Origin: Chiloscyllium plagiosum | Lineage: Eukaryota | Direction: 5' to 3' | NCBI RefSeq assembly: GCF_004010195.1 | Contig: NC_057753.1 | Span: 4,305,779-4,369,778 of the forward strand | Length of the DNA stretch: 64,000 bases | Shown: piece by piece, positions 1 through 64,000 of the stretch | Layout of the letters: every line of letters starts with the position of its first letter | Position numbering within the stretch: the first letter of the stretch is position 1 | Notes under the pieces: generated by a model | The model's input: the letters and a program-made list of their open reading frames with translations, nothing else | Told to the model about the DNA's origin: nothing | The model's database searches: none | Position numbers and translations under genes: made by a program

Positions 1-27
1 TGCCGTCACTCATGACAAGAGATTCAA

Positions 28-360
28 TTTTAGATTAGGTTAGGTTCCTTACAGTGTGAAGCAGGCCCTTCGTCCCAACAAGTCCACACCGACCCTCCGA
101 AGAGCAACCCACCAACCCTACATTTACCCCTGACTAATCCACCTAACACTACGGGCAATTTAGCATGGCCAATGCAAATCTTTGTGATGTGGGAGGAAAC
201 CGGATTACTGGTCTGGTTTCCTCTGTGGATTACCCGGAGGAAACCCATGCAGGCACAGGGAGGATGTGCAAACTCCACACAGACAGTTGCCTGCGGCGGG
301 AATTGAACTCGGGTGGCACTGTGAGGCAGCAGTGCTAACCACTGAGCCACCGTGCCACCC
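28..360 (-). mobile_element. HE1/V-type tRNA-derived SINE
   Basis: Minus-strand head GGTGGCACGGTGGCTCAGTGGTTAGCACTGCTGCCTCACAG with A/B-box-like motifs, central TGTGTGGAGTTTGCAC domain, CR1-like tail ending in AATCT repeats. Confidence 0.85.
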
Positions 361-364
361 CTAA

Positions 365-2015
365 CTGCTTAAGTAAACCACAGTTCCCTCGTTCGACCAC
401 TTCCTCCATGCCTAACAGGTACATACTTATCAAAGACATTCAGCAACTGTTCCTTGAACAAGCTCCACATTTCAACTGTGCTCATCCCTGCATTTATAAA
501 TCCTAAATCTTGCCTAATCGCATCTGAATTGCCTTCCCCCCCAGCTATAACTCTCACCATGCCATATATACCTATCCATTTACATTGCAAAAGTAAACAT
601 CACGGAATCATGGTCACGATCACCAAAGTGGTCATCGATCTTCAAATCTAATATCTGGCCCGGTTCATTCGCCAGTATCAAATCCCATGTATCCTCGCCT
701 TTTGTTGGCCTATCTACATACTGTGTCAGAAACCCTCCTGCACACATCGAACAAAAACTGACGCATCTAAAGTTCTCAAACTATGGTGTTTCCAGTTGGC
801 ATTTGGAAAGTTAATATCCACCATAACAACTACCCTGTTACTTTCGCACCTTACCAGAGTCATCCTTGCAATCCTTCCTTTACATCTCTAGAATTTTTTG
901 GAGGCCTATGGAAAACCCCAACGGGGTGACCTCTCCTTTCCTGTTTCTAACCTCAGCCCATATTATTCAGTAAATGAGCACTCAACCATCCTTTCTGCAA
1001 CAGTAATACTGTCCTGGACTAACAACGCCTCATCTCCTTCTCTTTTACCACATCTCCACTTCTTAATGAAAGATCTAAACCCTGGAACCTGCAATAACCA
1101 TTCCTGTCCCTGCTCTATCCATGTCTCCGAAATGGCCATAATACCAAAGTCCCAGGTACCAATCCATGCTGCAGGTTCAACCACCTTAGTCTGGATGCTC
1201 CTGGCATTGATGTCGACACATTTCAAACCACCTTCCTGCCTTTTTAGAGCATCTTGCGACCTTGAAACCTTAATTCTGACCTCTTTACTCCAAATCTCCT
1301 GGACACTGGAGCTACAATTTAGGTTCCTAGATTTAGTTGAAACCTTTCCCAAGAGCATTAGCAAATTGCCCCCATCACACCCCAGGATACTGTTACCCTT
1401 CTGGTTCAGGTGTACACCAGGAGAAAGTGAGGACTGCAGATGCTGGAGACCAAAGTTGAAAAGTGTGTGATTCTCCTGCTCCTCGGATGCTGCCTGGCCT
1501 TCAGGTGTACACCATCCTGTTTGTAGAGGTCCCATCTACCCTGGACTGAACCTTAGTTATCCAGGTATCCAAATCCATCCCTCCTGCACCGTCCCTGTCT
1601 CTCCCCATTCCTCTCTTCGCTAGCACATGCCACGTATAACAAACCAGGGATAAGAATTCTGTTTGTTGTAGCTTGAAGCTTCCACCCTCGTTCCCTGAAT
1701 TTCTGCCATACATTCCCCATTCCTTTCCTAACTATCTTATTGGTGCCTATGTGGACCACGACTTGGAGCTGCTCCCCCACCACGTCAAGGATACTGAAAA
1801 CACAATTCCAGACATCACGAACCCTGGCACCTGGGAGGCAACATGTCAACCACGGGTCTCTCGTGGACCCACAGAATCTCCTATCAGTCGCCTTAACTAT
1901 GGAGTCCCCAATGACTAATGCTCTGCTCCTCTCCCCCTTCCCTTCTGACAAACTCTGTGCCAGACACTTGCACCTCATCACTTACCCCCGGTAAGTCGCC
2001 TCCTAACAGTACCTC
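365..2015 (-). mobile_element. Degraded CR1 LINE: ORF1 SGNH-esterase and ORF2 AP-endonuclease region
   Basis: ALVIGDSIVK...CCLPGARV...VVVHIGTN (1553-1981); INARSI...AISETW...VPGFR (963-1535). Confidence 0.85.
1420..1499. mobile_element. Short Penelope-like terminal-repeat fragment with 15-bp TSD
   Basis: Begins GGAGAAAGTGAGGACTGCAGATGCTGG; flanked by ttcaggtgtacacca at 1405-1419 and 1500-1514. Confidence 0.7.
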
Positions 2016-2206
2016 GCAATGGTAAAGTCCTGGGGATTGCTACTGGACAAAGAGACCTTTGGAGTGCAGTTTCATAGATCCTTCAAAGTGAAGTCGCACG
2101 TAGATAGGACAGTGAAAGTGTTTGGTATGTTTACCTTTATTGGTCAGTGCATTGAGTATAGGATTTGGAGCTGTGCAGGACATTGGTTAGGCCACTATTG
2201 GAATAC

Positions 2207-3516
2207 TAGGCGAAAGTGAGGACTGCCGATGCTGGAGATTTGAGCCGACAGTGTGGTGTTGGAAAAGCACAGAGGTCAGAAAGCATCCACGGACCAGGAA
2301 AATCGACGTTTTGGGCAAAACAACCTTCATCAGGAATGAGGCTGGGGCCCTCGGGGGTGGAGAGATAAATGGCAGGGTGGAGGCTGGGGGAAGCTGGCTG
2401 AGAGTGCGACAGGTGGATGGAGGTGGGGGTAATGGTGATAGGTCAGAGAGTAGAGTAGAGTGGATAGATGGTAAGGAAGATGGACAGGTAGGACGGGTCA
2501 TGACAGCAGTGCTGAGGTGGAAGGTTGGAACTAGGATAAGGTTGAGGGAGGGGAAATGCCTTCCACATCCATTAAAGTTTCACCTGCACTTCCACACGTC
2601 ATTTACTGCAGCCGTTGCTCCCGATGCGTTCTCCTTTACATTGGGGAGACAGGATGCCTACTCGCAGAGCACTTGAGAGAACCTCTCTGGGACACCCGCA
2701 CCCACCAACCCCATCACTCTGTGGCTGAACACTTCAACTCCCCCTCCCGCTCGGCTGAGGATATGCAAGTCCTGGGTCTCCTCCACCGCCACTCCCTTAC
2801 TACCCGATGCCTGGAGGAACACCCCCTCATCTTCTGCCTCGGTGCCCTCCAACCCCATGGCATCAATATGGATTTCACCAGTTTCCTCATTTCCCCTCCT
2901 CACACCTTATCCCAGATCCAACCTTCCAACTTGGACTGCCCTCATTACCTGTCCTACCTGTCCATCTTTCTTTCGAACTATCTGCTCCACCCTCCCCTCC
3001 GACCTATCACCACTAATCACACCTCCATCCACCTATTGAACTCTCAGCTACTATGGAAGTCATTCTGGCAGTAATGTAGTTAACTTTGTGTTGCAATGCA
3101 TGCCCAGGATAATGTTACTGGGCTCCAGTAACAGAAATGGTATTGCATTGTGATAGATTAGTTAAATTACTGGGAGATGAGCTAATGTAGAAGATAACGG
3201 TGTTATAATATGATAGGTTAAGTGTGATGGAGGGAATCAGTGTGGCAGACGATGATTAGTTTAGAAAGACAAAGCAAGCCAGCATGATTGGTTATGCTAA
3301 TTTTATCTAATAAGCGCGGGAGGAACAACTGTATAAGTTCCAGAAGAACAAAGAGTTTGTGGGGAGTCAGGGAAGACATTTTGCTGAGTCCCACAGCTTT
3401 GGTTTTGCAAGATTAATGTTTAATTTCGTGAAGGACTTTCTGCGTCTCCTGGTAATTTTTTATAGAACATTGAATGATTCTTCCACAACACTACCTTCCC
3501 CCCAGCCCCATCCCTC
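2207..3516 (+). mobile_element. Penelope-like element fragment (GIY-YIG endonuclease plus inverted terminal repeat part)
   Basis: ORF 2556..3074 VIYCSRCSRC.LLYIGET..L.EH...VAEHFN is GIY-YIG-like; 2340-2556 is an inverted copy of the downstream tail; TSD ccactattg(g/a)aatac at 2192-2206 and 3517-3531. Confidence 0.8.
3052..3490. mobile_element. Probable solo LTR nested in the Penelope tail
   Basis: 439-bp insert splitting cagctac/cttcccc, 4-bp TSD ctac (3048-3051, 3491-3494), short inverted ends (tggaag-tcattc / gaatgattcttcca), ends in ACA. Confidence 0.6.
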
Positions 3517-5654
3517 CCACTATTGAAATACAACGTGCAATTCTGTCTCCCTGTTATAGGAAGGATGAAACTTGAAAGCGTTCAGAAAAGATTGACAAGG
3601 ATTTTGCCAGGGTTGGAGTGTTTGAGCTGCAGGGAGAAGCAAAACAGACTGGGGCCATTTTCCCTATAGCGTTCGAGGCCGAGGGATGACCTTGTAGAGA
3701 TTTGTAAAATTGTGGGATGCATGAATAGGGTAAAAAGACAAGGCCTTTCTTCGGAGTGGGGTGAGCCCAAAACTAGAGGGCACAGCTTTAAGATGAGAGG
3801 GGAAAGAGTTAAAATGAAGCTAAGGGGGTGACTTTTTCACGTAGATGGTGGCGCATATTTGGACTGTGGAGGCTGGTACAATTACAACATTTGAAAGGTA
3901 TGTGGATAGGTCTGTGAGTAGGAAGAATTTGGAGGGATAAGGGCCTAGTTCTGGCAAATGTGATTAGATTTATTGAGTATATCTGGTCAGCATGGGCGTG
4001 TTGGACCGAAGGGCTTGTTTCCGTGCTGAATATCTCTATGAATCAACAAATCTATGGTAGAATGTATATCAGATTCTTTTTCCCAGGGTGGAAATTCCAT
4101 TTACTAGGGGACATGGGTTAAAGTCAAAAGGGAGTATTTTTAAAGAGATGTGAGAGGGACTTATTTCACGGAGAGGATGATAAGTATACGGAATGTGGGG
4201 GGTGGGTAGGCGAATACAACAACAATTCAAAAGAGACATCTAGACAAATTATGGTGAGGCAGTGAATAAAGGGACATGGCTCGTGTAAAGGCATGTTTTT
4301 TTTAGTATGAATGATATCATGTATCAGCACAGTTTTGGCGGCCCAAAGAACCTTGACCTATGTTGTACAGTTCTTTATTCCCTTTATTCCTTGCTTTGTC
4401 TGCACAGATATTGCCAGACCTGCTGAGTTTTTCCAACAATTTCTGTTTCATTCAACAAACTTCTTATTGACTATGAAGCATCGTTTACAGAAGCCCAAAA
4501 TGAGTGGCGGGGAGAAATGAAATAGATTAAAGAAATTGTAAGTGCGGTGCATTAATTTTCAGCAGCGGCAGTGTTGAGATTGCGGACCAGGGTGCTGCTG
4601 GGAAGGTAAATTTTGCTGTTAAACCCTTACCTCGTGAATGGTTGGAGCGAAGGCCCAACAGGAGTGGACCCTCAACAGGCTCAACCCGGGGGACTGCTGG
4701 GTATCTGAACTGATATGTTCGGACTGGGACTGAACCCGAGGCACTACACGTGTCGTGTTTCCCACCCTTCCTCCTCTTCTAACCACACAAAGAAGACCCT
4801 GAGTGGAGGGTTGTTATGGTAAGCTTTTTTAAAAAATGCAATCTCTCTTGGCAAATTCTAGCCGAGGGGATGGAGGATATGGCAGTTGCATGCTCCTCTT
4901 GCAGGATGTTGGAGGTAAGAGTTACCACTAGTGAATTCATCTGTACGAAGTGCATCCAACGCCAGCTCCTCACAGACGACGTTAGGGAACTGGAGCTGGA
5001 TGAACTTTGGATCTTTCAAGAGGTTGCGCGGGCGATAGTGAAGAGTTATAGGGAAGCCATCACACCTAAGTTGCAGATTACAAGTAGCTGGGTGATCGTT
5101 AGGAGAGGGAAAGGGAATACGCAGCCAGTGCAGGGCCCCACTGTGGTCGCTCCCTCAACAATAAGTATACCATTTTGGACACTGTTAGGGGGAGTGACCT
5201 ACAAGGGGAACACCTCAGTGGTAAGGTCTCTGGCAGTTACCCTGGCTGTGTGGCTCAGAAGGGAAAGGAGACGAGCAGGAGAGCGATAGTGATATGAGAT
5301 TACACAGTGAGAGGGACAGACATGCGATTCTGTCGTTAAGAACGAGACTCCCAGATAGTCCATTGCCTCCTGGGTGCAAAGGTCAGGAATGTCTCGGATC
5401 GAGTCTTTCGGATTCTTAAGGGGGAGGAAGGGCAGCTAGATGTGGTATACATCGATGCCAGTGGCATAGCTTTGAAAATGGATGAGGACTTGAAAAGTGA
5501 CTATAGGAAGTTAGGTTGGAAGCTAAAAGGCAGGACAAGCAGAGTAGTAATCTTAGGATTGCTACTGGTGCCATGGGCTACTGAGGCTCAGAACAGAAAG
5601 CGAATGCAGCTGAACCTATGGCTACAGTACTGGTGTAGGAGGGGGTCGATATGT

Positions 5655-6302
5655 TGATTCGTCCTGGTGAGTTGTTGTCTGAGAGTGGCTGTTGGTTTGT
5701 GTGCGGTTATGGGTCCTAGTGGTCGTAGTAGTCTGGCTGTCAGTTCAGAAATGTTCTTGATGTATGGTAGTGTGGCTAGTCCTTTGGGTTGTGGTATGTC
5801 CTCATTCTGTTGTCTTTCCTTTAGGCATCTGTTGATGAAAAACACTACGTAGGACAAACAGGAAGACAGCTAACAATCAGCATCCATGAACACCAACTAG
5901 CCACGAAACGACACGACCAGCTATCCTTAGTAGCCACGTACGTGGATGACAAGCAACATGCGTTCGACTGGGACAACACTACTATTATAGGACAAGCCAA
6001 ATAGAGAACAGCCAGGGAATTCCTAGAGGCATGGCACTCAGCCACAGATTCAATCAATAAGCACATCGACCTGGACCCAATATACCGACCACTGCAACGG
6101 ACAGCTGGAACTGACAACTGGAAGCGGCAGATTCAAACTACTATAAATGCCAGAGGAAACATCACAGAAGCACTTCACAGGAGGCTCCCAATCACTGAGG
6201 AGGTCACCTAGACAGGGGACGAAACATCTGCAACACACATTCCCAGCTCGGCGAACAGAACCACAACAACGAGCACCCGAGCTACAAATCTTCTCCCAAA
6301 CT
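5655..6302 (+). mobile_element. Penelope-like element 3' fragment with 5' inversion
   Basis: + strand YVGQTGRQL..IHEHQLA..HAFDWDN..AREFLEAWHS (GIY-YIG) from ~5845; 5655-5842 is the preceding linker (LATLPYIKNISE..) on the opposite strand. Confidence 0.85.
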
Positions 6303-7249
6303 TTAATGTAAGAAATATCAGCAATAAGGGTGATGACCGCAGAGGACCGATTACTACTTGTAACTATGATATTGTGGTCATTACTGTTGACTTGAATGTT
6401 CCAGTGTTTAAGTGTTTCAAAAGGAATGGGGGTGAGGGGTGAGGTAAAAGAGGTGGGGGCGAGGCATTGCTTATTGTCTACTGAGACACTATGGGTAGAG
6501 GTCAGAAACAGGAAAGGAGCAGTCACTTTACTGGGAGCTTTCTACAGACCCCACAATAGCAACAGAGACACGGTGAAGCAGATTGGGAGGCAGATTTTGG
6601 AAAGGTGCAAAGTACAAGGTTATTGTCATATGACTTTAACTTCCCTCCTATTGATTGGAAGCTCCTTAGTTCAAATAGTTTATATGGAACAGTTTTTTGT
6701 CAGGTTTATCCAGGAAGGATTCCTGACTGAATATGTAGATAGGCCTACTCGGGGTTGGAGGCGGTGGTGGCCATATTGGATTTGGTGCTTGGCAACGAAC
6801 CAGGCCAGTTGTCAGTGGGACACCTCTGTGGGAGAGCGTTTCAGTGATAGTGGTCACAATTCCCTGAGCATTACAATGGTCATGGCGAGGGACAACGGCA
6901 GCTGGTATGGGAAAGTGTATAATTGGAGAAGGGGCTATTAGATAAGAACTGGGGCTCCTAAATTGGGAACAGGAGTTCACAGGAAAACGAGGAGGTTTTT
7001 TTTTTCAGGGAGGACTTGCTGATAGTGCTGGATGCGTTTATCCATTGAGGCAAGGAAGGGGTGGTAGGATGAAGGAACCTTGAGCGACAAGAGATGTGGA
7101 ACATCAAGTCAAAGAGGTAGATGGAAGTTTACTCAAGGTTGAGGAGGCAAGAATCTGACAGGGTTCTAGAAGGTTATACGGTAGCCAGCAAGGAACTGAA
7201 AACTGGACTGAGGAGAGCTGGAAGTGGACATGAAAAACCTTTATCGGGT

Positions 7250-8210
7250 AGAACAAGGACCGAAGAACAAAGAAAATTACAGCACAGCAATAGGCCCTTT
7301 GGCCCTCCAAGCCTGCGCTGATCCTGACCCTCTATCGAAACCGGTTGCCTATTTTCTCAGGATCTGTATCCCTCTGCTTCCTACCCATTCATGTATCTGT
7401 ATAGATACATCTTAAATGACGCTATCGTGTCCGCCTCTACCACCCCCACTGGCAGCTCATTCCAGGCATCCACCACCCTCTGCGTAAAGAACTTTCCACG
7501 CACATCTCCCCTAAACGTTTCCCCTCTCACCTTGAACTCATGACCCCTAGTAATTGAGTCTCCCACTCTGGGAAAAACTTCTTGATGCCTATATCTCTCA
7601 CGACTTTGGAGAACAAAATCAGGTTCCCCCGTCAACCTCCGTCTTTCTAATGAAAATAATGTTAATCTGCTGAACCTCTCTTCATAGCGAGCTCCCACCA
7701 TACCACGCAACATCTTCGTTAACCTCCTCTGCACCCTCTCCAAAGCATCCACATCCTTTTGGTAATGTGGTGACCAGAACTGCACGCAGTACTCCAAATG
7801 TGGCCGAACCAAAGTCTTATACACTGAGAACATGACCTGCCAACTCTTGTACTCAATACCCCGTCCAATGAAGGAAAACATGCCGTATGCTTACTTGACC
7901 ACTCTATTGACCTGCCTTGCCACCTTCGGGGTACAATGGATGTGAACAACTAGATTTCTCTGTACATCAATTCTCCTCATTACTTGTTCATTTACGGTGT
8001 AGTTTGCTCTTGAATTGGATCTTCCAAAATGCATCACCTCGTATTTGCCCTGATTGAACTCTATCTGCAATTTCACTCAACTGTCAAATCCACCTATAGT
8101 CTGCTGTATTCTCTGGCAGTACCCTTCACTATCTGCTCCTCCACCAATCTTAGTGCCTTCTGCAAACTTGCTAGTCAGACCACCTACACCTCCCTCCTGA
8201 TCATTTATGT
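7250..8210 (-). mobile_element. 5'-truncated CR1 LINE inserted antisense in the larger CR1
   Basis: ORF 7381..7881 LVRPHLEYCVQFWSPH..LERVQRR..FFTQRVV. Confidence 0.85.
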
Positions 8211-8246
8211 AGGATTAACTAAGATCCTAAGGCATTCTGTACTCCA

Positions 8247-8598
8247 TGTGGTGGCATGGTGTGTCAGTATTTAGCACTGCTGCTTCACAGCGCCAGGTTC
8301 AATTCTAGCCTTGGGCGACTGTCTGTGTGAGGTTTGCACATTCTCCCCGTGTCTGCGTGGGTTTCCTCCGTGTGCTTTGGTTTCCTCCCACAATCTAAAG
8401 ATGTGCAGGCTACTTGAATTAGTCATGCTAAATCGTCCATAGTGTTCAGTGATGTGTAGGTAAGGTGCATTAATCTGGGTAAATATAGGATGCTAAGGAT
8501 AGGGGAAATGGGTCTGGATGGCTTGCTCTTCAGATAGTCGGTGTGGACCTGTTGGGCTGAAGGGCCTGTTTCCACATTGTATGGATTCTAATTTCTAA
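8247..8598 (+). mobile_element. HE1/V-type SINE (SINE A)
   Basis: ggtggcatggtg..ttagcactgctgcttcacagcgccagg head; ggtgtggacctgttgggctgaagggcctgtttccaca tail. Confidence 0.85.
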
Positions 8599-10557
8599 TT
8601 ATGTGAGGAATAAGAGAATGACCAGAGTGAGGGTCTGGCTCATCAAGACTAGTGGGAGTAACCTTTTCCTAGAGTTGAAGGAGGTAGGAGACGTCCTTTA
8701 TTGAATACCTTTCTTCAGTGTTCACTACTAAGAGGGACCTTCTCGTTTCTGAGGACTGCGTGAAAAAAAAACAGGCTGATGTGCTCGCACATGTTGATGT
8801 TATGAAGGAAGATGTGTTGAAAATTTTGCAAAAATAAGCATCAGGGTAGATAAGATTTTGAGCCCAAAGGGAGATACCCAAGTTTGCTACAAGGAAGCAA
8901 GGGAAGAGGTTACTGCATCTTTGATAATGAACTTCACTGTTCACTGAAGTAGTGTCTGCTGATTGGATGATGGCAAGTGTTATTCCCTTGTGCAAGAAAC
9001 GGACTAGGGATAATCTTGGTAATTGCTGACCTGTCTATGGTGGGCAATTTATTGGACAGGATTTTGACGGACAGCATTTATGACTATTTCGAAAACAGTC
9101 ATTTGATTACAGATGGTCAACGTGACTTTGTGAAGGTCATGTCCCACAGGCATTATTAAATTCTTTGAGGGTGTGATAAAACACATCGATGAACGTCGAG
9201 CAGTGCATGCATTGTATGCGGATTTTTGCAAGACGTTTGATAAGTTTCCCCATGGTGGCTCATTCAGAAACTAAGGACGCATGGGATACAGGAAAATTTA
9301 GCTGTCTGGGTACAGAATTGGCTGACCCATAGAAGAGAGAAGGTGGTAGTGGCTGGGAAGTATTCAGCTTGGAGCTCGGTAACTGAAGATCTGCAGGGGT
9401 CTGTTCTGGGCCCTCTGCTCTTTGTGATTTTTGTAAATGACTTGGATAAGGAAGTGGAAGGGTGAGTTAGTAAGTTTTCCGATGACACGAAGGTAGGTGG
9501 AGTGTTGATAGTGTGGAGGGCTGTCATAGTTGGTAAAGGGACATTGACAGGATGAGGAATTGAGCTGAGAAATGGTACTTGGAGTTCAACACGTAAAAGT
9601 GTGAAGTGATTCATTTTGGAAGCTCGAATTTAAATGCAGAACACAGGGTTAAAGGCAGGATTCTTGGCGTTCTCGACAAACAGAGGGATCTTGGTATCCA
9701 TGTCCATAAATTCCTCAAAGTTCCCACCGAAGTTGATAGGGTTTTGAAGAAGGTGTATGGTGTGTTGTCTTCCATGAACAGAGGAATTGGGTTTAATAGC
9801 CGCCAGGTTATGCTGTAGTTCTGTCGAACCCTGGTTCGAGCACTGTTGGAATAATGTGTTCAGTTCTGGTCACCTCATTGCAGGAAGGATGTGCAAGTTT
9901 TAGACAGACCGCAGAGGAAATTTACCAGCATGCTTCCTGGACTGGAGGATATGTCTTGTGAAGAAAGGTTGAGGGAGCTGAGGCATTTCTAATTGGAGGG
10001 AAGAAGGATGAGAGAAACAACTTGATAGAGATGTACAAGGTGATGAGAGGCATAGATAGAGTGAATAGTCAGAGGCTGTTTCCTCGGACAGAAATCACAA
10101 AGGAGCATAAGTTTAAGGTGATTGGGCGAAGGTTCGGGGAGATGTCAGAAGGTTGGTTCTTTACACAGAGAATGATGGGTCCGTGGAATGCACTGCTAGC
10201 AGTAGTGGTAGAGGCAGATACATGAGGGACATTTAAGCGACTCTTGGATAGGTGCATGGATGATAGTTAAGTAAAGGGAAAGTGTGTTAGTTGATCTTAG
10301 AGTGGGATAAAAGGTCAGCACAAGGGCCGAAGAGCTTTATTGTGCTGAACTGTTCTATGTTCTATGCTCCACGTTCTTGAGGACAGATGGTATTCAGCTG
10401 AATCAATTTCATTGACAAGGTTCGCTGCATATTTGCAACCTTTTGAAAATTAAGTGAGGAAACTGAAGGATGTTGTGCGTAACTTAAAGAGAAAATATTG
10501 AATATTGGACTCATTGTAAACTAGAGGAAGCCCGTTTCAAAAGTGATTATGGAAGTT

Positions 10558-10690
10558 GGGAGAAAGTGAGGACTGCAGATGCTGGAGAATCAGAGTCAAA
10601 ATATGTGCTGCTGGAAAAACGCAACAGGTCAGACAGCATCTGACGATCAGGACCGTCGACGTTTCAGGCAAAAGCCCTACATTAGGAATC
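10558..10690. mobile_element. Penelope-like terminal-repeat fragment
   Basis: GGAGAAAGTGAGGACTGCAGATGCTGG start; duplicated at ~43796-43922. Confidence 0.65.
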
Positions 10691-12099
10691 CCACACAGGT
10701 TTGCTTGCATCTTTTCTGTTTAATAAATATAGTTCATGTGAATGTTCGTACCTCACGGTCAAGTATATCGCGGCTGAACCTTCATGAATTCAATATACTG
10801 GACAGCAAATTCTTACAGATAGGGTATAACTAATTAGCTTGATCAAAATTTTGCAAGACTTAACATGTATTAAATGAAAGCTACACTGAAGAGCAGTTGT
10901 GGAAACCCAATACTAAAAGAGAGGGCATTAAATCCAAGCCATCAGCTGTGGATATAAACAATAGGAGATTCTAAGTGGTTCTTTGGTGCGCCGGTAGACA
11001 CCAGGTGAAACCTGAAGAGGGAATGGTCACCATGGACAAGAAAGTCAAATTGTGAGTGACTGTACCTGTGAACCTGACAAAATTGCAGGAAGCGACGTTT
11101 TTGATGATTTAGATTCATCAAACACTAACTCCTTTATCCATAGATGGAGTACGATATCCAGTTCATTGATAATATCCAGAATTTCTGGCCTACAATCAGG
11201 CTGTCAGACCATACAATTCCAATTTCGTTCATCAATGACTCATCAGAATTTATGGACAGAGAGCGAGACAGACAGATAATGCAGAGGAGGACGGGAAGAT
11301 AGATAAAGAAAGAGGAAAGGTATCGAGACTTGAAAAATGTGGGAGATAGAGAACAAATACATGAGAAATGGATAGGTGGGAGTAGGCTGGATGGAGGAAA
11401 GGTAAACAGAGAGGGAGGGTAAATATCATAGCTCATGAAGAGACACTGATCAGGCGCTTTTAGAGACGAGTTCACATAATACAAGTGTAAAGGTTCAAAT
11501 CAGAATATATTGAGACAGCTCAGCAGAAGATACTTGAAATCTGACAGAGAAGCGAAGTCCAGATACCAGCATCTCAGAGTGCAATGATGTTCATAATCTG
11601 CTGCGAAGGATCTGGAACTGATGATAGTTTGGATTGTGCTGCAATCAATCTGGTATGTTGCCAGCCCATCACCTGTCATTGGAAGAAAGCACCTTTGATT
11701 CTTCTTCCAAGATGTCAGAGCACTAGGGGGTGTGTTCCTCTTTGGAAAAGCTGGTCCATTCTGTCTGTTGGGCTCCTTAATTTGCAACCATTTCCCTTTG
11801 TCTTTTACAGGTCTCAGAATGTGTTGCATTTCACGTTAGAATGTAAGAAGCTTACCTGTAAGGTCTCACAACACATTGAAGTACCAAAAATTCATTATGC
11901 TGAATTTGGCTAGCCTGTTCTGCATTGCCCATTCTATACTTCGGCATTCTTTATCTTCAGCGTGATATCCTGAAATTGATCCCTGCAGGAGACAGTATGC
12001 AGCAGGGCAACAAAGCAGGGCTGATGTTATTGACCTACAATTAAGTATCGACTTTATTTCCTAAGTCTGTCCACAGGTGCTATTCCCTCATGTCTATTT

Positions 12100-12425
12100 T
12101 TCCCTTATACATTCATGGGATGAGGGCGTCACTGGCTAGGCAGCATTTATTGCTCATCCCTAATTGGTGTGGGTCTGGAGTCACATGTAGGCCAGATCAG
12201 GTTAGGATGGCAGTTACCTTCCCTAAAAGACATCGGTCAACCAAATGCATTTTTCCAGCTTTCGACAATGGATTCATGGTCATCTTAATCTTTTAATTCC
12301 AGAGTTTTGTTGATTTCAAATTCCACCATCTCTCGCAGCTGGATTCGACACCTGGCCCCCTAGAACTTTATCTGGATCTCTGGATTAACAATCCGGCAAT
12401 AATATTACTCAGCCATCGCTTCCCC
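12100..12425 (-). mobile_element. Deu-domain type SINE (SacSINE1-like)
   Basis: gggtctggagtcacatgtaggccag..ttccctaaa..ttcaaattccaccat core as I recall it from shark Deu-SINEs; absent at the homologous site near 27155. Confidence 0.6.
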
Positions 12426-12614
12426 TACGAAATTAAATTACTGCTAATCATGCGAGAGATGGTGGAATTTGAAATCAGCAAAACTCTGGAATTAAAAGAT
12501 TAAGATTACCATGAATTCATTGTCGAATGTTGGAAAAATGCATTTGGTTCACCGATGTCTTTTAGGGAAGGTAACTGCCATCCTTACCTGATCTGGCCTA
12601 CATGTGACTCCAGA
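12174..12614. repeat. Inverted repeat, ~164-bp arms, ~113-bp spacer
   Basis: 12174-12337 (tctggagtcacatgtag..ccaccatctctcgca) is the near-perfect reverse complement of 12451-12614 (tgcgagagatggtgg..catgtgactccaga). Confidence 0.9.
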
Positions 12615-12872
12615 TTCAAGAAATTGGAAGTGAGAGTTTATTCATTTCAATTAAGTTCATTATTATGTATTGCCATTTCCCAACCAACCCTTTTATTATT
12701 TTCACTTTATCATCCTTATTAACAGTAGAGATGATCTTCTATTGTGTACGGGGGTGGGGTGGGGGGGGGGGGGGAGCAGGGAGGGAATCTAATACATTTT
12801 TTATTTGTATTTGTTCTCCAACATTTCCTCAATTCGTTCATATTTAGGAACCGCCCTATAGTTCTGTGATGG

Positions 12873-12878
12873 TTTATT
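12873..12878 (-). promoter_or_regulatory. Candidate polyadenylation signal AATAAA of gene 1
   Basis: tttatt on + strand, 368 nt past the stop; at the homologous position in gene 2 (31555-31560). Confidence 0.55.
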
Positions 12879-13245
12879 GAGCTTGGGATGTTGTCCTATG
12901 AAAGAGCGCCATTTCACTTCAAAGTGTATCACAGCACTGAAGATTAAATCAACAATCACGGTCGGTCAGAATTTATATATTTTCGTTATTCCTTGATGTA
13001 CGTGACTGTTCCGATTGGATTGGCTATTACCCAATGCAACTAAATCACCTGGGCTGGTGGGTTTGCATCAGAATTGAGTCAGTACGCAGACGAAAAGTGG
13101 GAATTAAATGAGAATGGTTTATAGAGATGAATAATTAAAAATATTGTTAACATCAAAGAGTGCTGATGGTTTTAATTATGCATGTGGGATTGAAGGTCAC
13201 ACACGCAATGGACAGTATGAATAAAACATGGAATGCAACATAGAA

Positions 13246-14177
13246 TTACAATTTGTTGTTATATTTGCAACATTCAAATAATTTGGCAATTAACCTGCTT
13301 GGATAGATAATACAACCTTTTAACTCCATTCTGAATTTATTCTGTGTTCCTGCATAAATAAATGGGTTTATGCAGGAACTCAAAAGTTGAAGCATGTATC
13401 CAATTTCCTCCAGGCTAAATGTTGCCTCATTAACACCAGAACCTGTGTAATAAGAAACATTTACAATGCGTACATAAACTATGGTCATTAAATATAACGT
13501 GTATAACAGGATGAAACTGCCAGAGACGGCAAAGAGTAAAATAATAGACTTTCTCCGCTTCTCCATCTCTGGGTCAGCCGATTTCTCTCCATTATTTGGG
13601 GTCCTGAGTCTTCTGCGTGCTCTGTTGGCGGCTAGAATGTGCCTGATTGTCAGAGCATTGAGCAGTAGAATCGAAATGAATGGAAAACAGGGAGTCAAAA
13701 TTACAAGAAACCAGTCATATATGGCCCATGCAAGGGATGTATAGTATGTTAATTTAAATCCACACAACCAGGCGACATTGTTAATGATGTACAAAGGTTC
13801 AAATGTAAAGTACAAAAATGAACTTCGTAGAGAGCTCAATGTACAGATTGTTCCTATTACCCATGCTGCTGTTTTCTTTGTACAGTACCGTGCTTTCAGC
13901 TTCGAGCAACAGATGGCCACAAATCGATCGAAGGTAAAAGCGATCGTTAACCAGACAGAACTGTCAATAGCAGCATAGGTGACAACAATACGAAGGCTGC
14001 ATATTAGTGTGATGGACAAATAACTGAATGGGAAATACATTCCAGCGATCCGGTTCAATATTACGGCGGTGATAATGAGCAAGAGGTCTGTGACTGCCAT
14101 TGACACCAGGTAGTAAGTAATACATCTGGACAGACCGCATGTGCTTCGACACAGAATCACAATAACTACAAAATTCG
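13246..14177 (-). CDS. GPR139-like: GPR139-like class A GPCR gene 1, coding exon 2 (TM1 end to stop); spliced product 333 aa
   Basis: ORF 13246..14160 extends upstream to acceptor ttcttacag|CG (exon starts 14177). Seven hydrophobic segments, MAVTD (D2.50), C3.25, FTFDRF, ECL2 Cys, NPFIY. Joins in frame with the 70-nt exon at 17455-17524 to give GVP-A-NF. Confidence 0.92.
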
Positions 14178-14469
14178 CTGTAAGAAATACAGAGAAAAGA
14201 TCGTATGGAGAAAAGAATATTCAATGTTTGTGCTTGACAGTACAGGAACGATTGCAGGAAAAAAACACTCGACTGGCTCTGAGAAAAATAAAGCTTTTCG
14301 TGGATCTGACTGAAGATTACTTCTAACCTGCCCCTTATGATTCTCTGTGCATAATAACCATTGAGATGAAGCTATGATACCGCAATGTAATTGACCCGAA
14401 AAAAGATCAAGAATATATCAAAAAACAGTTTGAAATCATCATTGGAGCAGAAAATCAAAGCCCCTTCTC

Positions 14470-14780
14470 ACAGCAGTTATAGTCTCTTCTGATCGCTTCC
14501 ATCGTGCAAAAGGTACAAAAGCTTAAACACATGTCCCAAAAGTTTCAAGAACAGCTTCTTCCCCACTGTTATTAGACATCTGAACGGACCTCTCATATTT
14601 CAAATTCAATGTTGATCTCGCTCTTTGTGCACCTTCTCTGCAGCCATAACAACTCTATTTTTCATTCTCTTTTATTAACCAGTGCACTTTGCATTATGAT
14701 CCAACTGTACTCATGCAAAAGAAAACTTATCACTAGACCCAGGTACATGTGACCGTAATAAATCAAATCAAATCAAACAG
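14470..14780 (+). mobile_element. Rex1/Babar-type LINE 3' fragment in gene 1 intron (orthologous copies ~32935-33180 and ~47600-48210)
   Basis: ttcaagaacagcttcttcccc..gttattaga and aataaatcaaatcaaatc tail. Confidence 0.6.
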
Positions 14781-15409
14781 GAACAAACCAAATCAAATCT
14801 TCAAAAGAAAAATGGATCTGAATATGACAGAAAATAGTACAGATGAAAAACAATAATGCAATATTTATAAGCATGGAAACAAAACAGATATGGTTAATAT
14901 ATTATTGAGCAAAGGGCATGCTCTCCCTTATTAAAATTTGGCACAATCATTACATTTTAGAAACATTTGCCGCCGCTTTGTATCCACATTCCCCAGCAAT
15001 GTGGAAGCAGGCAATTCGGTGAGTCACTGGAAGCATTTCACTCACGCCCAACATAATACTCTACCCCACCATTTCACGTGGTCTGTCCACCCAGCCAACA
15101 GATCCCTATAGTGTGGGAGGAAACTTGAGCCCCCAGAGGAAACCAAAGTAGACAGTGGGAGATTGTGCAAACTCCTGTCTGACAGTCGCCAAAAAGTGGA
15201 ACGGAATGGGGGTCCATGGCACTCTTAGGTAGCAGTGCTAACCACTGAGTTTTTGACAAAAAAAACTTCATCTTCATAATGAATCAGACAATCTTCTTTC
15301 CTGACAGAATATTTGTTATCACACAACACAATTTTCGCAAATTTCTTCTGTTGATTATCTGAACTTTTATTCTTGTAGCAATTTGTTAAAAGAATGGATC
15401 ACCGAGAAA

Positions 15410-16232
15410 TTCAAAACCTCACTAGGGTCAACTGCTTTTCGTCATTTATATACATGGTTTGGATATGAATATAGAAGTCTTGGTTAGTAAATTTGCAACT
15501 GGCACCAAAATAAATGGTGCAGCAAACGGTGAAGAAAATCAGAGAATAATGGGAACTGAATCTGATGGCCAGTGGGCCGAGAAGAGGCAGATGCAAATTA
15601 ATTTAGATAAATGTGAGGAATTGCCTTTTGGTAAGGCAAATCAGAGTCGGACTTATACAGTCAATTGGAGGGCGCTGGCGAGTTTTGCCAATGACAGACA
15701 TCTACAAGTACAGGCATACAATTTCTTGAAAGTAGAGTCGTAAGTGGACAGGGCCATAAGAAGACGGTTCGGCATTCTTGCCTTTATTAGTAAGATCATT
15801 GAGTATAGGAGCTGAGACATCATTTTGCAGCCGAACAGGACATTGGTGAGGCCAATCTGAGAAGACTATGTACAATCTGGTCGCCCTTTTCTAGAAAGCA
15901 TGTTGGTGGAGGAGAGATATATGAGATGTTGCGCGGACTGGAAGATTTGAATTATATAGAGGGGCTGAACATGATAGGACCTTCCCCCTGGAGAGTCGAA
16001 GGTTGAGGGGTGAGCTTACAGCTTTAGCCAAATTCCTGCGGTGGGGCAGTCCAAATATAGAGTGCATAGATTTATGTTGTGAGGACACCGACTTAATAAA
16101 GGATGTGCAGAGGGTGGTCTATGCATTGCACAATCTGCCAGAAGAAATGGTGGAGGCAGATATATCTACAGCATGTAAAAGGTATCTAGATGTGGAAATG
16201 AATATGAAGAGCTCAGAGGGATATAGGCCAAA
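15410..16232 (+). mobile_element. Old CR1 RT fragment in gene 1 intron (related fragments ~33420-34570 and ~48855-49795)
   Basis: LVSKFA..TKI..QWAEK.QMQ.N.DKCE.L.FG (15459-15743). Confidence 0.75.
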
Positions 16233-16535
16233 TTAGATTAGATTAGATTACTTACAGTGTGGAAACTGGCCCTTTGACCAAACAAGTACACACCGACCCT
16301 CCGAAGAGCAACCCACCCAGACCCATTGCCCTACATTTACCCCTTCACCGAACACTACGGGCAATTTAGCATGGCCAATTCACACTAACCTGCACATTTT
16401 TGGACTGTGGGAGGAAACCGGAGCACCCGGAGGAAACCCACGCAGACACGGGGAGAATGTGCAAATTCCACACAGACAGTCGCCTGAGGCGGGAATTGGA
16501 CCCGGGTCTCTGGCGCTGTGAGGCAGCAGTGCTGA
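16233..16535 (-). mobile_element. HE1/V-type SINE, young-looking
   Basis: GCACTGCTGCCTCACAGCGCCAGAGACCCGGG on minus strand; (attag)n tail at 16232-16248. Confidence 0.9.
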
Positions 16536-17454
16536 CAAAATAGGAGAAAGACAGGATGGGATGACAGCTGGCACGGATGAATTCGTCCAAAGGGTCTACT
16601 GGCCTGTTGTGTGGCTGTCTGACTCCACCTTATTATCAGAACTATAATTAGCTAAATTAGTTCAGTGGATTATTTCAGAAATTATCACGTCTTTCGTATT
16701 GCTGGATCAATCAACTGTTTGTGAAAATTAATCTCACCATGAATCCCAATCACACATAAGTATCAATACGATTGCAATGTAAAATTTCCAAATAGCAAGT
16801 GCCAATAGTTACATGGAACGACATTTACATGACATCAGTAATTCAAATTCATCTGCAGAAATAATATTAAAAAGTATACATGCCCTTTGCAATGTGGAAA
16901 TTCAAGAAAAGCATGATTATTTCAATGACAATTCACTCACGCCTGTGCATCATGGCAATACTGTGATAAGTTACCGTAGAACCCCAGTACAGGTATGACA
17001 ACAAAACAGCAATTTCTATCTGATTACATAGTTTTCAATGACCCATACTTCCAATAAGAACACGAACATAGTACAATTGGGTTAACATCGAGTGTCCATA
17101 GACTAAATGATGCAAAATATGAATTTATGGAAATGATCATGCATAGAATCCAAGTCATTGAACAGGAGCATGGTCACTTCGAAAGCGAATAAATTATACC
17201 ATTAATATTGGAAACTCTTTCTCCGCAGTTTAATGTAAAATGCTCACTTTACAAGCCAATAATATTCAAACATTGTCATGACATATCTGAAGACCAATTT
17301 ACTTCTGGAAAGACGTGAAGTAACTACATAATGCCGTAGAAATTTTCTAGTTAAATCTCAAATGTTATACCTTTCGCATAAGAAAATCCTACTGGCAATT
17401 TGAAACATTCATATAGAGTATCATGATTGCCTTCACCATAATTGAATGCGTTAC

Positions 17455-17524
17455 CTGGAACCCCGACAGCCGCAATGATGGGATAGTAAATGGCAAACAC
17501 CAGACCTTTTGGTATTCCATGCAT
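17455..17524 (-). CDS. GPR139-like: GPR139-like gene 1, coding exon 1 (MHGIPKGLVFAIYYPIIAAVGVP+G)
   Basis: ATG at 17524, donor CCAG|gtaac at 17455/17454, 70 nt = phase 1, matching the exon 2 acceptor phase. The same exon recurs at 37116 and 51332. An in-frame upstream ATG at 17584 is an alternative start. Confidence 0.88.
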
Positions 17525-18774
17525 ATCTATTAGTTGCCTTGGTAAATTTCTGCAATACGTAGAAGAAAAGTCACACTTATCCATGATTACAGGCTCCAGG
17601 GACACAATTAGCCAGTTTAAAATTTTTCTAAGGAAAAGAAACGAATCACAGTCATTGAAGCAAAATGCCCAGCTACTCTTGTGATCATATTTATACTTTG
17701 ATAGAATAGAACGTTCTTAAAAGTATGCGGGTCCAAAATGAAATCCAAGAGACTGCACTAAGCTTTAAGTTACATTTTCTCTCTATAGGAGCATTGGAAC
17801 AGGAATAGGCTATTCAGCGCCTTGAATATGTTCTTCCTTTCAATGCAATCTTGTCTGACTGGTGACCGAATTCCACCAACCTGCCTTTGGGCCATATCTT
17901 TTATTAACCTTTCCTAACAAAAGTAAAAGCTATTGGACATTTACAGTTAGTAACAGATCTAGCTGAAAAGAAAACCGAAACAGCCTGGAGTAATTTACAA
18001 AATCAGTTCACGGGTCCCGACATTGTAAGGGCTTATTTCCTTGATTTCAGCAGAAAGCATAAATGGCGAGAAATGCCCTGTTTTAACAGTGAACACAAGC
18101 ATTTCCTCGACCTGAGCCTTATTTAGTCTGCGTGATCACGGGTGATGTGGAGACCATTCCACATCTTCATGAGACTGTGAATGAGCCTCATCATCATTTC
18201 GTACACTCAGTATGTGAAATGCATTCGACACGGTTGCCTTCAGTGTGGCATAGTCCAGTCACATACAATAACACGTGCTGCGGCAAGGTTTATTTAAACA
18301 CAAGTATATTAAGCGTGACATAGTCCAGTAACTTCATTCAGAGTGGCTCACTTACACACAAAACAAAACAAAGGACAAAGAGCTCCATGGATGGTAATTG
18401 AAACAAAATTAATTTAGAAGCGTAAATATCTATCAATCTGTAACAATGAAGCAGGAGGTTTAGACATGCATTTTGCATTCTTTAATTCAGTGCATGTTAT
18501 ATTAGGCCATGAGGGGCTCGAACAGTAAAGGGTCTTCAACCCATCGTGTCTGCTCTCCAGCATTCACTTTCGTCATAGCTCATCTGATAATCCGTAACTG
18601 AAGGCACTTTCATGATAATCCTTGATTGTATGAATGACTAAGCATGGAATATACTTATCGAACCCACCTTAATAGCCCTCTATTGGCAAGAATTTCACAT
18701 AATCATTACACCCTGGGATTGATGGGTCCTTTGCAGATTTGATTAGAAATTTGCGAAAAAATTGGAAGCAGAAA

Positions 18775-21700
18775 GTATGTATTACCATGTTATAAATGAT
18801 CAGAGAGGACGAGTTTGTCGCCTTAAAGCACATTAAGATGCATAAATCCTCTGGACCTGATCAAGGCATCCTCGGACGTTGTGGTAGGCTAGAGAGGAAA
18901 CTGCAGAGTCCCTTGCGGAGATTTTTGCTTCATCTTTAGCCATTGGCCAAGTTCCAGAAGACTGGATGGTGGCTAATGTTGTTCCATTGTTCAAGAAAGG
19001 TAACAAAGATAAGTGAGGGAACTAATGTGACAGTGAGCCTGACGTCAGTGGCAGGTAAATTACATAGAACATTGAATAGTACAACACAGTACAGGCCAAA
19101 TATTTATTTTAATCTAAGATCAACCTAACCTACACACCCCTCAATATACTGCCATCCATGTGCTTGTCCAGCAGTTACTTAAAAGTCTCTAATGTCTCTG
19201 ACTGGACTACCACTACTGGCAGTGCATTCCACGCACCCACCATTCCCTGTGTAAAGAACCTACCTCAGACATCTCCCCATACCTTCCTCCAGTCACTTTA
19301 AAATTATAACCCCTCGTGACAGCCATTTCTGCCCTGGGGAAAAGTCTCTGGCTATCTACTCTATGTGTGCCTCTAATTGCCTTGTACACGTCTGTCAAGT
19401 CACTTGTCTTTATTCTTCTCTCTGGCGTGAACATCCTTAGCTCACTCAATCTCTCTTCATGAGACATGCCCTCCAATCCACGTAGCATTCTGGTAAATCT
19501 ACTCTGCACACTCTCGAAAGCATCTATGTCCTTCCTATAATGAGGCGACCAGAACTAGGATTTTATAGAACTGCAGTAAAACCTCACAGCTGTTAAAACG
19601 CAATGCCCCTGTCAATGAAAGCTACCCCAAACGCCTTCTTAACAACTCTATCAGCTTGGATGGCAACTACGAGGGATCTATGTACGTGGATCTGTATTCA
19701 GCATTCAAAGTCGACTGTCCAAAATCAATCGTTTCACATTAATCCAGGTTGAACTCAATCTGCTATTTCTCAGCCCAGGTCTGCATCCAATCCATGTCTT
19801 GTTGTAGCTTGCAACAATCCTCGACATCATCTACAACACCACAGACCTTTGAGTCATCAGCAAACTTACTAACCCAACCTTACATTTCTTCATCCAATTC
19901 GTTTATAAAAACTCCAAGAATAGATCCCTGCGGGACACCACTGGTCACCAACCTCCAGGTGGAATACTTTCCATCCACAACCACTCGCTGTCTTCTCTGC
20001 GCCAGCCAATTCTGTACCCAAACAGCCAAATTTCCCTGCATCCCCATTCCTCCTAACTTCCTGAATGAGCCTACCGTGTGGAACCTTACCAATTGCCTTA
20101 CTAAAATCCACTGCTCGACCTTCATCAAATTGTCTCGTCACATCCTCAAAGAAATCAATAAGGCTTGTGAGGCATGACCTGCTCCTCACAAAGCCACGCT
20201 GACTACCTTTAATCTAACTATGTTTTTCTAAATAGTCATAAATTCTATCTCTCAGAGTCCTTTCCAGTACCTTGCTTACCACCGGCATAAGATGACCGGT
20301 CTGTAATTCCCAGGAATTTCCATACTCCCATTCTTGAACAGAGGAACAACATTCAACTCCCTCCAGTCATTTGGTACTACTCCCTGGAGAGGTTGCAAAG
20401 GTCATCGCAAGCGGTGCAGCAGTCTCATTCCTCGCATCCTGTAGGAACCTTTTAATGCATCTGGTCCAGCCCTGGGGACTTATCTATCTTGATGCTTCCC
20501 AGAATTTCCAGCGCATCCATTTCCTTAATAGTAGACTGTTCAAGCATAATAACCTGATTCATGGTTTTCTCACTACCAAAAAGGTTCCTCTCTCTCATGA
20601 GTACTGACGCAAAAAAACTCATTTTAAGCTTCCACTACCTCTTCAGGCTCCAGGCACAAGTTGCCTCCACCATCCCTGACCGGCCTTCCCCTCTCTCTGA
20701 TCATTCGGTTATTTGTCACGTAAATGTAGAGCATCTTCGGGTTTTCTCTAATCCTTCTCACTTTTTCGTGCACCCCCCCCCCCCCCCCCTCCCTGCTCCC
20801 CTCAGTACATTTTTTAGTTCTTTCCTCCCTATTCTGTAAACATCTAAAGTGATGCCAGATCCTTGCTTCCTCAACTTTAAGTCAGCTTCCTTTTTCCTCT
20901 TAACAAGAAGCTCCACATCTCTTGTCATCCAAGGCTCCTTCACCCTGCCATTCCTTGCCTGTCTCAGTGGGGCAAAATTATTCAACACTCGCAAAAAGTG
21001 CTTATTAAACAGCCTCCACATTTCTGTTGTGTATCTCCCCTAGCACAATTGTTCCCAATTTATACTCCACAGCTGTTGTTGCTGGGGAGGATCCTGAGGG
21101 TTAGGATCAAGCAACATTTGGATAGTCAAGATCTGATTAGTGACAGTCAGCATGGATTTGTGCACAGAAAGTCATGTTGGACAAATCTTCGAGAGTTTTC
21201 TAAGATTTGGAGGTGCCAGAGTTGGATTGGGGTGTACAAAGTTAAAAATCACAACATCAGGATACAGTCCAACAGGTTTATTTGGAAGCATTAGCTTTCA
21301 GAGTGCTGCTCCTTCATCAGGTGGTTGTGGATTGTAAGATCATAGGACACAGAATTTATAGTAAAAGTTTACAGTGTGATGCAACTGAAATTACATGCCG
21401 AAAAAGACCTGGATTGTTTGTTTAGTCTCTCATCTTTTAAAATGGCCATGTTAGTTTTAGTTCTTTCATATGTATATACCAGAACTTTTCTTTTAGAGTT
21501 ACATTCTCCAGTGAACATTAACAGTCGGTGCCATGTCAACTCAGAGATTTTCAAAATGTAACCAAAAGGCTAGATGAGGTTAACGCAGTGCATGTTGCCA
21601 GCATGGACTTTAGTAGGGCACTTAACAAGGTCACACATGGTAAGCTAGTCATGATGGTTAGGTCGCATGGGACCCAGAGAGAGAAAAATAATTGAATTCA

Positions 21701-23712
21701 AAATTGCCACGATGGTAGGAAGCAAAGGATGATGCTTGAAGCTTCCTGCCGAGACTGGCGGCCTGTGACTAGTGGTGTGCCACAGGGATCGGTGCTGGGA
21801 CCTTTATTATTTGTTATTTAAATAAATGATCTCAATGTGAGTGTATAGGCCATGATTATTATGTTTGCGGGTGGTACAAAATTAGGAGGTATTGTTAATA
21901 GCAAGGAAGGTTGTCAAAAATTGCAGAGGAATCTTGATCAAATGGGGAAGTGGGCTGAGGATAGGTAAAGGCAGTTAATACAGATAAGTGTGACGTTTTG
22001 CACTTTGGAAAGTCAAGCCAAGACAGGATTTACAGAGTAAATAGTAAGGTTCTGAAGGGAATTGTGGAACAGATGCACCTTGGAGAACAAATACATCATT
22101 TGTTTGAAAGCAGTGTCACAGATTGACAGATTGGTGAAGAAGTAATTCACATATTGGCCTTCATTGGTCGAGGCATTAAGTATAGGAGTTGAGTCCTTTT
22201 GTTATAGTTGTGTGAGTCCTTGGTGAGGCCTCACTTAGAGAATTGTGAGTAATTTTGCTTACCCTGTTGTAGGAAAGGCATAGTTAAACAGGAAAGTGTA
22301 CAAGAAAAAAGATTTAAAAGAACGTTGCCAGATCTAGTCGACCTGAGGTACAGGGAGGGGTTGGCTAGGATAAGAATTTATACATTGGAATGTAGGAGAG
22401 TGAGGGATGACATACTGAGGTGTACAAAATCACGAGGGTTATAAGTAGGATGAATGCATGTTCTGTTTGTCCCAGGATGGGGAATTGAAAACTAGAGGAC
22501 ATAGGTTTAAAGTGAGAGGGGAAAGACTTAAGAAGGACCTGATGGGCAACCTCTTCACGCAGATGGAATATGGAATGGGCTGTCAGAGAAAGTGGTTGAG
22601 GCAGCTACAATAACAACTTTTAATGAAAGCGTTTGGATAGATACAGAGATGGGAAGGTTTTAGAGGTATATGGAGCAAATACGGGCAATTAGAACTAACT
22701 GAGTGGGTACCATTGTCAGCATGAGCCAGTTTGGGCCGAAGGGCCTGTTTCCATCCTGTATTACTGTATGACTCCATAACTTAATAAATAGTTTGCATAT
22801 TGTAGACAAGTTGGAAGTGGGATTCCCCAGAAATTGATGTTGGGCCCTTGCTTTTTGTGAGATTATTAGAAAAGATTTGGAGCTGGGTGTTGAGGACAAG
22901 ATTTCTAAATTTGCAGATGATACCAAGGCAGTGAGAAGCACGAATTGTGAGAATGACGCTCAGCAACTTCAGAGTGACATTGACAAGTTGACCAACTGAG
23001 CAGACACCAGGTAGATGAAATTCAATGCAAAGAAATGTGAGGCAATCAATTTTTGCAGAAATAAAATCACGGACAGAGAGTATAGGCTCAATGATGCACC
23101 GCGGGGTTCACGTGCATAATACTCTGAAGTTTGCTTGAACAGTTAAAACAGTTGGAATGAAAGCTAAAAGGATCCATGAGTTTTTAAATAGAGGCATTGG
23201 TTATAAAAGGAAGCAAATGATGCTGCATCTCCGCAAATTATTGATCAGACCACGTTGGGAATATTGTATTCAGTTGTGGGTACCTTATTTAAAGATGTTG
23301 AAGCTCTGGAGAAAGCACAAAGGAGTTTAACCAGGATGATGTCTGGGATGAGGGATTTTTAATGCAATGGAAGATTCAAGATACTGGGCTCATCCTCTTT
23401 GGAACAGAGAGGATTAAGAGCTCACCTTACTGAGGTGTTCAAGTTATGAACAGTTTTTGACTGGGTAAAGAGGGATTTTCTATTCCCACTAGTGGGTATC
23501 GCACTAATGAGTAGTGACAAATTAAGAATACCAGCAAGAGAGCTGGAAGTGATACGAGGGGAAAGATTTTGTTCCAAGAATTTCAAGGATTTGGAATACC
23601 CTGCCAGGGCAAGTGGTGGAGATGAGACAACTGAATATATATTTGAAAATGATGAAGTTAGAGGGCTATGGAGATAGGGCTGGAGAATGGAGCGATTAGT
23701 TTGGGAACTAGT
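18775..23712. mobile_element. Cluster of nested CR1 fragments: + strand 18775-19060 and ~21075-22780, minus strand ~19065-21070, + strand ~22810-23712
   Basis: RT motifs SCLTSLIDFFE, DFSKA..KVPH, VTSGVPQGS, KFADDTK in several frames; CR1 tails at ~19070 and ~22770. Confidence 0.8.
21205..21545 (-). mobile_element. Penelope-like terminal-repeat fragment (third family)
   Basis: Minus strand CCACCTGATGAAGGAGCAGCACTCTGAAAGCTAATGCTTCCAAATAAACCTGTTGGACT; interrupts the CR1 RT at NLREF|F. Confidence 0.65.
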
Positions 23713-23714
23713 GC

Positions 23715-25190
23715 AGGCACGTTGGACTCCAGTTCATTGACTGCAGATCTGCTTTCAACACCATCATCCCCTCCAGACTGATCTCCAAATTCCGTAACCT
23801 TGGTCTCGGCTGCGCCCTCTGCAACTGGATCCTCAGCTTTCTGGCCGACAGAGACCAATTAGTTAGGATAGGTAACGGCACCTCCTCCACAGCAATACTC
23901 TACACTGGACCTCCCGATCCAAGGATGAGGCCTCAGCCCACCACTGTACTTTATGTATCCCCACATCTGTGATGTCAAATTCTGAGAGAACACCATATGC
24001 AAGTTCATCAAATATACCACTGTACCAGGACAGATATCTAACAGTGATGAGTTAAAATGTAGACGGAAGATAGAAAGCTTCGTGGCCGGGTGCAATGAGA
24101 ACAACCTTCCTCTCAGCGTTGTCAAAATTAAGTAACTGATTATTGACTTCAGAAAGAATGGAGGGCAACTTGCCCCCATCTATATGAACGGGACTGAAAA
24201 TGAGAGGGTGGAGATTGTGAAATCTCTCGGAGTGACGATAACCGGCAACCGTCCTGGACTTTCCATGTAGATGCAACGGTCAATAAGGCACAACAACGTC
24301 TCTTCTTCCTCAGGCAGTTGAGGAAATTTGGCATGCCCATAACCACTTTAACCAACTTCTTCAGATGCACAATTGAAACTCTACTGTCCCAGGTAGCACA
24401 GTGGCTCAGTGGTTCGCACTTTTGCTTCACAGAGTCAGGGACACAGGTTTGATTCCAGCCTCAGGCGACTGTATGTGTGGAGTTTGCACATTTTCCCCGT
24501 GTTTGCATGGGTTCCCTCTGGGTGCTCCCGTTTCCTCCCACAATCCAATAACGTGTGGGTTTGGTGATGCTAAATTGCCCATAGTGTTCAGGTTAGGTGC
24601 ATTAATCAGGGGTAAATGTCGAGTAATAGCGCAGCGGAATAGGTTTGGGTGGCATACTCTTCAGAGGGTCAGTGTGGACTTGAGCTGAATGGCCTGTTCC
24701 CAACCTGTAGGGGCTCTATGATTCTATGGGTGCATAACGGCCTGATATGGCAACTGTTTTGTCCAGGACTGTAAGAAACTACGGACGGTGGTTTGCACAA
24801 CTCATACCATAGGGAAGCCGACCTTCTATCGACAGTCTCCATTTACATGGTTTGCTGCAGAGGAAAGGTTCCCAACATCATCAAAGACCCAAAGCACCCC
24901 AGTGATGATCTCCTACAACCTCTGCCATTAGGCAAAAGATATAGAACCCTGAACACACGCACCAAAAGATTCAGCAACACCTACTTCTCGGCCGTTAATG
25001 GACTGCTGAATACACTCTAGAGCGTAAAACATTGACTTTGCTGAGCACACATAATGTACAATATAATCTGTTAGCCTCTAACCTGTACATATAGCCTCTG
25101 ACCTGTACATCCTTGTCTCACTGTGATCTGCCTTTCCTACAAAGAAACAAGGCTGTTCACTGACCTTCTGTACACGTGACAAGCAATCGA
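23715..25190 (+). mobile_element. Rex1/Babar-type LINE RT fragment, split by a SINE at ~24392-24730
   Basis: [51 protein letters not shown]. Confidence 0.75.
24392..24730 (+). mobile_element. HE1/V-type SINE
   Basis: gcacagtggctcagtggtt head, tgtgtggagtttgcaca core, CR1-like tail. Confidence 0.85.
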
Positions 25191-25734
25191 TCCAGTCCTA
25201 CCATAAAAAAAACTGCATCAATAAAATATAACAAAACGAAGAATGCAGTATTACAGGTGCAGGCAGAGAGGGAAATCAGAATAGCTATTGAGATGTCTGT
25301 TCTCATGAATCTATTCACACGAGCAGAACATATACAACAGAACGGGACAGCGCAGAAATGGACGCTTCAGTCTATGATACTGTTCTGAACGTGACGCCAA
25401 ATTAAACTGATCATTTCGGTCTGCCCTTGGTCCTTATCCCTCCACTTCTTGCATATTCATGTGCTTATCTAAACATCTGTTAAATGTCCATATCATATTT
25501 GCCTCCAGCAGCACTCCTGCCAGATCATTCCAAACTCCTACCACTCCTTGTCAAATAAACCTGCCACTCATATCTCATTTGAACTTTTTTCTCTCACTGT
25601 AAATGCGTGTCCCCTAGATTTCAAACATTTCAACGCTAGGAATAAGATTCTGACCGTCAGCCCTATGCAGCCCATGATTTTGTAAATGCCTGTCAAGTCT
25701 TACCTCAGCCCCGACCACTTCAATGAGAACAACC

Positions 25735-26770
25735 TCACAGCGCCAGAGACCCGTGTTCAGTTCCCGCCTCAGGAAACTCTCTGGGTAGAGTTGCACGTTC
25801 TCCCCGTGTCTGCGTGGATTTCCTCCGGGTGCTCCAGTTTCCTCCCAAAGTCCAAAAATGTGCAGGTTAGGTGAATTGGCCACGCTGATTGGGAGAGCTG
25901 TGGATAGTGTGGAGGATTGTCAGAGCGTATTACAGGAAATAGATACGCTGGAGACATCAGCAAAGAAATGATAGACAGAGTTTAATGCTGACAGGTATGA
26001 GGTGATCCATTTTGGTAGATCTAATACAAAAGAGAATTATACAGTAAATGGAAGAAATTTTAAGAGCATCAATATTAAAAGGAATCTGGACGGACAAGTC
26101 TTCATTGCCTGAAAGTGTCAACGCAAGTGGAAAGGTAGTCAAAAAGACATATAGCATTCTTATCGTCCCAGGCTGAGAGATGGAGTTTAAAAATTGGCAA
26201 GACATGTTGCAGCTCTACAGAACTTTATTAAGGCTACTGTTGGAATATTGAGCACAGGGCTGCTTGCCACATTTTCAGAAGAATGTGGAGGCTTTCCAGA
26301 GGGCAGAGAAATGGTGTATCAGAATGTTGCCCCGTTTGGATGGTTTTGCAATGATTAAAAAAAAAAACTGGCTTGTTTTCACTTGAACATTGAAGGATGA
26401 GGGGCGGCCTGACAAAAGCTCAAATATTATAAAATGTATGGACAGACTGCATAGTCAGAATCTGTTTCTCATAGTAGATATATAATTTACTGGGTGGCAC
26501 AGGTTTAAGGTGAAAGGAAGTATGTTCCAAGGAGATGTGAAAGGCAAATATTTTATGCAGTTGGCAGTAAGTGTCTGGGGCGTGCTACCCAGGAGATGGT
26601 TCGGCGAATACGATAGCAATTCATAGAAGACATCTTGACAAATATATGGTGAGGCAGCGAATAAAGGGGTATGTCTCGAATATTGTCCTTTTTTAGGTTT
26701 AGAAGAACATGACGCATATGCACAGTCTTGGCGGCCCAGAGGAATTGTACCTCGGCTTATTTGATCTATG
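25735..26770 (+). mobile_element. SINE fragment (25735-25885) followed by old CR1 3' fragment
   Basis: cctcacagcgccagagacccg SINE head; then FNA..YEVIHFGRSN.. RT C-terminus and tail. Confidence 0.7.
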
Positions 26771-27284
26771 CATTCCTTGATTTCTCTACATTGATGCTGC
26801 CAAATCTGTTGAATTTCTCCAACAATTTCTGCTGTGTTCAGGAAACTTCTTACTGGCTGCAAAGCATTGCAAGAAGCCTATCTGGGAGGTCTCATACCAT
26901 GTAGCATTGTTGGAGCAGCAAACATTGTTATTTTTACATTAGAGTGAATTCGGGTTCGCCTGTTTCACAACGGCCATTCTGTGGCTCTGCATCTACTCTT
27001 TTTAGTGTGATTTAAGAAATAGATCCCTGCAGGAGGCGAGCAAAGTGGCAGTATGCAACAGATAAGCAATACAACAGCTGCTGTTATTGACCGACAAGTA
27101 CGTTTCTACCTTTGATTCCCATACCTGTCAACCATATAGTATTTTCCATAGATATTTTACAACGAAATAAATTACTGTCAATCACTGGTGAGTATCGCAC
27201 ATTGATGGCATTGGAAGAGAAAGTGTATTCGTTATCACGAAGTTTATTATTATTTGTTGACATTTCCAATTCAAAACATGCACT

Positions 27285-27921
27285 TCGGACGACGCTGCTC
27301 CTTTAACAAGGTTAGGTTTTGCTTGGTTCTTATTTCACATGGGTCATAAACGCATAGATTCCAATTTGTCTTGTTTGGGTAGGTTTTTGGGCCGATTTGA
27401 ATATAGATAACAGATGCTTCCTCAGGAAAAAGACTTTCAAATTTAGAAAATGTGCAATGAAAGGGGAGTGGACTGTTCTCTCCCACCTCAGCTCCTCTAG
27501 TTTGGTTTCGTTGCTTTCAGCAAGCAGTCAGCTTCTTGAGGCTGCTGGTCAAAGAAAGGGTTCCATCCTGATCCTCTCTGTCTATGACATCTCCCCTTTA
27601 AGAATCGGCGTTTGATTTGACCCCTTTTTTTGCCAAGACTGTGTTTCTAGGAAAGTTGCAAGTATTTGGAATAGCATCATTAAGTTGCTATAGAGTCGAT
27701 TTGGGTTTAAAATAGTGAAGTTATTCTATTTCCTTTTCTATTTTGTTTGTGTTTTATTTGTAACCTTGCAAAAAAATTATGTTTTGCTTAAAACTAAATG
27801 TTTGGGGCAGTTGCATCATTCCTGGGATATCTACTCTGCACGTGCTTAAATCAACTGGCAAAGTTAGGGTTAGAGCTAATTTCTAGAATTATGTTGAGTG
27901 GGTCTGGCCTGATCCATGACA
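27285..27921 (+). repeat. 5' LTR of the Gypsy element
   Basis: tcggacgacgctgctcctttaacaag...gatccatgaca; aligns with 30775-31393. Confidence 0.85.
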
Positions 27922-30774
27922 GATCGGGGCTTTTTGCGGGATCTACCATTCCAAATTGGGATTAAAAGTGTTGGACATGAAAGGCAGCGAGTGGTAGGTA
28001 ATAGTGTATTTTGCTCTAGGTGTTGATTTCGATGGTAAAAATAATGGTTGAGATGTTAATAGCTGTTCTCTCGCAAAGATTTTTCTGGGCGTGCTGGAAG
28101 TGACTTTGCAGATCTACAAAAGGAAAAGCTGCTGAAGTTGGCAGTCAAGCTGGAGTTGGAACCGTCTCCATGCGTGAGGAAACAAGAGGCAATTACAACA
28201 ATAGATCAGCATTTGGATTTGCTGGGAACGCCATCAGAATATTTAGAGGTGGCTAAGATTCAATTAAAAATGAAGCATCTTGAGTTCGAAGCAAAAGAAA
28301 TGGAAATGGCAAAGAAAAGAAACTCTTTGCATTGCGATTAAAAGCAGAGGAAAGCAAAAACTAACAAATCGCGTTAGCAGAACAAAAGCTAAAAGAAAGA
28401 AAGGGAGAGAGAGGAGAGAGAAGATGAGCAAGAGGAAAGGAGAGAGGGAGTTTGAACTTTAGAAGTTGGCACTTTGACAGGAAAGTCAGCTTAAAAGGAT
28501 GAAGATGAAGGCTGAAGTTAAGCTTAGTGAGGAAGAGAATGGGGATGAGCAAACACATGGTAGCAGAAGGCTCGGTGAGAATGTGTTTAAGTATATCAAA
28601 ACATTGCCTAAATTTGATGTGAAGGATGGGGAAGCGTTTATCATCTCATTTGAAAAGTTGGCTAAGCAAGTGCAGTGGCCAGTGACCGTGTGGGATTTGT
28701 TGATCCAAACAAAGCTTATAAGTAGAGCCATTGAGGTATTGGCATCACTATCAGTGCAGGTATCTGGGGCGCATGAGGAGGTGAAGAAAGCCGTCTTAAG
28801 CGTATTTGAGCTTGTATCAGAAGCCCAATATACAACGTTCAGGAATCTGAGAAGGCACTCTGGTTAAATCTACACTGAGTTTGAAAGGATCAAACAATGT
28901 AATTTTGAGAGACGGATCAGGGCATTATAAATAGAGCAAACCCACGACGCTGTAAGAGAGGCATTATTCTGGAGGAGTTCATAAATTCACTTCCTGAGGT
29001 AGTGAGAATTCATGTAGAAGAGCAGAGAGATAAAACGGTAAGATTAGCAGCTGAAATGGCTGATGATGATGAGTTGGTCCACAAGTCAAAGTTTGGTCTT
29101 TAACATCAATATCAGTCCGTGAGGGGCAGAAATTGTGGCAAAGGAAAATCCTCACGTGGTAAGGAAAGGTATATCTCGGTGATGGTGGTAAGGATAACTT
29201 ACCACAGAGTAAAAAGCGAAACCCTTGAAGTGGAAAGAGAAGGTTAAAGGCTCCAGTGTTTTCACTGTGATAAATTAGGCCACGTGAAGTCACAGTGTTG
29301 GTGAGTTAGTAAAAGCACTGGGAGAGCCAAACGTAGGAAAACAGGATTAGCCAGTGAATTTTGTTGCAGTGGTCATGGAAAGCACAGTGGAGGTTAGAAA
29401 GCTGCACAAGAATGGACAACCTGTTCGGAGCTTGTTCAGGAGGAAGTTTTATCATCTCATTTGAAAAGTTGGCTAAGCAAGTGCAGTGGCCAGTGACCGT
29501 GTGGGATTTGTTGATCCAAACAAAGCTTATAAGTAGAGCCATTGAGATATTGGCATCACTATCAGTGCAGGTATCTGGGGCGCATGAGGAGGTGAAGAAA
29601 GACGTCTTAAGCGTATTTGAGCTGCACAAGAATGTACAACCTGTTCGGAGCTTGTTCAGGAGGAAGTGTCAGATCTTCTGAAACTATATACCAGCGAAGG
29701 TAAAGTTTACTCGCATAGGCCAAAACAGGTAAAGACATTACAATACTAAAGACACAGGATCCTCTGCATCTTTAATGTTGCGGATGAGGAAATATGTACC
29801 TCAGAAGGATTATTCTTGGAAAAAAAGTGCTCATAACGGGAATTCACTGTGAGACAAGTAATGCTAAATTACGTAGAGTGAGGTTCAAGTGTCCAGAGAA
29901 AAGATGAGAAGTGGTGGTAGGAGTACTGGACTTTGACAAAGCCCAAGTCACCTTCCTAGGCCATGGGCAAGTAACTCCATGGATGCAAAAATAAAGGTAA
30001 TTGGTGTGTTTCCATACCGTCGACAGAAAGGGCAGTGCTAAAATTCCTCGAATTGAGTGTTTTTTTTTTAATTGGAAATTCGCTGCCATATTTTGACAGT
30101 GTGACTCTCCACTCACTGAACTGCTAAGGACATACAAGAAGTTACAGTGGATGTTGAACTGTCCGAATGTAATTGACAGTCTGAAAGCTGTGTTAAACAC
30201 TGCCACAGAATCATCCACACCTAATTACGTGAAGCTGTTTAAGCTGGCTATCGATGAAAGTGATGTGGGTGTCAGCGTTGTGCTCTTTCAAGAAGACGAC
30301 AAGAAAAAACAAAGACATACCGAGTATTTCTTTAGGAAATTGAACATTCGTCTGCAGAAATATTCGACAGTTGGGGAAAACAAATTGAGCTTGGTGTTGG
30401 TGTTACAACCTTTCAACGTTTTTGTTATGAAAATCATATAGTCTGACCATAACCCATTGAAGTTTGTGGAAATATTTAACGAAAAAATCCGGATCGTTTA
30501 GGTGGAACTTGTTATTACAATCGTTCAATTTGAAAATTTTGCATGTGGCAGGACGAGAAAAGTGACAGGCGATACATTGTAGAGACTTCAGTGAGAAATG
30601 GAAGCGTTCGGTGGCAGGAGTAAATGGACTGAAACAGAATGTAGTGGTTCATATTTGCATGTTTATAATCAATGTAATGTGTATGGGTGTTGTAGTGCAC
30701 TAACAGTGTAAGATTAAGAGGTTTTAAAATGAAACCATCTTTGCATATTAATGGTTCCCTTTTTAAGGGGGTGG

Positions 30775-31393
30775 TGTGACGATGCTACTCTTTTGACAAG
30801 TCTAGGTTGCCATTGGTTTTCTTTTAGAGGGTTCATAAATGCATAGACTCCAATATGACTGGTTTGGATGAGTTTGATTATAGCTAACAGATACTGCCTC
30901 GGACGAAAAGCTGTCAAGTCGAAAAAAAAATACACTTGGACAATAATAGGAGAGTCGTCATTTCTCCCAGTACAGGTTTTTTTCTGGTTTGTTTGGGTTT
31001 GACTTGAGTTGCGCAAGCAGTCAGTTTTTTGAGGCTGCTGGTTAAAGTAACAGTTCCAAGCTGATCCTTTCTGTCTCTGACATCACTCCTGTAAGAACCT
31101 GGGTTTCAGTTTATCCTTTTTGCCAATGCGGTGTCTATGGGGATATTGCAAGTATTTGGAACAGCACCATTAAGTTGCTATCGAATCGACTAGGTATTTA
31201 AATAGTTAAGTTAATCTATGTTCTGTTCTCTTTTCTTGGTGTTTCATTCGGCAAACTTGCAAATAAATCCCGGTTGGGGCAGTTGCATCACGCCTGGAAT
31301 ATTCACTAAACACTTACTTTAAGCAGCTAGCAAAGTTAGCATCCGAGCTACGTTCTTGAAGTGATTTTCGAGGGTCTCGCTGGGTCCATAAGA
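30775..31393 (+). repeat. 3' LTR of the Gypsy element
   Basis: tgtgacgatgctactcttttgacaag...ggtccataaga, preceded by a polypurine tract. Confidence 0.85.
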
Positions 31394-31554
31394 CACTAAA
31401 TCCATTTTATCATGCTTGTTGACAGTAGAGATGACATTCTAATTATGAATAAAGAAGGGGAGGAAGGAAAGTAATATATTTTTAGATGTAGTTTTCCTCC
31501 AGTATTTACTCAATTAATCGCGATTTGGGCACAGCCTTGTGATTCTGGTACTGT

Positions 31555-31560
31555 TTTATT
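31555..31560 (-). promoter_or_regulatory. Candidate polyadenylation signal AATAAA of gene 2
   Basis: tttatt on + strand, 374 nt past the stop, in sequence alignable to the gene 1 site. Confidence 0.55.
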
Positions 31561-31933
31561 GAAAACAAAGTATATTTGGCATGGAAGAGTATCTTCCCAT
31601 TTCAAAGCATATCATAGCACTAAAGATGAAAACAACATTCAGGACAGGTCTAAATTCAACTTTTTCATTATTCCTATGCATGCATGACTTAACCGAATGT
31701 CTTGCCAATACCCCCATGAAACTAAAACGTCTGGGCTTGTGTGCTTGCATCAGAATTGAGTCAGTATACACACCAAAAGAGAAAATTGAATGAGCACAAT
31801 TTACAAGGGCGAATTGTGGATAGTTAAACCTCTTGCCAATATCAATGAATTGGCTTCAAATTATGCATATGGGTCTGAGGGTCGAACGTGAGACGGTTAC
31901 ACGATTAAAATGTGGAACGCAACACCCTTTAAA

Positions 31934-32841
31934 TCATTGAATTAGTTTGGCAATTAAACTATATGGATAGATAAGTGTATTCTTCAGTGCCATTCTGAAT
32001 TCACCCTGAGTTCCTGCATAAATGAATGGGTTTATACAGGAACCCAAAAGCTGAAGCATGTATCCAGTTTCCTCCAGACTAAATGTTGCCTCACTGTTGT
32101 CAGAACCTGTGTAATAAGGAACATTTACAATTCGTACATAAACTATGGTCATGAAATATATTGTGTATAACAGGACGAAGCTGCTAGAGATGGCAAAGAG
32201 TAAAATAATAGACTTTCTCCGCTTCTCCATCTCTGGGTCACTCTGCTTCTTTTCAATATTTGGATTCCGGAGTCTCCTGCGTGCTCTGTTGGCAGACAGG
32301 ATGTGCCTGATTGTCATAGAATTGAGCAGTAAGATCGAAATGAATGGAACACATGGAGTGATAATTACATGGAACCAGTCATATATGGTCCATGCAGGGG
32401 ATGTATAGTATGTTAATTTAAATGTACAGAACCAGGCAACATTGTTAATGACGTACAAAGGTTCAAACATAAAGTACAAAACTGAATTTCTCAGACAGCT
32501 CAATGTACAGATTGTTCCTATTACCCATGCTGCTGTTTTCTTTGCACAGTACCGTGCTTTCAGCTTAGAGCAACAGATGGCCACAAATCGATCGAAGGTA
32601 AAAGCTGTTGTTAACCAGGCAGAACTGTCAATAGCAGAATAGGTTACAACAATGCGAAGGCTGCATATTGGTGTGATGGACAAATAACTGAATGGGAAAT
32701 AAATTCCACTGATCCGGTTCAATATTACCGCAGTGATAATCAGCAAGAGGTCTGTCACTGCCATGGACACCAGGTAGCAAATGACACAGTTAGACAGACC
32801 ACATCTGCTTCGACGCAGAATCACAATAACTGCAAAGTTTG
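31934..32841 (-). CDS. GPR139-like: GPR139-like class A GPCR gene 2, coding exon 2; spliced product 325 aa
   Basis: Acceptor ttttacag|CA at 32841, open to TGA at 31934; DRF, NPFIY and 7TM pattern; close paralog of gene 1. Confidence 0.92.
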
Positions 32842-34604
32842 CTGTAAAAGATACAGAGAGAAGGTTGCATGGAGTAAGGAAGTTCAATGTTTCTGCATGA
32901 GAATGTGGAAGCACTTGTACAAACAAGACTCTGAAAAGCTTAAACACAAGTAACAACAAATTCCAGAACAGCATCTCTCCCACTGTTATTAGACATCCAA
33001 ACGGATTGCACAAATTTTACATGTGAGTTTGATCTCGATTTTTATGCATCTTCTCTGCAGCCATGACGTTCTATTCAGAAATGTTTTATTCCGCTGAAGT
33101 ACTTTGCATTATGATGTGTTTGTACTGCATACAAAACCAAGCTTTTCACTGCACTTAGGTACATGTGACAATAATTAATTAAATACTGGGTTCGAAAATG
33201 ATGACAGCAAATATTACAGGTGAAAGCGAATAAAATAATATATAAGTGTGGATTTCAAACAAACATAGTTAATATATTGCTGAGAAATTGGAAAATCGTC
33301 TTTCCTGACAGAATCTTTGGATCACCACTTCATCTGCCGATCACTGGAATTTGTTTTCTTGCTCTGACTAAGTTTAAAAGAAAACATAGCAACTCGTGTA
33401 GAGAAAGGATTCATGAGGAAGTGACAGGACTGATGCTGGATCCACTGCTTTCCTTCATTCATGTAAATAATTTGGATGTGAATACAAGAGCCACAGTTAA
33501 TAGGGTTGAAGGGAACACCAATGTAAGTGATATTCTGGACAGTGAAGAAGATCATGTCAGAGCACAACAGCACATTAATCTGATGACTAATGGGCTGACA
33601 ATTGGCAGATGATGTTTAATTTTAACAAATGTAAGATATTGCATTTAGCTAAGACTAAACGAGTCAGGACTCATACATTTAATACTAGCTTCCCTGGAAA
33701 TGTTGCCAAACAAAGTGACGTGGAGGTGCAGAGTTCCTTGAAAGCGGAGTCGCAGTGCTCTGCAGAGTATATTTTGCATGCTTGCCTTCATTTAATATGG
33801 GGACTGCGATGCCAAGCTGTGGTCATACAGAACATTGGTGAGGGCAGTTTTTTAGAACACTGCATACAATTATGTTCGCCATTCTATCAGAAGGATTTTG
33901 TTAAACCCTACTGTTGTCAGAACACTGAATGGACTCACAAACACTTAACATTCACCTGTATCTTTGTTTTTGGTGTTGCCGCTGTTTACCTATTATTTAC
34001 TGATCTGTGCTAGTTAACTGTGTGATCTCCATGTATTGCTCGCAAGACAACGCTTTTCACTGTGCTTTGGTATGCATGACAATAAGTTCGATTCAATTCA
34101 ATTCAACTCAAACCTCAGAGGGTGCAGGGACGATTTGCAAGATGTTACTGGAACTGGAGGGTTTGTGTTAAAGGAAGAGTGTTAAACAACATTTTCCCCT
34201 GAAGCATTGGAGGCTGAGAGGTGACGTTGCAGATGCTAATAACATCATGGAGGGAATGGACGGGGTGAATAGCCAATTTCTGAAGGAGGAGTGCCAAATG
34301 AGAGTGCATAGGTTAAAGGTGAGAGGGGAAAGAATTACAAAGGAACTTGAGGGGTAACATTATCATGCAAAGGATCGCCCATGTATGAGATGAGCTGCCA
34401 GAAGAAGTGGTGGCGACATTTAGAAGGCATCTGGATGGGTACACAGGTAAAACGTGTTTAGTGAGACGTAACCGTTTGCTAGCAAATAACATTAAGTCAG
34501 AATCGGATGATGGTCAGCGTGGACGAGTTGGACCAAATGTATATTTACATGCTTTGAGACTCTATGAATCCTCATTATTGCTCAGAACTGTGAACAGTGA
34601 TAAT

Positions 34605-34900
34605 GGGCGGCACGGTGGTTCGCACTGCTGCCTCACAGCACCAGGATCCTGAGGTTGATTCCCACCTGTCTGTGTGGAGTTTGCACATTCTCCCTGTGTC
34701 TGCGTGGGTTTCCTCCCACAATCCAAAGATGTGCAGGTGTAGTATATTGGCCATGCTAAATTGCCTGTAGTGCTAGGTGCGTTAGTCAGAGGTAAATATA
34801 GGGTAGGGGAACGGGTTTGGGTGGGTAACTCTTCGGAGGGGCAGTGTGGACTTGTTGGGCTGAAGGGCCTGTTCCCACACTATAGAGAATCTAATCTAGT
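34605..34900 (+). mobile_element. HE1/V-type SINE specific to gene 2 intron
   Basis: gggcggcacggtgg..gcactgctgcctcacag head; absent at the gene 3 site (~49828). Confidence 0.85.
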
Positions 34901-35000
34901 CAAATGAAACTGAATGAACGTTATAACCGTACTCAAGAACGTTTGCCCCAGATGCCAGACTCAACATAAATTACGCTGGACACAGAATGTCGAGGAAGTA

Positions 35001-36432
35001 ATCCTGGACATCAAGGAATTGAATGCAGAATCTGTGACAGCAAAACTCTCAGTGGAATAGTCAACAGCAACTCGTGTGGAGGACGGCAATGCTGTGAACT
35101 GAACAATAGTGTGATTACAATCACAACATAGTCAGAAAAGGTAGCATTAGGAAGATGCATGGCGAGAAGACAAAGGTATATACGTAAGGGTGTAAGGGAG
35201 AGAGAGAGTGACAGTAGAAAGAAATGTGCTTGTTTGGGTCCCAGCAGGACTATCCTTTATAAATGATCTTTGTGAGCTTCATTACTTTGAGCCACCATCC
35301 TGCATTGGAAACGTCCGCTTTCATTGTAAGTTTTTCTGTTCATAAGAACTTATTAGTTGAAAGTAAGATTTAGCAATCTATTGAGACACGGCACTGATTA
35401 TCAGCACATTGGAAACAGTTCAAAATCAACATTGACTTGCAATAATCAAGGATTGAGTGCATGACAATGCAGTTAACGAATACAATGGTCAGCAGAAATG
35501 GTTTTCTTCTTTTCTATCAAACATTCAAACGTTAAATAGCATCTATGAACTGAATTAATTCAGGGGGTTATTTCAGAAATTATTCCATCTTTCTTATTCC
35601 TAGACCCAAGAACTGTTTATGAAAACAAATCTCACTACAAATGCCAATCGCACAATTGCATCAGTGTGGTTGGAATGCAAAATTTTCAAATCGTAAGAGC
35701 CAATAGTTAATTGGAAATCCTGGACATCAAGGAATTGAATGCAGAATCTGTGACAGCAAAACTCTCAGTGGAATAGTCAACAGCAACTCGTGTGGAGGAC
35801 GGCAATGCTGTGAACTGAACAATAGTGTGATTACGATCACAACATAGTCAGAAAAGGTAGCATTAGGAAGATGCGTGGCGAGAAGACAAAGGTATATATG
35901 TAAGGGTGTAAGGGAGAGAGAGAGTGACAGTAGAAAGAAATGCGCTTGTTTGGGTCCCAGCAGGACTATCCTTTATAAATGATCTTTGTGAGCTTCATTA
36001 CTTTGAGCCACCATCCTGCATTGGAAACATCCGCTTTCATTGTAAGTTTTTCTGTTCATAAGAACCTATTAGTTGAAAGTAAGATTTAGCAATCTATTAA
36101 GACACGACACTGATTATCAGCACATTGCAAACAGTTCAAAATCAACATTGACTTGCAATAATCAAGGATTGAGTGCATGACAATGCAGTTAACGAACACA
36201 ATGGTCATCAGAAATGGTTTTCTTCTTTTCTATCAAACACTCAAACGTTAAATAGCATCTATGAACTGAATTAATTCAGGGGGTTATTTCAGAAATTATT
36301 CCATCTTTCTCATTCCTAGACCAAAGAACTATTTATGAAAACAAATCTCACTACAAATGCCAATCGCACAATTGCATCAGTGTGATTGCAATGCAAAATT
36401 TTCAAATTATAAGAGCCGATAGTTTATTGGAA
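35001..36432. repeat. 716-bp direct tandem duplication in gene 2 intron
   Basis: atcctggacatcaaggaattg at 35001 and 35717; copies near-identical; single copy in gene 3 intron (~49924-50655). Confidence 0.95.
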
Positions 36433-37046
36433 CACCATTCACACCACACCACTAGTTCAAATTCGGCGCAGAAATAGCATTAAAAAGAAATACTTGTCTT
36501 GCAGTGTGAGAATTTACCAAACTTGATGACGTCAGTAATATTTCACTTACCTCTTTACAACATGGCAATATGTGATATGTTATGACGAAACCTCGACATA
36601 ACAGAATTCCTATCGAATTATATTGTTTTCAATGACCTAGACTTCCATCAAGAACAAGAAAATAATGCAACTAGATTAATATTGTGCACCCATGGAGTAA
36701 ATGACCCAAAGTATATATTGATGGATTCCACAGTGCATACAATCGAAGTTACTGAAATGTGTTGTGGCGACTTTGAAAGCGAAGCAGGGATGCCAGTACA
36801 GCTGGAAATGTTTCCTTGAAGTTTAATGAGAATGTTCACTTGAAAAAAAGTATTATTCAAGCAGAGTCATTGTATAATCTCAGAGCAAATTTATTCCTGC
36901 AAAGAAATAAATTTGCTACAAAATGTAACAGAAAGTTTCTAGTGAAATTGCAGATGGTATATCACTCACATACCAGAACACAATTGTAAATTTGAAACGC
37001 TCATATAGCTCATCATGATTGCCTTTATCATAACTGAATACAGTAC

Positions 37047-37116
37047 CTGGAACACCGATAGCTGCAATGATGGGATAGTAAATGGAAAACAGCAGACCTT
37101 TTGGTATTCCATGCAT
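37047..37116 (-). CDS. GPR139-like: GPR139-like gene 2, coding exon 1 (MHGIPKGLLFSIYYPIIAAIGVP+G)
   Basis: ATG at 37116, donor CCAG|gtact at 37047/37046, 70 nt, phase 1. Confidence 0.88.
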
Positions 37117-38537
37117 AGCTGTCTGCTGCTCTGGATCAGTTCTGTAACCCGTAGAAGGAAAGTCTCATTTATCCATGCTTTCAGGCTCTAGGGACACAAT
37201 CAGCCTGTTTGATTCTTTCAAAAGAGAAAGAAAAAAAAAACGAATTGCGCTCATTGAAACAAAAAGCACAGCTACTCCTGGGATCATGTTTATATTTAGA
37301 TGACATCGAAAGCTCTTCAAAAATACTTGTCCAAAATGAAATCCAAGAGACTGCGTAATGGTTTATGTTGCACCTTATCCCTGAAGGAGTACAGGAACAG
37401 AAATAGGCCATTCAAGCTCTCAAGCGTGTTCTGCCTTTCAATGTAATCACGACTGATTGTGGCCGAACTCAAATGCTTGCCTTTGGGCTACATCCTTCAA
37501 TAGCTTTGCGAAACAAAACAAAGCTATTGTCGATTTACAATTATCAACAGGCTACCATCAGAAAATGGAAAACAAAGCACGCAAGGATACTTTACAAAAT
37601 CAGTTGAAGGGACCCTCCAGCATAAAGTCTCAGTTCCATGGTATCAGCAGAAGGCATAATTGGCGAGAATTAGACTATCTGTAAGCGTGAACACAGCCGA
37701 CTCTTCAAACTGAGTCTTATCCAGTCTGTGATTACGAGTCAACTTGCCTTCACCTCTTGTGATAGCTGAAGTGGGTACGCAAAGGTCTGGCAGTTGTCAC
37801 TTTTACAAATGATTGTTGTGAGAATGTAGAGGGCATTGTTAGGAAGTTTGGGAATGATACTAAAATTAGTGGCAGATTCGACAGTAAGGAAGGTCATCTA
37901 AGATTACTGTCGTCTTGATCAATTAGGCAATGGGCTGTGGAGTGGCAGATGGTGCTTAATTTGAAAAATGAGGTTTTGATTTTTTGTAAGACAAACAAGG
38001 GCAGGACTTTTTCAATTAAAAGTAAGGGATGGTAGGCTGCTGGAGCACAGAAACCTAGATGTTCAAGCGCATGATTCTTTTAAATTTGACATGGAGGTGG
38101 TGTGGTTGTACTTAGCATGTTTGACTTTGTTGCTCACTGCTTTGGGTATAGCAGTTAAGCCATATTGTGGTTGTTTTGGTGAAGCCTCTTCGGAAATACT
38201 GCACAGTCCTTAGTGCTCCTTTATAGGAAGGCCAGTAAGTTGGAGAGGGTTCAGAAAAGATTTGCCAGGATGATGCTGGTCTCATTAATTGGTGAAAGCA
38301 GACGTCTAGATCATCTACATCAATTTCCTTAGATTTTCTTTTCTATTTGCAACCAACTGGATTACATCATTTAGCCATATTGTACTTAAGCTACTGAGCA
38401 TTTACACACTCGGCTTGTCCAAATACCACTGGAATATATCTGCATCCTTCTGACAGCACAGTTAGTTTCTCTCCTCGATAAGCATCGCTCCAACATTCAA
38501 ACTCAGCACCATTCAAGACAAAACAGTTGTGTGGCAG

Positions 38538-40189
38538 AGCACAGAACATAAAACATAGAACACAAAACAATAAAGTGCAGAACGGGACCTTCGGCCCTTG
38601 ACGTTGCGCCAACCCTGTGAACTAATCTATGTCAAACTCTCTACACTATCCCATCATCATCCATGTGCTTATCCAATGATTGTTTAAATCTCCCTATTGT
38701 GGTTAACTACGTTAGTAGGCGCGAAATTCCAAGCCCTTACCACTCTCTGCGTAAAGAACCTGCCTCTGACATCTGTCTTAAATCTACCAACACTTAATTG
38801 GTAGCTATGCCCCCTTGTTTAAGCTGACGTCATCACCCTAGGAAAACGACTTTCACTGTCTACTTTATCTAATTCTCGATCATCTTGTAAGTCTCTACTG
38901 AATCCCCTCTTAGCCTTCTGCTTTCCAATGAGAATAGACCCATGTCTCTCAGGCTTTCTTCATAAGACCTTCCCTCCAGATCAGACAACATCCTGGTAAA
39001 TCTCCTCTGCACCTTTTCCAATGCTTTCACATCCTTCCTGTAGTGGGGCGACCAGAACTGTGCACAATATTCCAACTGCGGCCAGACTAGTGATTTGTAT
39101 AGTTGCAGCATGACATTATGTCTCCAGAACTCGCTCTCTATTCCAATAAAACTTAACACACCATATCCCTTCTTAACAGCACGATCAATCTGGGTGGTAA
39201 CTTTCAGAGATCTATGTATATGGACTCCAAGATGCCTCTGCACATCTGCACTACCGAGAAGCTTTCCAGTTACCCAGTATTCTGCCTTCCTGTTATTCTT
39301 CGCAAAGTAAATCACCTCACGTTTATCTGCATTGAACTATTTTGCCACCTCTCAGCCCAATTCTTCAGTTTATCCAAGTCCCCCTGCAACCTGCAACATT
39401 CTTCCACACTGTCCACTGCTCCAACGATGTAAGTGCCATCTGCAAACTTAGTAACTCATCAACTTATGCCTGCGTCTAAGTCATTTATAAAAATGACAAA
39501 CAGCAGTTGTCACAAAACAGATCCTTTTGGCACACCACTAATAACTGGATTCTACCAGTACACCACGATTCCCTTACCTTATCACTGCCTCCCTACTTGA
39601 CAGAGACATGCCAGTAAAGGAAACACAATATCTGTTCCTTAAAACATTTCCACATTTCGATTTTCCACATTCAATGCATCCTACGTCTTGCCTAATTGCA
39701 TTATAATTGCCCTTGACCCATCGATCACTCTTGCCCTGTGGCATGTACCTATCCCTTTCCCTTGCCAAACTAAACGTAACTGAATTTAGTGTCAGGTGAG
39801 CACTCTCTACAAAGTGCTCACCTGACACTAAATCAAACACCTGGCCTGATCCATTACTAAGCACCAGATCCAGTGTGGCCTCCCCTCTTGTCAGCCCTTC
39901 GACATATTGTGTCAAGAAACCCTCCTCCACACATCTGATAAAAAATGATCCATCTGTCGATTTAGAGTTATGGCATTTCCAGTCAATGTTGGGGAAGTTA
40001 AAGTCCCCCATAATGATCACCCTGTTCCTTTTGCTCCTACGCAGAATCTTTTTGCCAATCCTCTCGACCACATCCCTGGAACTCTGCGGAAGCCTATAAA
40101 AACTCCTAGCAGTGTGACCTCTCCTCTCCTGTTTCCAAACTCAGCCCATGCTACCTCAGTAGAGAGTCTTCGTCAAAAGTTCTTTCAGC
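38538..40189 (-). mobile_element. CR1 LINE with internal deletion, inserted after the gene 2/3 duplication
   Basis: RT C-terminus (38869..39315) abuts EN (IIMGDFNFPNIDW, 39574..40071); empty site at ~52655 in the gene 3 unit. Confidence 0.85.
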
Positions 40190-40910
40190 CAAAATACTTG
40201 CAAAATTCTCTTGAAGACTCACCACCAAGACTTGGCTGCCATTCTTTTACTGGCACTGCCTCACAATCCTGAAGTATTGCTCCATTAAGAGTTGCAGTAG
40301 TTCAAGGCATTTTGGCATCTGTGCAGTTATGGGCGTCACTTCAGAGAAAGGCTGCGACTGCCTTGGAAAGTGCACAGAAGGACATTACTGGAATGTGTCC
40401 AAGAAGGAGAAAATTCAGCTTTGAGGCTAGATTGAAGAAGGTGAGACTTACTCCACTGGAGGAAAGAAGACAGAGGAGACTTGATACAGGTTTTTAAAAT
40501 CATGAGTGGTTGGACAGCGTAGATAGTAAGAAGCTGTTCTCATTCATGAAGGAAGACAAAAGAACGAGAGGGCATGATCTTCAAGTGAGGCACATTTGAA
40601 ACAAGATGATCTGAAATCTTTTCACATCGGTAGTTGATAGGATATGGAATGTACTGGGTGATGGTTGAGTCACGTTCAATTGAGGTATTGAAGAGGGCTT
40701 TGGATAATGGTTTCGATAGCAATACTGTGCAGGGATATGGGCAGTAGATTAACGCTGGAAAGTAGATGGTAGAGTCAAGGTAGATTGAATGAATTTATTA
40801 TGCACAATTATAATTTTGTGATTTAGAGAGAGGGTTAAGCTCATTTTAGGAATAATGTTGTTTTTAGTGTTTCGTGTCGGAAATAATGTGAATGACTGGT
40901 CTGGTGAGTG

Positions 40911-41025
40911 AGGACTGCAGATGCAGGAGATCAGAGCTGAAAAATCTGCTGCTGGAAAAGCGCAGCAGGTGAGGCAGCATCCAACGAGCAGGAGAATCGA
41001 CGTTTCGGGTATAAGCCCTTCTTCA
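40911..41025. mobile_element. Short Penelope-like terminal-repeat insertion with 13-bp TSD and hammerhead core
   Basis: TSD ggtctggtgagtg at 40898-40910 and 41026-41038; minus strand CTGAAGA-AGGGCTTATACCC-GAAAC-GTC. Confidence 0.75.
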
Positions 41026-41574
41026 GGTCTGGTGAGTGTTCAGCTCAATGTTGGGAGTCCATATTGTGGTTCCAGTAAGTTGTCAGTTTCTTTTGAGAGG
41101 TTTAATTCTGTATTGTTGATTAGTGCTTGGAGATTTATCCTGGAACTTAATTCAGCGTTGGGTGCGAACATCGCTTTCTGTGTCAGAGGCAGACTGAGCA
41201 GTTGGCTTGCAGTTCAATTTTGAGGATCAGTATTCTCAGATTTGGAGTCAGTTTGGATGCCAATCTTGGGCCTTAATGGTGGGGCATTGTTCAGGATATG
41301 AGTGGAGTTGTGTTCAGTGGGAAAGTTGGCACTGCAGTCATGGGGTCATTGATTAGTGATCCACAAGGCCTGTATTGGTGTCAATCAGTGCTGCAGCCTG
41401 TGTGTTTGATTGAACTCACTGTCATCATCAATACTGTGCATCAGTTTCGATACCTGTCTGATGCCAGCTTAAACTTTGCACTTCTCGTCTTTGATAGATA
41501 TTGCAAACAATCCAACACCACAGATTCAATGGACAGTCCACTCAGGGTGCCATTGAAACATTTGCTGCATGAGG

Positions 41575-41905
41575 ATGGCGCGGTGGATCATTGTTTAGCA
41601 CTGCTACCTCACAGCGCCAGCGACCCAGGATCAAGTCTAGCTTTGGGTGACTGTCCATGCGGTGATTGCACAAACTCCCTCTGTCACCACAGCGTTCCTC
41701 TGGGTGATCCAGTTTGCTCCCACAGTCGAAAGATGTGCCGGTTAGCTTATTGGCCATGTGAAATTACATATAGAGATCAGTGATGGGTTCGTTAGGTGCA
41801 TTAGTCAGGGATAAATACATTTGAGGGGGAATGGCTTTGGAATGGTTTGCTCTCAGATTGTTGGTTTGGGCTAAAGGGCCTGTTTCCACGCTATCGGGAT
41901 TCTAA
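41575..41905 (+). mobile_element. HE1/V-type SINE at a duplication junction (probable chimera)
   Basis: Left flank matches that of the SINE at 54573; right flank matches that of the SINE at 8247-8598. Confidence 0.8.
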
Positions 41906-44584
41906 TTTCTAATCATGTGAGGAAGAAGTGACTGACCAGAGTGAGGGCCCAGTTGATCAGTGACAGTGAAGGGCACATTGTCATGGAGATAGGGGAGGTC
42001 CTTAGTGAATATTTTCCTTCAGAATTCACTACTAACAGGGACCTACCCGTTTCTGAGGACAGCGTGAAACAGGCTGATGTACTCGAACATGTCAATGTTA
42101 CAAAGGAAGATGTGGTGAAAATTTTGAAAAAAAAAATAAGGATAGGTAAGTCTCCTCGGCCAGAGAGGAGATACCCAATGTTACTAAAGAAAAGTGAGAG
42201 AAAGGATACTGTATCTTTGGCGATGATCTTTGTGTCCTCACTGTCCAGTGGCGGAGTGTGAGATGATTTGGACGATGGCAAACGTTAATCTCTGGTGCAA
42301 AAAGTGGAAGAGGAATAATCCTGGGAATTACTGACCAGTCAATCTGTGGTGGGCAAATTATTGGAGAGGATTTTGAGGGACAGGATTTCTGATTATTTCC
42401 AAAGCCATCGTTTGATTAGAGATGGTCAGCATGGCTTTGTGAAGGGCAGTTCATGTACCACAAGCCTTACTGAATTCTTTCGTTGACCAAGTGGTTGTAT
42501 TGTACGAAGATTTTTGCAAGACGTTTCATGATGTTCCACACGGTGGTTCATTCAGAAAGTAAGGAGGCATGGGATACAGGAAACGTTGTCTGCCTGGATA
42601 CAGACTTGACTGATCCATAGAAGAGAGAAGGTGGTAGTAAATAGGGAGGATTCAGCCTGGAGCTCTGTAACCGAAGATCTACATGAATATGTTCTGGGAA
42701 CTTTGAATTTTGTGATTTTTGGAAGTGAATTGGTAAAAACATGCAAGGGTACGTTAGTAAGTTTTCGATGACACCAAGGTTGTTGAAGTGGTGGATAGTG
42801 TGGAGGGCTGTTGTAGGTTGCAAAGGGACATTGACCGGTAGCAGAACCTGGCTGAGAAATGGCAGGTGGTTTCCAAACAGTAAAAGTGTGAAGTGATTTA
42901 TTTTGGAAGTTCGAATTTGAATGCAGAACACAGGGTTAAAAGCAGGATTCTTGGCGCTCTAGAGGAACAGAGGGATCTTGGGATCCATGTCCACAAATTC
43001 TTCAAAGTTCCTACCGAGGTGGATAGGGTTGTGAAGAAGGCGCATGGAGGATATGCTGCAGCTCTATAGAATCCTGGTTCAAGCACGCTTGGAATATTGT
43101 GTTCATTTCCGTTCACCTCTTTACAGGAAGAATGTGGAAGTTTAAGGGAGGGCGCTGAGAAGCTTTACCAGCATGTCTCCTGGTCTGGAGGACATGTCTT
43201 ATGAAGAATGGTTGAGTGAGCTGAAGCTGACGGGTGAGAGGCGACTTGATAGAGGTGTGCAAGATGATGAGAGGCTTAGTTAGAGTGAATAGTCAGAGCC
43301 TTTTTTTCCGATGGCAGAAATGGCTATCACAAGCGGGATTAATTTTAAGGTGACTTGGTGAAGGTTTAGGGGAGATACCAAATGGCTGTTCTTTACATAG
43401 AGAGTTGTAGGTGCGTGGGATACACTGCCAGTGGCAGTGATAGAGCAGATATATTAGGGACATATCAGCGGCTCTTGGATAGGCACATGAATGATAGTAA
43501 AATAAAGGGTATGTATATTATTTGATCTAAGAGTAGGATAAAAGGAAAGCACAACATCAAGGGCCGAAGAGTTGTACTGTGCTGAACTGTTCTACGTTCT
43601 ATGTTCCATGTTCTTAAGGACAGATGGTATTCAGATGAATAAATTTCATTGACAAGTTTTGCTGCATATTAGCAATCTTATGAAAAGCAAGTGATTACAT
43701 TGAAGTATGCTCTGTACCACTTAAAAAGAAAGCATTGAATGTTGGATTCTTTACAAACTGGAGTAGGTCAGTTTCAGAAGTGATTATGGAAGCGAGGAGA
43801 AAGCGAGGACTGCAGATACTGGCGAGTCAGAGTTGAAATGTGTCGCGCTGGAAAAACACAGCAGGTCAGACAGCATCCGACGATCAGGACAGTTTCAGGC
43901 AAAAGCCATTCGTCAGGAATCCATCCAGGTTTATTTGCCGCTTTTCTATTTAATAATTAATAAAGCTCGTTCACGTGAATGTTCGTAGCTCATGGTCATG
44001 CATATCGCTGCTGAACCATCTTGCATTCAATATGCTGGACAGCAAATTCTAAAGGATAGCGTATACCTAATTAGCTTGATCAAAATTTAGCAACGCATAA
44101 CATATTTTAACTGAAAGCTACCACTGTAGAGCAGTTGTGGAACTCCAGTACTAAAAGTGAGGGCATTAAATCCAAACCATCAGATGTAGATATAAACAAC
44201 TGGAGATTGTAAGTGGTTCTTTGGTATGCCAGTCGACGCTAGTTACAACTTGAAGATGGAAAGGTCACTCCAGAGAAGAAAGTCAATTGTCAGTGACTGT
44301 ACCATTGAACCTGATAACAATTCCAGGGAGCAATCTTATTGCTAATTTAAATTCAGCAAACACTGACTCCTTTATCCGTAGATGGAGCACAATATTCAGC
44401 GCATTGATAATGTACAGATTCGCCGGCCTACTGTCAGGCTGTCAGACTATACAATTCCAATTTAGCTCATCAATGACTCGTCAGAATTTACTGACGTGGA
44501 CGAGGAAGGAAAGACAGTGAAAGAAAGAGGGAAGTGTACAGATAGTGGAAAAATATGAGAGGTAGAGAACAAAAACATGAAAAA
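41905..44584 (+). repeat. Segmental duplicate of ~8595-11368 (CR1 RT + tail + Penelope fragment + non-repeat block)
   Basis: Shared junctions: ttctaatttctaat(t/c)atgtgaggaa; CR1 tail followed by ggacagatggtattcag; ends at agagaacaaa(t/a)acatga. Confidence 0.92.
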
Positions 44585-44589
44585 CGTCA

Positions 44590-46170
44590 TATCTGTACAA
44601 AAGGTGCAGATAAGAAAGTTGAAGTGGAATTAGCAGAGAACTGTTTGATCAGGAGCAAATGGCTGACAAAGTAGAAACATTTAACTTAGATAAATTAACT
44701 GAGTTACTGCAGAAAGAAGAACAATTTACACAATTGTATCAACAGGTATACACAGAAAAGTAATCCAAATGGATCCTTGAAAGCTACTATCTTACAAATG
44801 ATGTCTTCACGAGGAAATGGAGACCATCATATTTTGAGGAAATTGTGAAATGAACAGAAGTTCATGAAGTCATATTGCCAGTGGGTTACGGAAAGGAACT
44901 GTTGCAGGCAGCACATGAATTACCAGTGTGAGTCATTGAGGGGTAATAAACTCAAACTCAAATACAAAAGCATTTTTACTGTCTTGTACTGTATACGGAT
45001 ACAGCTGAACTTTGACAGATATGTCAAACATATTAGGTAATTGGAAAACTACAGACAATAATGAAACCCGCACCATTAATACCCATCCCTGTATTTGAGG
45101 AACCTTTTCCAAGAGTCCAAATTAATTGCGTAGGATCCCTACTTAAAACAATAAGTGTGAATCAGTATTCGTTCAAAATAATGAGTATGTCCACTAGATA
45201 TCTAGAGGACATTTCATTACATAATATCGCAGCTTAAAAGGATTGTGTAGGAGTTACTCAAATTTTTCACTTGGGTTACAATCAGATCAAGGGTCAAATT
45301 TCACATCAACGTTGTTCAAGGAAGTGATGGACAGCTGAGGAACAAAATCTAATGTGTACCACCCTGAATCGCAGGGAGCGCTAGAACGATGGCAGCAATC
45401 GTTAAAGACCACGTTGAGGGCTGATGGTCAAGACTATCCAGATGATAGGGGTGAAGGATTTCCGTTTTTAACGTTGTACCAGCAGAGATGCACCAAACGA
45501 ATCGATTAAATTCAGTCCATTTGGAACAATGTTTGGACATGAAGTGAGAGGACCGCTAAAATTGATTAAGGTGAAAATGGTAAGTCAGAATTCAGAGGCC
45601 ATATATTTAGACTGTGTGTTAACATTTAGGGAACGGATACATAGAGTGTGGAAGTTAGCTAGACAGAATTTAAAACACAGTGCAGCATACCAAGAAACAG
45701 GAAGCAGACAAGAAGTAAAAAAAATCCCGATTTTGCTAACGCGGATAAGTTTTAGTGTTACTTCCAGTGACAGGTGAACTTTTAAAAGCATGGTTTAGAG
45801 GAACATATCAAGTCGAAAGGAGGTTGAGTGAGGCAAACTATTTGATAAGGACTCCAGACAGATAAAAAGTATCACAGAATGTATCATGTGAAAATGCTCA
45901 AATAAATTTTGATAGAAAACGGAACAGAAAAGCAACTGTATTATTGGTTCCAACACAGAGGGAAGAAGCATGTCAAGGGGATTCTGAATAAGACATACCT
46001 CAAATTTAATTGGGCAATCAGGAAGTCGTCATAAATTGAGATGAATTATTGAGTTACCTTCCCGAAGAAAATCGAAATGGCCTGATAGAGTTATTGCTAT
46101 CACATGGTGAGATTTGTAGAAATAAACTGGAAAGCACTAACGTAAATATGTCTGATGCAAATATAGGAAA
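44590..46170 (+). mobile_element. Gypsy (Gmr1-type) integrase fragment plus pre-RT linker, no LTRs
   Basis: Degenerate RKWRP..AHELP..KHFY (HHCC region), PAPLIPIPVFEEPF, QSDQGSNFTS, YHPESQGALERW, GPY-like motif, then LSYLPEE..ICRNKL. Confidence 0.85.
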
Positions 46171-46403
46171 CTAAACTGTCTGGCCTTGTGTGCTTGCATC
46201 AGAATTGAGTCAGTGCACTCATCAAAGGCGAAAATTGAATGAGAACAATTTACAAGGGTGAATTGTGGATAGTTAAATCTATTGCCAAAATCAAAGAGTT
46301 GGTTTCAAGTTTTGCATATGCGACTGAGGGTCGAACATGAGATGGATTAAAGGATTAACATGTGGAATGCAACAAAGAGTAACAACTTGATTTTACCTTG
46401 AAA

Positions 46404-47311
46404 TCATTCACGTGGTTTGGCAATTAAACTGTATGGATAGATAAGTGTATTCTTCAGTACCATTCTGAATTCACCCTGAGTTCCTGCATAAATGAATGGG
46501 TTTATACAGGAACCCAAAAGCTGAAGCATGTATCCAATTTCCTCCAGACTAAATGTTGCCTCACTGTTGTCAGAACCTGTGTAATAAGGAACATTTACAA
46601 TTCATACATAAACTATGGTCATGAAATATATTGTGTATAACAGGACGAAGCTGCCAGAGATGGCAAAGAGTAAAATAATAGATTTTCTCCGCTTCTCCAT
46701 CTCTGGGTCACTCTGCTTCTTTTCAATATTTGGGTTCCGGAGTCTCCTGCGTGCTCTGTTGGCAGCCAGGATGTGCCTGATTGTCATAGAATTGAGCAGT
46801 AAGATCGAAATGAATGGAACACATGGAGTCAAAATTACATGGAACCAGTCATATATGGTCCATGCAAGGGACGTATAGTATGTTAATTTAAATGCACACA
46901 ACCAGGCAACATTGTTAATGACGTACAAAGGTTCAAACATTAAGTACAAAACTGAATTTCTCAGACAGCTCAATGTACAGATTGTTCCTATTACCCATGC
47001 TGCTGTTTCCTTTGTACAGTACCGTGCTTTCAGCTTAGAGTAACAGATGGCCACAAATCGATCGAAGGTAAAAGCGACCGTTAACCAGACAGAACTGTCA
47101 ACAGCCGCATAGGTGACAAGCATACGAAAGCTGCATATTGGTGTGATGGACAAATAACTGAATGGGAAATAAATTCCAGTGATCCGGTTCAATATTACCG
47201 CGGTGATAATCAGCAAGAGGTCTGCAACAGCCATAGACACCAGGTAGTAAATGACACATCTGGACAGACCGCATCTGCTTCGGCACATAATCACAATGAC
47301 TGCAAAATTAG
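46404..47311 (-). pseudogene. GPR139-like: GPR139-like gene 3, exon 2 with premature stop (R260*) after TM6; probable young pseudogene
   Basis: Acceptor ttcttccag|CT at 47311. TGA at 46604-46602 where gene 2 has CGA. The frame stays open past it through TM7 (CINPFIY) to a TGA at 46406-46404, giving the same 908-nt exon length as gene 2. Confidence 0.85.
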
Positions 47312-47625
47312 CTGGAAGAAATACAGAGAGAAAATTGCATGGAGAAAGAAAGTTCAATGTTTGTGCATGAGAATGTGGAAATGATTGTAGAACTAAAATG
47401 CTGAAAGGAACTCTGAAAATAATAGGATTTGTCTGAAGTTTACTGCTAAAATGTCCCTTTGACAATTCACTCTTGTTTCCCTGTTTATACTAACAATTGA
47501 GGTGAAACCATGCTACTTCAATGTAATTACACTGAACAAATGTCAATATTACATCACAAAGAGATCAAAATAATTGTTGGAACATCAAATGAAAGCCCCT
47601 TCTCACTACGGTTAGAATCTATTCC

Positions 47626-47942
47626 GCTGATGGGTGAGTGCCGAACCAGAGGACACAGCTTAAAAATACGCGGTAGACCATTTAGGACAGAGATGAGGAG
47701 AAACTTCTTCACCCAGAGAGTGGTGGCTGTGTGGAATGCTCTGCCCCAGAGGGCAATGGAGGCCCACTCTCTGGATTGATTTAAGAAAGAGTTGGATAGA
47801 GCTCTCAAGGATAGTGGAATCAAGGGTTATGGGGAGAAGGCAGGAACAGGATATTGATTAAGGATGATCAGCCATGATTATATTAAATGGTGGTGCAGGC
47901 TCGAAGGGCAGAATGGCCTACTCCTGTACTTATTGTCTATTG
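47626..47942 (+). mobile_element. Young CR1 3'-end fragment in gene 3 intron
   Basis: RTRGHSLKIRGRPFRTEMRRNFFTQRVV; (attgtct)n tail; tctattcc repeated at both sides. Confidence 0.85.
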
Positions 47943-50900
47943 TCTATTCCAATCTCTTCTGTCAGGCAGAAGAAAGAAACGCTTAAACGCAAGTTACAAC
48001 AGTTTCAAGAGCAGCCTCTCCCCCACTGTCATTAGATTTCCAAACGGATCTCACAAATTTTACATGTGAGTGTGATCACCTTCTCTGCAGCCGCAACGTT
48101 CTATTTAGAAATAATTTATTATCCTAATGGACTTTATATTATGATGTTCTTGTACTGCATGCAAAACAAAGCTTTTCACTGCACCTCGGTGCATGTGACG
48201 ATAATAAATAAAGAAAATAATGGGTTCAAAAACGATGGCAGGAATTATTGCAGGTGAAAGCGAATAATACAGTACGTAAGTATGGAAATCAAACAAGCAT
48301 GCCTAATATATTGCTGAGTTAAGAACATGCCCTCGCCATTTAACATTTAAGATAAGTATTACTTTTTTAGAAAAATAATGTTCCATCACTTTGAATCAGT
48401 GAATCCTTACATTGTGGAAACTGGCCATTCCACCCATCGAGTTTAAACCAATCATCTGAGAAGCATCTTATTCCGACCTCCCGTTTGCTCATGGCCCTTT
48501 AACTAACATTTCCCGTTACTAATCTATCAAGCCTTTGAATCTTTGGACAGTGGCATGAAACTGGGGCATGCGGAGGAAACCCATGGAGCCAAGGAGAGGG
48601 TGTGCAATTTCCACAGAGAAAATCGCCTGAGGATTGATTCGAACCCTCGTCCCCACTGCTGTGGGTTATCAATAGTAACTATTGAGGCTTTGGTTAAAAA
48701 ATTCTCGTCTTCGTGAAAAATTGGATAAACGTCTTTCCTGACAGAATCTTTTAATCACTATCTCTCCTGCTGATCATTAGAATGTTTGTTCTTGCTCTGT
48801 CTAAATTTAAAAGAAAACATGCTAACTCGTATGGAGAAAGGATCTCCGATGAAGTGAAGGACTGATGCTGGATCCACTGCTTTCCTTCATTCATATAAAT
48901 AATTTGTATGTTAGTACAAGAGATATTGTTAGTATGTTTGAAGGCAACACCGATATAAGTGGCATTCTGGAAAGTGAAGAAGATCATGTCAGAGCACAAC
49001 GGCACATTAATCTGACGACCAATGGACCAACGAGTGGCAGATGGTGTTCAATTTTAGTATATGTATGATATTGCATTTAGTTAAGACTAAGTGGGTCAGG
49101 ACTTATACATTTAATATTAGTTTCCTGGGAAATGTTGCTGAACAAAGTGAGCTGGAAGTGCAGGTGAGTTGTTCCTTGAAAGTGGAGTCGCAGTGTGGTG
49201 AAGAATGTATTTTGCACGCTTGCCTTCATTAGTCAGAATATTGAATATAGGGACTGGGATATCATGTTGTGGACATACAGGACATTGGTGACGGTTCTTT
49301 TAGAACTGTGTATACAATTCTGGTCGGCCTTCAGTGCGAAGGATGTTGTTAAAAATCAGAGGGTTCAGGGATGCTTTGCAAGATGTTGCCGGAACTGGAG
49401 GGTTTGTGTTAAGGGAAAAGTCTAAATAGGTTGTGAGCATTGGAGGCTGAGGGGTGACGTTACAGATGCTAATAACAGCTTGAGGAGAATAGCCAACTTC
49501 CTAAGTTGGAGGCTTGCAAAATGAGAGTGCATAGGTTAAAGGTGTGAGGGGAAAGACATTCAAAAGGACCTGAGGGGTAACATTTTCATACAAAGAGTCG
49601 TCCGTGTATGGGATGAGCTGCCAGAAGATGTGGTGGAGACAGTTAAAAGGCATCTGGACGGTTATACAAGTCAAAAGCGTTTAGCGAGAGATAGCCGTTT
49701 GCTAGCAGATCGCATTAACTCAGAATGGGATAACTGGTCAGCGTGGACGAGTTGGACTGAAGGGTATGTTTACATGCTTCGGGACTCTATGAATCCTCAT
49801 TATTGCTTAGAACTGTGAACAGTGACAATGGAACTCAATAAATGTTATAACCTTACTCAAGAACCTTTGCCTCAGATGCCATCTCAACATAAATTATGCT
49901 GGACACAGATTGTCGAGGAAGTAATCATGGATATCAAGGAATTGAATGCAGAATCTGTGACAGCAAAACTCTCAGTGGAATAGGCAAAAGAAATTCATGT
50001 GGAGGACGACATTCTGTCAACTAGTTAATGGCGCATCTATGATCACGACATAATCAGAAAAGGTAGCATTAAGGAGCTGCGTGACATCAAGAAAAAGGCA
50101 TATACACATGGGTGTAAGGGAAAGAGAGTGGAAGTGTAAAGAAATATGCTTGGTTGGGTCCCAGCAGGACTATCCTTTATAAAGTATCTTTGTGTGTATC
50201 ATTACTTTGAGACACCATCCTGCATTGGATACGTCTGCTTTCACTATAAACTGTTTTTGTGTTCTTAAGAACCTAATAGTTGAAAGTAAGATTCAGCAAT
50301 CTATTGAGATACAATAATGATTATCAGCACATTGGAAACAGTTCAAAATCAACATTGGCTTGCAAAAATGAGGGATTGAGTGCATCAATGCAATTCTCCA
50401 TGACAATGCATTTAACTAACAAAATGGTCATCAGAAATGGTTTTCGACTTTTCTATCAAACACTCAAACGTTAAATAGCATCTAACAACTAAATGAATTC
50501 AGGGGATTATTTCAGAAATTATCGCGACTTTCACATTACTAGACCAATGAACAGTTTGTGAAAACTAATCTCACTACAAATGCCAATCACACAATCGCAT
50601 CAGTGTGATTGCAATGTGAAGTTTGCGAATTGTAAAAGCCGATAGTTAATTGGAATAGCATTTACACTACACCACTCGTTCAAATTCGGCGCAGAAATTG
50701 CATTAAAAAGAAAAAAACTTGTCTTGTAGTGTGAGGATTCACCAAACTTGATGACGCCAGTAACATTTCACTTACCTCTTTACAACTTGGCAGTATGTGA
50801 TATGTCATGAAGAAACCTCAACATAATAGAATTTCTCTCTGATTACATTGTTTTCAATGACCTAGACTTCCATCAAGAACAAGAAAATAATGCAATTATA

Positions 50901-51262
50901 TTAACATTGAGCAGCCATGGAGTAAATGACCCAAAGTATGAATTAATGGAATCCACAGTGCATACAATCGAAGTCATTGAAATGTATTGTGGCTACTGTG
51001 AAAGCGAAGTAGTTATGCCATTACAGCTGGAAACTGTTTTCGTGAAATTTAATGCAAATGTTCACTTGAAAAAAAGTATTATTCAAGCAGAGTCATTGTA
51101 TAATTTCAGCACAAATTTAATCCTGTAAAGAAGTGAAATTACTACAAAATGTTTCTAGTGAAATGGCAGATGGCATATTGTTCACATATGGGAACACAAT
51201 TGTTAATTTGAAACATCCATGCAGCTCATTATGTTTGCCTTTATCATAACTGAATACAGTAC

Positions 51263-51332
51263 CTGGAACACCGATAGCTGCAATGATGGGATAGTAAATG
51301 GAAAACACCAGACCTTTTGGTATTCCATGCAT
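51263..51332 (-). pseudogene. GPR139-like: GPR139-like gene 3, exon 1 (MHGIPKGLVFSIYYPIIAAIGVP+G), intact
   Basis: ATG at 51332, donor CCAG|gtact at 51263/51262; nearly identical to gene 2 exon 1. Confidence 0.85.
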
Positions 51333-53237
51333 AGCTGTCTGCTGCACTGGATCAGTTCTGTAACCCGTAGAAGGAAAGTCACATTTATCCATGTTTCCAG
51401 GCTCTAGGGACACAATCAGCCTGTTTGATTCTTTCAATAGAAAAAAAAAACGAATTGCACTCATTGAAACAAAAAACACAGCTACTCCTGGGATCATGTT
51501 TATATTTAGATGGCATCGAAAGCTCTTCACAAAATGCTGGTCCAAAATGAAATACAGGAGATTTACGTTACATTTTATCCCTGAAGGAGTACGTGAACAG
51601 AAATAGGCCATTCAGGCTCTCAAGCATGTTCTGCCTTTCAATGTAATCACGACTGATTGGTGGCCGACCTCATATGCTCGCCTTTGGGCCACACCCTTTG
51701 ATACCTTTGCGAAACAAAAGCAAACTATTGTAGATTTAAAATTATCAACAGACTCACATGAGAAAACGAAAAACAAAACAAGCGGGGGATATTTTACAAA
51801 ATCAGTTGAAGGGACCCTCCAGCGTAAAATCTCACTTCCATGGTGTCAGCAGCAGGCATAATTGGCGAGAATTAGACTATCTGTAAGCGTGAACAGAGCC
51901 GATTCTTGGAACTGAGTCTTATCCAGTCTGTGATCACGAGTCAACTTGCCTTCACCTCTTGAGATAGCTGAAGTGGGTACGCAAAGGTCTGGCAGTTGTC
52001 ACTTATACAAATGATTGGTGTGAGAATGTAGAGGACATGGTTAGTAAGATTGAGAATGATACTAAAAATAGTGGCAGAGTCGACGGTAAGGAAGGTCATC
52101 TAAGATTACTATCGTCTTGATCAATTAGGCAATTAAAAGTAGGGGCTGGGGCTGCTGGAGCACAGAAACCTAGATGGTCAAGTGCATAATTCTTTTAAAT
52201 TTGACATGGAGATGGTGTAGTTGTATTTAGCATGTTTGACTTTGTTGCTCACTGCTTTGGGTATAGCAGTTAAGCCATTTTGTGGTTGTTTTGGCGAAGC
52301 CTCGTCGGGAATACTGCGCAGTCCTTAGTGCTCCTTTATAGGAAGGCCAGTAAGTTGAAGAGGGTTCAGAAAAGATTTGCCAGGATGAAGCTGATCTCAA
52401 TATTTGGTGAAAGCAGACGTCTAGATCTTCTACATCAATTTTTTTTTACATTTTCCTTCCTATTTGCAACCCAACTGGATTACCTCATTTGTCCATATTG
52501 TACTTAATCTACTAAGCGTTTACCCTCTCCGCTTGTCCAAATTCCACTGGAATATATCTGCATCCTTCTGACAGCATAGTTAGTTTCTCTCTGAGATAAA
52601 CATAGCTCCAACATTCAAGCTCAGCAACATTCAAGACAAAACAGTTGTGTGGCAGGAAATAGTTGCAAAATTCCCTTAAAACTCACCATCGAGACTTAAC
52701 TGCCATTCTTTTAGCGTCACTGGGTGGCAATCCTGAAGTGTTCCTGCATTAAGAGCTGCATTAGCTCAAGGCATTTTGGAGTATGTGCACCACTTCAGAG
52801 AAAAGATTAAACTGCATTGGAAAGTGCGCAGAAGGAAATTACTGGAGAGGTTCCAAGTAGGAGAAAATTCAGCAATGAGGGTCGATTGAAGATGGTGAGA
52901 CTTACTCCACTGGAGGAACGAAGATAGAGGAGACTTGATATAGGTTTTTTAAATCATGTGTGTTTGGACAGTATAGATAGCAAGAAGCTGTTCTCACTCA
53001 TGAAGGAAGACATAAGAACGAGAGGACATAAGTTTAACATGAGTTACAATTGAAACAAAATGATCTGAAATCTTTTCACATCGGTAGCTGTTAAGATATG
53101 GAGTGTACTGGATAGAAATATGGCTGTACCAAGTTCAGCCCAGGTATTGAAGAGGGCATTGGATAATGCTTTTGGATAGTAATAATGTGCAAGGATATGG
53201 AGGAAGAGACAGGTGATTAACGCTGGAAAATAGATGG

Positions 53238-53381
53238 AGAAGGTGAGGACTGCAGATGCTGGAGATCAGAGCTGAAAAATGTGTTGCTGGAAAAGCGCAG
53301 CAGGTCAGGCAGCATCCTGATTCTCCTGCTCCTTGGATGCTGCCTGACCTGCTGCGCTTTTCCAGTAAGACATTTTTCAGA
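53238..53381. mobile_element. 144-bp palindromic Penelope-like terminal-repeat insertion with 14-bp TSD
   Basis: ctgaaaaatgtgttgctggaaaagcgcagcaggtcaggcagcatcc and its reverse complement; TSD tggaaaatagatgg at 53224-53237 and 53382-53395; empty site at ~40756-40769. Confidence 0.85.
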
Positions 53382-54572
53382 TGGAAAATAGATGGTACAG
53401 CCAAAGTAGATTGAATGGGCTCCTTCTGTACCATTATAATTCGATGCTTCAGAACGAGTATTAAACTCAGTTTAGGAATAATGTTGTTGTCAGTGTTTCA
53501 GTGTCGGAAGTAATGTGAATGTCTTGTCTGATGAATATTCATCTCAATGTTGGGAGTCCATATGGTGTCTCCATTAAGTTATCTCTTGAGAGGCTTGAAT
53601 TTGATATTGTGCATTAGTGCTTGAAGATTAGATTTTGGAGTTTAGTTCAGTTTTGGGTTCGAACATCGTTTTCTGTGACAGATATAAACTTCGCGTTTGG
53701 CTTGCAGATAAGTTTTGAGGGTCAGTATTCTCAGATTTGGAGTCAGTTTGCATGACAATATTGGGTCTTAATGTTTGGACCATTGTTCAGGAGATGGCTG
53801 GAGTCGGATTCAGTGGGAAGGTTAGCAGTCATGGGGTCATTGCTTACTGGTCCACAAGGCCAGTCTTGGTGTCAGTCAGTGCTGCAGCCTGTGTGTTTGT
53901 TTGACCTCACTGTCATTACCAATGCTGTGCATCAATTCCGATGCCAGTCTGATCAAACACCAAAGGTTGAAATGTTGCTTCGGCAGTATGCAAGCATAAA
54001 CATTTCTCAATGAGAGTTTATTTCCAACATTCACACCACTAACTCTAAGCTCTCAACGAAATAATCTTAATTAACACGTGACACTGGCCATTTATACATC
54101 TCAGGAAGATGCATGTTTATCTTGGAGGGTAATCGCTGCTTTAGGTATTCGGGAATGGCTTTGAGTTTGCTGTTGTGGTTTCAATGCATAGTTAGTCCAA
54201 GTACTATTGAGAGTTTTAGGATCAAGTCCTGGGTACAGGTTTGTTTGACTATGCATTGACTGTCATTCTATTAAAGGCTGAAGAGTGATTTTAAATTGAT
54301 TTCATTCCAACTATATTTTCATCTCTTTTTGTTGTTATAATTAAAATTTTTTGGACCAACAACGTAGCTATCACCAGTCACTTAATGCCAGCTGGTGACA
54401 ACTTCTGGCAAATTCTGATCATCAGAGCTGGGGGAGAAAAGCTTAAATGTTCCTCCTGAGGCTTTGCACTCCTTGCCTTTCAGAGATATTGCAAACAGTC
54501 TAACATCACAGATTCAATGTACAGTCCAGTCAGTTGGAAATGAAGGGTGCCATTGAAACATATTATGCATGA

Positions 54573-54925
54573 GGGTGGCACGGTGGCTCGGTGGTTGGCA
54601 TTGCTGCCTCACAGCGTCCGGGACCCACATTCAATTCCATCCTCGGGCGACTGTCTATCTTGAGTTTGCATATTCTCCCCATGTCCACGTGGGTTTCTGT
54701 TGGGTTCTCCGGCTTCCCCCATCGTCCAATGATATGTAGGCTGGTGCATTTGCCGTGCTAAACTCCCCATAATGTTGAGGGAGATGTAGGTTAGGTGCAT
54801 TAGTCAGGGGAAGTGTAGAGTACTAGGGAAGGGGAATGGGTCGTGATGGAATACGGTTTAGAGGCTAGGTGTGGACATGTTGAGCCAAATGGTCTGTTAC
54901 CACAGTGTAGGGAGTCGATGATTCT
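54573..54925 (+). mobile_element. HE1/V-type SINE (SINE B)
   Basis: gggtggcacggtggctcggtggttggcattgctgcctcacagcg head and CR1-like tail. Confidence 0.85.
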
Positions 54926-55974
54926 GTGGTGATTCCATGAGATAATGCTAATAGCCTTGCTAGTTGCCTCCTAAAACGTATAATGGTTTTTGACCAGATG
55001 CAGAAATGCTATCTTTTGACCTAAAATGCGTAATCTGTCACAAGACTTAAAATGCTAGATCTTGAACAGCTTTAATTTGTATTTTTTTCCCCTTGAAACG
55101 ATCTCTAATCTTATACGGCCAACAACAAAGTGAAACCAGATTTAGTCGCATCATGTCTCTCGTCTTGAACCATCAGAACCCTGCTTTCTGAGAAGAATCC
55201 TGCATTTCATTGAAAACTAAACCAATCTCCGAGTCCACAACAATCACTTGGTATTAAATTAAAGGACTCCACTTCACATGAATAAATGCCAATATATTAT
55301 TATTTTCAAAATATTAAATCGTCATTGTAATTTAACTACCATTTTCTCTTCTGGCGTCCTTTATGTGCCTCCCGTAATGTGCCATAGATCGCGGCCTTAC
55401 AGTCGGCTCACGGGGGGTTTAGATCAAAGCAGTTCTGAAAGAGACATTTGGGTGCTGTGCACAGATCTTTGAAGGTGGTAGGACAGGTGAATAAGGTAGT
55501 GAAGAAAGCATCTATCAATAAGAATGTACCGATCATGGCAGAGATGATAAGAGCAGTGAGATTATGTTGTTGTAAAGCACATTGGCTTGACCAAACTGGA
55601 GCACAGATAGCAGTTCTAGTCACCAGACTTAGGTGAAGAATCAGTAACATGGGATCACAATTTTAATATGAAAGGCAAAATGTTTAGTCGGGATTTTTCC
55701 AGAGAGTGGTGGGAATTTGGAACGCACTGGGACGTTGGTGAGGTGGAAAACCTCTCAACCTTTAAAGTATCTGGAACAAGGTCATATATCAGGCAACTAC
55801 GTTTCAAAACAATCTCTGAAACAGTTCCGTCAAAACCTCATTCGCTTACACACCTATTTCCAAACATCATTGCGAGCCACAAACTCAAATTGTGAGTTCT
55901 ATCTTTGCACAAAGGAAGCTGATGTAGAAAAAGAAACTGTTTATTATTCAGAAAACAGAGAAGACATGCAACAA

Positions 55975-58172
55975 TACAACACCGAACAGCCCCTTCGCGT
56001 CTCGATGCTGTGCTGACCTTTTATCCTGCTCAAAAACCAAACTAACCCAAATACCGTTAATTTTACTGTCAGCCATGTACTTATCCAGAGTCGCTTAAAT
56101 GTCCTTAATATTTCTGACTCAATAACTGGTGGCAGTGTATTCCACGCACTTACCAATCTCTGTCTGAAGAACCTACCTCTGACATCACCCCTAAACCTTT
56201 CTCCAATCACCTTAAAATTATGCCCCCTGCATGATATCCATTCTGCCCTGGGAAAATGTCTCTGGCTATCCACGCTATCTATGTCTCTCATCATCTTGTA
56301 CACCTCTAACACATCGCTGCTCATCCTTCTTCACTCCAATGAGAACAGCCTAGCTCCCTCAAGCGTTCTTAAGAACATTTATGAGACAACTTTCAACCTT
56401 TGGTGTGAGTGGCATGGTGAAACATATATATTGTATTATTACACATTTGGAATTAGATCTTTTTTACAAACACAGGTAGATGGATTTTATTTATTTCTGT
56501 GAGTCAAATAATTTTGCAACATACTTTTTTTTTTAATAAGGTCCGAAACAATGGCCTAAATACTTCAGTTTTAAGAAAGCATGTGATTGTAGTCAAACAC
56601 TTTATAGCTTATAGTTTTTTTAAAATTCCTTGATAGTTATCATGGATAAAAGCTTTACACTTTAATAGTTCGAATAATTATCATAAGGCAATGTTGCCTG
56701 AAGTCGATTCCTTAAGGAAAGTAGTTTTGAATTCAGTTCAGAAGATTTCAGACTTCAGTTCAACACAGAGTAGCTTCACCGAGCAGGGGAATCAAGTTAG
56801 GTAATTAGGAGAGCTAGTTATCTGATTTTAGAGTCATAGAGTTTTACAGCATGGAAACGGACCCTTCAGTCTAACTCATCCATGCCGATCAGTTTTCCTA
56901 AACTGTTCTAATCCCTGCATTTGACCCATATTCCTCTAAACATTTCCTGTCCATGCACTAGTCCAACAGTCTTTTACATTTTCATTGTATTCATCTCTAC
57001 CACTTCCTCTGGTAGTGAATTCCATAGACATTCTACCCTCTGTGTGACCCTCCGGACCTTTTTACTCTTTCTCCTCTCACCTTGAATCTATGCCCTCTCG
57101 ATTTGGACTTCGCTACCCTGGAGAAAAGACCTGAGCTCTTCCTCTTAGCTATGCTCCTCATGATTTACTAAATCTCTATAAGGTCATCTTTCAGCTTCCT
57201 CTGATCCAATGATGGGCCTAAACTTTTCACTTTGTATATTAACAATCGAGACGAAGGAACTGACAGCATTCTGTCTACGTTTGCAGATGATAGGTAAAGG
57301 GACAGGTAGCATTGAGGAGTTAGGGGAGGCTGCATAAGGATTCGGAAAGGTTAGGAGAGTCGTTTAAGAAATAGCAGATGGAGTCTAACATGGGGAAAAC
57401 GTGAGGTCATTCATTTTGATAGGAAGAATAGAGGCACGGTCTAATTTCTAAATGGGGAAATATTCAGAAATCTGAAGTGCAAAGAGACTTAGGAGTTGTA
57501 GCCCAGGAGTCTCTCAACGTAATCTTGCAGATTGAGTCAGGAATTAAAAAGAAAAGTATAATGAGAGCAATTATTTCGAGAGGACAGAAATATAAAAGCA
57601 GAGATGTACTTCTGAGGCTCTATAAGGTTCTGGTCAGGCCACATTTGGAGTATTGTGAGCAGTTATGGGCCCCATATCTCAGGAAGAATGGATGGGCCCT
57701 GGAATGTGTCCAGTGAAGATTCATAAGAAGATCCAGAAATGAAGAACTTAGTATATGAGGAATGTTTGAGGACTCTGGGTCTATATTCGTTGGAGTTTAG
57801 AATGATGAGGGGGATGCAATTGAAGCTCACAGAATAATGAAAGGCCTGGACAGAATGGATGTTAGGGAGATGATTCCATTGGTAGGAGAGACCAGCACCC
57901 AAGGCCATAGGAATAGAGTAAAGGGAAGACCTTTTCGAACAGAGATAAGGGGAAACCTCTTATGCCAGAGTGTGGCGAATCTATAGAATTCACTGCCACA
58001 GAAGGCGGTGGAGGCCAGGTCATTGACAGTATATTTAAGACGGAGATAGATAGGTTCTTGATTGTAAGGAGATCAAAGGTTACGGGGATAAAGCGGGAAA
58101 ATGGGAGAAACTTATCAGCCAAGATTGAATAATGGAACAGACCTGAATGGCCTTATTTCTGCTCCTATGTCT
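55975..58172. mobile_element. CR1 3' fragments: minus ~55975-56360 and ~56830-57210, plus ~57210-58172
   Basis: EVYKMMR..RGHNFKV (55944..56324); LYKVLVRPHLEYC (57477..57716). Confidence 0.8.
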
Positions 58173-59060
58173 TAAGGTTTTATAAACATGGGAATGAACG
58201 CCATAAATGTTAAATGTGCTGATTCTTGGGATGGCAGGAATGGCGAATGAAAAGAGATTGGAATAGTTTGGGCTACATTCACTCAAGCCGTAGTTATTAG
58301 AATCGCAGAGCAAGCTTGAGCGCCAAATGATCTACCCGTGCACATAGTTTTTATATTTCAATGTTTTTCATGGCAATGCACTCAGAAAAGAATCATTTAA
58401 AAACGCTTTCAATAGTTCAGAGGAAATAAAAGAAAATTTGAAATGAGAAAAGTGTTCAATGGGAATGAATATTTATGATGTATAATTATGGGAAACTAGT
58501 TGGATGTTTATTTAGATATTGATGTTATTATCTTTCTAACTAATATCTATATTCAACTGCCATGTTTGTTTTTTCTTCTTCTGTGTGATATATGGAAGTT
58601 CTTTGCAAAAACCTTCTCTGGACTCATTTGAATATGGTGTGATGAGTTCCCATGTTAACCAATTGCAAAAAGAAAATGCATCACAAAGCCCGTGAAGCCT
58701 AGTTTGATTCTGGGATCCAGCTTGTACAGAACCATCACCAGCTGGGGTCATTGCTGAGATATTAGAAGACCCACAATAACTGATCTTTCCTACTCATTCT
58801 GCAGATACATAGACCCAGCGAATGGCGTCGGAGTACATCTGAATTTGATAATGTTATCAAGGAATTTTAGCTTTCCCTTTCAACGTAAGTAATGGCTCGA
58901 TGTTTTCCAGCACGTCAGCAGAAATTATTCTTTCGGACAACTGCCAACACAAATGAAAAATATTATTTAATTTACATCTCATAAATACCAAAGTTGCCTT
59001 TCTCTGAGAGAATACCTCGGTATGTGTCTTGTTGCAGAATGCATACACAATTTATGCATT

Positions 59061-59962
59061 CTATCTACATAATTTAGCCAACAGGTTCAATGGATATTCC
59101 ATTAGGTTCTTTAACTCCTGTCTGAACTTTCTCTGAGTTACCACGTAGATGAATGTGTTTGTGCAGCAACTCAACAGTTGGAGCATGTTTGCACTTTCTT
59201 GCAGGATGAATCCTGGATCATTGAAGCCATTGATAAGATAATGGGGCAAAAGCAGTCTATGGAAGTAGTATACCACATACGTCATCCACAACAGGATGAA
59301 ACTGCCAGAGATAGCAAAGAGCAAAATGATGGACCTGTGCCTGTTCTCCAGTTCTGTGTCATTCTGATTCTCTCTGATGTTCTGGGCTCGGAGTCTCCTG
59401 CGATTTCTGTTGGCTGCTATAATAAATCTGATGGTCAGGGCATTAAGAACAAAGATCAGAAAGAATGGCAGACATGGGGTTACAATGCAGTCAATCCATA
59501 CGAAAGCACCCCATACTGGTGAAGTGTAAAATACTTTCTTCATTTTGCAATGCCACGGGATATTGTTCATAATGTAAATGGGTTCATGCAGAAAATACCA
59601 GGGAACACTCTTTAAACATCCTGCTGTGCAAACAGTTGCTATTATTGTGATTGCCATTTTCTCAGTGCAATATTTTCCTTTCAGCTTCGGACAACAAATA
59701 ACCACAAATCGATCGACAGTAAAAACAACTGTTAACCAGACAGAGCAGTCCCTGGATGCATAGATTAAAGAAATCTTGAGGCTGCATACAGGAGTTATTG
59801 ACAGGAAACTAGTTGGGAAATAAACACCGGGAATACGGTTTAGCAGCACAGCAGTGATGATGACCAGGAGATCCGTCACCGCCATGGAGACCAGATACCA
59901 TCTGATACACCTGGAGAGACCACATCGTCCTCGAGATAAGACCATAATGGCCAGTAAACTAG
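59061..59962 (-). CDS. GPR139-like: GPR139-like class A GPCR gene 4, coding exon 2 (divergent paralog); exon 1 not found in window
   Basis: Acceptor ctaccttgcag|CT at 59962 in the same phase as the other genes; ORF 59061..59945; RCGLSRC, MAVTD, FTVDRF, LLW (W6.48), NTFIY. Confidence 0.88.
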
Positions 59963-60719
59963 CTGCAAGGTAGATAGAGGAAGAAAATAGTGATTTAATT
60001 CAAAGGAACCACATTACATTGATTACATTTACATTTACAAATTTGCAATTGTGCTACTTGAAGTGACAAAATTCTGTCTTATCATCCAGTACATTTGGTT
60101 AATTCAGAAAGCTTAGATGCGCGAAAGTTAACATTATCATCAACAACACTTACAATTGAGACCCATAGGAAGCACAATTATTGAAATCAACCTTTGCATT
60201 GCAATTTGTTTTAGATAGACGATAAGACAAACAAAGTGATATCACACAATCTTGATGAGAAGAAGGAGAATAAAAGGGCACAGGTGAAATAGGAAGAGAA
60301 AATGTTGAGACCAACAGATGTGGAAATGCATTAACATATGGGACAAAATCCGAAAATTAATTCATTCATAATAATCGAAAACAAATTGGAGAGTTTAATA
60401 TCACTTCCATTCAGTTCAGTTGCTGCCAGAAGCCTTTGTTCAGTCGTCCAAAATATCACTTAATTTATTGTTTCGAATTGTCACCAATACCTTATCGCAA
60501 ATTCAATTTCAATCAGCCAACACATTGTGGGTAATTGATACTTAATACATTGCTGAAATCAAATATTTAGTTCGTGTTAAATTCAAATGGTATAGCTTAA
60601 AGCATGACTTCGACAAATAATTATTTAGTTTTTCAAATCAGAAATTGAAGTGCACAATATTACTAGAAGATAATGTTGTACTGAAGCCCCTTTGAATGTG
60701 TAAAGGCACTAACACATTT

Positions 60720-62035
60720 AGAACATAGACCAGTACAGCACAATACTGGTACAGGCTTTTTGGCCCTCGATATTATGCTGGCCTTTCATCCTACTCTAAG
60801 ATCAGACTAACCTACATACCCTTCGTTGTACTATGGTACATGTGTCTATTCAAGAGTCACTGAAATGCCCCTAATGTATCTGACTCTACTGCAACTGCTG
60901 GTGGTCCATTCCCACGCAAACAACACTTTTTGTCTAAAGAACCTACCTCTGACATCTCCTCAAACCTTTCTCCAATCACATTAATGTTATATCCCCTCAC
61001 GATCGACGTGTCCACCATGGGAAAAAGACTTTGGTTATCTACTCTACTATGCCTCTCAATATCTTGTACACCTCTATCAAGTCACCTCTCATCCTTCTTC
61101 ACTCCAACGAGAAAAGCCCTACCTCCTTCTACCTTTCTTCATAAGACATGCACTCCAGTCCAGGCAGCATCCTGGTAAATATCCTCTGCACCCTCTTTAA
61201 GGCTTCCACATCTTTCTGATAATGAGGAGACCAGAACTGAACACAATATTCTAAATATGGTCTAACCAGGGCTCTATAGAGCTGCAGCATAACCTGGCAG
61301 CTCTTAAGCTCAAACCCCAGCTAATGAAAGCCAACACACCATAAGCCTTCTTAATAACCATATCAGCTTGGGTGGCAACTTTGAGGGACCTATGGACGTG
61401 GAACACGTGATCCCTCTGTCCCTCCACACTGCTAAGAATCCTGCCTTTAACCATGCTTTCTGCGTTCAGATTCTACCTTCCAAAACGAATCACCTCAGAC
61501 TTTTCCAGGTTGACTTACATTTGCCACCTGTTAGCCCAGTTCTGCATCCTATCAATGTCACGTTGCAACTGCAGCAGCCCTCCACACTTTCTGCATCTTC
61601 ACAAACATTCGTGTCATCGACAAAGTTTCAAATCCACTCTTCCACTTTCTCATCCAAGTCATTTATAAAAATCACATAGAGTAGACGTCCCTGAATCAGT
61701 CCCTTCGGAATACCATTGGTCACCGAACTCCAGGCTGAATACCTTACACCTACCTCCACACTCTGTCTTCTATGGGACAGCCAATTCTGTATCCTAACGT
61801 CAAGATTTCTCTCTATCCCATGCCTCCTTAATTTCTGAATGAGCCTATCATGGGGAAACTTATCAAATGTCTTGTTGAAATCCATATCCACCACATCCAC
61901 TGCTCCGTGTTCATCAACTTGCTTTGTCACAGTCCCAAAGAATGTAATAAGGTTTGTGAGTCATGACCTTCCCCTCACAAAGCCACGCTGACTATCAGTA
62001 ATCAAACTATGCTTTTCCAAGTAATCTTAAATCCT
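60720..62035 (-). mobile_element. 5'-truncated CR1 LINE in gene 4 intron
   Basis: AVDVVDMDFNKTFDKFPH..VTNGIPKG..IFINDLD (61628..61930) and tail at ~60720. Confidence 0.85.
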
Positions 62036-62049
62036 AAATTTTACCTTTT

Positions 62050-62620
62050 GTTTTATTCCTTCATAGAATTTGCATATCGCTGACTGGACAAAAATGTAAT
62101 GTAATGCCCATTCCTAATTGCTCTTGAAAAGGTAGATGTGCACTAACTTTTTGAATTTCTTCCCTCCATGTTGTTTATGTGCGCCCATGTCATCAGGGAA
62201 GGAATTCCAGGATTTGTTCCAGTGACACTGACGGAACAACAATTTGTTTTCAAGCTAAGATAGTGAGTATGATAGGACCTTGTAGAAGGTGATGTTTCAG
62301 TAATCTGCTGCCCTGTCCATCTAGATGGCAATGGTCATGACTTTGCTGTTTAAGGATCTTTGGTAAATTGCTGCAATGCATCCTTCAGATAGTATACATT
62401 ACTGCAGCTGACTGTCGGTGGTGGAAGGAGAGGGTGTTTGTGGAAGTGATGGCAATAAATTAGGCTTCTCTGTCCTGGCTGGTGTCAAGCTTCTTGAGTG
62501 TTTTTGGAGCTGCACCCATCCAAGCAGGTGGGGATTATCCATCACACTCCTGATGCGTTTCTTTGTAGATTGTGAGCAGGCTTTGAGTCGTCAGGCTATT
62601 GCCACATTTCCAGATGCTTA
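62050..62620 (-). mobile_element. Old LINE 3' fragment (CR1/L2 superfamily)
   Basis: cccattcctaattgctcttga..cagggaaggaattccaggattt motif; tail shared with the SINE at 12100. Confidence 0.5.
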
Positions 62621-64000
62621 TTAACAGGAATAAAAACAATATATTTCTAGGAGGTTGCAGTGTACAGTGTTGCAGGCTATTTCCAATCTCATTTCGTTGA
62701 TTGATTTATTAATTTGCTCAACTGCTGTAACTGTCAACAAGAGGTTCGCAATTAATCGTTTAAACAAAATTACAGAATGCCATGCCATGAATACATGGTT
62801 TAGAGATATATTTTGTATTTCATGAATTCGTGCACACTTATATTTTGAGCCACACTTTTATTAGACTAAATTCTATGGCATGCAAATTGATAACAGTTTG
62901 ATAATACAGATATAAATATCTGTACATTTATATGCACAATTCTGTTGTTTGGTAATTTTAAAGATAGAAAGCTGGTGGTCAAATTGCCTTAATCAGTCAT
63001 TCCCTTTGACAGTTGTCCAAGCTATTCTCTTTTGTGACTACAGCCATGATTTTGCTACACTACCAGTATATATACCCTTCTTCTGGACTTGAATTTTGAG
63101 CGTTCAGCCTCAACCTACCGTCATAGTGAGGTATGATTATTACAACTGTTCAATTTCTGATCGTAGCATTCACACTGCAAACTGGTTTGGTGTAGAAGAG
63201 ACAGGAAAACGTAAAAAATGAATGAGAAATAAAATGTCATAATATTAAAGGCGAACTGTCAATGCTGCTAAAAGGTATTGGTGCAGATAGCTTGACACAG
63301 ACGTGATGGACTGAAGGGCCTGTTCTATACTGGATGACTCTATGAATCTACAATATACATTTTCTTCCAGGTTTCTGACTGTGTAGATCTAATATGACAC
63401 GTTAATGTTTACAGATCTGGGCATTGCATATGACAAATGCAATGTTTCCTGATAACACTCTGACAATAGCGTTGAAGACTTGTGCTTCAGAGCTAACTGT
63501 GGCCCCGACAAAATTGATCTCAGTACAGCTAAAGCATTGACATCCATCTGAAAAATGAAACATTGCCCAGGGTTGTCATTTATACATAGGTAAAACAGTG
63601 AAAACCTAATCCAGCTAATCACTTCCCTATTGGCTGACTATCAACCATCTCTGAAGTGACGTTCTCAGTAACCACTCACTGCCAGGGTCACTGAACTCCA
63701 GATCTATTGCAGTCTTTGCGCAAACATGAACAAAGGAGCTGAGTTCCAGAGGTGAGGTAATGCAGACTATTCTTGACATTAAGAAAGAGTTTTACGAAGT
63801 ATTGCCTCAAGAAGCTACAATGCAACTGATGTCAGTGGAAATCACGGGGAAAGATTTCCTTACACCAGCACAAAGGAAGAGGGTTAAAGTGGCTAGAAAT
63901 CAAAGGTCTTAGCTGCAGGACATCCCTGCAGGTGTTCCTCAGAGTCATATACTGGATCCAACCGGCAGTGATTGTAACAAGGTCAGCCAGTTGGACCTCA

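Follow-up and report, generated by a model that had tools for sequence, protein, structure and literature searches.

Within the window, that is, the whole 64,000-nucleotide stretch of DNA that was analysed, four paralogous receptor genes (A to D) lie on the minus strand between positions 13246 and 59962 (Table 1). Pfam 7tm_1 was found in four of four exons (E 5e-24 to 8e-20), with scores of 72-86 bits against a curated cut-off of 30.5. Together with the gene models, these matches bear out an earlier note on this DNA, which had described four same-strand paralogues within 47 kb. The three levels of divergence given in that note were also recovered; amino acid identity is 91% between B and C, 82-83% between A and either of them, and 52-56% between D and the others. 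Gene B is 79% identical to a whale shark protein. The window is also rich in LINE and SINE remnants.

Table 1. Positions in the window of the coding exons, the premature stop codon and the candidate upstream sites
Feature	Position (strand)	Description	Basis or status
Gene A coding exon 2	13246..14177 (-)	TM1 end to stop; intact 333-aa class A GPCR	
Gene A coding exon 1	17455..17524 (-)	70 nt; N-terminus and most of TM1	tblastn, GT donor; spliced frame open
Homeodomain-like + EBF(O/E)-like site	17594..17610 (-)	~70-86 nt upstream of gene A ATG	lead only
Gene B coding exon 2	31934..32841 (-)	intact 325-aa GPCR	
Gene B coding exon 1	37047..37116 (-)	70 nt	
Homeodomain-like + EBF(O/E)-like site	37186..37202 (-)	upstream of gene B; weaker homeodomain half	
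Gene C coding exon 2	46404..47311 (-)	one stop breaks reading frame in this assembly	
Premature TGA, gene C	46602..46604 (-)	near TM6 end; Arg codon in A and B	
Gene C coding exon 1	51263..51332 (-)	70 nt	
Homeodomain-like + EBF(O/E)-like site	51402..51418 (-)	upstream of gene C; weaker homeodomain half	
Gene D coding exon 2	59061..59962 (-)	open, 299 codons	

The length of exon 1 in genes A-C places their introns in phase 1, with GT..AG ends, and the acceptor of gene D has the same phase, in agreement with the common exon-2 acceptor phase claimed previously. Exon 1 of gene D was not found in the window when 110 family N-termini were used as queries; the sole match, eight residues inside a LINE remnant, was rejected. 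Either this exon has diverged too far or it is located outside the window. Translation starts at the methionine of an MHG motif in 80 of 88 relatives. For this reason, and because gene B has a stop at the corresponding place, the in-frame ATG found 20 codons further upstream in A and C was not accepted as the start codon. The RCGLSRC-type signature previously assigned to ICL1 takes the form TCGLSRC in A and RCGLSNC in B, and a CGL[SP] motif was present in 116 of 120 close relatives. The short N-terminus is real as well, with N1.50 at residue 25. However, this residue is at 25-28 in single-copy relatives, and thus the short N-terminus is ancestral rather than specific to the family and is not diagnostic of it.

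The earlier note had taken the stop codon in one paralogue as a sign of pseudogenisation. The stop is present in the assembly, but a 706-base contig from sequencing run X1 with only seven differences from gene C (99% identical; gene B differs there at 123 positions) carries a sense base at position 46604, accounting for 35.9 of a contig depth of 35.9. Since this copy comes from another sample, either the stop in gene C belongs to an allele that is not fixed or the assembly is in error here, and the stop does not establish pseudogenisation. The single contig at this site in run X2 matches gene B and is uninformative on C. Genes B and C also appear to be mosaic. Only 11 of 44 variable sites join B with C over the initial 330 nt of exon 2, compared with 70 of 86 in the remainder. 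This pattern suggests gene conversion, with a breakpoint that was picked by eye and a longest-run test that was not significant (p 0.12).

Relationship to GPR139 and GPR142

GPR139 and GPR142 are orphan class A receptors that respond to Trp/Phe and to ACTH/MSH peptides, and the earlier note had called the array GPR139-like. As that note anticipated, relatives of the array genes are automatically labelled 'probable GPR139', and clusters in the ESM Atlas bear the same name. GPR139 was indeed the best PDB match for the family (family profile E 1.2e-22, next match 9.9e-19), for a related amphibian gene and for a group consisting of coelacanth protein P0235 and its relatives (group X); it was also the best solved relative of gene D (E 5.7e-8). 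OR, TAAR, V1R, V2R and T2R receptors were absent from the best 60 of 528 PDB matches, and Pfam gave 7tm_1 only. Like the shark family, GPR139 and GPR142 are two-exon genes. Unlike it, they are single-copy, and P6.50, which is missing from all four array genes, is mostly lost in the shark family. Identity to human GPR139 is about 25% (about 63 identities in 250 residues, counted by eye in the gene D match); the human and zebrafish GPR139 orthologues are 70% identical.

In our tree the shark family grouped with an amphibian and sturgeon gene (support 100/99) within a vertebrate clade (97/93), although monophyly of the shark family by itself was weak (82/49). The outgroup consisted of amphioxus proteins named GPR139, and true vertebrate GPR139/142 sequences were absent from the tree. 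The sister gene gave one match per species in 20 amphibian species and was also present in a sturgeon. Group X has its exon boundary at the same TM1 position as the shark family, but was rejected as its orthologue because it has shark members of its own. The vertebrate clade also holds GPR139-related orphans of coelacanth, other fish and amphibians, which makes the shark family part of a GPR210-like group. GPR210 comprises three non-mammalian orphan subtypes named under GPR139/142 (Rinne et al. 2019, PMC6504862), and our tree likewise contains three vertebrate lineages, with a short N-terminus in common. In contrast to our analysis, that study covered no cartilaginous fish and described no expansion. 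By their low identity and the tree, the array genes are not orthologues of GPR139 or GPR142 but appear to be members of a sister orphan lineage in their neighbourhood, beside the GPR210 subtypes, with its own single-copy amphibian/sturgeon orthologue. Sensing of aromatic amino acids is not implied either, since the Trp/Phe pocket of GPR139 (E108, F109, H187, W241, R244 and N271) is largely not kept; the number of identical residues out of six is 0 in A, 1 in B, 1 in C and 2 in D.

Size, spread and selection of the family

The family extends far beyond four genes. In one search, 1,651 of 3,017 candidates were related at E<=0.001, a set whose tail may contain non-family GPCRs. Among the best 120 of the 1,651, the 119 that were named were all from sharks, representing 11 species. 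The horn shark Heterodontus contributed 72 of these 120, each of them full-length across the exon-2 core, and clustering at 97% identity left all 72 separate; the whale shark contributed 18. One whale shark model (P0102) is fused with zinc-finger domains. At E<=1e-30 there were 109 clusters (50% identity), and the 19 of the 76 best that were looked up all came from sharks, rays or a chimaera; rays and a chimaera also carry the family. Subfamilies common to sharks and rays in the tree point to their very long retention. Relative to unique bins, contig depth in the bin containing the TM3 motif was higher by a factor of about 200-260 in both X1 and X2; depth is not copy number and a repeat match is possible, so this excess, which would fit hundreds of paralogues, was not counted as evidence. 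These searches support the existence in cartilaginous fishes of a very large, lineage-specific and rapidly duplicating family with repertoire-like diversity, as the earlier note had supposed. In its large size, clustering and restriction to one lineage the family resembles a chemoreceptor repertoire.

We found no description of the family in the literature searched, functional or otherwise, in keeping with the earlier suggestion that its function is undescribed. Term searches of supplements returned only an orthogroup line for GPR142 in PMC8455134 and nothing in PMC13188829 or PMC11406177.

Variation across the receptor was compared between 34 predicted pocket positions and other TM positions. 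Entropy was higher in the pocket in the shark family, both among 119 near rows (1.23 vs 0.76) and among 56 wide rows (2.40 vs 1.58), whereas it was lower in 20 amphibian orthologues (0.10 vs 0.48) and in 108 group-X orthologues (0.77 vs 0.97). In the wide set the pocket exceeded outer-half non-pocket positions (p 0.04) and the excess was significant against all controls; in the near set it was significant against other TM positions only (p 0.16 against outer-half positions). Charged residues made up 23% of the pocket in the wide set, compared with 3-6% of control positions. The scaffold, by contrast, is near-invariant across deep paralogues, with N1.50, D2.50, C3.25, DRF, P5.50, F6.44 and Y7.53 kept; gene D has S1.50 and T7.50. 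Values of dN/dS were 0.40-0.50 among A-C and about 0.2 against D. Together these values point to a scaffold under purifying selection with diversified pocket-facing positions, and a hypervariable predicted pocket on a conserved scaffold is also typical of chemoreceptor repertoires. The pocket variability might instead reflect relaxed constraint. Genes A-C no longer have the E3.32 and R6.51 of GPR139 and contain the acidic residues D3.37, D5.39 and E7.35, which would make amines or basic peptides more likely ligands than free Trp/Phe. A model of the gene B 7TM domain (pLDDT 85.8) has a seven-helix fold with a TM-score of about 0.7 to peptide receptors, which were in general the closest. The CCK-A receptor ranked first and GPR139 second with nearly equal scores, so the fold does not discriminate between them.

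Possible roles of the receptors

Our favoured interpretation, to which we give about an even chance, is that the array consists of tandem copies within a very large two-exon class A GPCR family of cartilaginous fishes that likely serves as a putative chemosensory repertoire. The starting gene appears to be an ancestral orphan related to GPR139/142, with one copy in each amphibian species and in a sturgeon, and local duplication and probable gene conversion amplified it into arrays that lie on several chromosomes. The copies are each predicted to take a waterborne ligand of their own in a diversified pocket and to signal through G proteins in sensory cells, which, at a guess, may be olfactory microvillous neurons or other external chemosensory cells. 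Coupling would be of the Gq/Go type; GPR139 couples mainly to Gq/11, and shark olfactory neurons express Go and TRPC2. Like OR, TAAR, V1R-ORA, V2R, T2R and FPR genes, the family shows tandem arrays, species-specific blooms, short genes and a variable pocket on a conserved scaffold. TAARs and FPRs were also derived from a non-sensory class A receptor. Those families differ in ancestry, however, the shark genes matching 7tm_1 only and GPR139 best among solved structures. Among the points against a chemosensory repertoire are that GPR139 is a brain receptor and that many genes are tandemly duplicated in elasmobranchs as genomes enlarge (bioRxiv 2025.06.08.657570).

The libraries covered gave no clear sign of expression. 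In single-cell run X5 (unstated tissue), of which about 2% was read, neither spliced reads nor reads covering exon 1 or the 3′ end turned up; exon 2 drew a few partial reads, which fell at conserved motifs and mostly ran opposite to the gene, an orientation judged from the poly-A reads that a repeat gave in this run. A catshark 'brain & olfactory epithelium' library listed no GPCR among its top 50 genes, and V2Rs were missed too (PMC11979771). A lead is the homeodomain-like plus EBF(O/E)-like site upstream of A-C, since mouse OR expression is driven by this pair of factors (PMC5608512). The pattern was fitted post hoc, and the three paralogues represent one event. EBF is active in B cells too. 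The site perhaps belongs to a 5′ UTR exon that a likely splice acceptor precedes. The main olfactory family of the catshark comprises 34 V2R genes, and labelled cells per mm of its epithelium numbered 5.9 for the V2R co-receptor, 2.8 for taar1a and 0.45 for ora2, in an almost continuous neuron layer (PMC10116579). This shortfall would leave room for a missing receptor family, which is our reading and not a claim of those authors. We tentatively raise the more specific but rather doubtful proposal that the genes constitute a vertebrate olfactory receptor family not recognised before, hundreds strong and of GPR139-related orphan origin, that replaces the nearly absent ORs and TAARs in cartilaginous fishes, with one or a few expressed per microvillous neuron under the homeodomain/EBF element.

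The main rival interpretation, unlikely but worth weighing, is that the genes form an immune or skin sentinel repertoire resembling FPRs or MRGPRs, sensing microbial, parasite or damage peptides in leukocytes, mast-like cells or cutaneous nerve endings. Mammalian MRGPR/MAS-related receptors are clustered class A orphans with short N-termini, lineage-specific blooms and diverse cationic ligands; by our searches, however, their lineage is unrelated to the shark family, and they are expressed in nociceptors or mast cells. Birth-and-death evolution and pocket diversity fit such a repertoire equally well, acidic pockets would suit cationic peptides, and the P0102 fusion hints at a location among other fast-turnover arrays. 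The niche may also be vacant, as MAS1 and related receptors are reported to be absent from cartilaginous fishes (PMC8455134). On the other hand, the relatives of the lineage are neuropeptide and amino-acid receptors (PMC8557429), and no immune expression was seen in a term search of the supplement to a nurse-shark spleen paper (PMC10529500, one 4,750-character file), which weighs slightly against this role.

It seems improbable that the genes encode a diversified set of receptors for endogenous signals, be they neuropeptides, metabolites or gamete signals, that act in brain, gut, rectal gland or gonad and are comparable to the protostome Wamide/RFamide receptor radiation. GPR139/142 are sister to that protostome expansion (PMC8557429), the predicted fold is closest to peptide receptors, and testis and rectal gland express some catshark V2Rs. 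However, fixed-ligand receptors keep their pocket, as the amphibian orthologues do, and dozens of species-specific copies with divergent pockets would require a matching ligand expansion; we know of none. About as improbable is a mostly non-adaptive expansion by unequal crossing-over in repeat-rich chromosomes, with pocket variation as relaxed constraint on redundant copies, which the LINE/SINE density of the window, the scaling of batoid tandem clusters with genome size (bioRxiv 2025.06.08.657570), the nonsense allele in C, the likely B-C conversion and the lack of transcripts in the portion of X5 that was read would fit, but which the dN/dS values of 0.2-0.5, the near-invariant activation motifs, the 72 full-length horn shark proteins among the best 120 relatives, the long-retained shark-ray subfamilies and the concentration of variation at polar pocket positions argue against.

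Returning to the chemosensory interpretation, sharks have large olfactory organs, yet their receptor repertoire is reported to be small, with about 34 V2Rs predominating, and to show a 'relative paucity' of GPCRs. In one shark, a single subfamily already accounts for no fewer than 72 distinct full-length proteins. Surveys limited to OR, TAAR, V1R and V2R genes would miss this family, and automatic annotation masks it under one name. Wherever it is expressed, probably few GPCR families of cartilaginous fishes are larger. The single gene conserved in amphibians would offer an ancestral ligand for comparison. If the olfactory reading were true, the family would be larger than that of the V2Rs, and the view that shark olfaction relies on only about 35 V2R receptors would be overturned. 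It would thus bear on how sharks discriminate odours with so few receptors, a question that is testable with existing catshark RNA-seq.

Structure of the receptor array

Six-frame translation and tblastn of the window identified four 7TM exons, all on the minus strand, together with first exons for three of them, in line with the four same-strand paralogues of the earlier note. Joining a 70-nt exon 1 to exon 2 gave open proteins of 333 aa (gene A) and 325 aa (gene B). The spliced frame of gene C comprised 325 codons interrupted by one stop, and only exon 2, with an open frame, was identified for gene D. All four exons contained a Pfam 7tm_1 domain, and the intron was in phase 1, immediately before N1.50. 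Protein identity was 91% between B and C, 82–83% between A and either of these, and 52–56% between D and the others, matching the three levels of divergence claimed previously. NG86 dN/dS was 0.40–0.50 within A–C and 0.19–0.20 against D. The introns of B and C were ~80–87% alike, and because the flanks were duplicated as well, we conclude that A–D are segmental tandem copies.

The earlier note had also described one paralogue as carrying a stop codon. This stop, a CpG-type change, is present in gene C here. In contigs from two genomic runs carrying the same label (X1 and X2), aligned to gene C, the sense base at 46604 accounted for the entire contig depth (35.9/35.9 in X1 and 10.4/10.4 in X2), but the X2 contig matches gene B. 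The X1 contigs include one of 706 bases that differed from C at 7 positions, whereas B differed at 123 positions there; it is a gene C allele or a closer unseen paralogue. Thus, the stop is either unfixed or an assembly error. Exon 2 was mosaic: within its first 330 nt, B and C grouped together at 11 of the 44 variable sites, as opposed to 70 of 86 thereafter (Fisher p 5e-10, breakpoint picked by eye); a longest-run test on this pattern gave p 0.12. The mosaic pattern suggests gene conversion.

Features of the window (nucleotide positions)
Position	Feature	Details	Reading
2535–3071	ORF fragment	no match in Pfam search	resembles GIY-YIG endonuclease of Penelope-like elements
8242–11368	decayed LINE copy	75% alike to 41565–44584, same orientation	the two are possible substrates of unequal crossing-over
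12174–12614	inverted repeat	arms 164 nt, 96% complementary, gap 113 nt; ~630 bases past gene A stop	looks like a MITE
17627–17645	pyrimidine tract with terminal AG	~105 nt 5′ of ATG; counterparts at 37.2 kb and 51.4 kb	suggests a non-coding first exon ahead of A–C
27288–31389	degenerate long direct repeats	27.3–27.9 and 30.8–31.4 kb, ~3.5 kb apart; gag-like ORF pieces and internal 176-nt duplication between; no match in Pfam search	probably what is left of an old LTR retroelement, close beyond gene B
~34606–34903	SINE-like insertion	in gene B intron, not in gene C intron	
35000–36432	717-base tandem duplication	in gene B intron; 97% identical	recent
38741–44584	decayed LINE copies	endonuclease domain PF14529 at 39577–40140; among several LINE remnants that separate the genes	
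46604–46602	premature TGA	gene C	
60719–62035	decayed LINE copy		

Extent and relatives of the family

A search with gene B exon 2 returned 1,651 matches out of 3,017 candidates. Its top 120 (the near set) were 50–79% identical; 11 shark species account for 119 of them, all named, and the other is unnamed. Heterodontus francisci contributed 72 of these, spread over five contigs; each of the 72 covered 95% or more of the exon-2 core, and clustering at 97% identity still gave 72 clusters. Whale shark contributed 18, of which 13 share one contig, and a whale shark protein was the closest relative of the window genes (79–80%). In an exhaustive search with D, the matches with E≤1e-30 fell into 109 clusters at 50% identity, and all 19 proteins looked up among the 76 best D matches came from sharks, rays (Hypanus, Leucoraja, Rhinoraja, Narcine) or Callorhinchus. 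These numbers support the lineage-specific expansion proposed in the earlier note, and the proteins are annotated automatically as ‘probable GPR139’, as it had anticipated. In one whale shark model (P0102), a family member is joined to C2H2 zinc fingers, which suggests that the arrays adjoin zinc-finger clusters.

The nearest bony-vertebrate protein was a conserved gene that matched once per species in 20 amphibians and a sturgeon (25 matches among 1,675 candidates, in which 90% clustering could hide close copies). In a careful 42-row tree, whose rows include no true GPR139/142 sequence and with which a quick 90-row tree agreed, the shark family and this gene were joined at 100/99, group X (a separate GPR139-related orphan lineage) was set apart at 100/99, and amphioxus fell outside; monophyly of the shark family alone was weak (82/49). 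Group X spans coelacanth, teleosts, amphibians and reptiles and has its own shark orthologues. Among solved structures, human GPR139 was the best relative for D and the family profile, and likewise for the amphibian gene and group X, but its identity to D was ~25%. In the passages covered of Rinne et al. 2019 (PMC6504862), which included no shark genome, three such orphans were named GPR210, the closest named group to the shark family; those of PMC8557429 link the GPR139/142 neighbourhood to Wamide/RFamide receptors. Group X itself (P0235, P0290–P0407) is conserved and apparently single-copy, occurring in sharks and fishes as well as in amphibians, turtles and squamates; birds and mammals were not found among its best 120 matches. 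Two of its models were merged with TMEM183A, hinting that the two genes are neighbours.

No paper on this expansion was found among the PMC open access and bioRxiv papers listed, which for broad queries were 15–40 of up to 1,700; within this scope, the earlier note's view that the function appears undescribed held. In the passages covered, Sharma et al. 2019 and Syed et al. 2023 (PMC10116579) treat canonical receptor families only, Tan et al. 2021 (PMC8455134) state a paucity of GPCRs, and the Squalomix preprint (bioRxiv 2025.06.08.657570) surveys tandem clusters; the covered text of the preprint does not name the family, and its figures or supplements may list it or hold expression.

Diversification of the ligand pocket

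Ballesteros–Weinstein positions were assigned by motif, and 34 taken to be pocket-facing were compared with other TM positions. Six of these 34 are confirmed in PMC7318219. After removal of rows with <85% TM-column coverage, we kept 119/120 near-set, 56/76 wide-set (broader shark-family), 20/20 amphibian and 108/120 group X rows. Entropy was higher in the pocket than at other TM positions in the near set (1.23 vs 0.76, p 3e-4) and the wide set (2.40 vs 1.58, p 8e-6), whereas the corresponding values were 0.10 vs 0.48 for the amphibian gene and 0.77 vs 0.97 for group X. When the comparison was tightened to non-pocket positions of the outer half, the excess persisted in the wide set (p 0.04) and was not significant in the near set (p 0.16). 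Charged residues made up 23% of pocket letters versus 3–6% in controls. The shark-family genes were amplified in tandem, their scaffold was kept by purifying selection, and their pocket diversified, in contrast with the conserved single-copy orthologue.

GPR139's six agonist-site residues were poorly kept (none in A, one each in B and C, two in D); the amphibian gene retains three, plus a Lys replacing Arg. Since D3.37, D5.39 and E7.35 are present in A–C and a basic residue at 6.51 is absent, their ligands would be cationic, either amines or basic peptides. Gene B was modelled confidently as a bundle of seven TM helices in which ECL2 forms a hairpin, and a fold search with this model singled out no receptor. 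In the amphibian orthologue (P0232, P0408–P0427), the pocket was invariant, and the unusual pair S1.50 and N2.50, found in 20/20 species, would alter the sodium site. This undescribed orphan deserves deorphanising.

Site of action and competing readings

We propose that each copy would bind a distinct ligand, with coupling of Gq/Go type, and would act in sensory cells. The chances of a chemosensory role are evenly balanced; an olfactory role proper is possible but doubtful. Two observations point indirectly to sensory use. In the passages covered of Syed et al. 2023 (PMC10116579), labelled cells per mm were 5.9 for v2r1, 2.8 for taar1a and 0.45 for ora2, while the neurons themselves form a nearly unbroken layer; we infer that many of those neurons have no assigned receptor, which may reflect probe sensitivity. 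In addition, A, B and C each have, upstream, a homeodomain-like site directly adjoining an EBF-like one (3 window matches vs 0.20 expected, for a pattern fitted afterwards on paralogous copies). One of 13 extended models (Heterodontus) translates the stretch, with identical spacing, and mouse OR genes are driven by Lhx2/Ebf pairs (PMC5608512, passages covered). This site may instead sit in a 5′ UTR exon. Counting against sensory use, the 50 top genes that Mayeur et al. 2024 list for olfactory/brain tissue include no GPCR (PMC11979771, passages covered); the supplement of that paper may list the family or its expression. Spliced, exon-1 and 3′-end reads were all absent from the ~2% read of a single-cell run (X5) of unknown tissue.

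Among the alternatives to a chemosensory role, an immune or skin sentinel repertoire is unlikely, receptors for endogenous signals are improbable, and largely neutral amplification, set beside the purifying selection on the scaffold, is the least probable. The large receptor repertoire is real, apparently undescribed and misnamed by annotation, and its function is cheaply testable.

Follow-up and report, generated by a model that had tools for sequence, protein, structure and literature searches.

A SINE with exchanged flanks at a duplication junction in a shark receptor gene array

Four minus-strand rhodopsin-family GPCR genes lie in the 64-kb window (the whole stretch of 64,000 nucleotides of Chiloscyllium plagiosum DNA analysed here), and a tRNA-headed SINE, here called C, stands at a junction between paralogous blocks (Table 1). 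The arrangement raises the question of whether exchange between two dispersed SINEs, A and B, gave rise to one of these genes, gene 3, and how much of the intervening DNA was copied in the process. All four genes carry the PF00001 domain. Among the best 120 of 1861 matches, their closest relatives are shark proteins, 52-81% identical and mostly named 'probable G-protein coupled receptor 139', and, judged by these annotation names, the window GPCRs appear to be members of the shark 'probable GPR139'-named receptor family. In a tree of 24 proteins, whose 20 relatives were all drawn from the gene 1 match list, genes 2 and 3 form a pair (100/100), which is joined by gene 1 (99/92), with a whale shark protein as the sister to genes 1, 2 and 3.

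Table 1. Features of the window, by position
Feature	Position	Strand	Remarks
Near-full-length LINE hosting SINE A, presumed CR1-type	4496..10370	+	nested minus-strand LINE piece at ~7250-8210
SINE A	8250..8599	+	native site inside LINE; CATGTG left (8245-8250), TATGTG right (8600-8605)
Gene 1	13246..17584	-	two-exon GPCR, open frame; exon 2 at 13.2-14.2 kb
Degenerate Ty3/gypsy-like LTR element beside gene 2	27288..31389	+	without integrase region
Gene 2	31934..37116	-	two-exon GPCR, source of gene 3; exon 2 at 31.9-32.9 kb
Left flank of C	40192..41572	+	paralogous to left flank of B (52657-54572), p 0.13-0.17; ends CATGA(G) like B's
SINE C	41573..41913	+	tRNA-headed, at duplication junction; body leans to A, tail of the same type as A
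Putative crossover interval (best estimate)	41573..41593	+	between last B-specific flank base (41572) and first derived A-shared base (41594)
3' part of A's host LINE at C	41914..43600	+	starts at the codon of the A insertion; p 0.21 to 8600-10360
Non-LINE part of C right flank	43601..44584	+	paralogous to 10361-11368, p 0.18; ends at second junction
Ty3/gypsy-like integrase-region fragment	44585..46166	+	P0128 residues 509-1046; polyprotein residues absent from the element beside gene 2
Gene 3	46401..51392	-	two-exon rhodopsin-family GPCR, gene 2-like; exon 2 at 46.4-47.3 kb
SINE B	54573..54935	+	separate insertion, different tail type; CATGAG on both sides (54568-54573, 54936-54941)
Gene 4	59-60 kb	-	rhodopsin-family GPCR, PF00001

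A flank swap at SINE C

The first-pass annotation had proposed that the sequence to the left of C matches the left flank of B and the sequence to its right the right flank of A, and both matches were recovered. Among nine copies of the SINE, the 100 nt left of C matched only B (local score 103, 0/500 shuffles) and the 100 nt right of C only A (score 70, 0/500 shuffles), with the other eight of the nine copies scoring 12-22 against the C flanks on each side. Over longer distances, A and its right flank (8242-11368) align to 41565-44584 (3.1 kb), and 46167-54809 is matched, as a set of collinear segments, by the gene 2 unit (31718-41810); the homology blocks end at SINEs A and B. C is a recombinant junction of the A and B loci, as had been suggested, and lies in register with the 5' ends of both SINEs; the junction element is full length, with the outer flank coming from one substrate and the other flank from the second. 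While the swap itself is real, the extent originally given to C has to be corrected: the SINE occupies 41573-41913, the quoted right flank (ggattctaatttctaat) consists in part of its tail, and the true right flank is a LINE that begins at 41914. Likewise, B had been placed upstream of gene 2, a position that it would have held only in the inferred ancestral state; today it lies upstream of gene 3. The hexamer to the left of C (CATGAG) is that of the left side of B, and the hexamer to its right (CATGTG) is of the A type; the two are alike at five of six positions, so that taken alone they resemble a target-site duplication of C's own.

A profile search identified 10 long copies of this ~340-bp SINE in the window, including A and B, which both lie on the plus strand and are matched by one profile. 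The head is of tRNA type, with A- and B-box-like motifs visible in the alignment of the copies, the box definitions behind this call being those that we assume to be standard. Profile positions 283-347 match three short stretches (E 3e-5 to 8e-5) at the ends of LINE-like repeats, and the 3' end of the SINE resembles LINE 3' ends in the window. An Rfam search with the window SINE returned no matches, and pattern scans for further copies returned 0, 10, 2 and 0 matches, of which 12 loci only one (L011) gave a profile match, 38 bases long and taken as chance. The window SINE resembles HE1: going by the sequence features that we take HE1 to have, the likeness lies in the tRNA-type head, the length of ~340 bp, the LINE-like 3' end and the shark host, and, being one of features and not of sequence, it makes the name a lead. 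HE1 is described as a V-SINE of sharks and rays with the partner LINE HER1 (PMC3747384). One window copy, at 34606, has a visible empty site (~49827) and a 4-5 base ATG-containing duplication; the likeness of flanks among the SINEs (CATG/ATG) may reflect target choice. SINE D (24392), considered as a lost paralogue of A or C, was rejected, as its flanks do not match.

The host LINE of SINE A and the age of the junction

Which of the flanks is native can be read from the LINE in which A resides. Relatives of the protein of this LINE, whose subtype name, CR1, we presume, carry endonuclease and reverse transcriptase domains. When one relative, P0003, was aligned to the window, its residues 257-267 fell immediately before the left end of A (8211-8243), and the residues from 268 on at 8600 and again at 41914; SINE A sits between two adjacent LINE codons. 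The match of residues 257-267 is a single HSP, weak (E 0.88) and exact in position. Scored against a motif from three LINE relatives, the 11 codons left of A reach 27.7, as compared with -3 for C and 10 for B, and the score of A is attained at 21 of 127,920 window positions, which fall into three sites, namely A, another LINE copy and a third on the minus strand at ~48650. In addition, residues 19-282 of a second relative, P0002, map to 6474-7258, and the same LINE continues past the nested minus-strand piece. When the protein relatives were mapped on the window, no same-strand counterpart of the 5' part of the LINE was found left of C. Since the LINE runs on both sides of A, this SINE was inserted into the LINE and stands in its original place; at C, the LINE starts at residue 268 without its 5' part, and C is therefore a copy of the A insertion, the left side of which was swapped for that of B at the SINE boundary. 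The split host LINE is the strongest evidence on which flank is native.

The block 4496-11840, found beside gene 1 and not beside gene 2, starts at the apparent 5' end of the LINE and extends 1.47 kb past its tail. It is bounded by short AGAAGC repeats, with a single such repeat in unit 2 (26867-26878), and could be either a 3' transduction by the CR1-type LINE or the result of a deletion in unit 2.

SINE B has a different history. It diverges from C at p 0.36, compared with 0.13-0.17 for the flank that the two have in common, and its tail is of a repeat type other than that common to A and C. The native position of A in the LINE, together with the other flanks, other tail and matching hexamers of B, indicates that A and B are most probably independent insertions. 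B differs from the majority state of the other copies at 22% of sites (69/319) and is thus not young; it presumably predates the duplication event.

The divergences, computed with columns near gaps removed, place the junction in time. Between A and C, the right flank differs at p 0.180 in the non-LINE part (n=923) and 0.211 in the LINE (n=1532), whereas the left flank and introns of genes 2 and 3 differ at 0.13-0.17, and non-coding DNA of gene 1 differs from that of gene 2 or 3 at 0.25-0.36. For the two stretches that border the A block and are paralogous between genes 1 and 2, the values are 0.295 and 0.294 (n=390 and 180). Because the right-flank values are below those between genes 1 and 2, the right flank was copied from the gene 1 neighbourhood well after genes 1 and 2 had split. 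The two sides of the junction are not exactly equal in age, since the value for the LINE part of the right flank (0.211) exceeds those for the left flank (0.155-0.165). On these sequence distances, the junction appears about as old as the split between genes 2 and 3, and both sides (13-21%) fit one old event.

An exchange inside the element had been expected to leave a B-like 5' part in C, and no such part was found. Instead, C leans weakly to A at eight of eight cut points, the left segments favouring A+C at each of them by 1.4-4.4 log units. Of the 19 sites at which C has a non-majority state in common with one parent, that parent is A at 15 (7 of these in the tail and 2 lacking an outgroup) and B at 4, among which 3 are CpG-prone, polarity here resting on the seven other window copies as outgroup and not on a genome-wide consensus; the earliest of the sites shared with A, at 41594, is a transversion. 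The best trees place A and C together in both halves of the SINE, with weak support (76/85 and 61/69), and a B+C grouping is not rejected (AU p 0.145 for the 5' half and 0.232 for the other half; range 0.09-0.23). In a site-likelihood scan, limited by the zero-length inner branch of the B+C tree, the best switch falls at 41587, a switch at 41813 is only 0.8 units worse, the profile is flat to ~41820, and a B-like left part extending beyond ~41850 is clearly worse. The crossover is best placed, with low power, at 41573-41593, and may lie as far 3' as ~41820. The missing internal switch is compatible with an exchange at this SINE, because a crossover near the 5' end predicts just that. Raw within-SINE distances were rejected as a test of ancestry, A being nearer to the family average than B.

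The C-side copy (41575-43600) has accumulated more changes than the A-side copy (8251-10360), in SINE and LINE alike. Among 282 SINE sites, private changes number 49 in C and 20 in A; at 777 sites of the adjacent LINE, there are 90 changes on the C side and 54 on the A side (difference of ratios, p 0.28). Error-prone repair was rejected as an explanation for the long branch of C, since the adjacent LINE changes in the same direction, pointing mostly to a regional rate effect.

The second junction and the competing explanations

The suggestion that the whole interval between A and B had been duplicated is not borne out, as this would have placed two genes between C and B, where a single copy, similar to gene 2, is found. 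From 46167 on, the DNA between C and B is gene 2-like; no copy of gene 1 was found in the duplicated block, and no counterpart of 11369 to ~29400 was found between C and B, the homology to unit 1 ending at a second junction at 44584. Given the missing gene 1 copy, one crossover is insufficient, and a second junction or a deletion is needed. The 1.6 kb that follow are the integrase region of a Ty3/gypsy-like element: residues 67-291 and 1237-1454 of the gypsy polyprotein P0128 match beside gene 2 and residues 509-1046 beside gene 3, on the same strand, and P0128 has no other match in the window. The two sets of pieces are complementary, without DNA overlap between them, and may come from a common insertion, in which case the new block would have lost, or never received, ~18 kb including the gene 1 copy. 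In relatives of this gypsy-like element, the integrase precedes the reverse transcriptase.

We consider it very likely that the duplication was SINE-SINE mediated, and hold some form of SINE-SINE exchange at C to be highly probable; the full course of events, in which an exchange between A and B yielded C and a tandem block that then lost or skipped the gene 1 copy, is probable. Under this model, two separate same-strand SINEs would have flanked a two-gene block, with A, lying in a LINE, on the downstream side of gene 1 and B on the upstream side of gene 2. Guided by their homology, the two would have undergone an exchange that was resolved at or close to the SINE 5' ends and joined the left flank of B to the body and right flank of A, creating C along with a tandem copy of the two-gene block. 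From the copied block, ~18 kb with the gene 1 copy would have been lost through a later deletion, or bypassed when the template was switched again during that event, so that at 44584 the right flank of A leads into the middle part of the gypsy-like element beside gene 2. The remainder would be gene 3, a gene 2 copy that was later partly homogenised with gene 2 and now has a stop codon. The exchange could have been either a meiotic unequal crossover or replicative template switching, without preference, since later divergence hides the crossover tract, so that NAHR and a template switch are not told apart.

An alternative that also invokes a SINE-SINE exchange, although not of the whole interval, is the duplication of a single gene: gene 2 would have possessed an older copy of SINE A and its right flank, inherited from the gene 1/gene 2 duplication, which recombined with B and was later deleted. 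No loss of a gene 1 copy is then required, and the absence of 4496-11840 from unit 2, which retains one short direct repeat at 26867-26878, fits a deletion in unit 2 and an insertion in unit 1 equally. The right flank should in that case match the p of 0.29 seen between gene 1 and gene 2 DNA, but it stands at 0.18-0.21, and a later conversion over 3 kb would have to be added; we give this scenario only a small chance of being correct. Still slimmer is the prospect that the breakpoint formed at a microhomology of 4-6 bases (CATG) between the future target of B and the left end of A, with B inserted later into the gene 3 copy. CATG is present at both sites, no B-derived SINE base has been demonstrated inside C, and the SINE at 34606 also has an ATG-containing short duplication, so that the target may be a preferred one. 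An independent same-strand SINE would nevertheless have to land on the exact base of an earlier breakpoint, when, of all positions in the window, only ~0.4% are no farther than 25 bases from the 5' end of a plus-strand SINE, and B, with its 69/319 diverged sites, is not young.

An assembly error that joined two contigs at a SINE was weighed against sequencing data, four of 23 runs being compared with 40200-47000. In a public run of the same species (X14), which differs from the window at ~1/100 positions elsewhere, the contigs 41227-41624 (0 differences) and 41595-42078 (3 differences) tile the junction by a 30-base overlap inside the SINE. The first extends from the left flank across the putative crossover interval, and the second covers the SINE body and right flank; neither spans all of C, and the lack of a single molecule across the element is what an assembly error has in its favour. 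In runs of two other organisms (X5 and X11), none of the pieces listed bridges the 5' junction, and the depth there may stem from the paralogous flank; from the fourth run (X18), ~4 in 100 raw reads were used, and these carried no information on the junction. The divergence of 13-21% between all paralogous flanks and their counterparts marks them as separate old loci, not assembler copies, making an artefact hardly credible. No more credible is the idea that A, B and C are one insertion carried in a repeat unit, A having lost its left flank and B its right: all three are long-form SINEs that start after CATG, but the left flank of A is not lost, being the continuing LINE, and B has another tail, differs from C at p 0.36 and is not grouped with A or C in the best trees.

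Known systems and the fate of the receptor genes

The analogy to Alu-Alu recombination drawn in the first-pass annotation holds with respect to orientation, full-length junction, independence of the substrates and timing, but does not extend to a simple whole-interval duplication. Alu/Alu-mediated rearrangement (AAMR), as treated by Song et al. 2018 (PMC6071635), yields a full-length chimeric element at the junction, and template switching is argued there beside NAHR, with 300-500 bp quoted as the minimum for efficient homologous recombination. The shark case shares the two same-strand SINEs as substrate and the full-length chimeric junction element, and its SINE is likewise shorter than the quoted 300-500 bp, which makes template switching as plausible as classical NAHR. 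It differs in that the SINE is a non-Alu, tRNA-headed one, in its age, with ~20% later divergence and no mappable microhomology tract, and in the second junction, which removes most of the duplicated block. The mouse Abp genes, according to PMC3669608, were duplicated through L1Md_T elements, young 6-kb L1 copies with a clean switch over 384 and 127 divergent sites, and the same source notes an L1-mediated globin duplication and Alu enrichment at primate junctions. Abp and the shark locus have in common a gene-family array in which a tandemly duplicated gene block has a repeat at each outer end and a third, hybrid repeat between its copies; the shark SINE, in contrast, is 340 bp long, old and without a clean internal switch, and proof comes from the flanks and the split host LINE. 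In the complex PLP1 duplications, as described in PMC6902434, an Alu-Alu junction is accompanied by further template switches. Here too, one junction lies at a chimeric SINE and another lacks long homology, but the PLP1 rearrangements are new human events of known parental structure, whereas in the shark one event is not distinguishable from two.

Hybrid repeats that contain a duplication junction have been well documented among primate Alu and mouse L1 elements, and C is one further instance, unusually well anchored for its age since the split host LINE shows the native flank; in the open-access literature searched, there was no report of a hybrid-repeat duplication junction for a shark SINE or for this receptor family. 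A possible screen would look for SINEs whose host element continues on one side only. SINE exchange had also been put forward as the mechanism by which the receptor array grows. One event did give a gene 2-like copy, gene 3, but the copy has an in-frame stop, and a profile search of 16541-24391, the expected older gene 1/gene 2 boundary, found no long copy of the window SINE; for these two reasons the junction attests to a single event and does not establish SINE exchange as what drives the growth of the array. One of the two recent duplications in the window is SINE-marked, and a single event in one window with a seemingly disabled product means that C alone does not explain the growth of the array. 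A broader proposal, that gene 3 arose when the template was switched twice in a single replicative event (from SINE B to A, and from the A flank into the gypsy element beside gene 2) and that such SINE-SINE exchange is recurrent in shark GPR139-named arrays, readable from split host LINEs, we consider unlikely as it stands.

Gene 3 looks disabled by a nonsense codon in the region of the sixth helix, an in-frame TGA at 46604-46602 (minus strand) that corresponds to a CGA in gene 2; exon 1 and the splice sites are intact. The dN/dS of ~0.44 between genes 3 and 2 suggests that the loss of function is recent. Stretches of genes 2 and 3 near exon 1 differ at p 0.08-0.09, with dS of 0.097, suggesting later conversion between the two genes. 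In patches of exon 2 (46998-47300), sites that gene 1 has in common with gene 2 or gene 3 are as many as the gene 2-gene 3 sites, which suggests local gene conversion. In gene 2, the upstream ATG frame has a stop at codon 4 (37165 region, minus strand), and the second ATG is intact. The gene 2 intron contains a recent 716-base tandem duplication (35000-36432, 97% identical), and the 3' flank of gene 1 a young inserted element (12174-12614) with 164-base inverted arms, 96% complementary. A repeat that is short and extremely abundant, with the highest depth in all four runs compared, is found at 10559-10686, 40907-41027, 43802-43917 and 53236-53380; its copies, for example that at 40907-41027, were inserted separately in the paralogous units.
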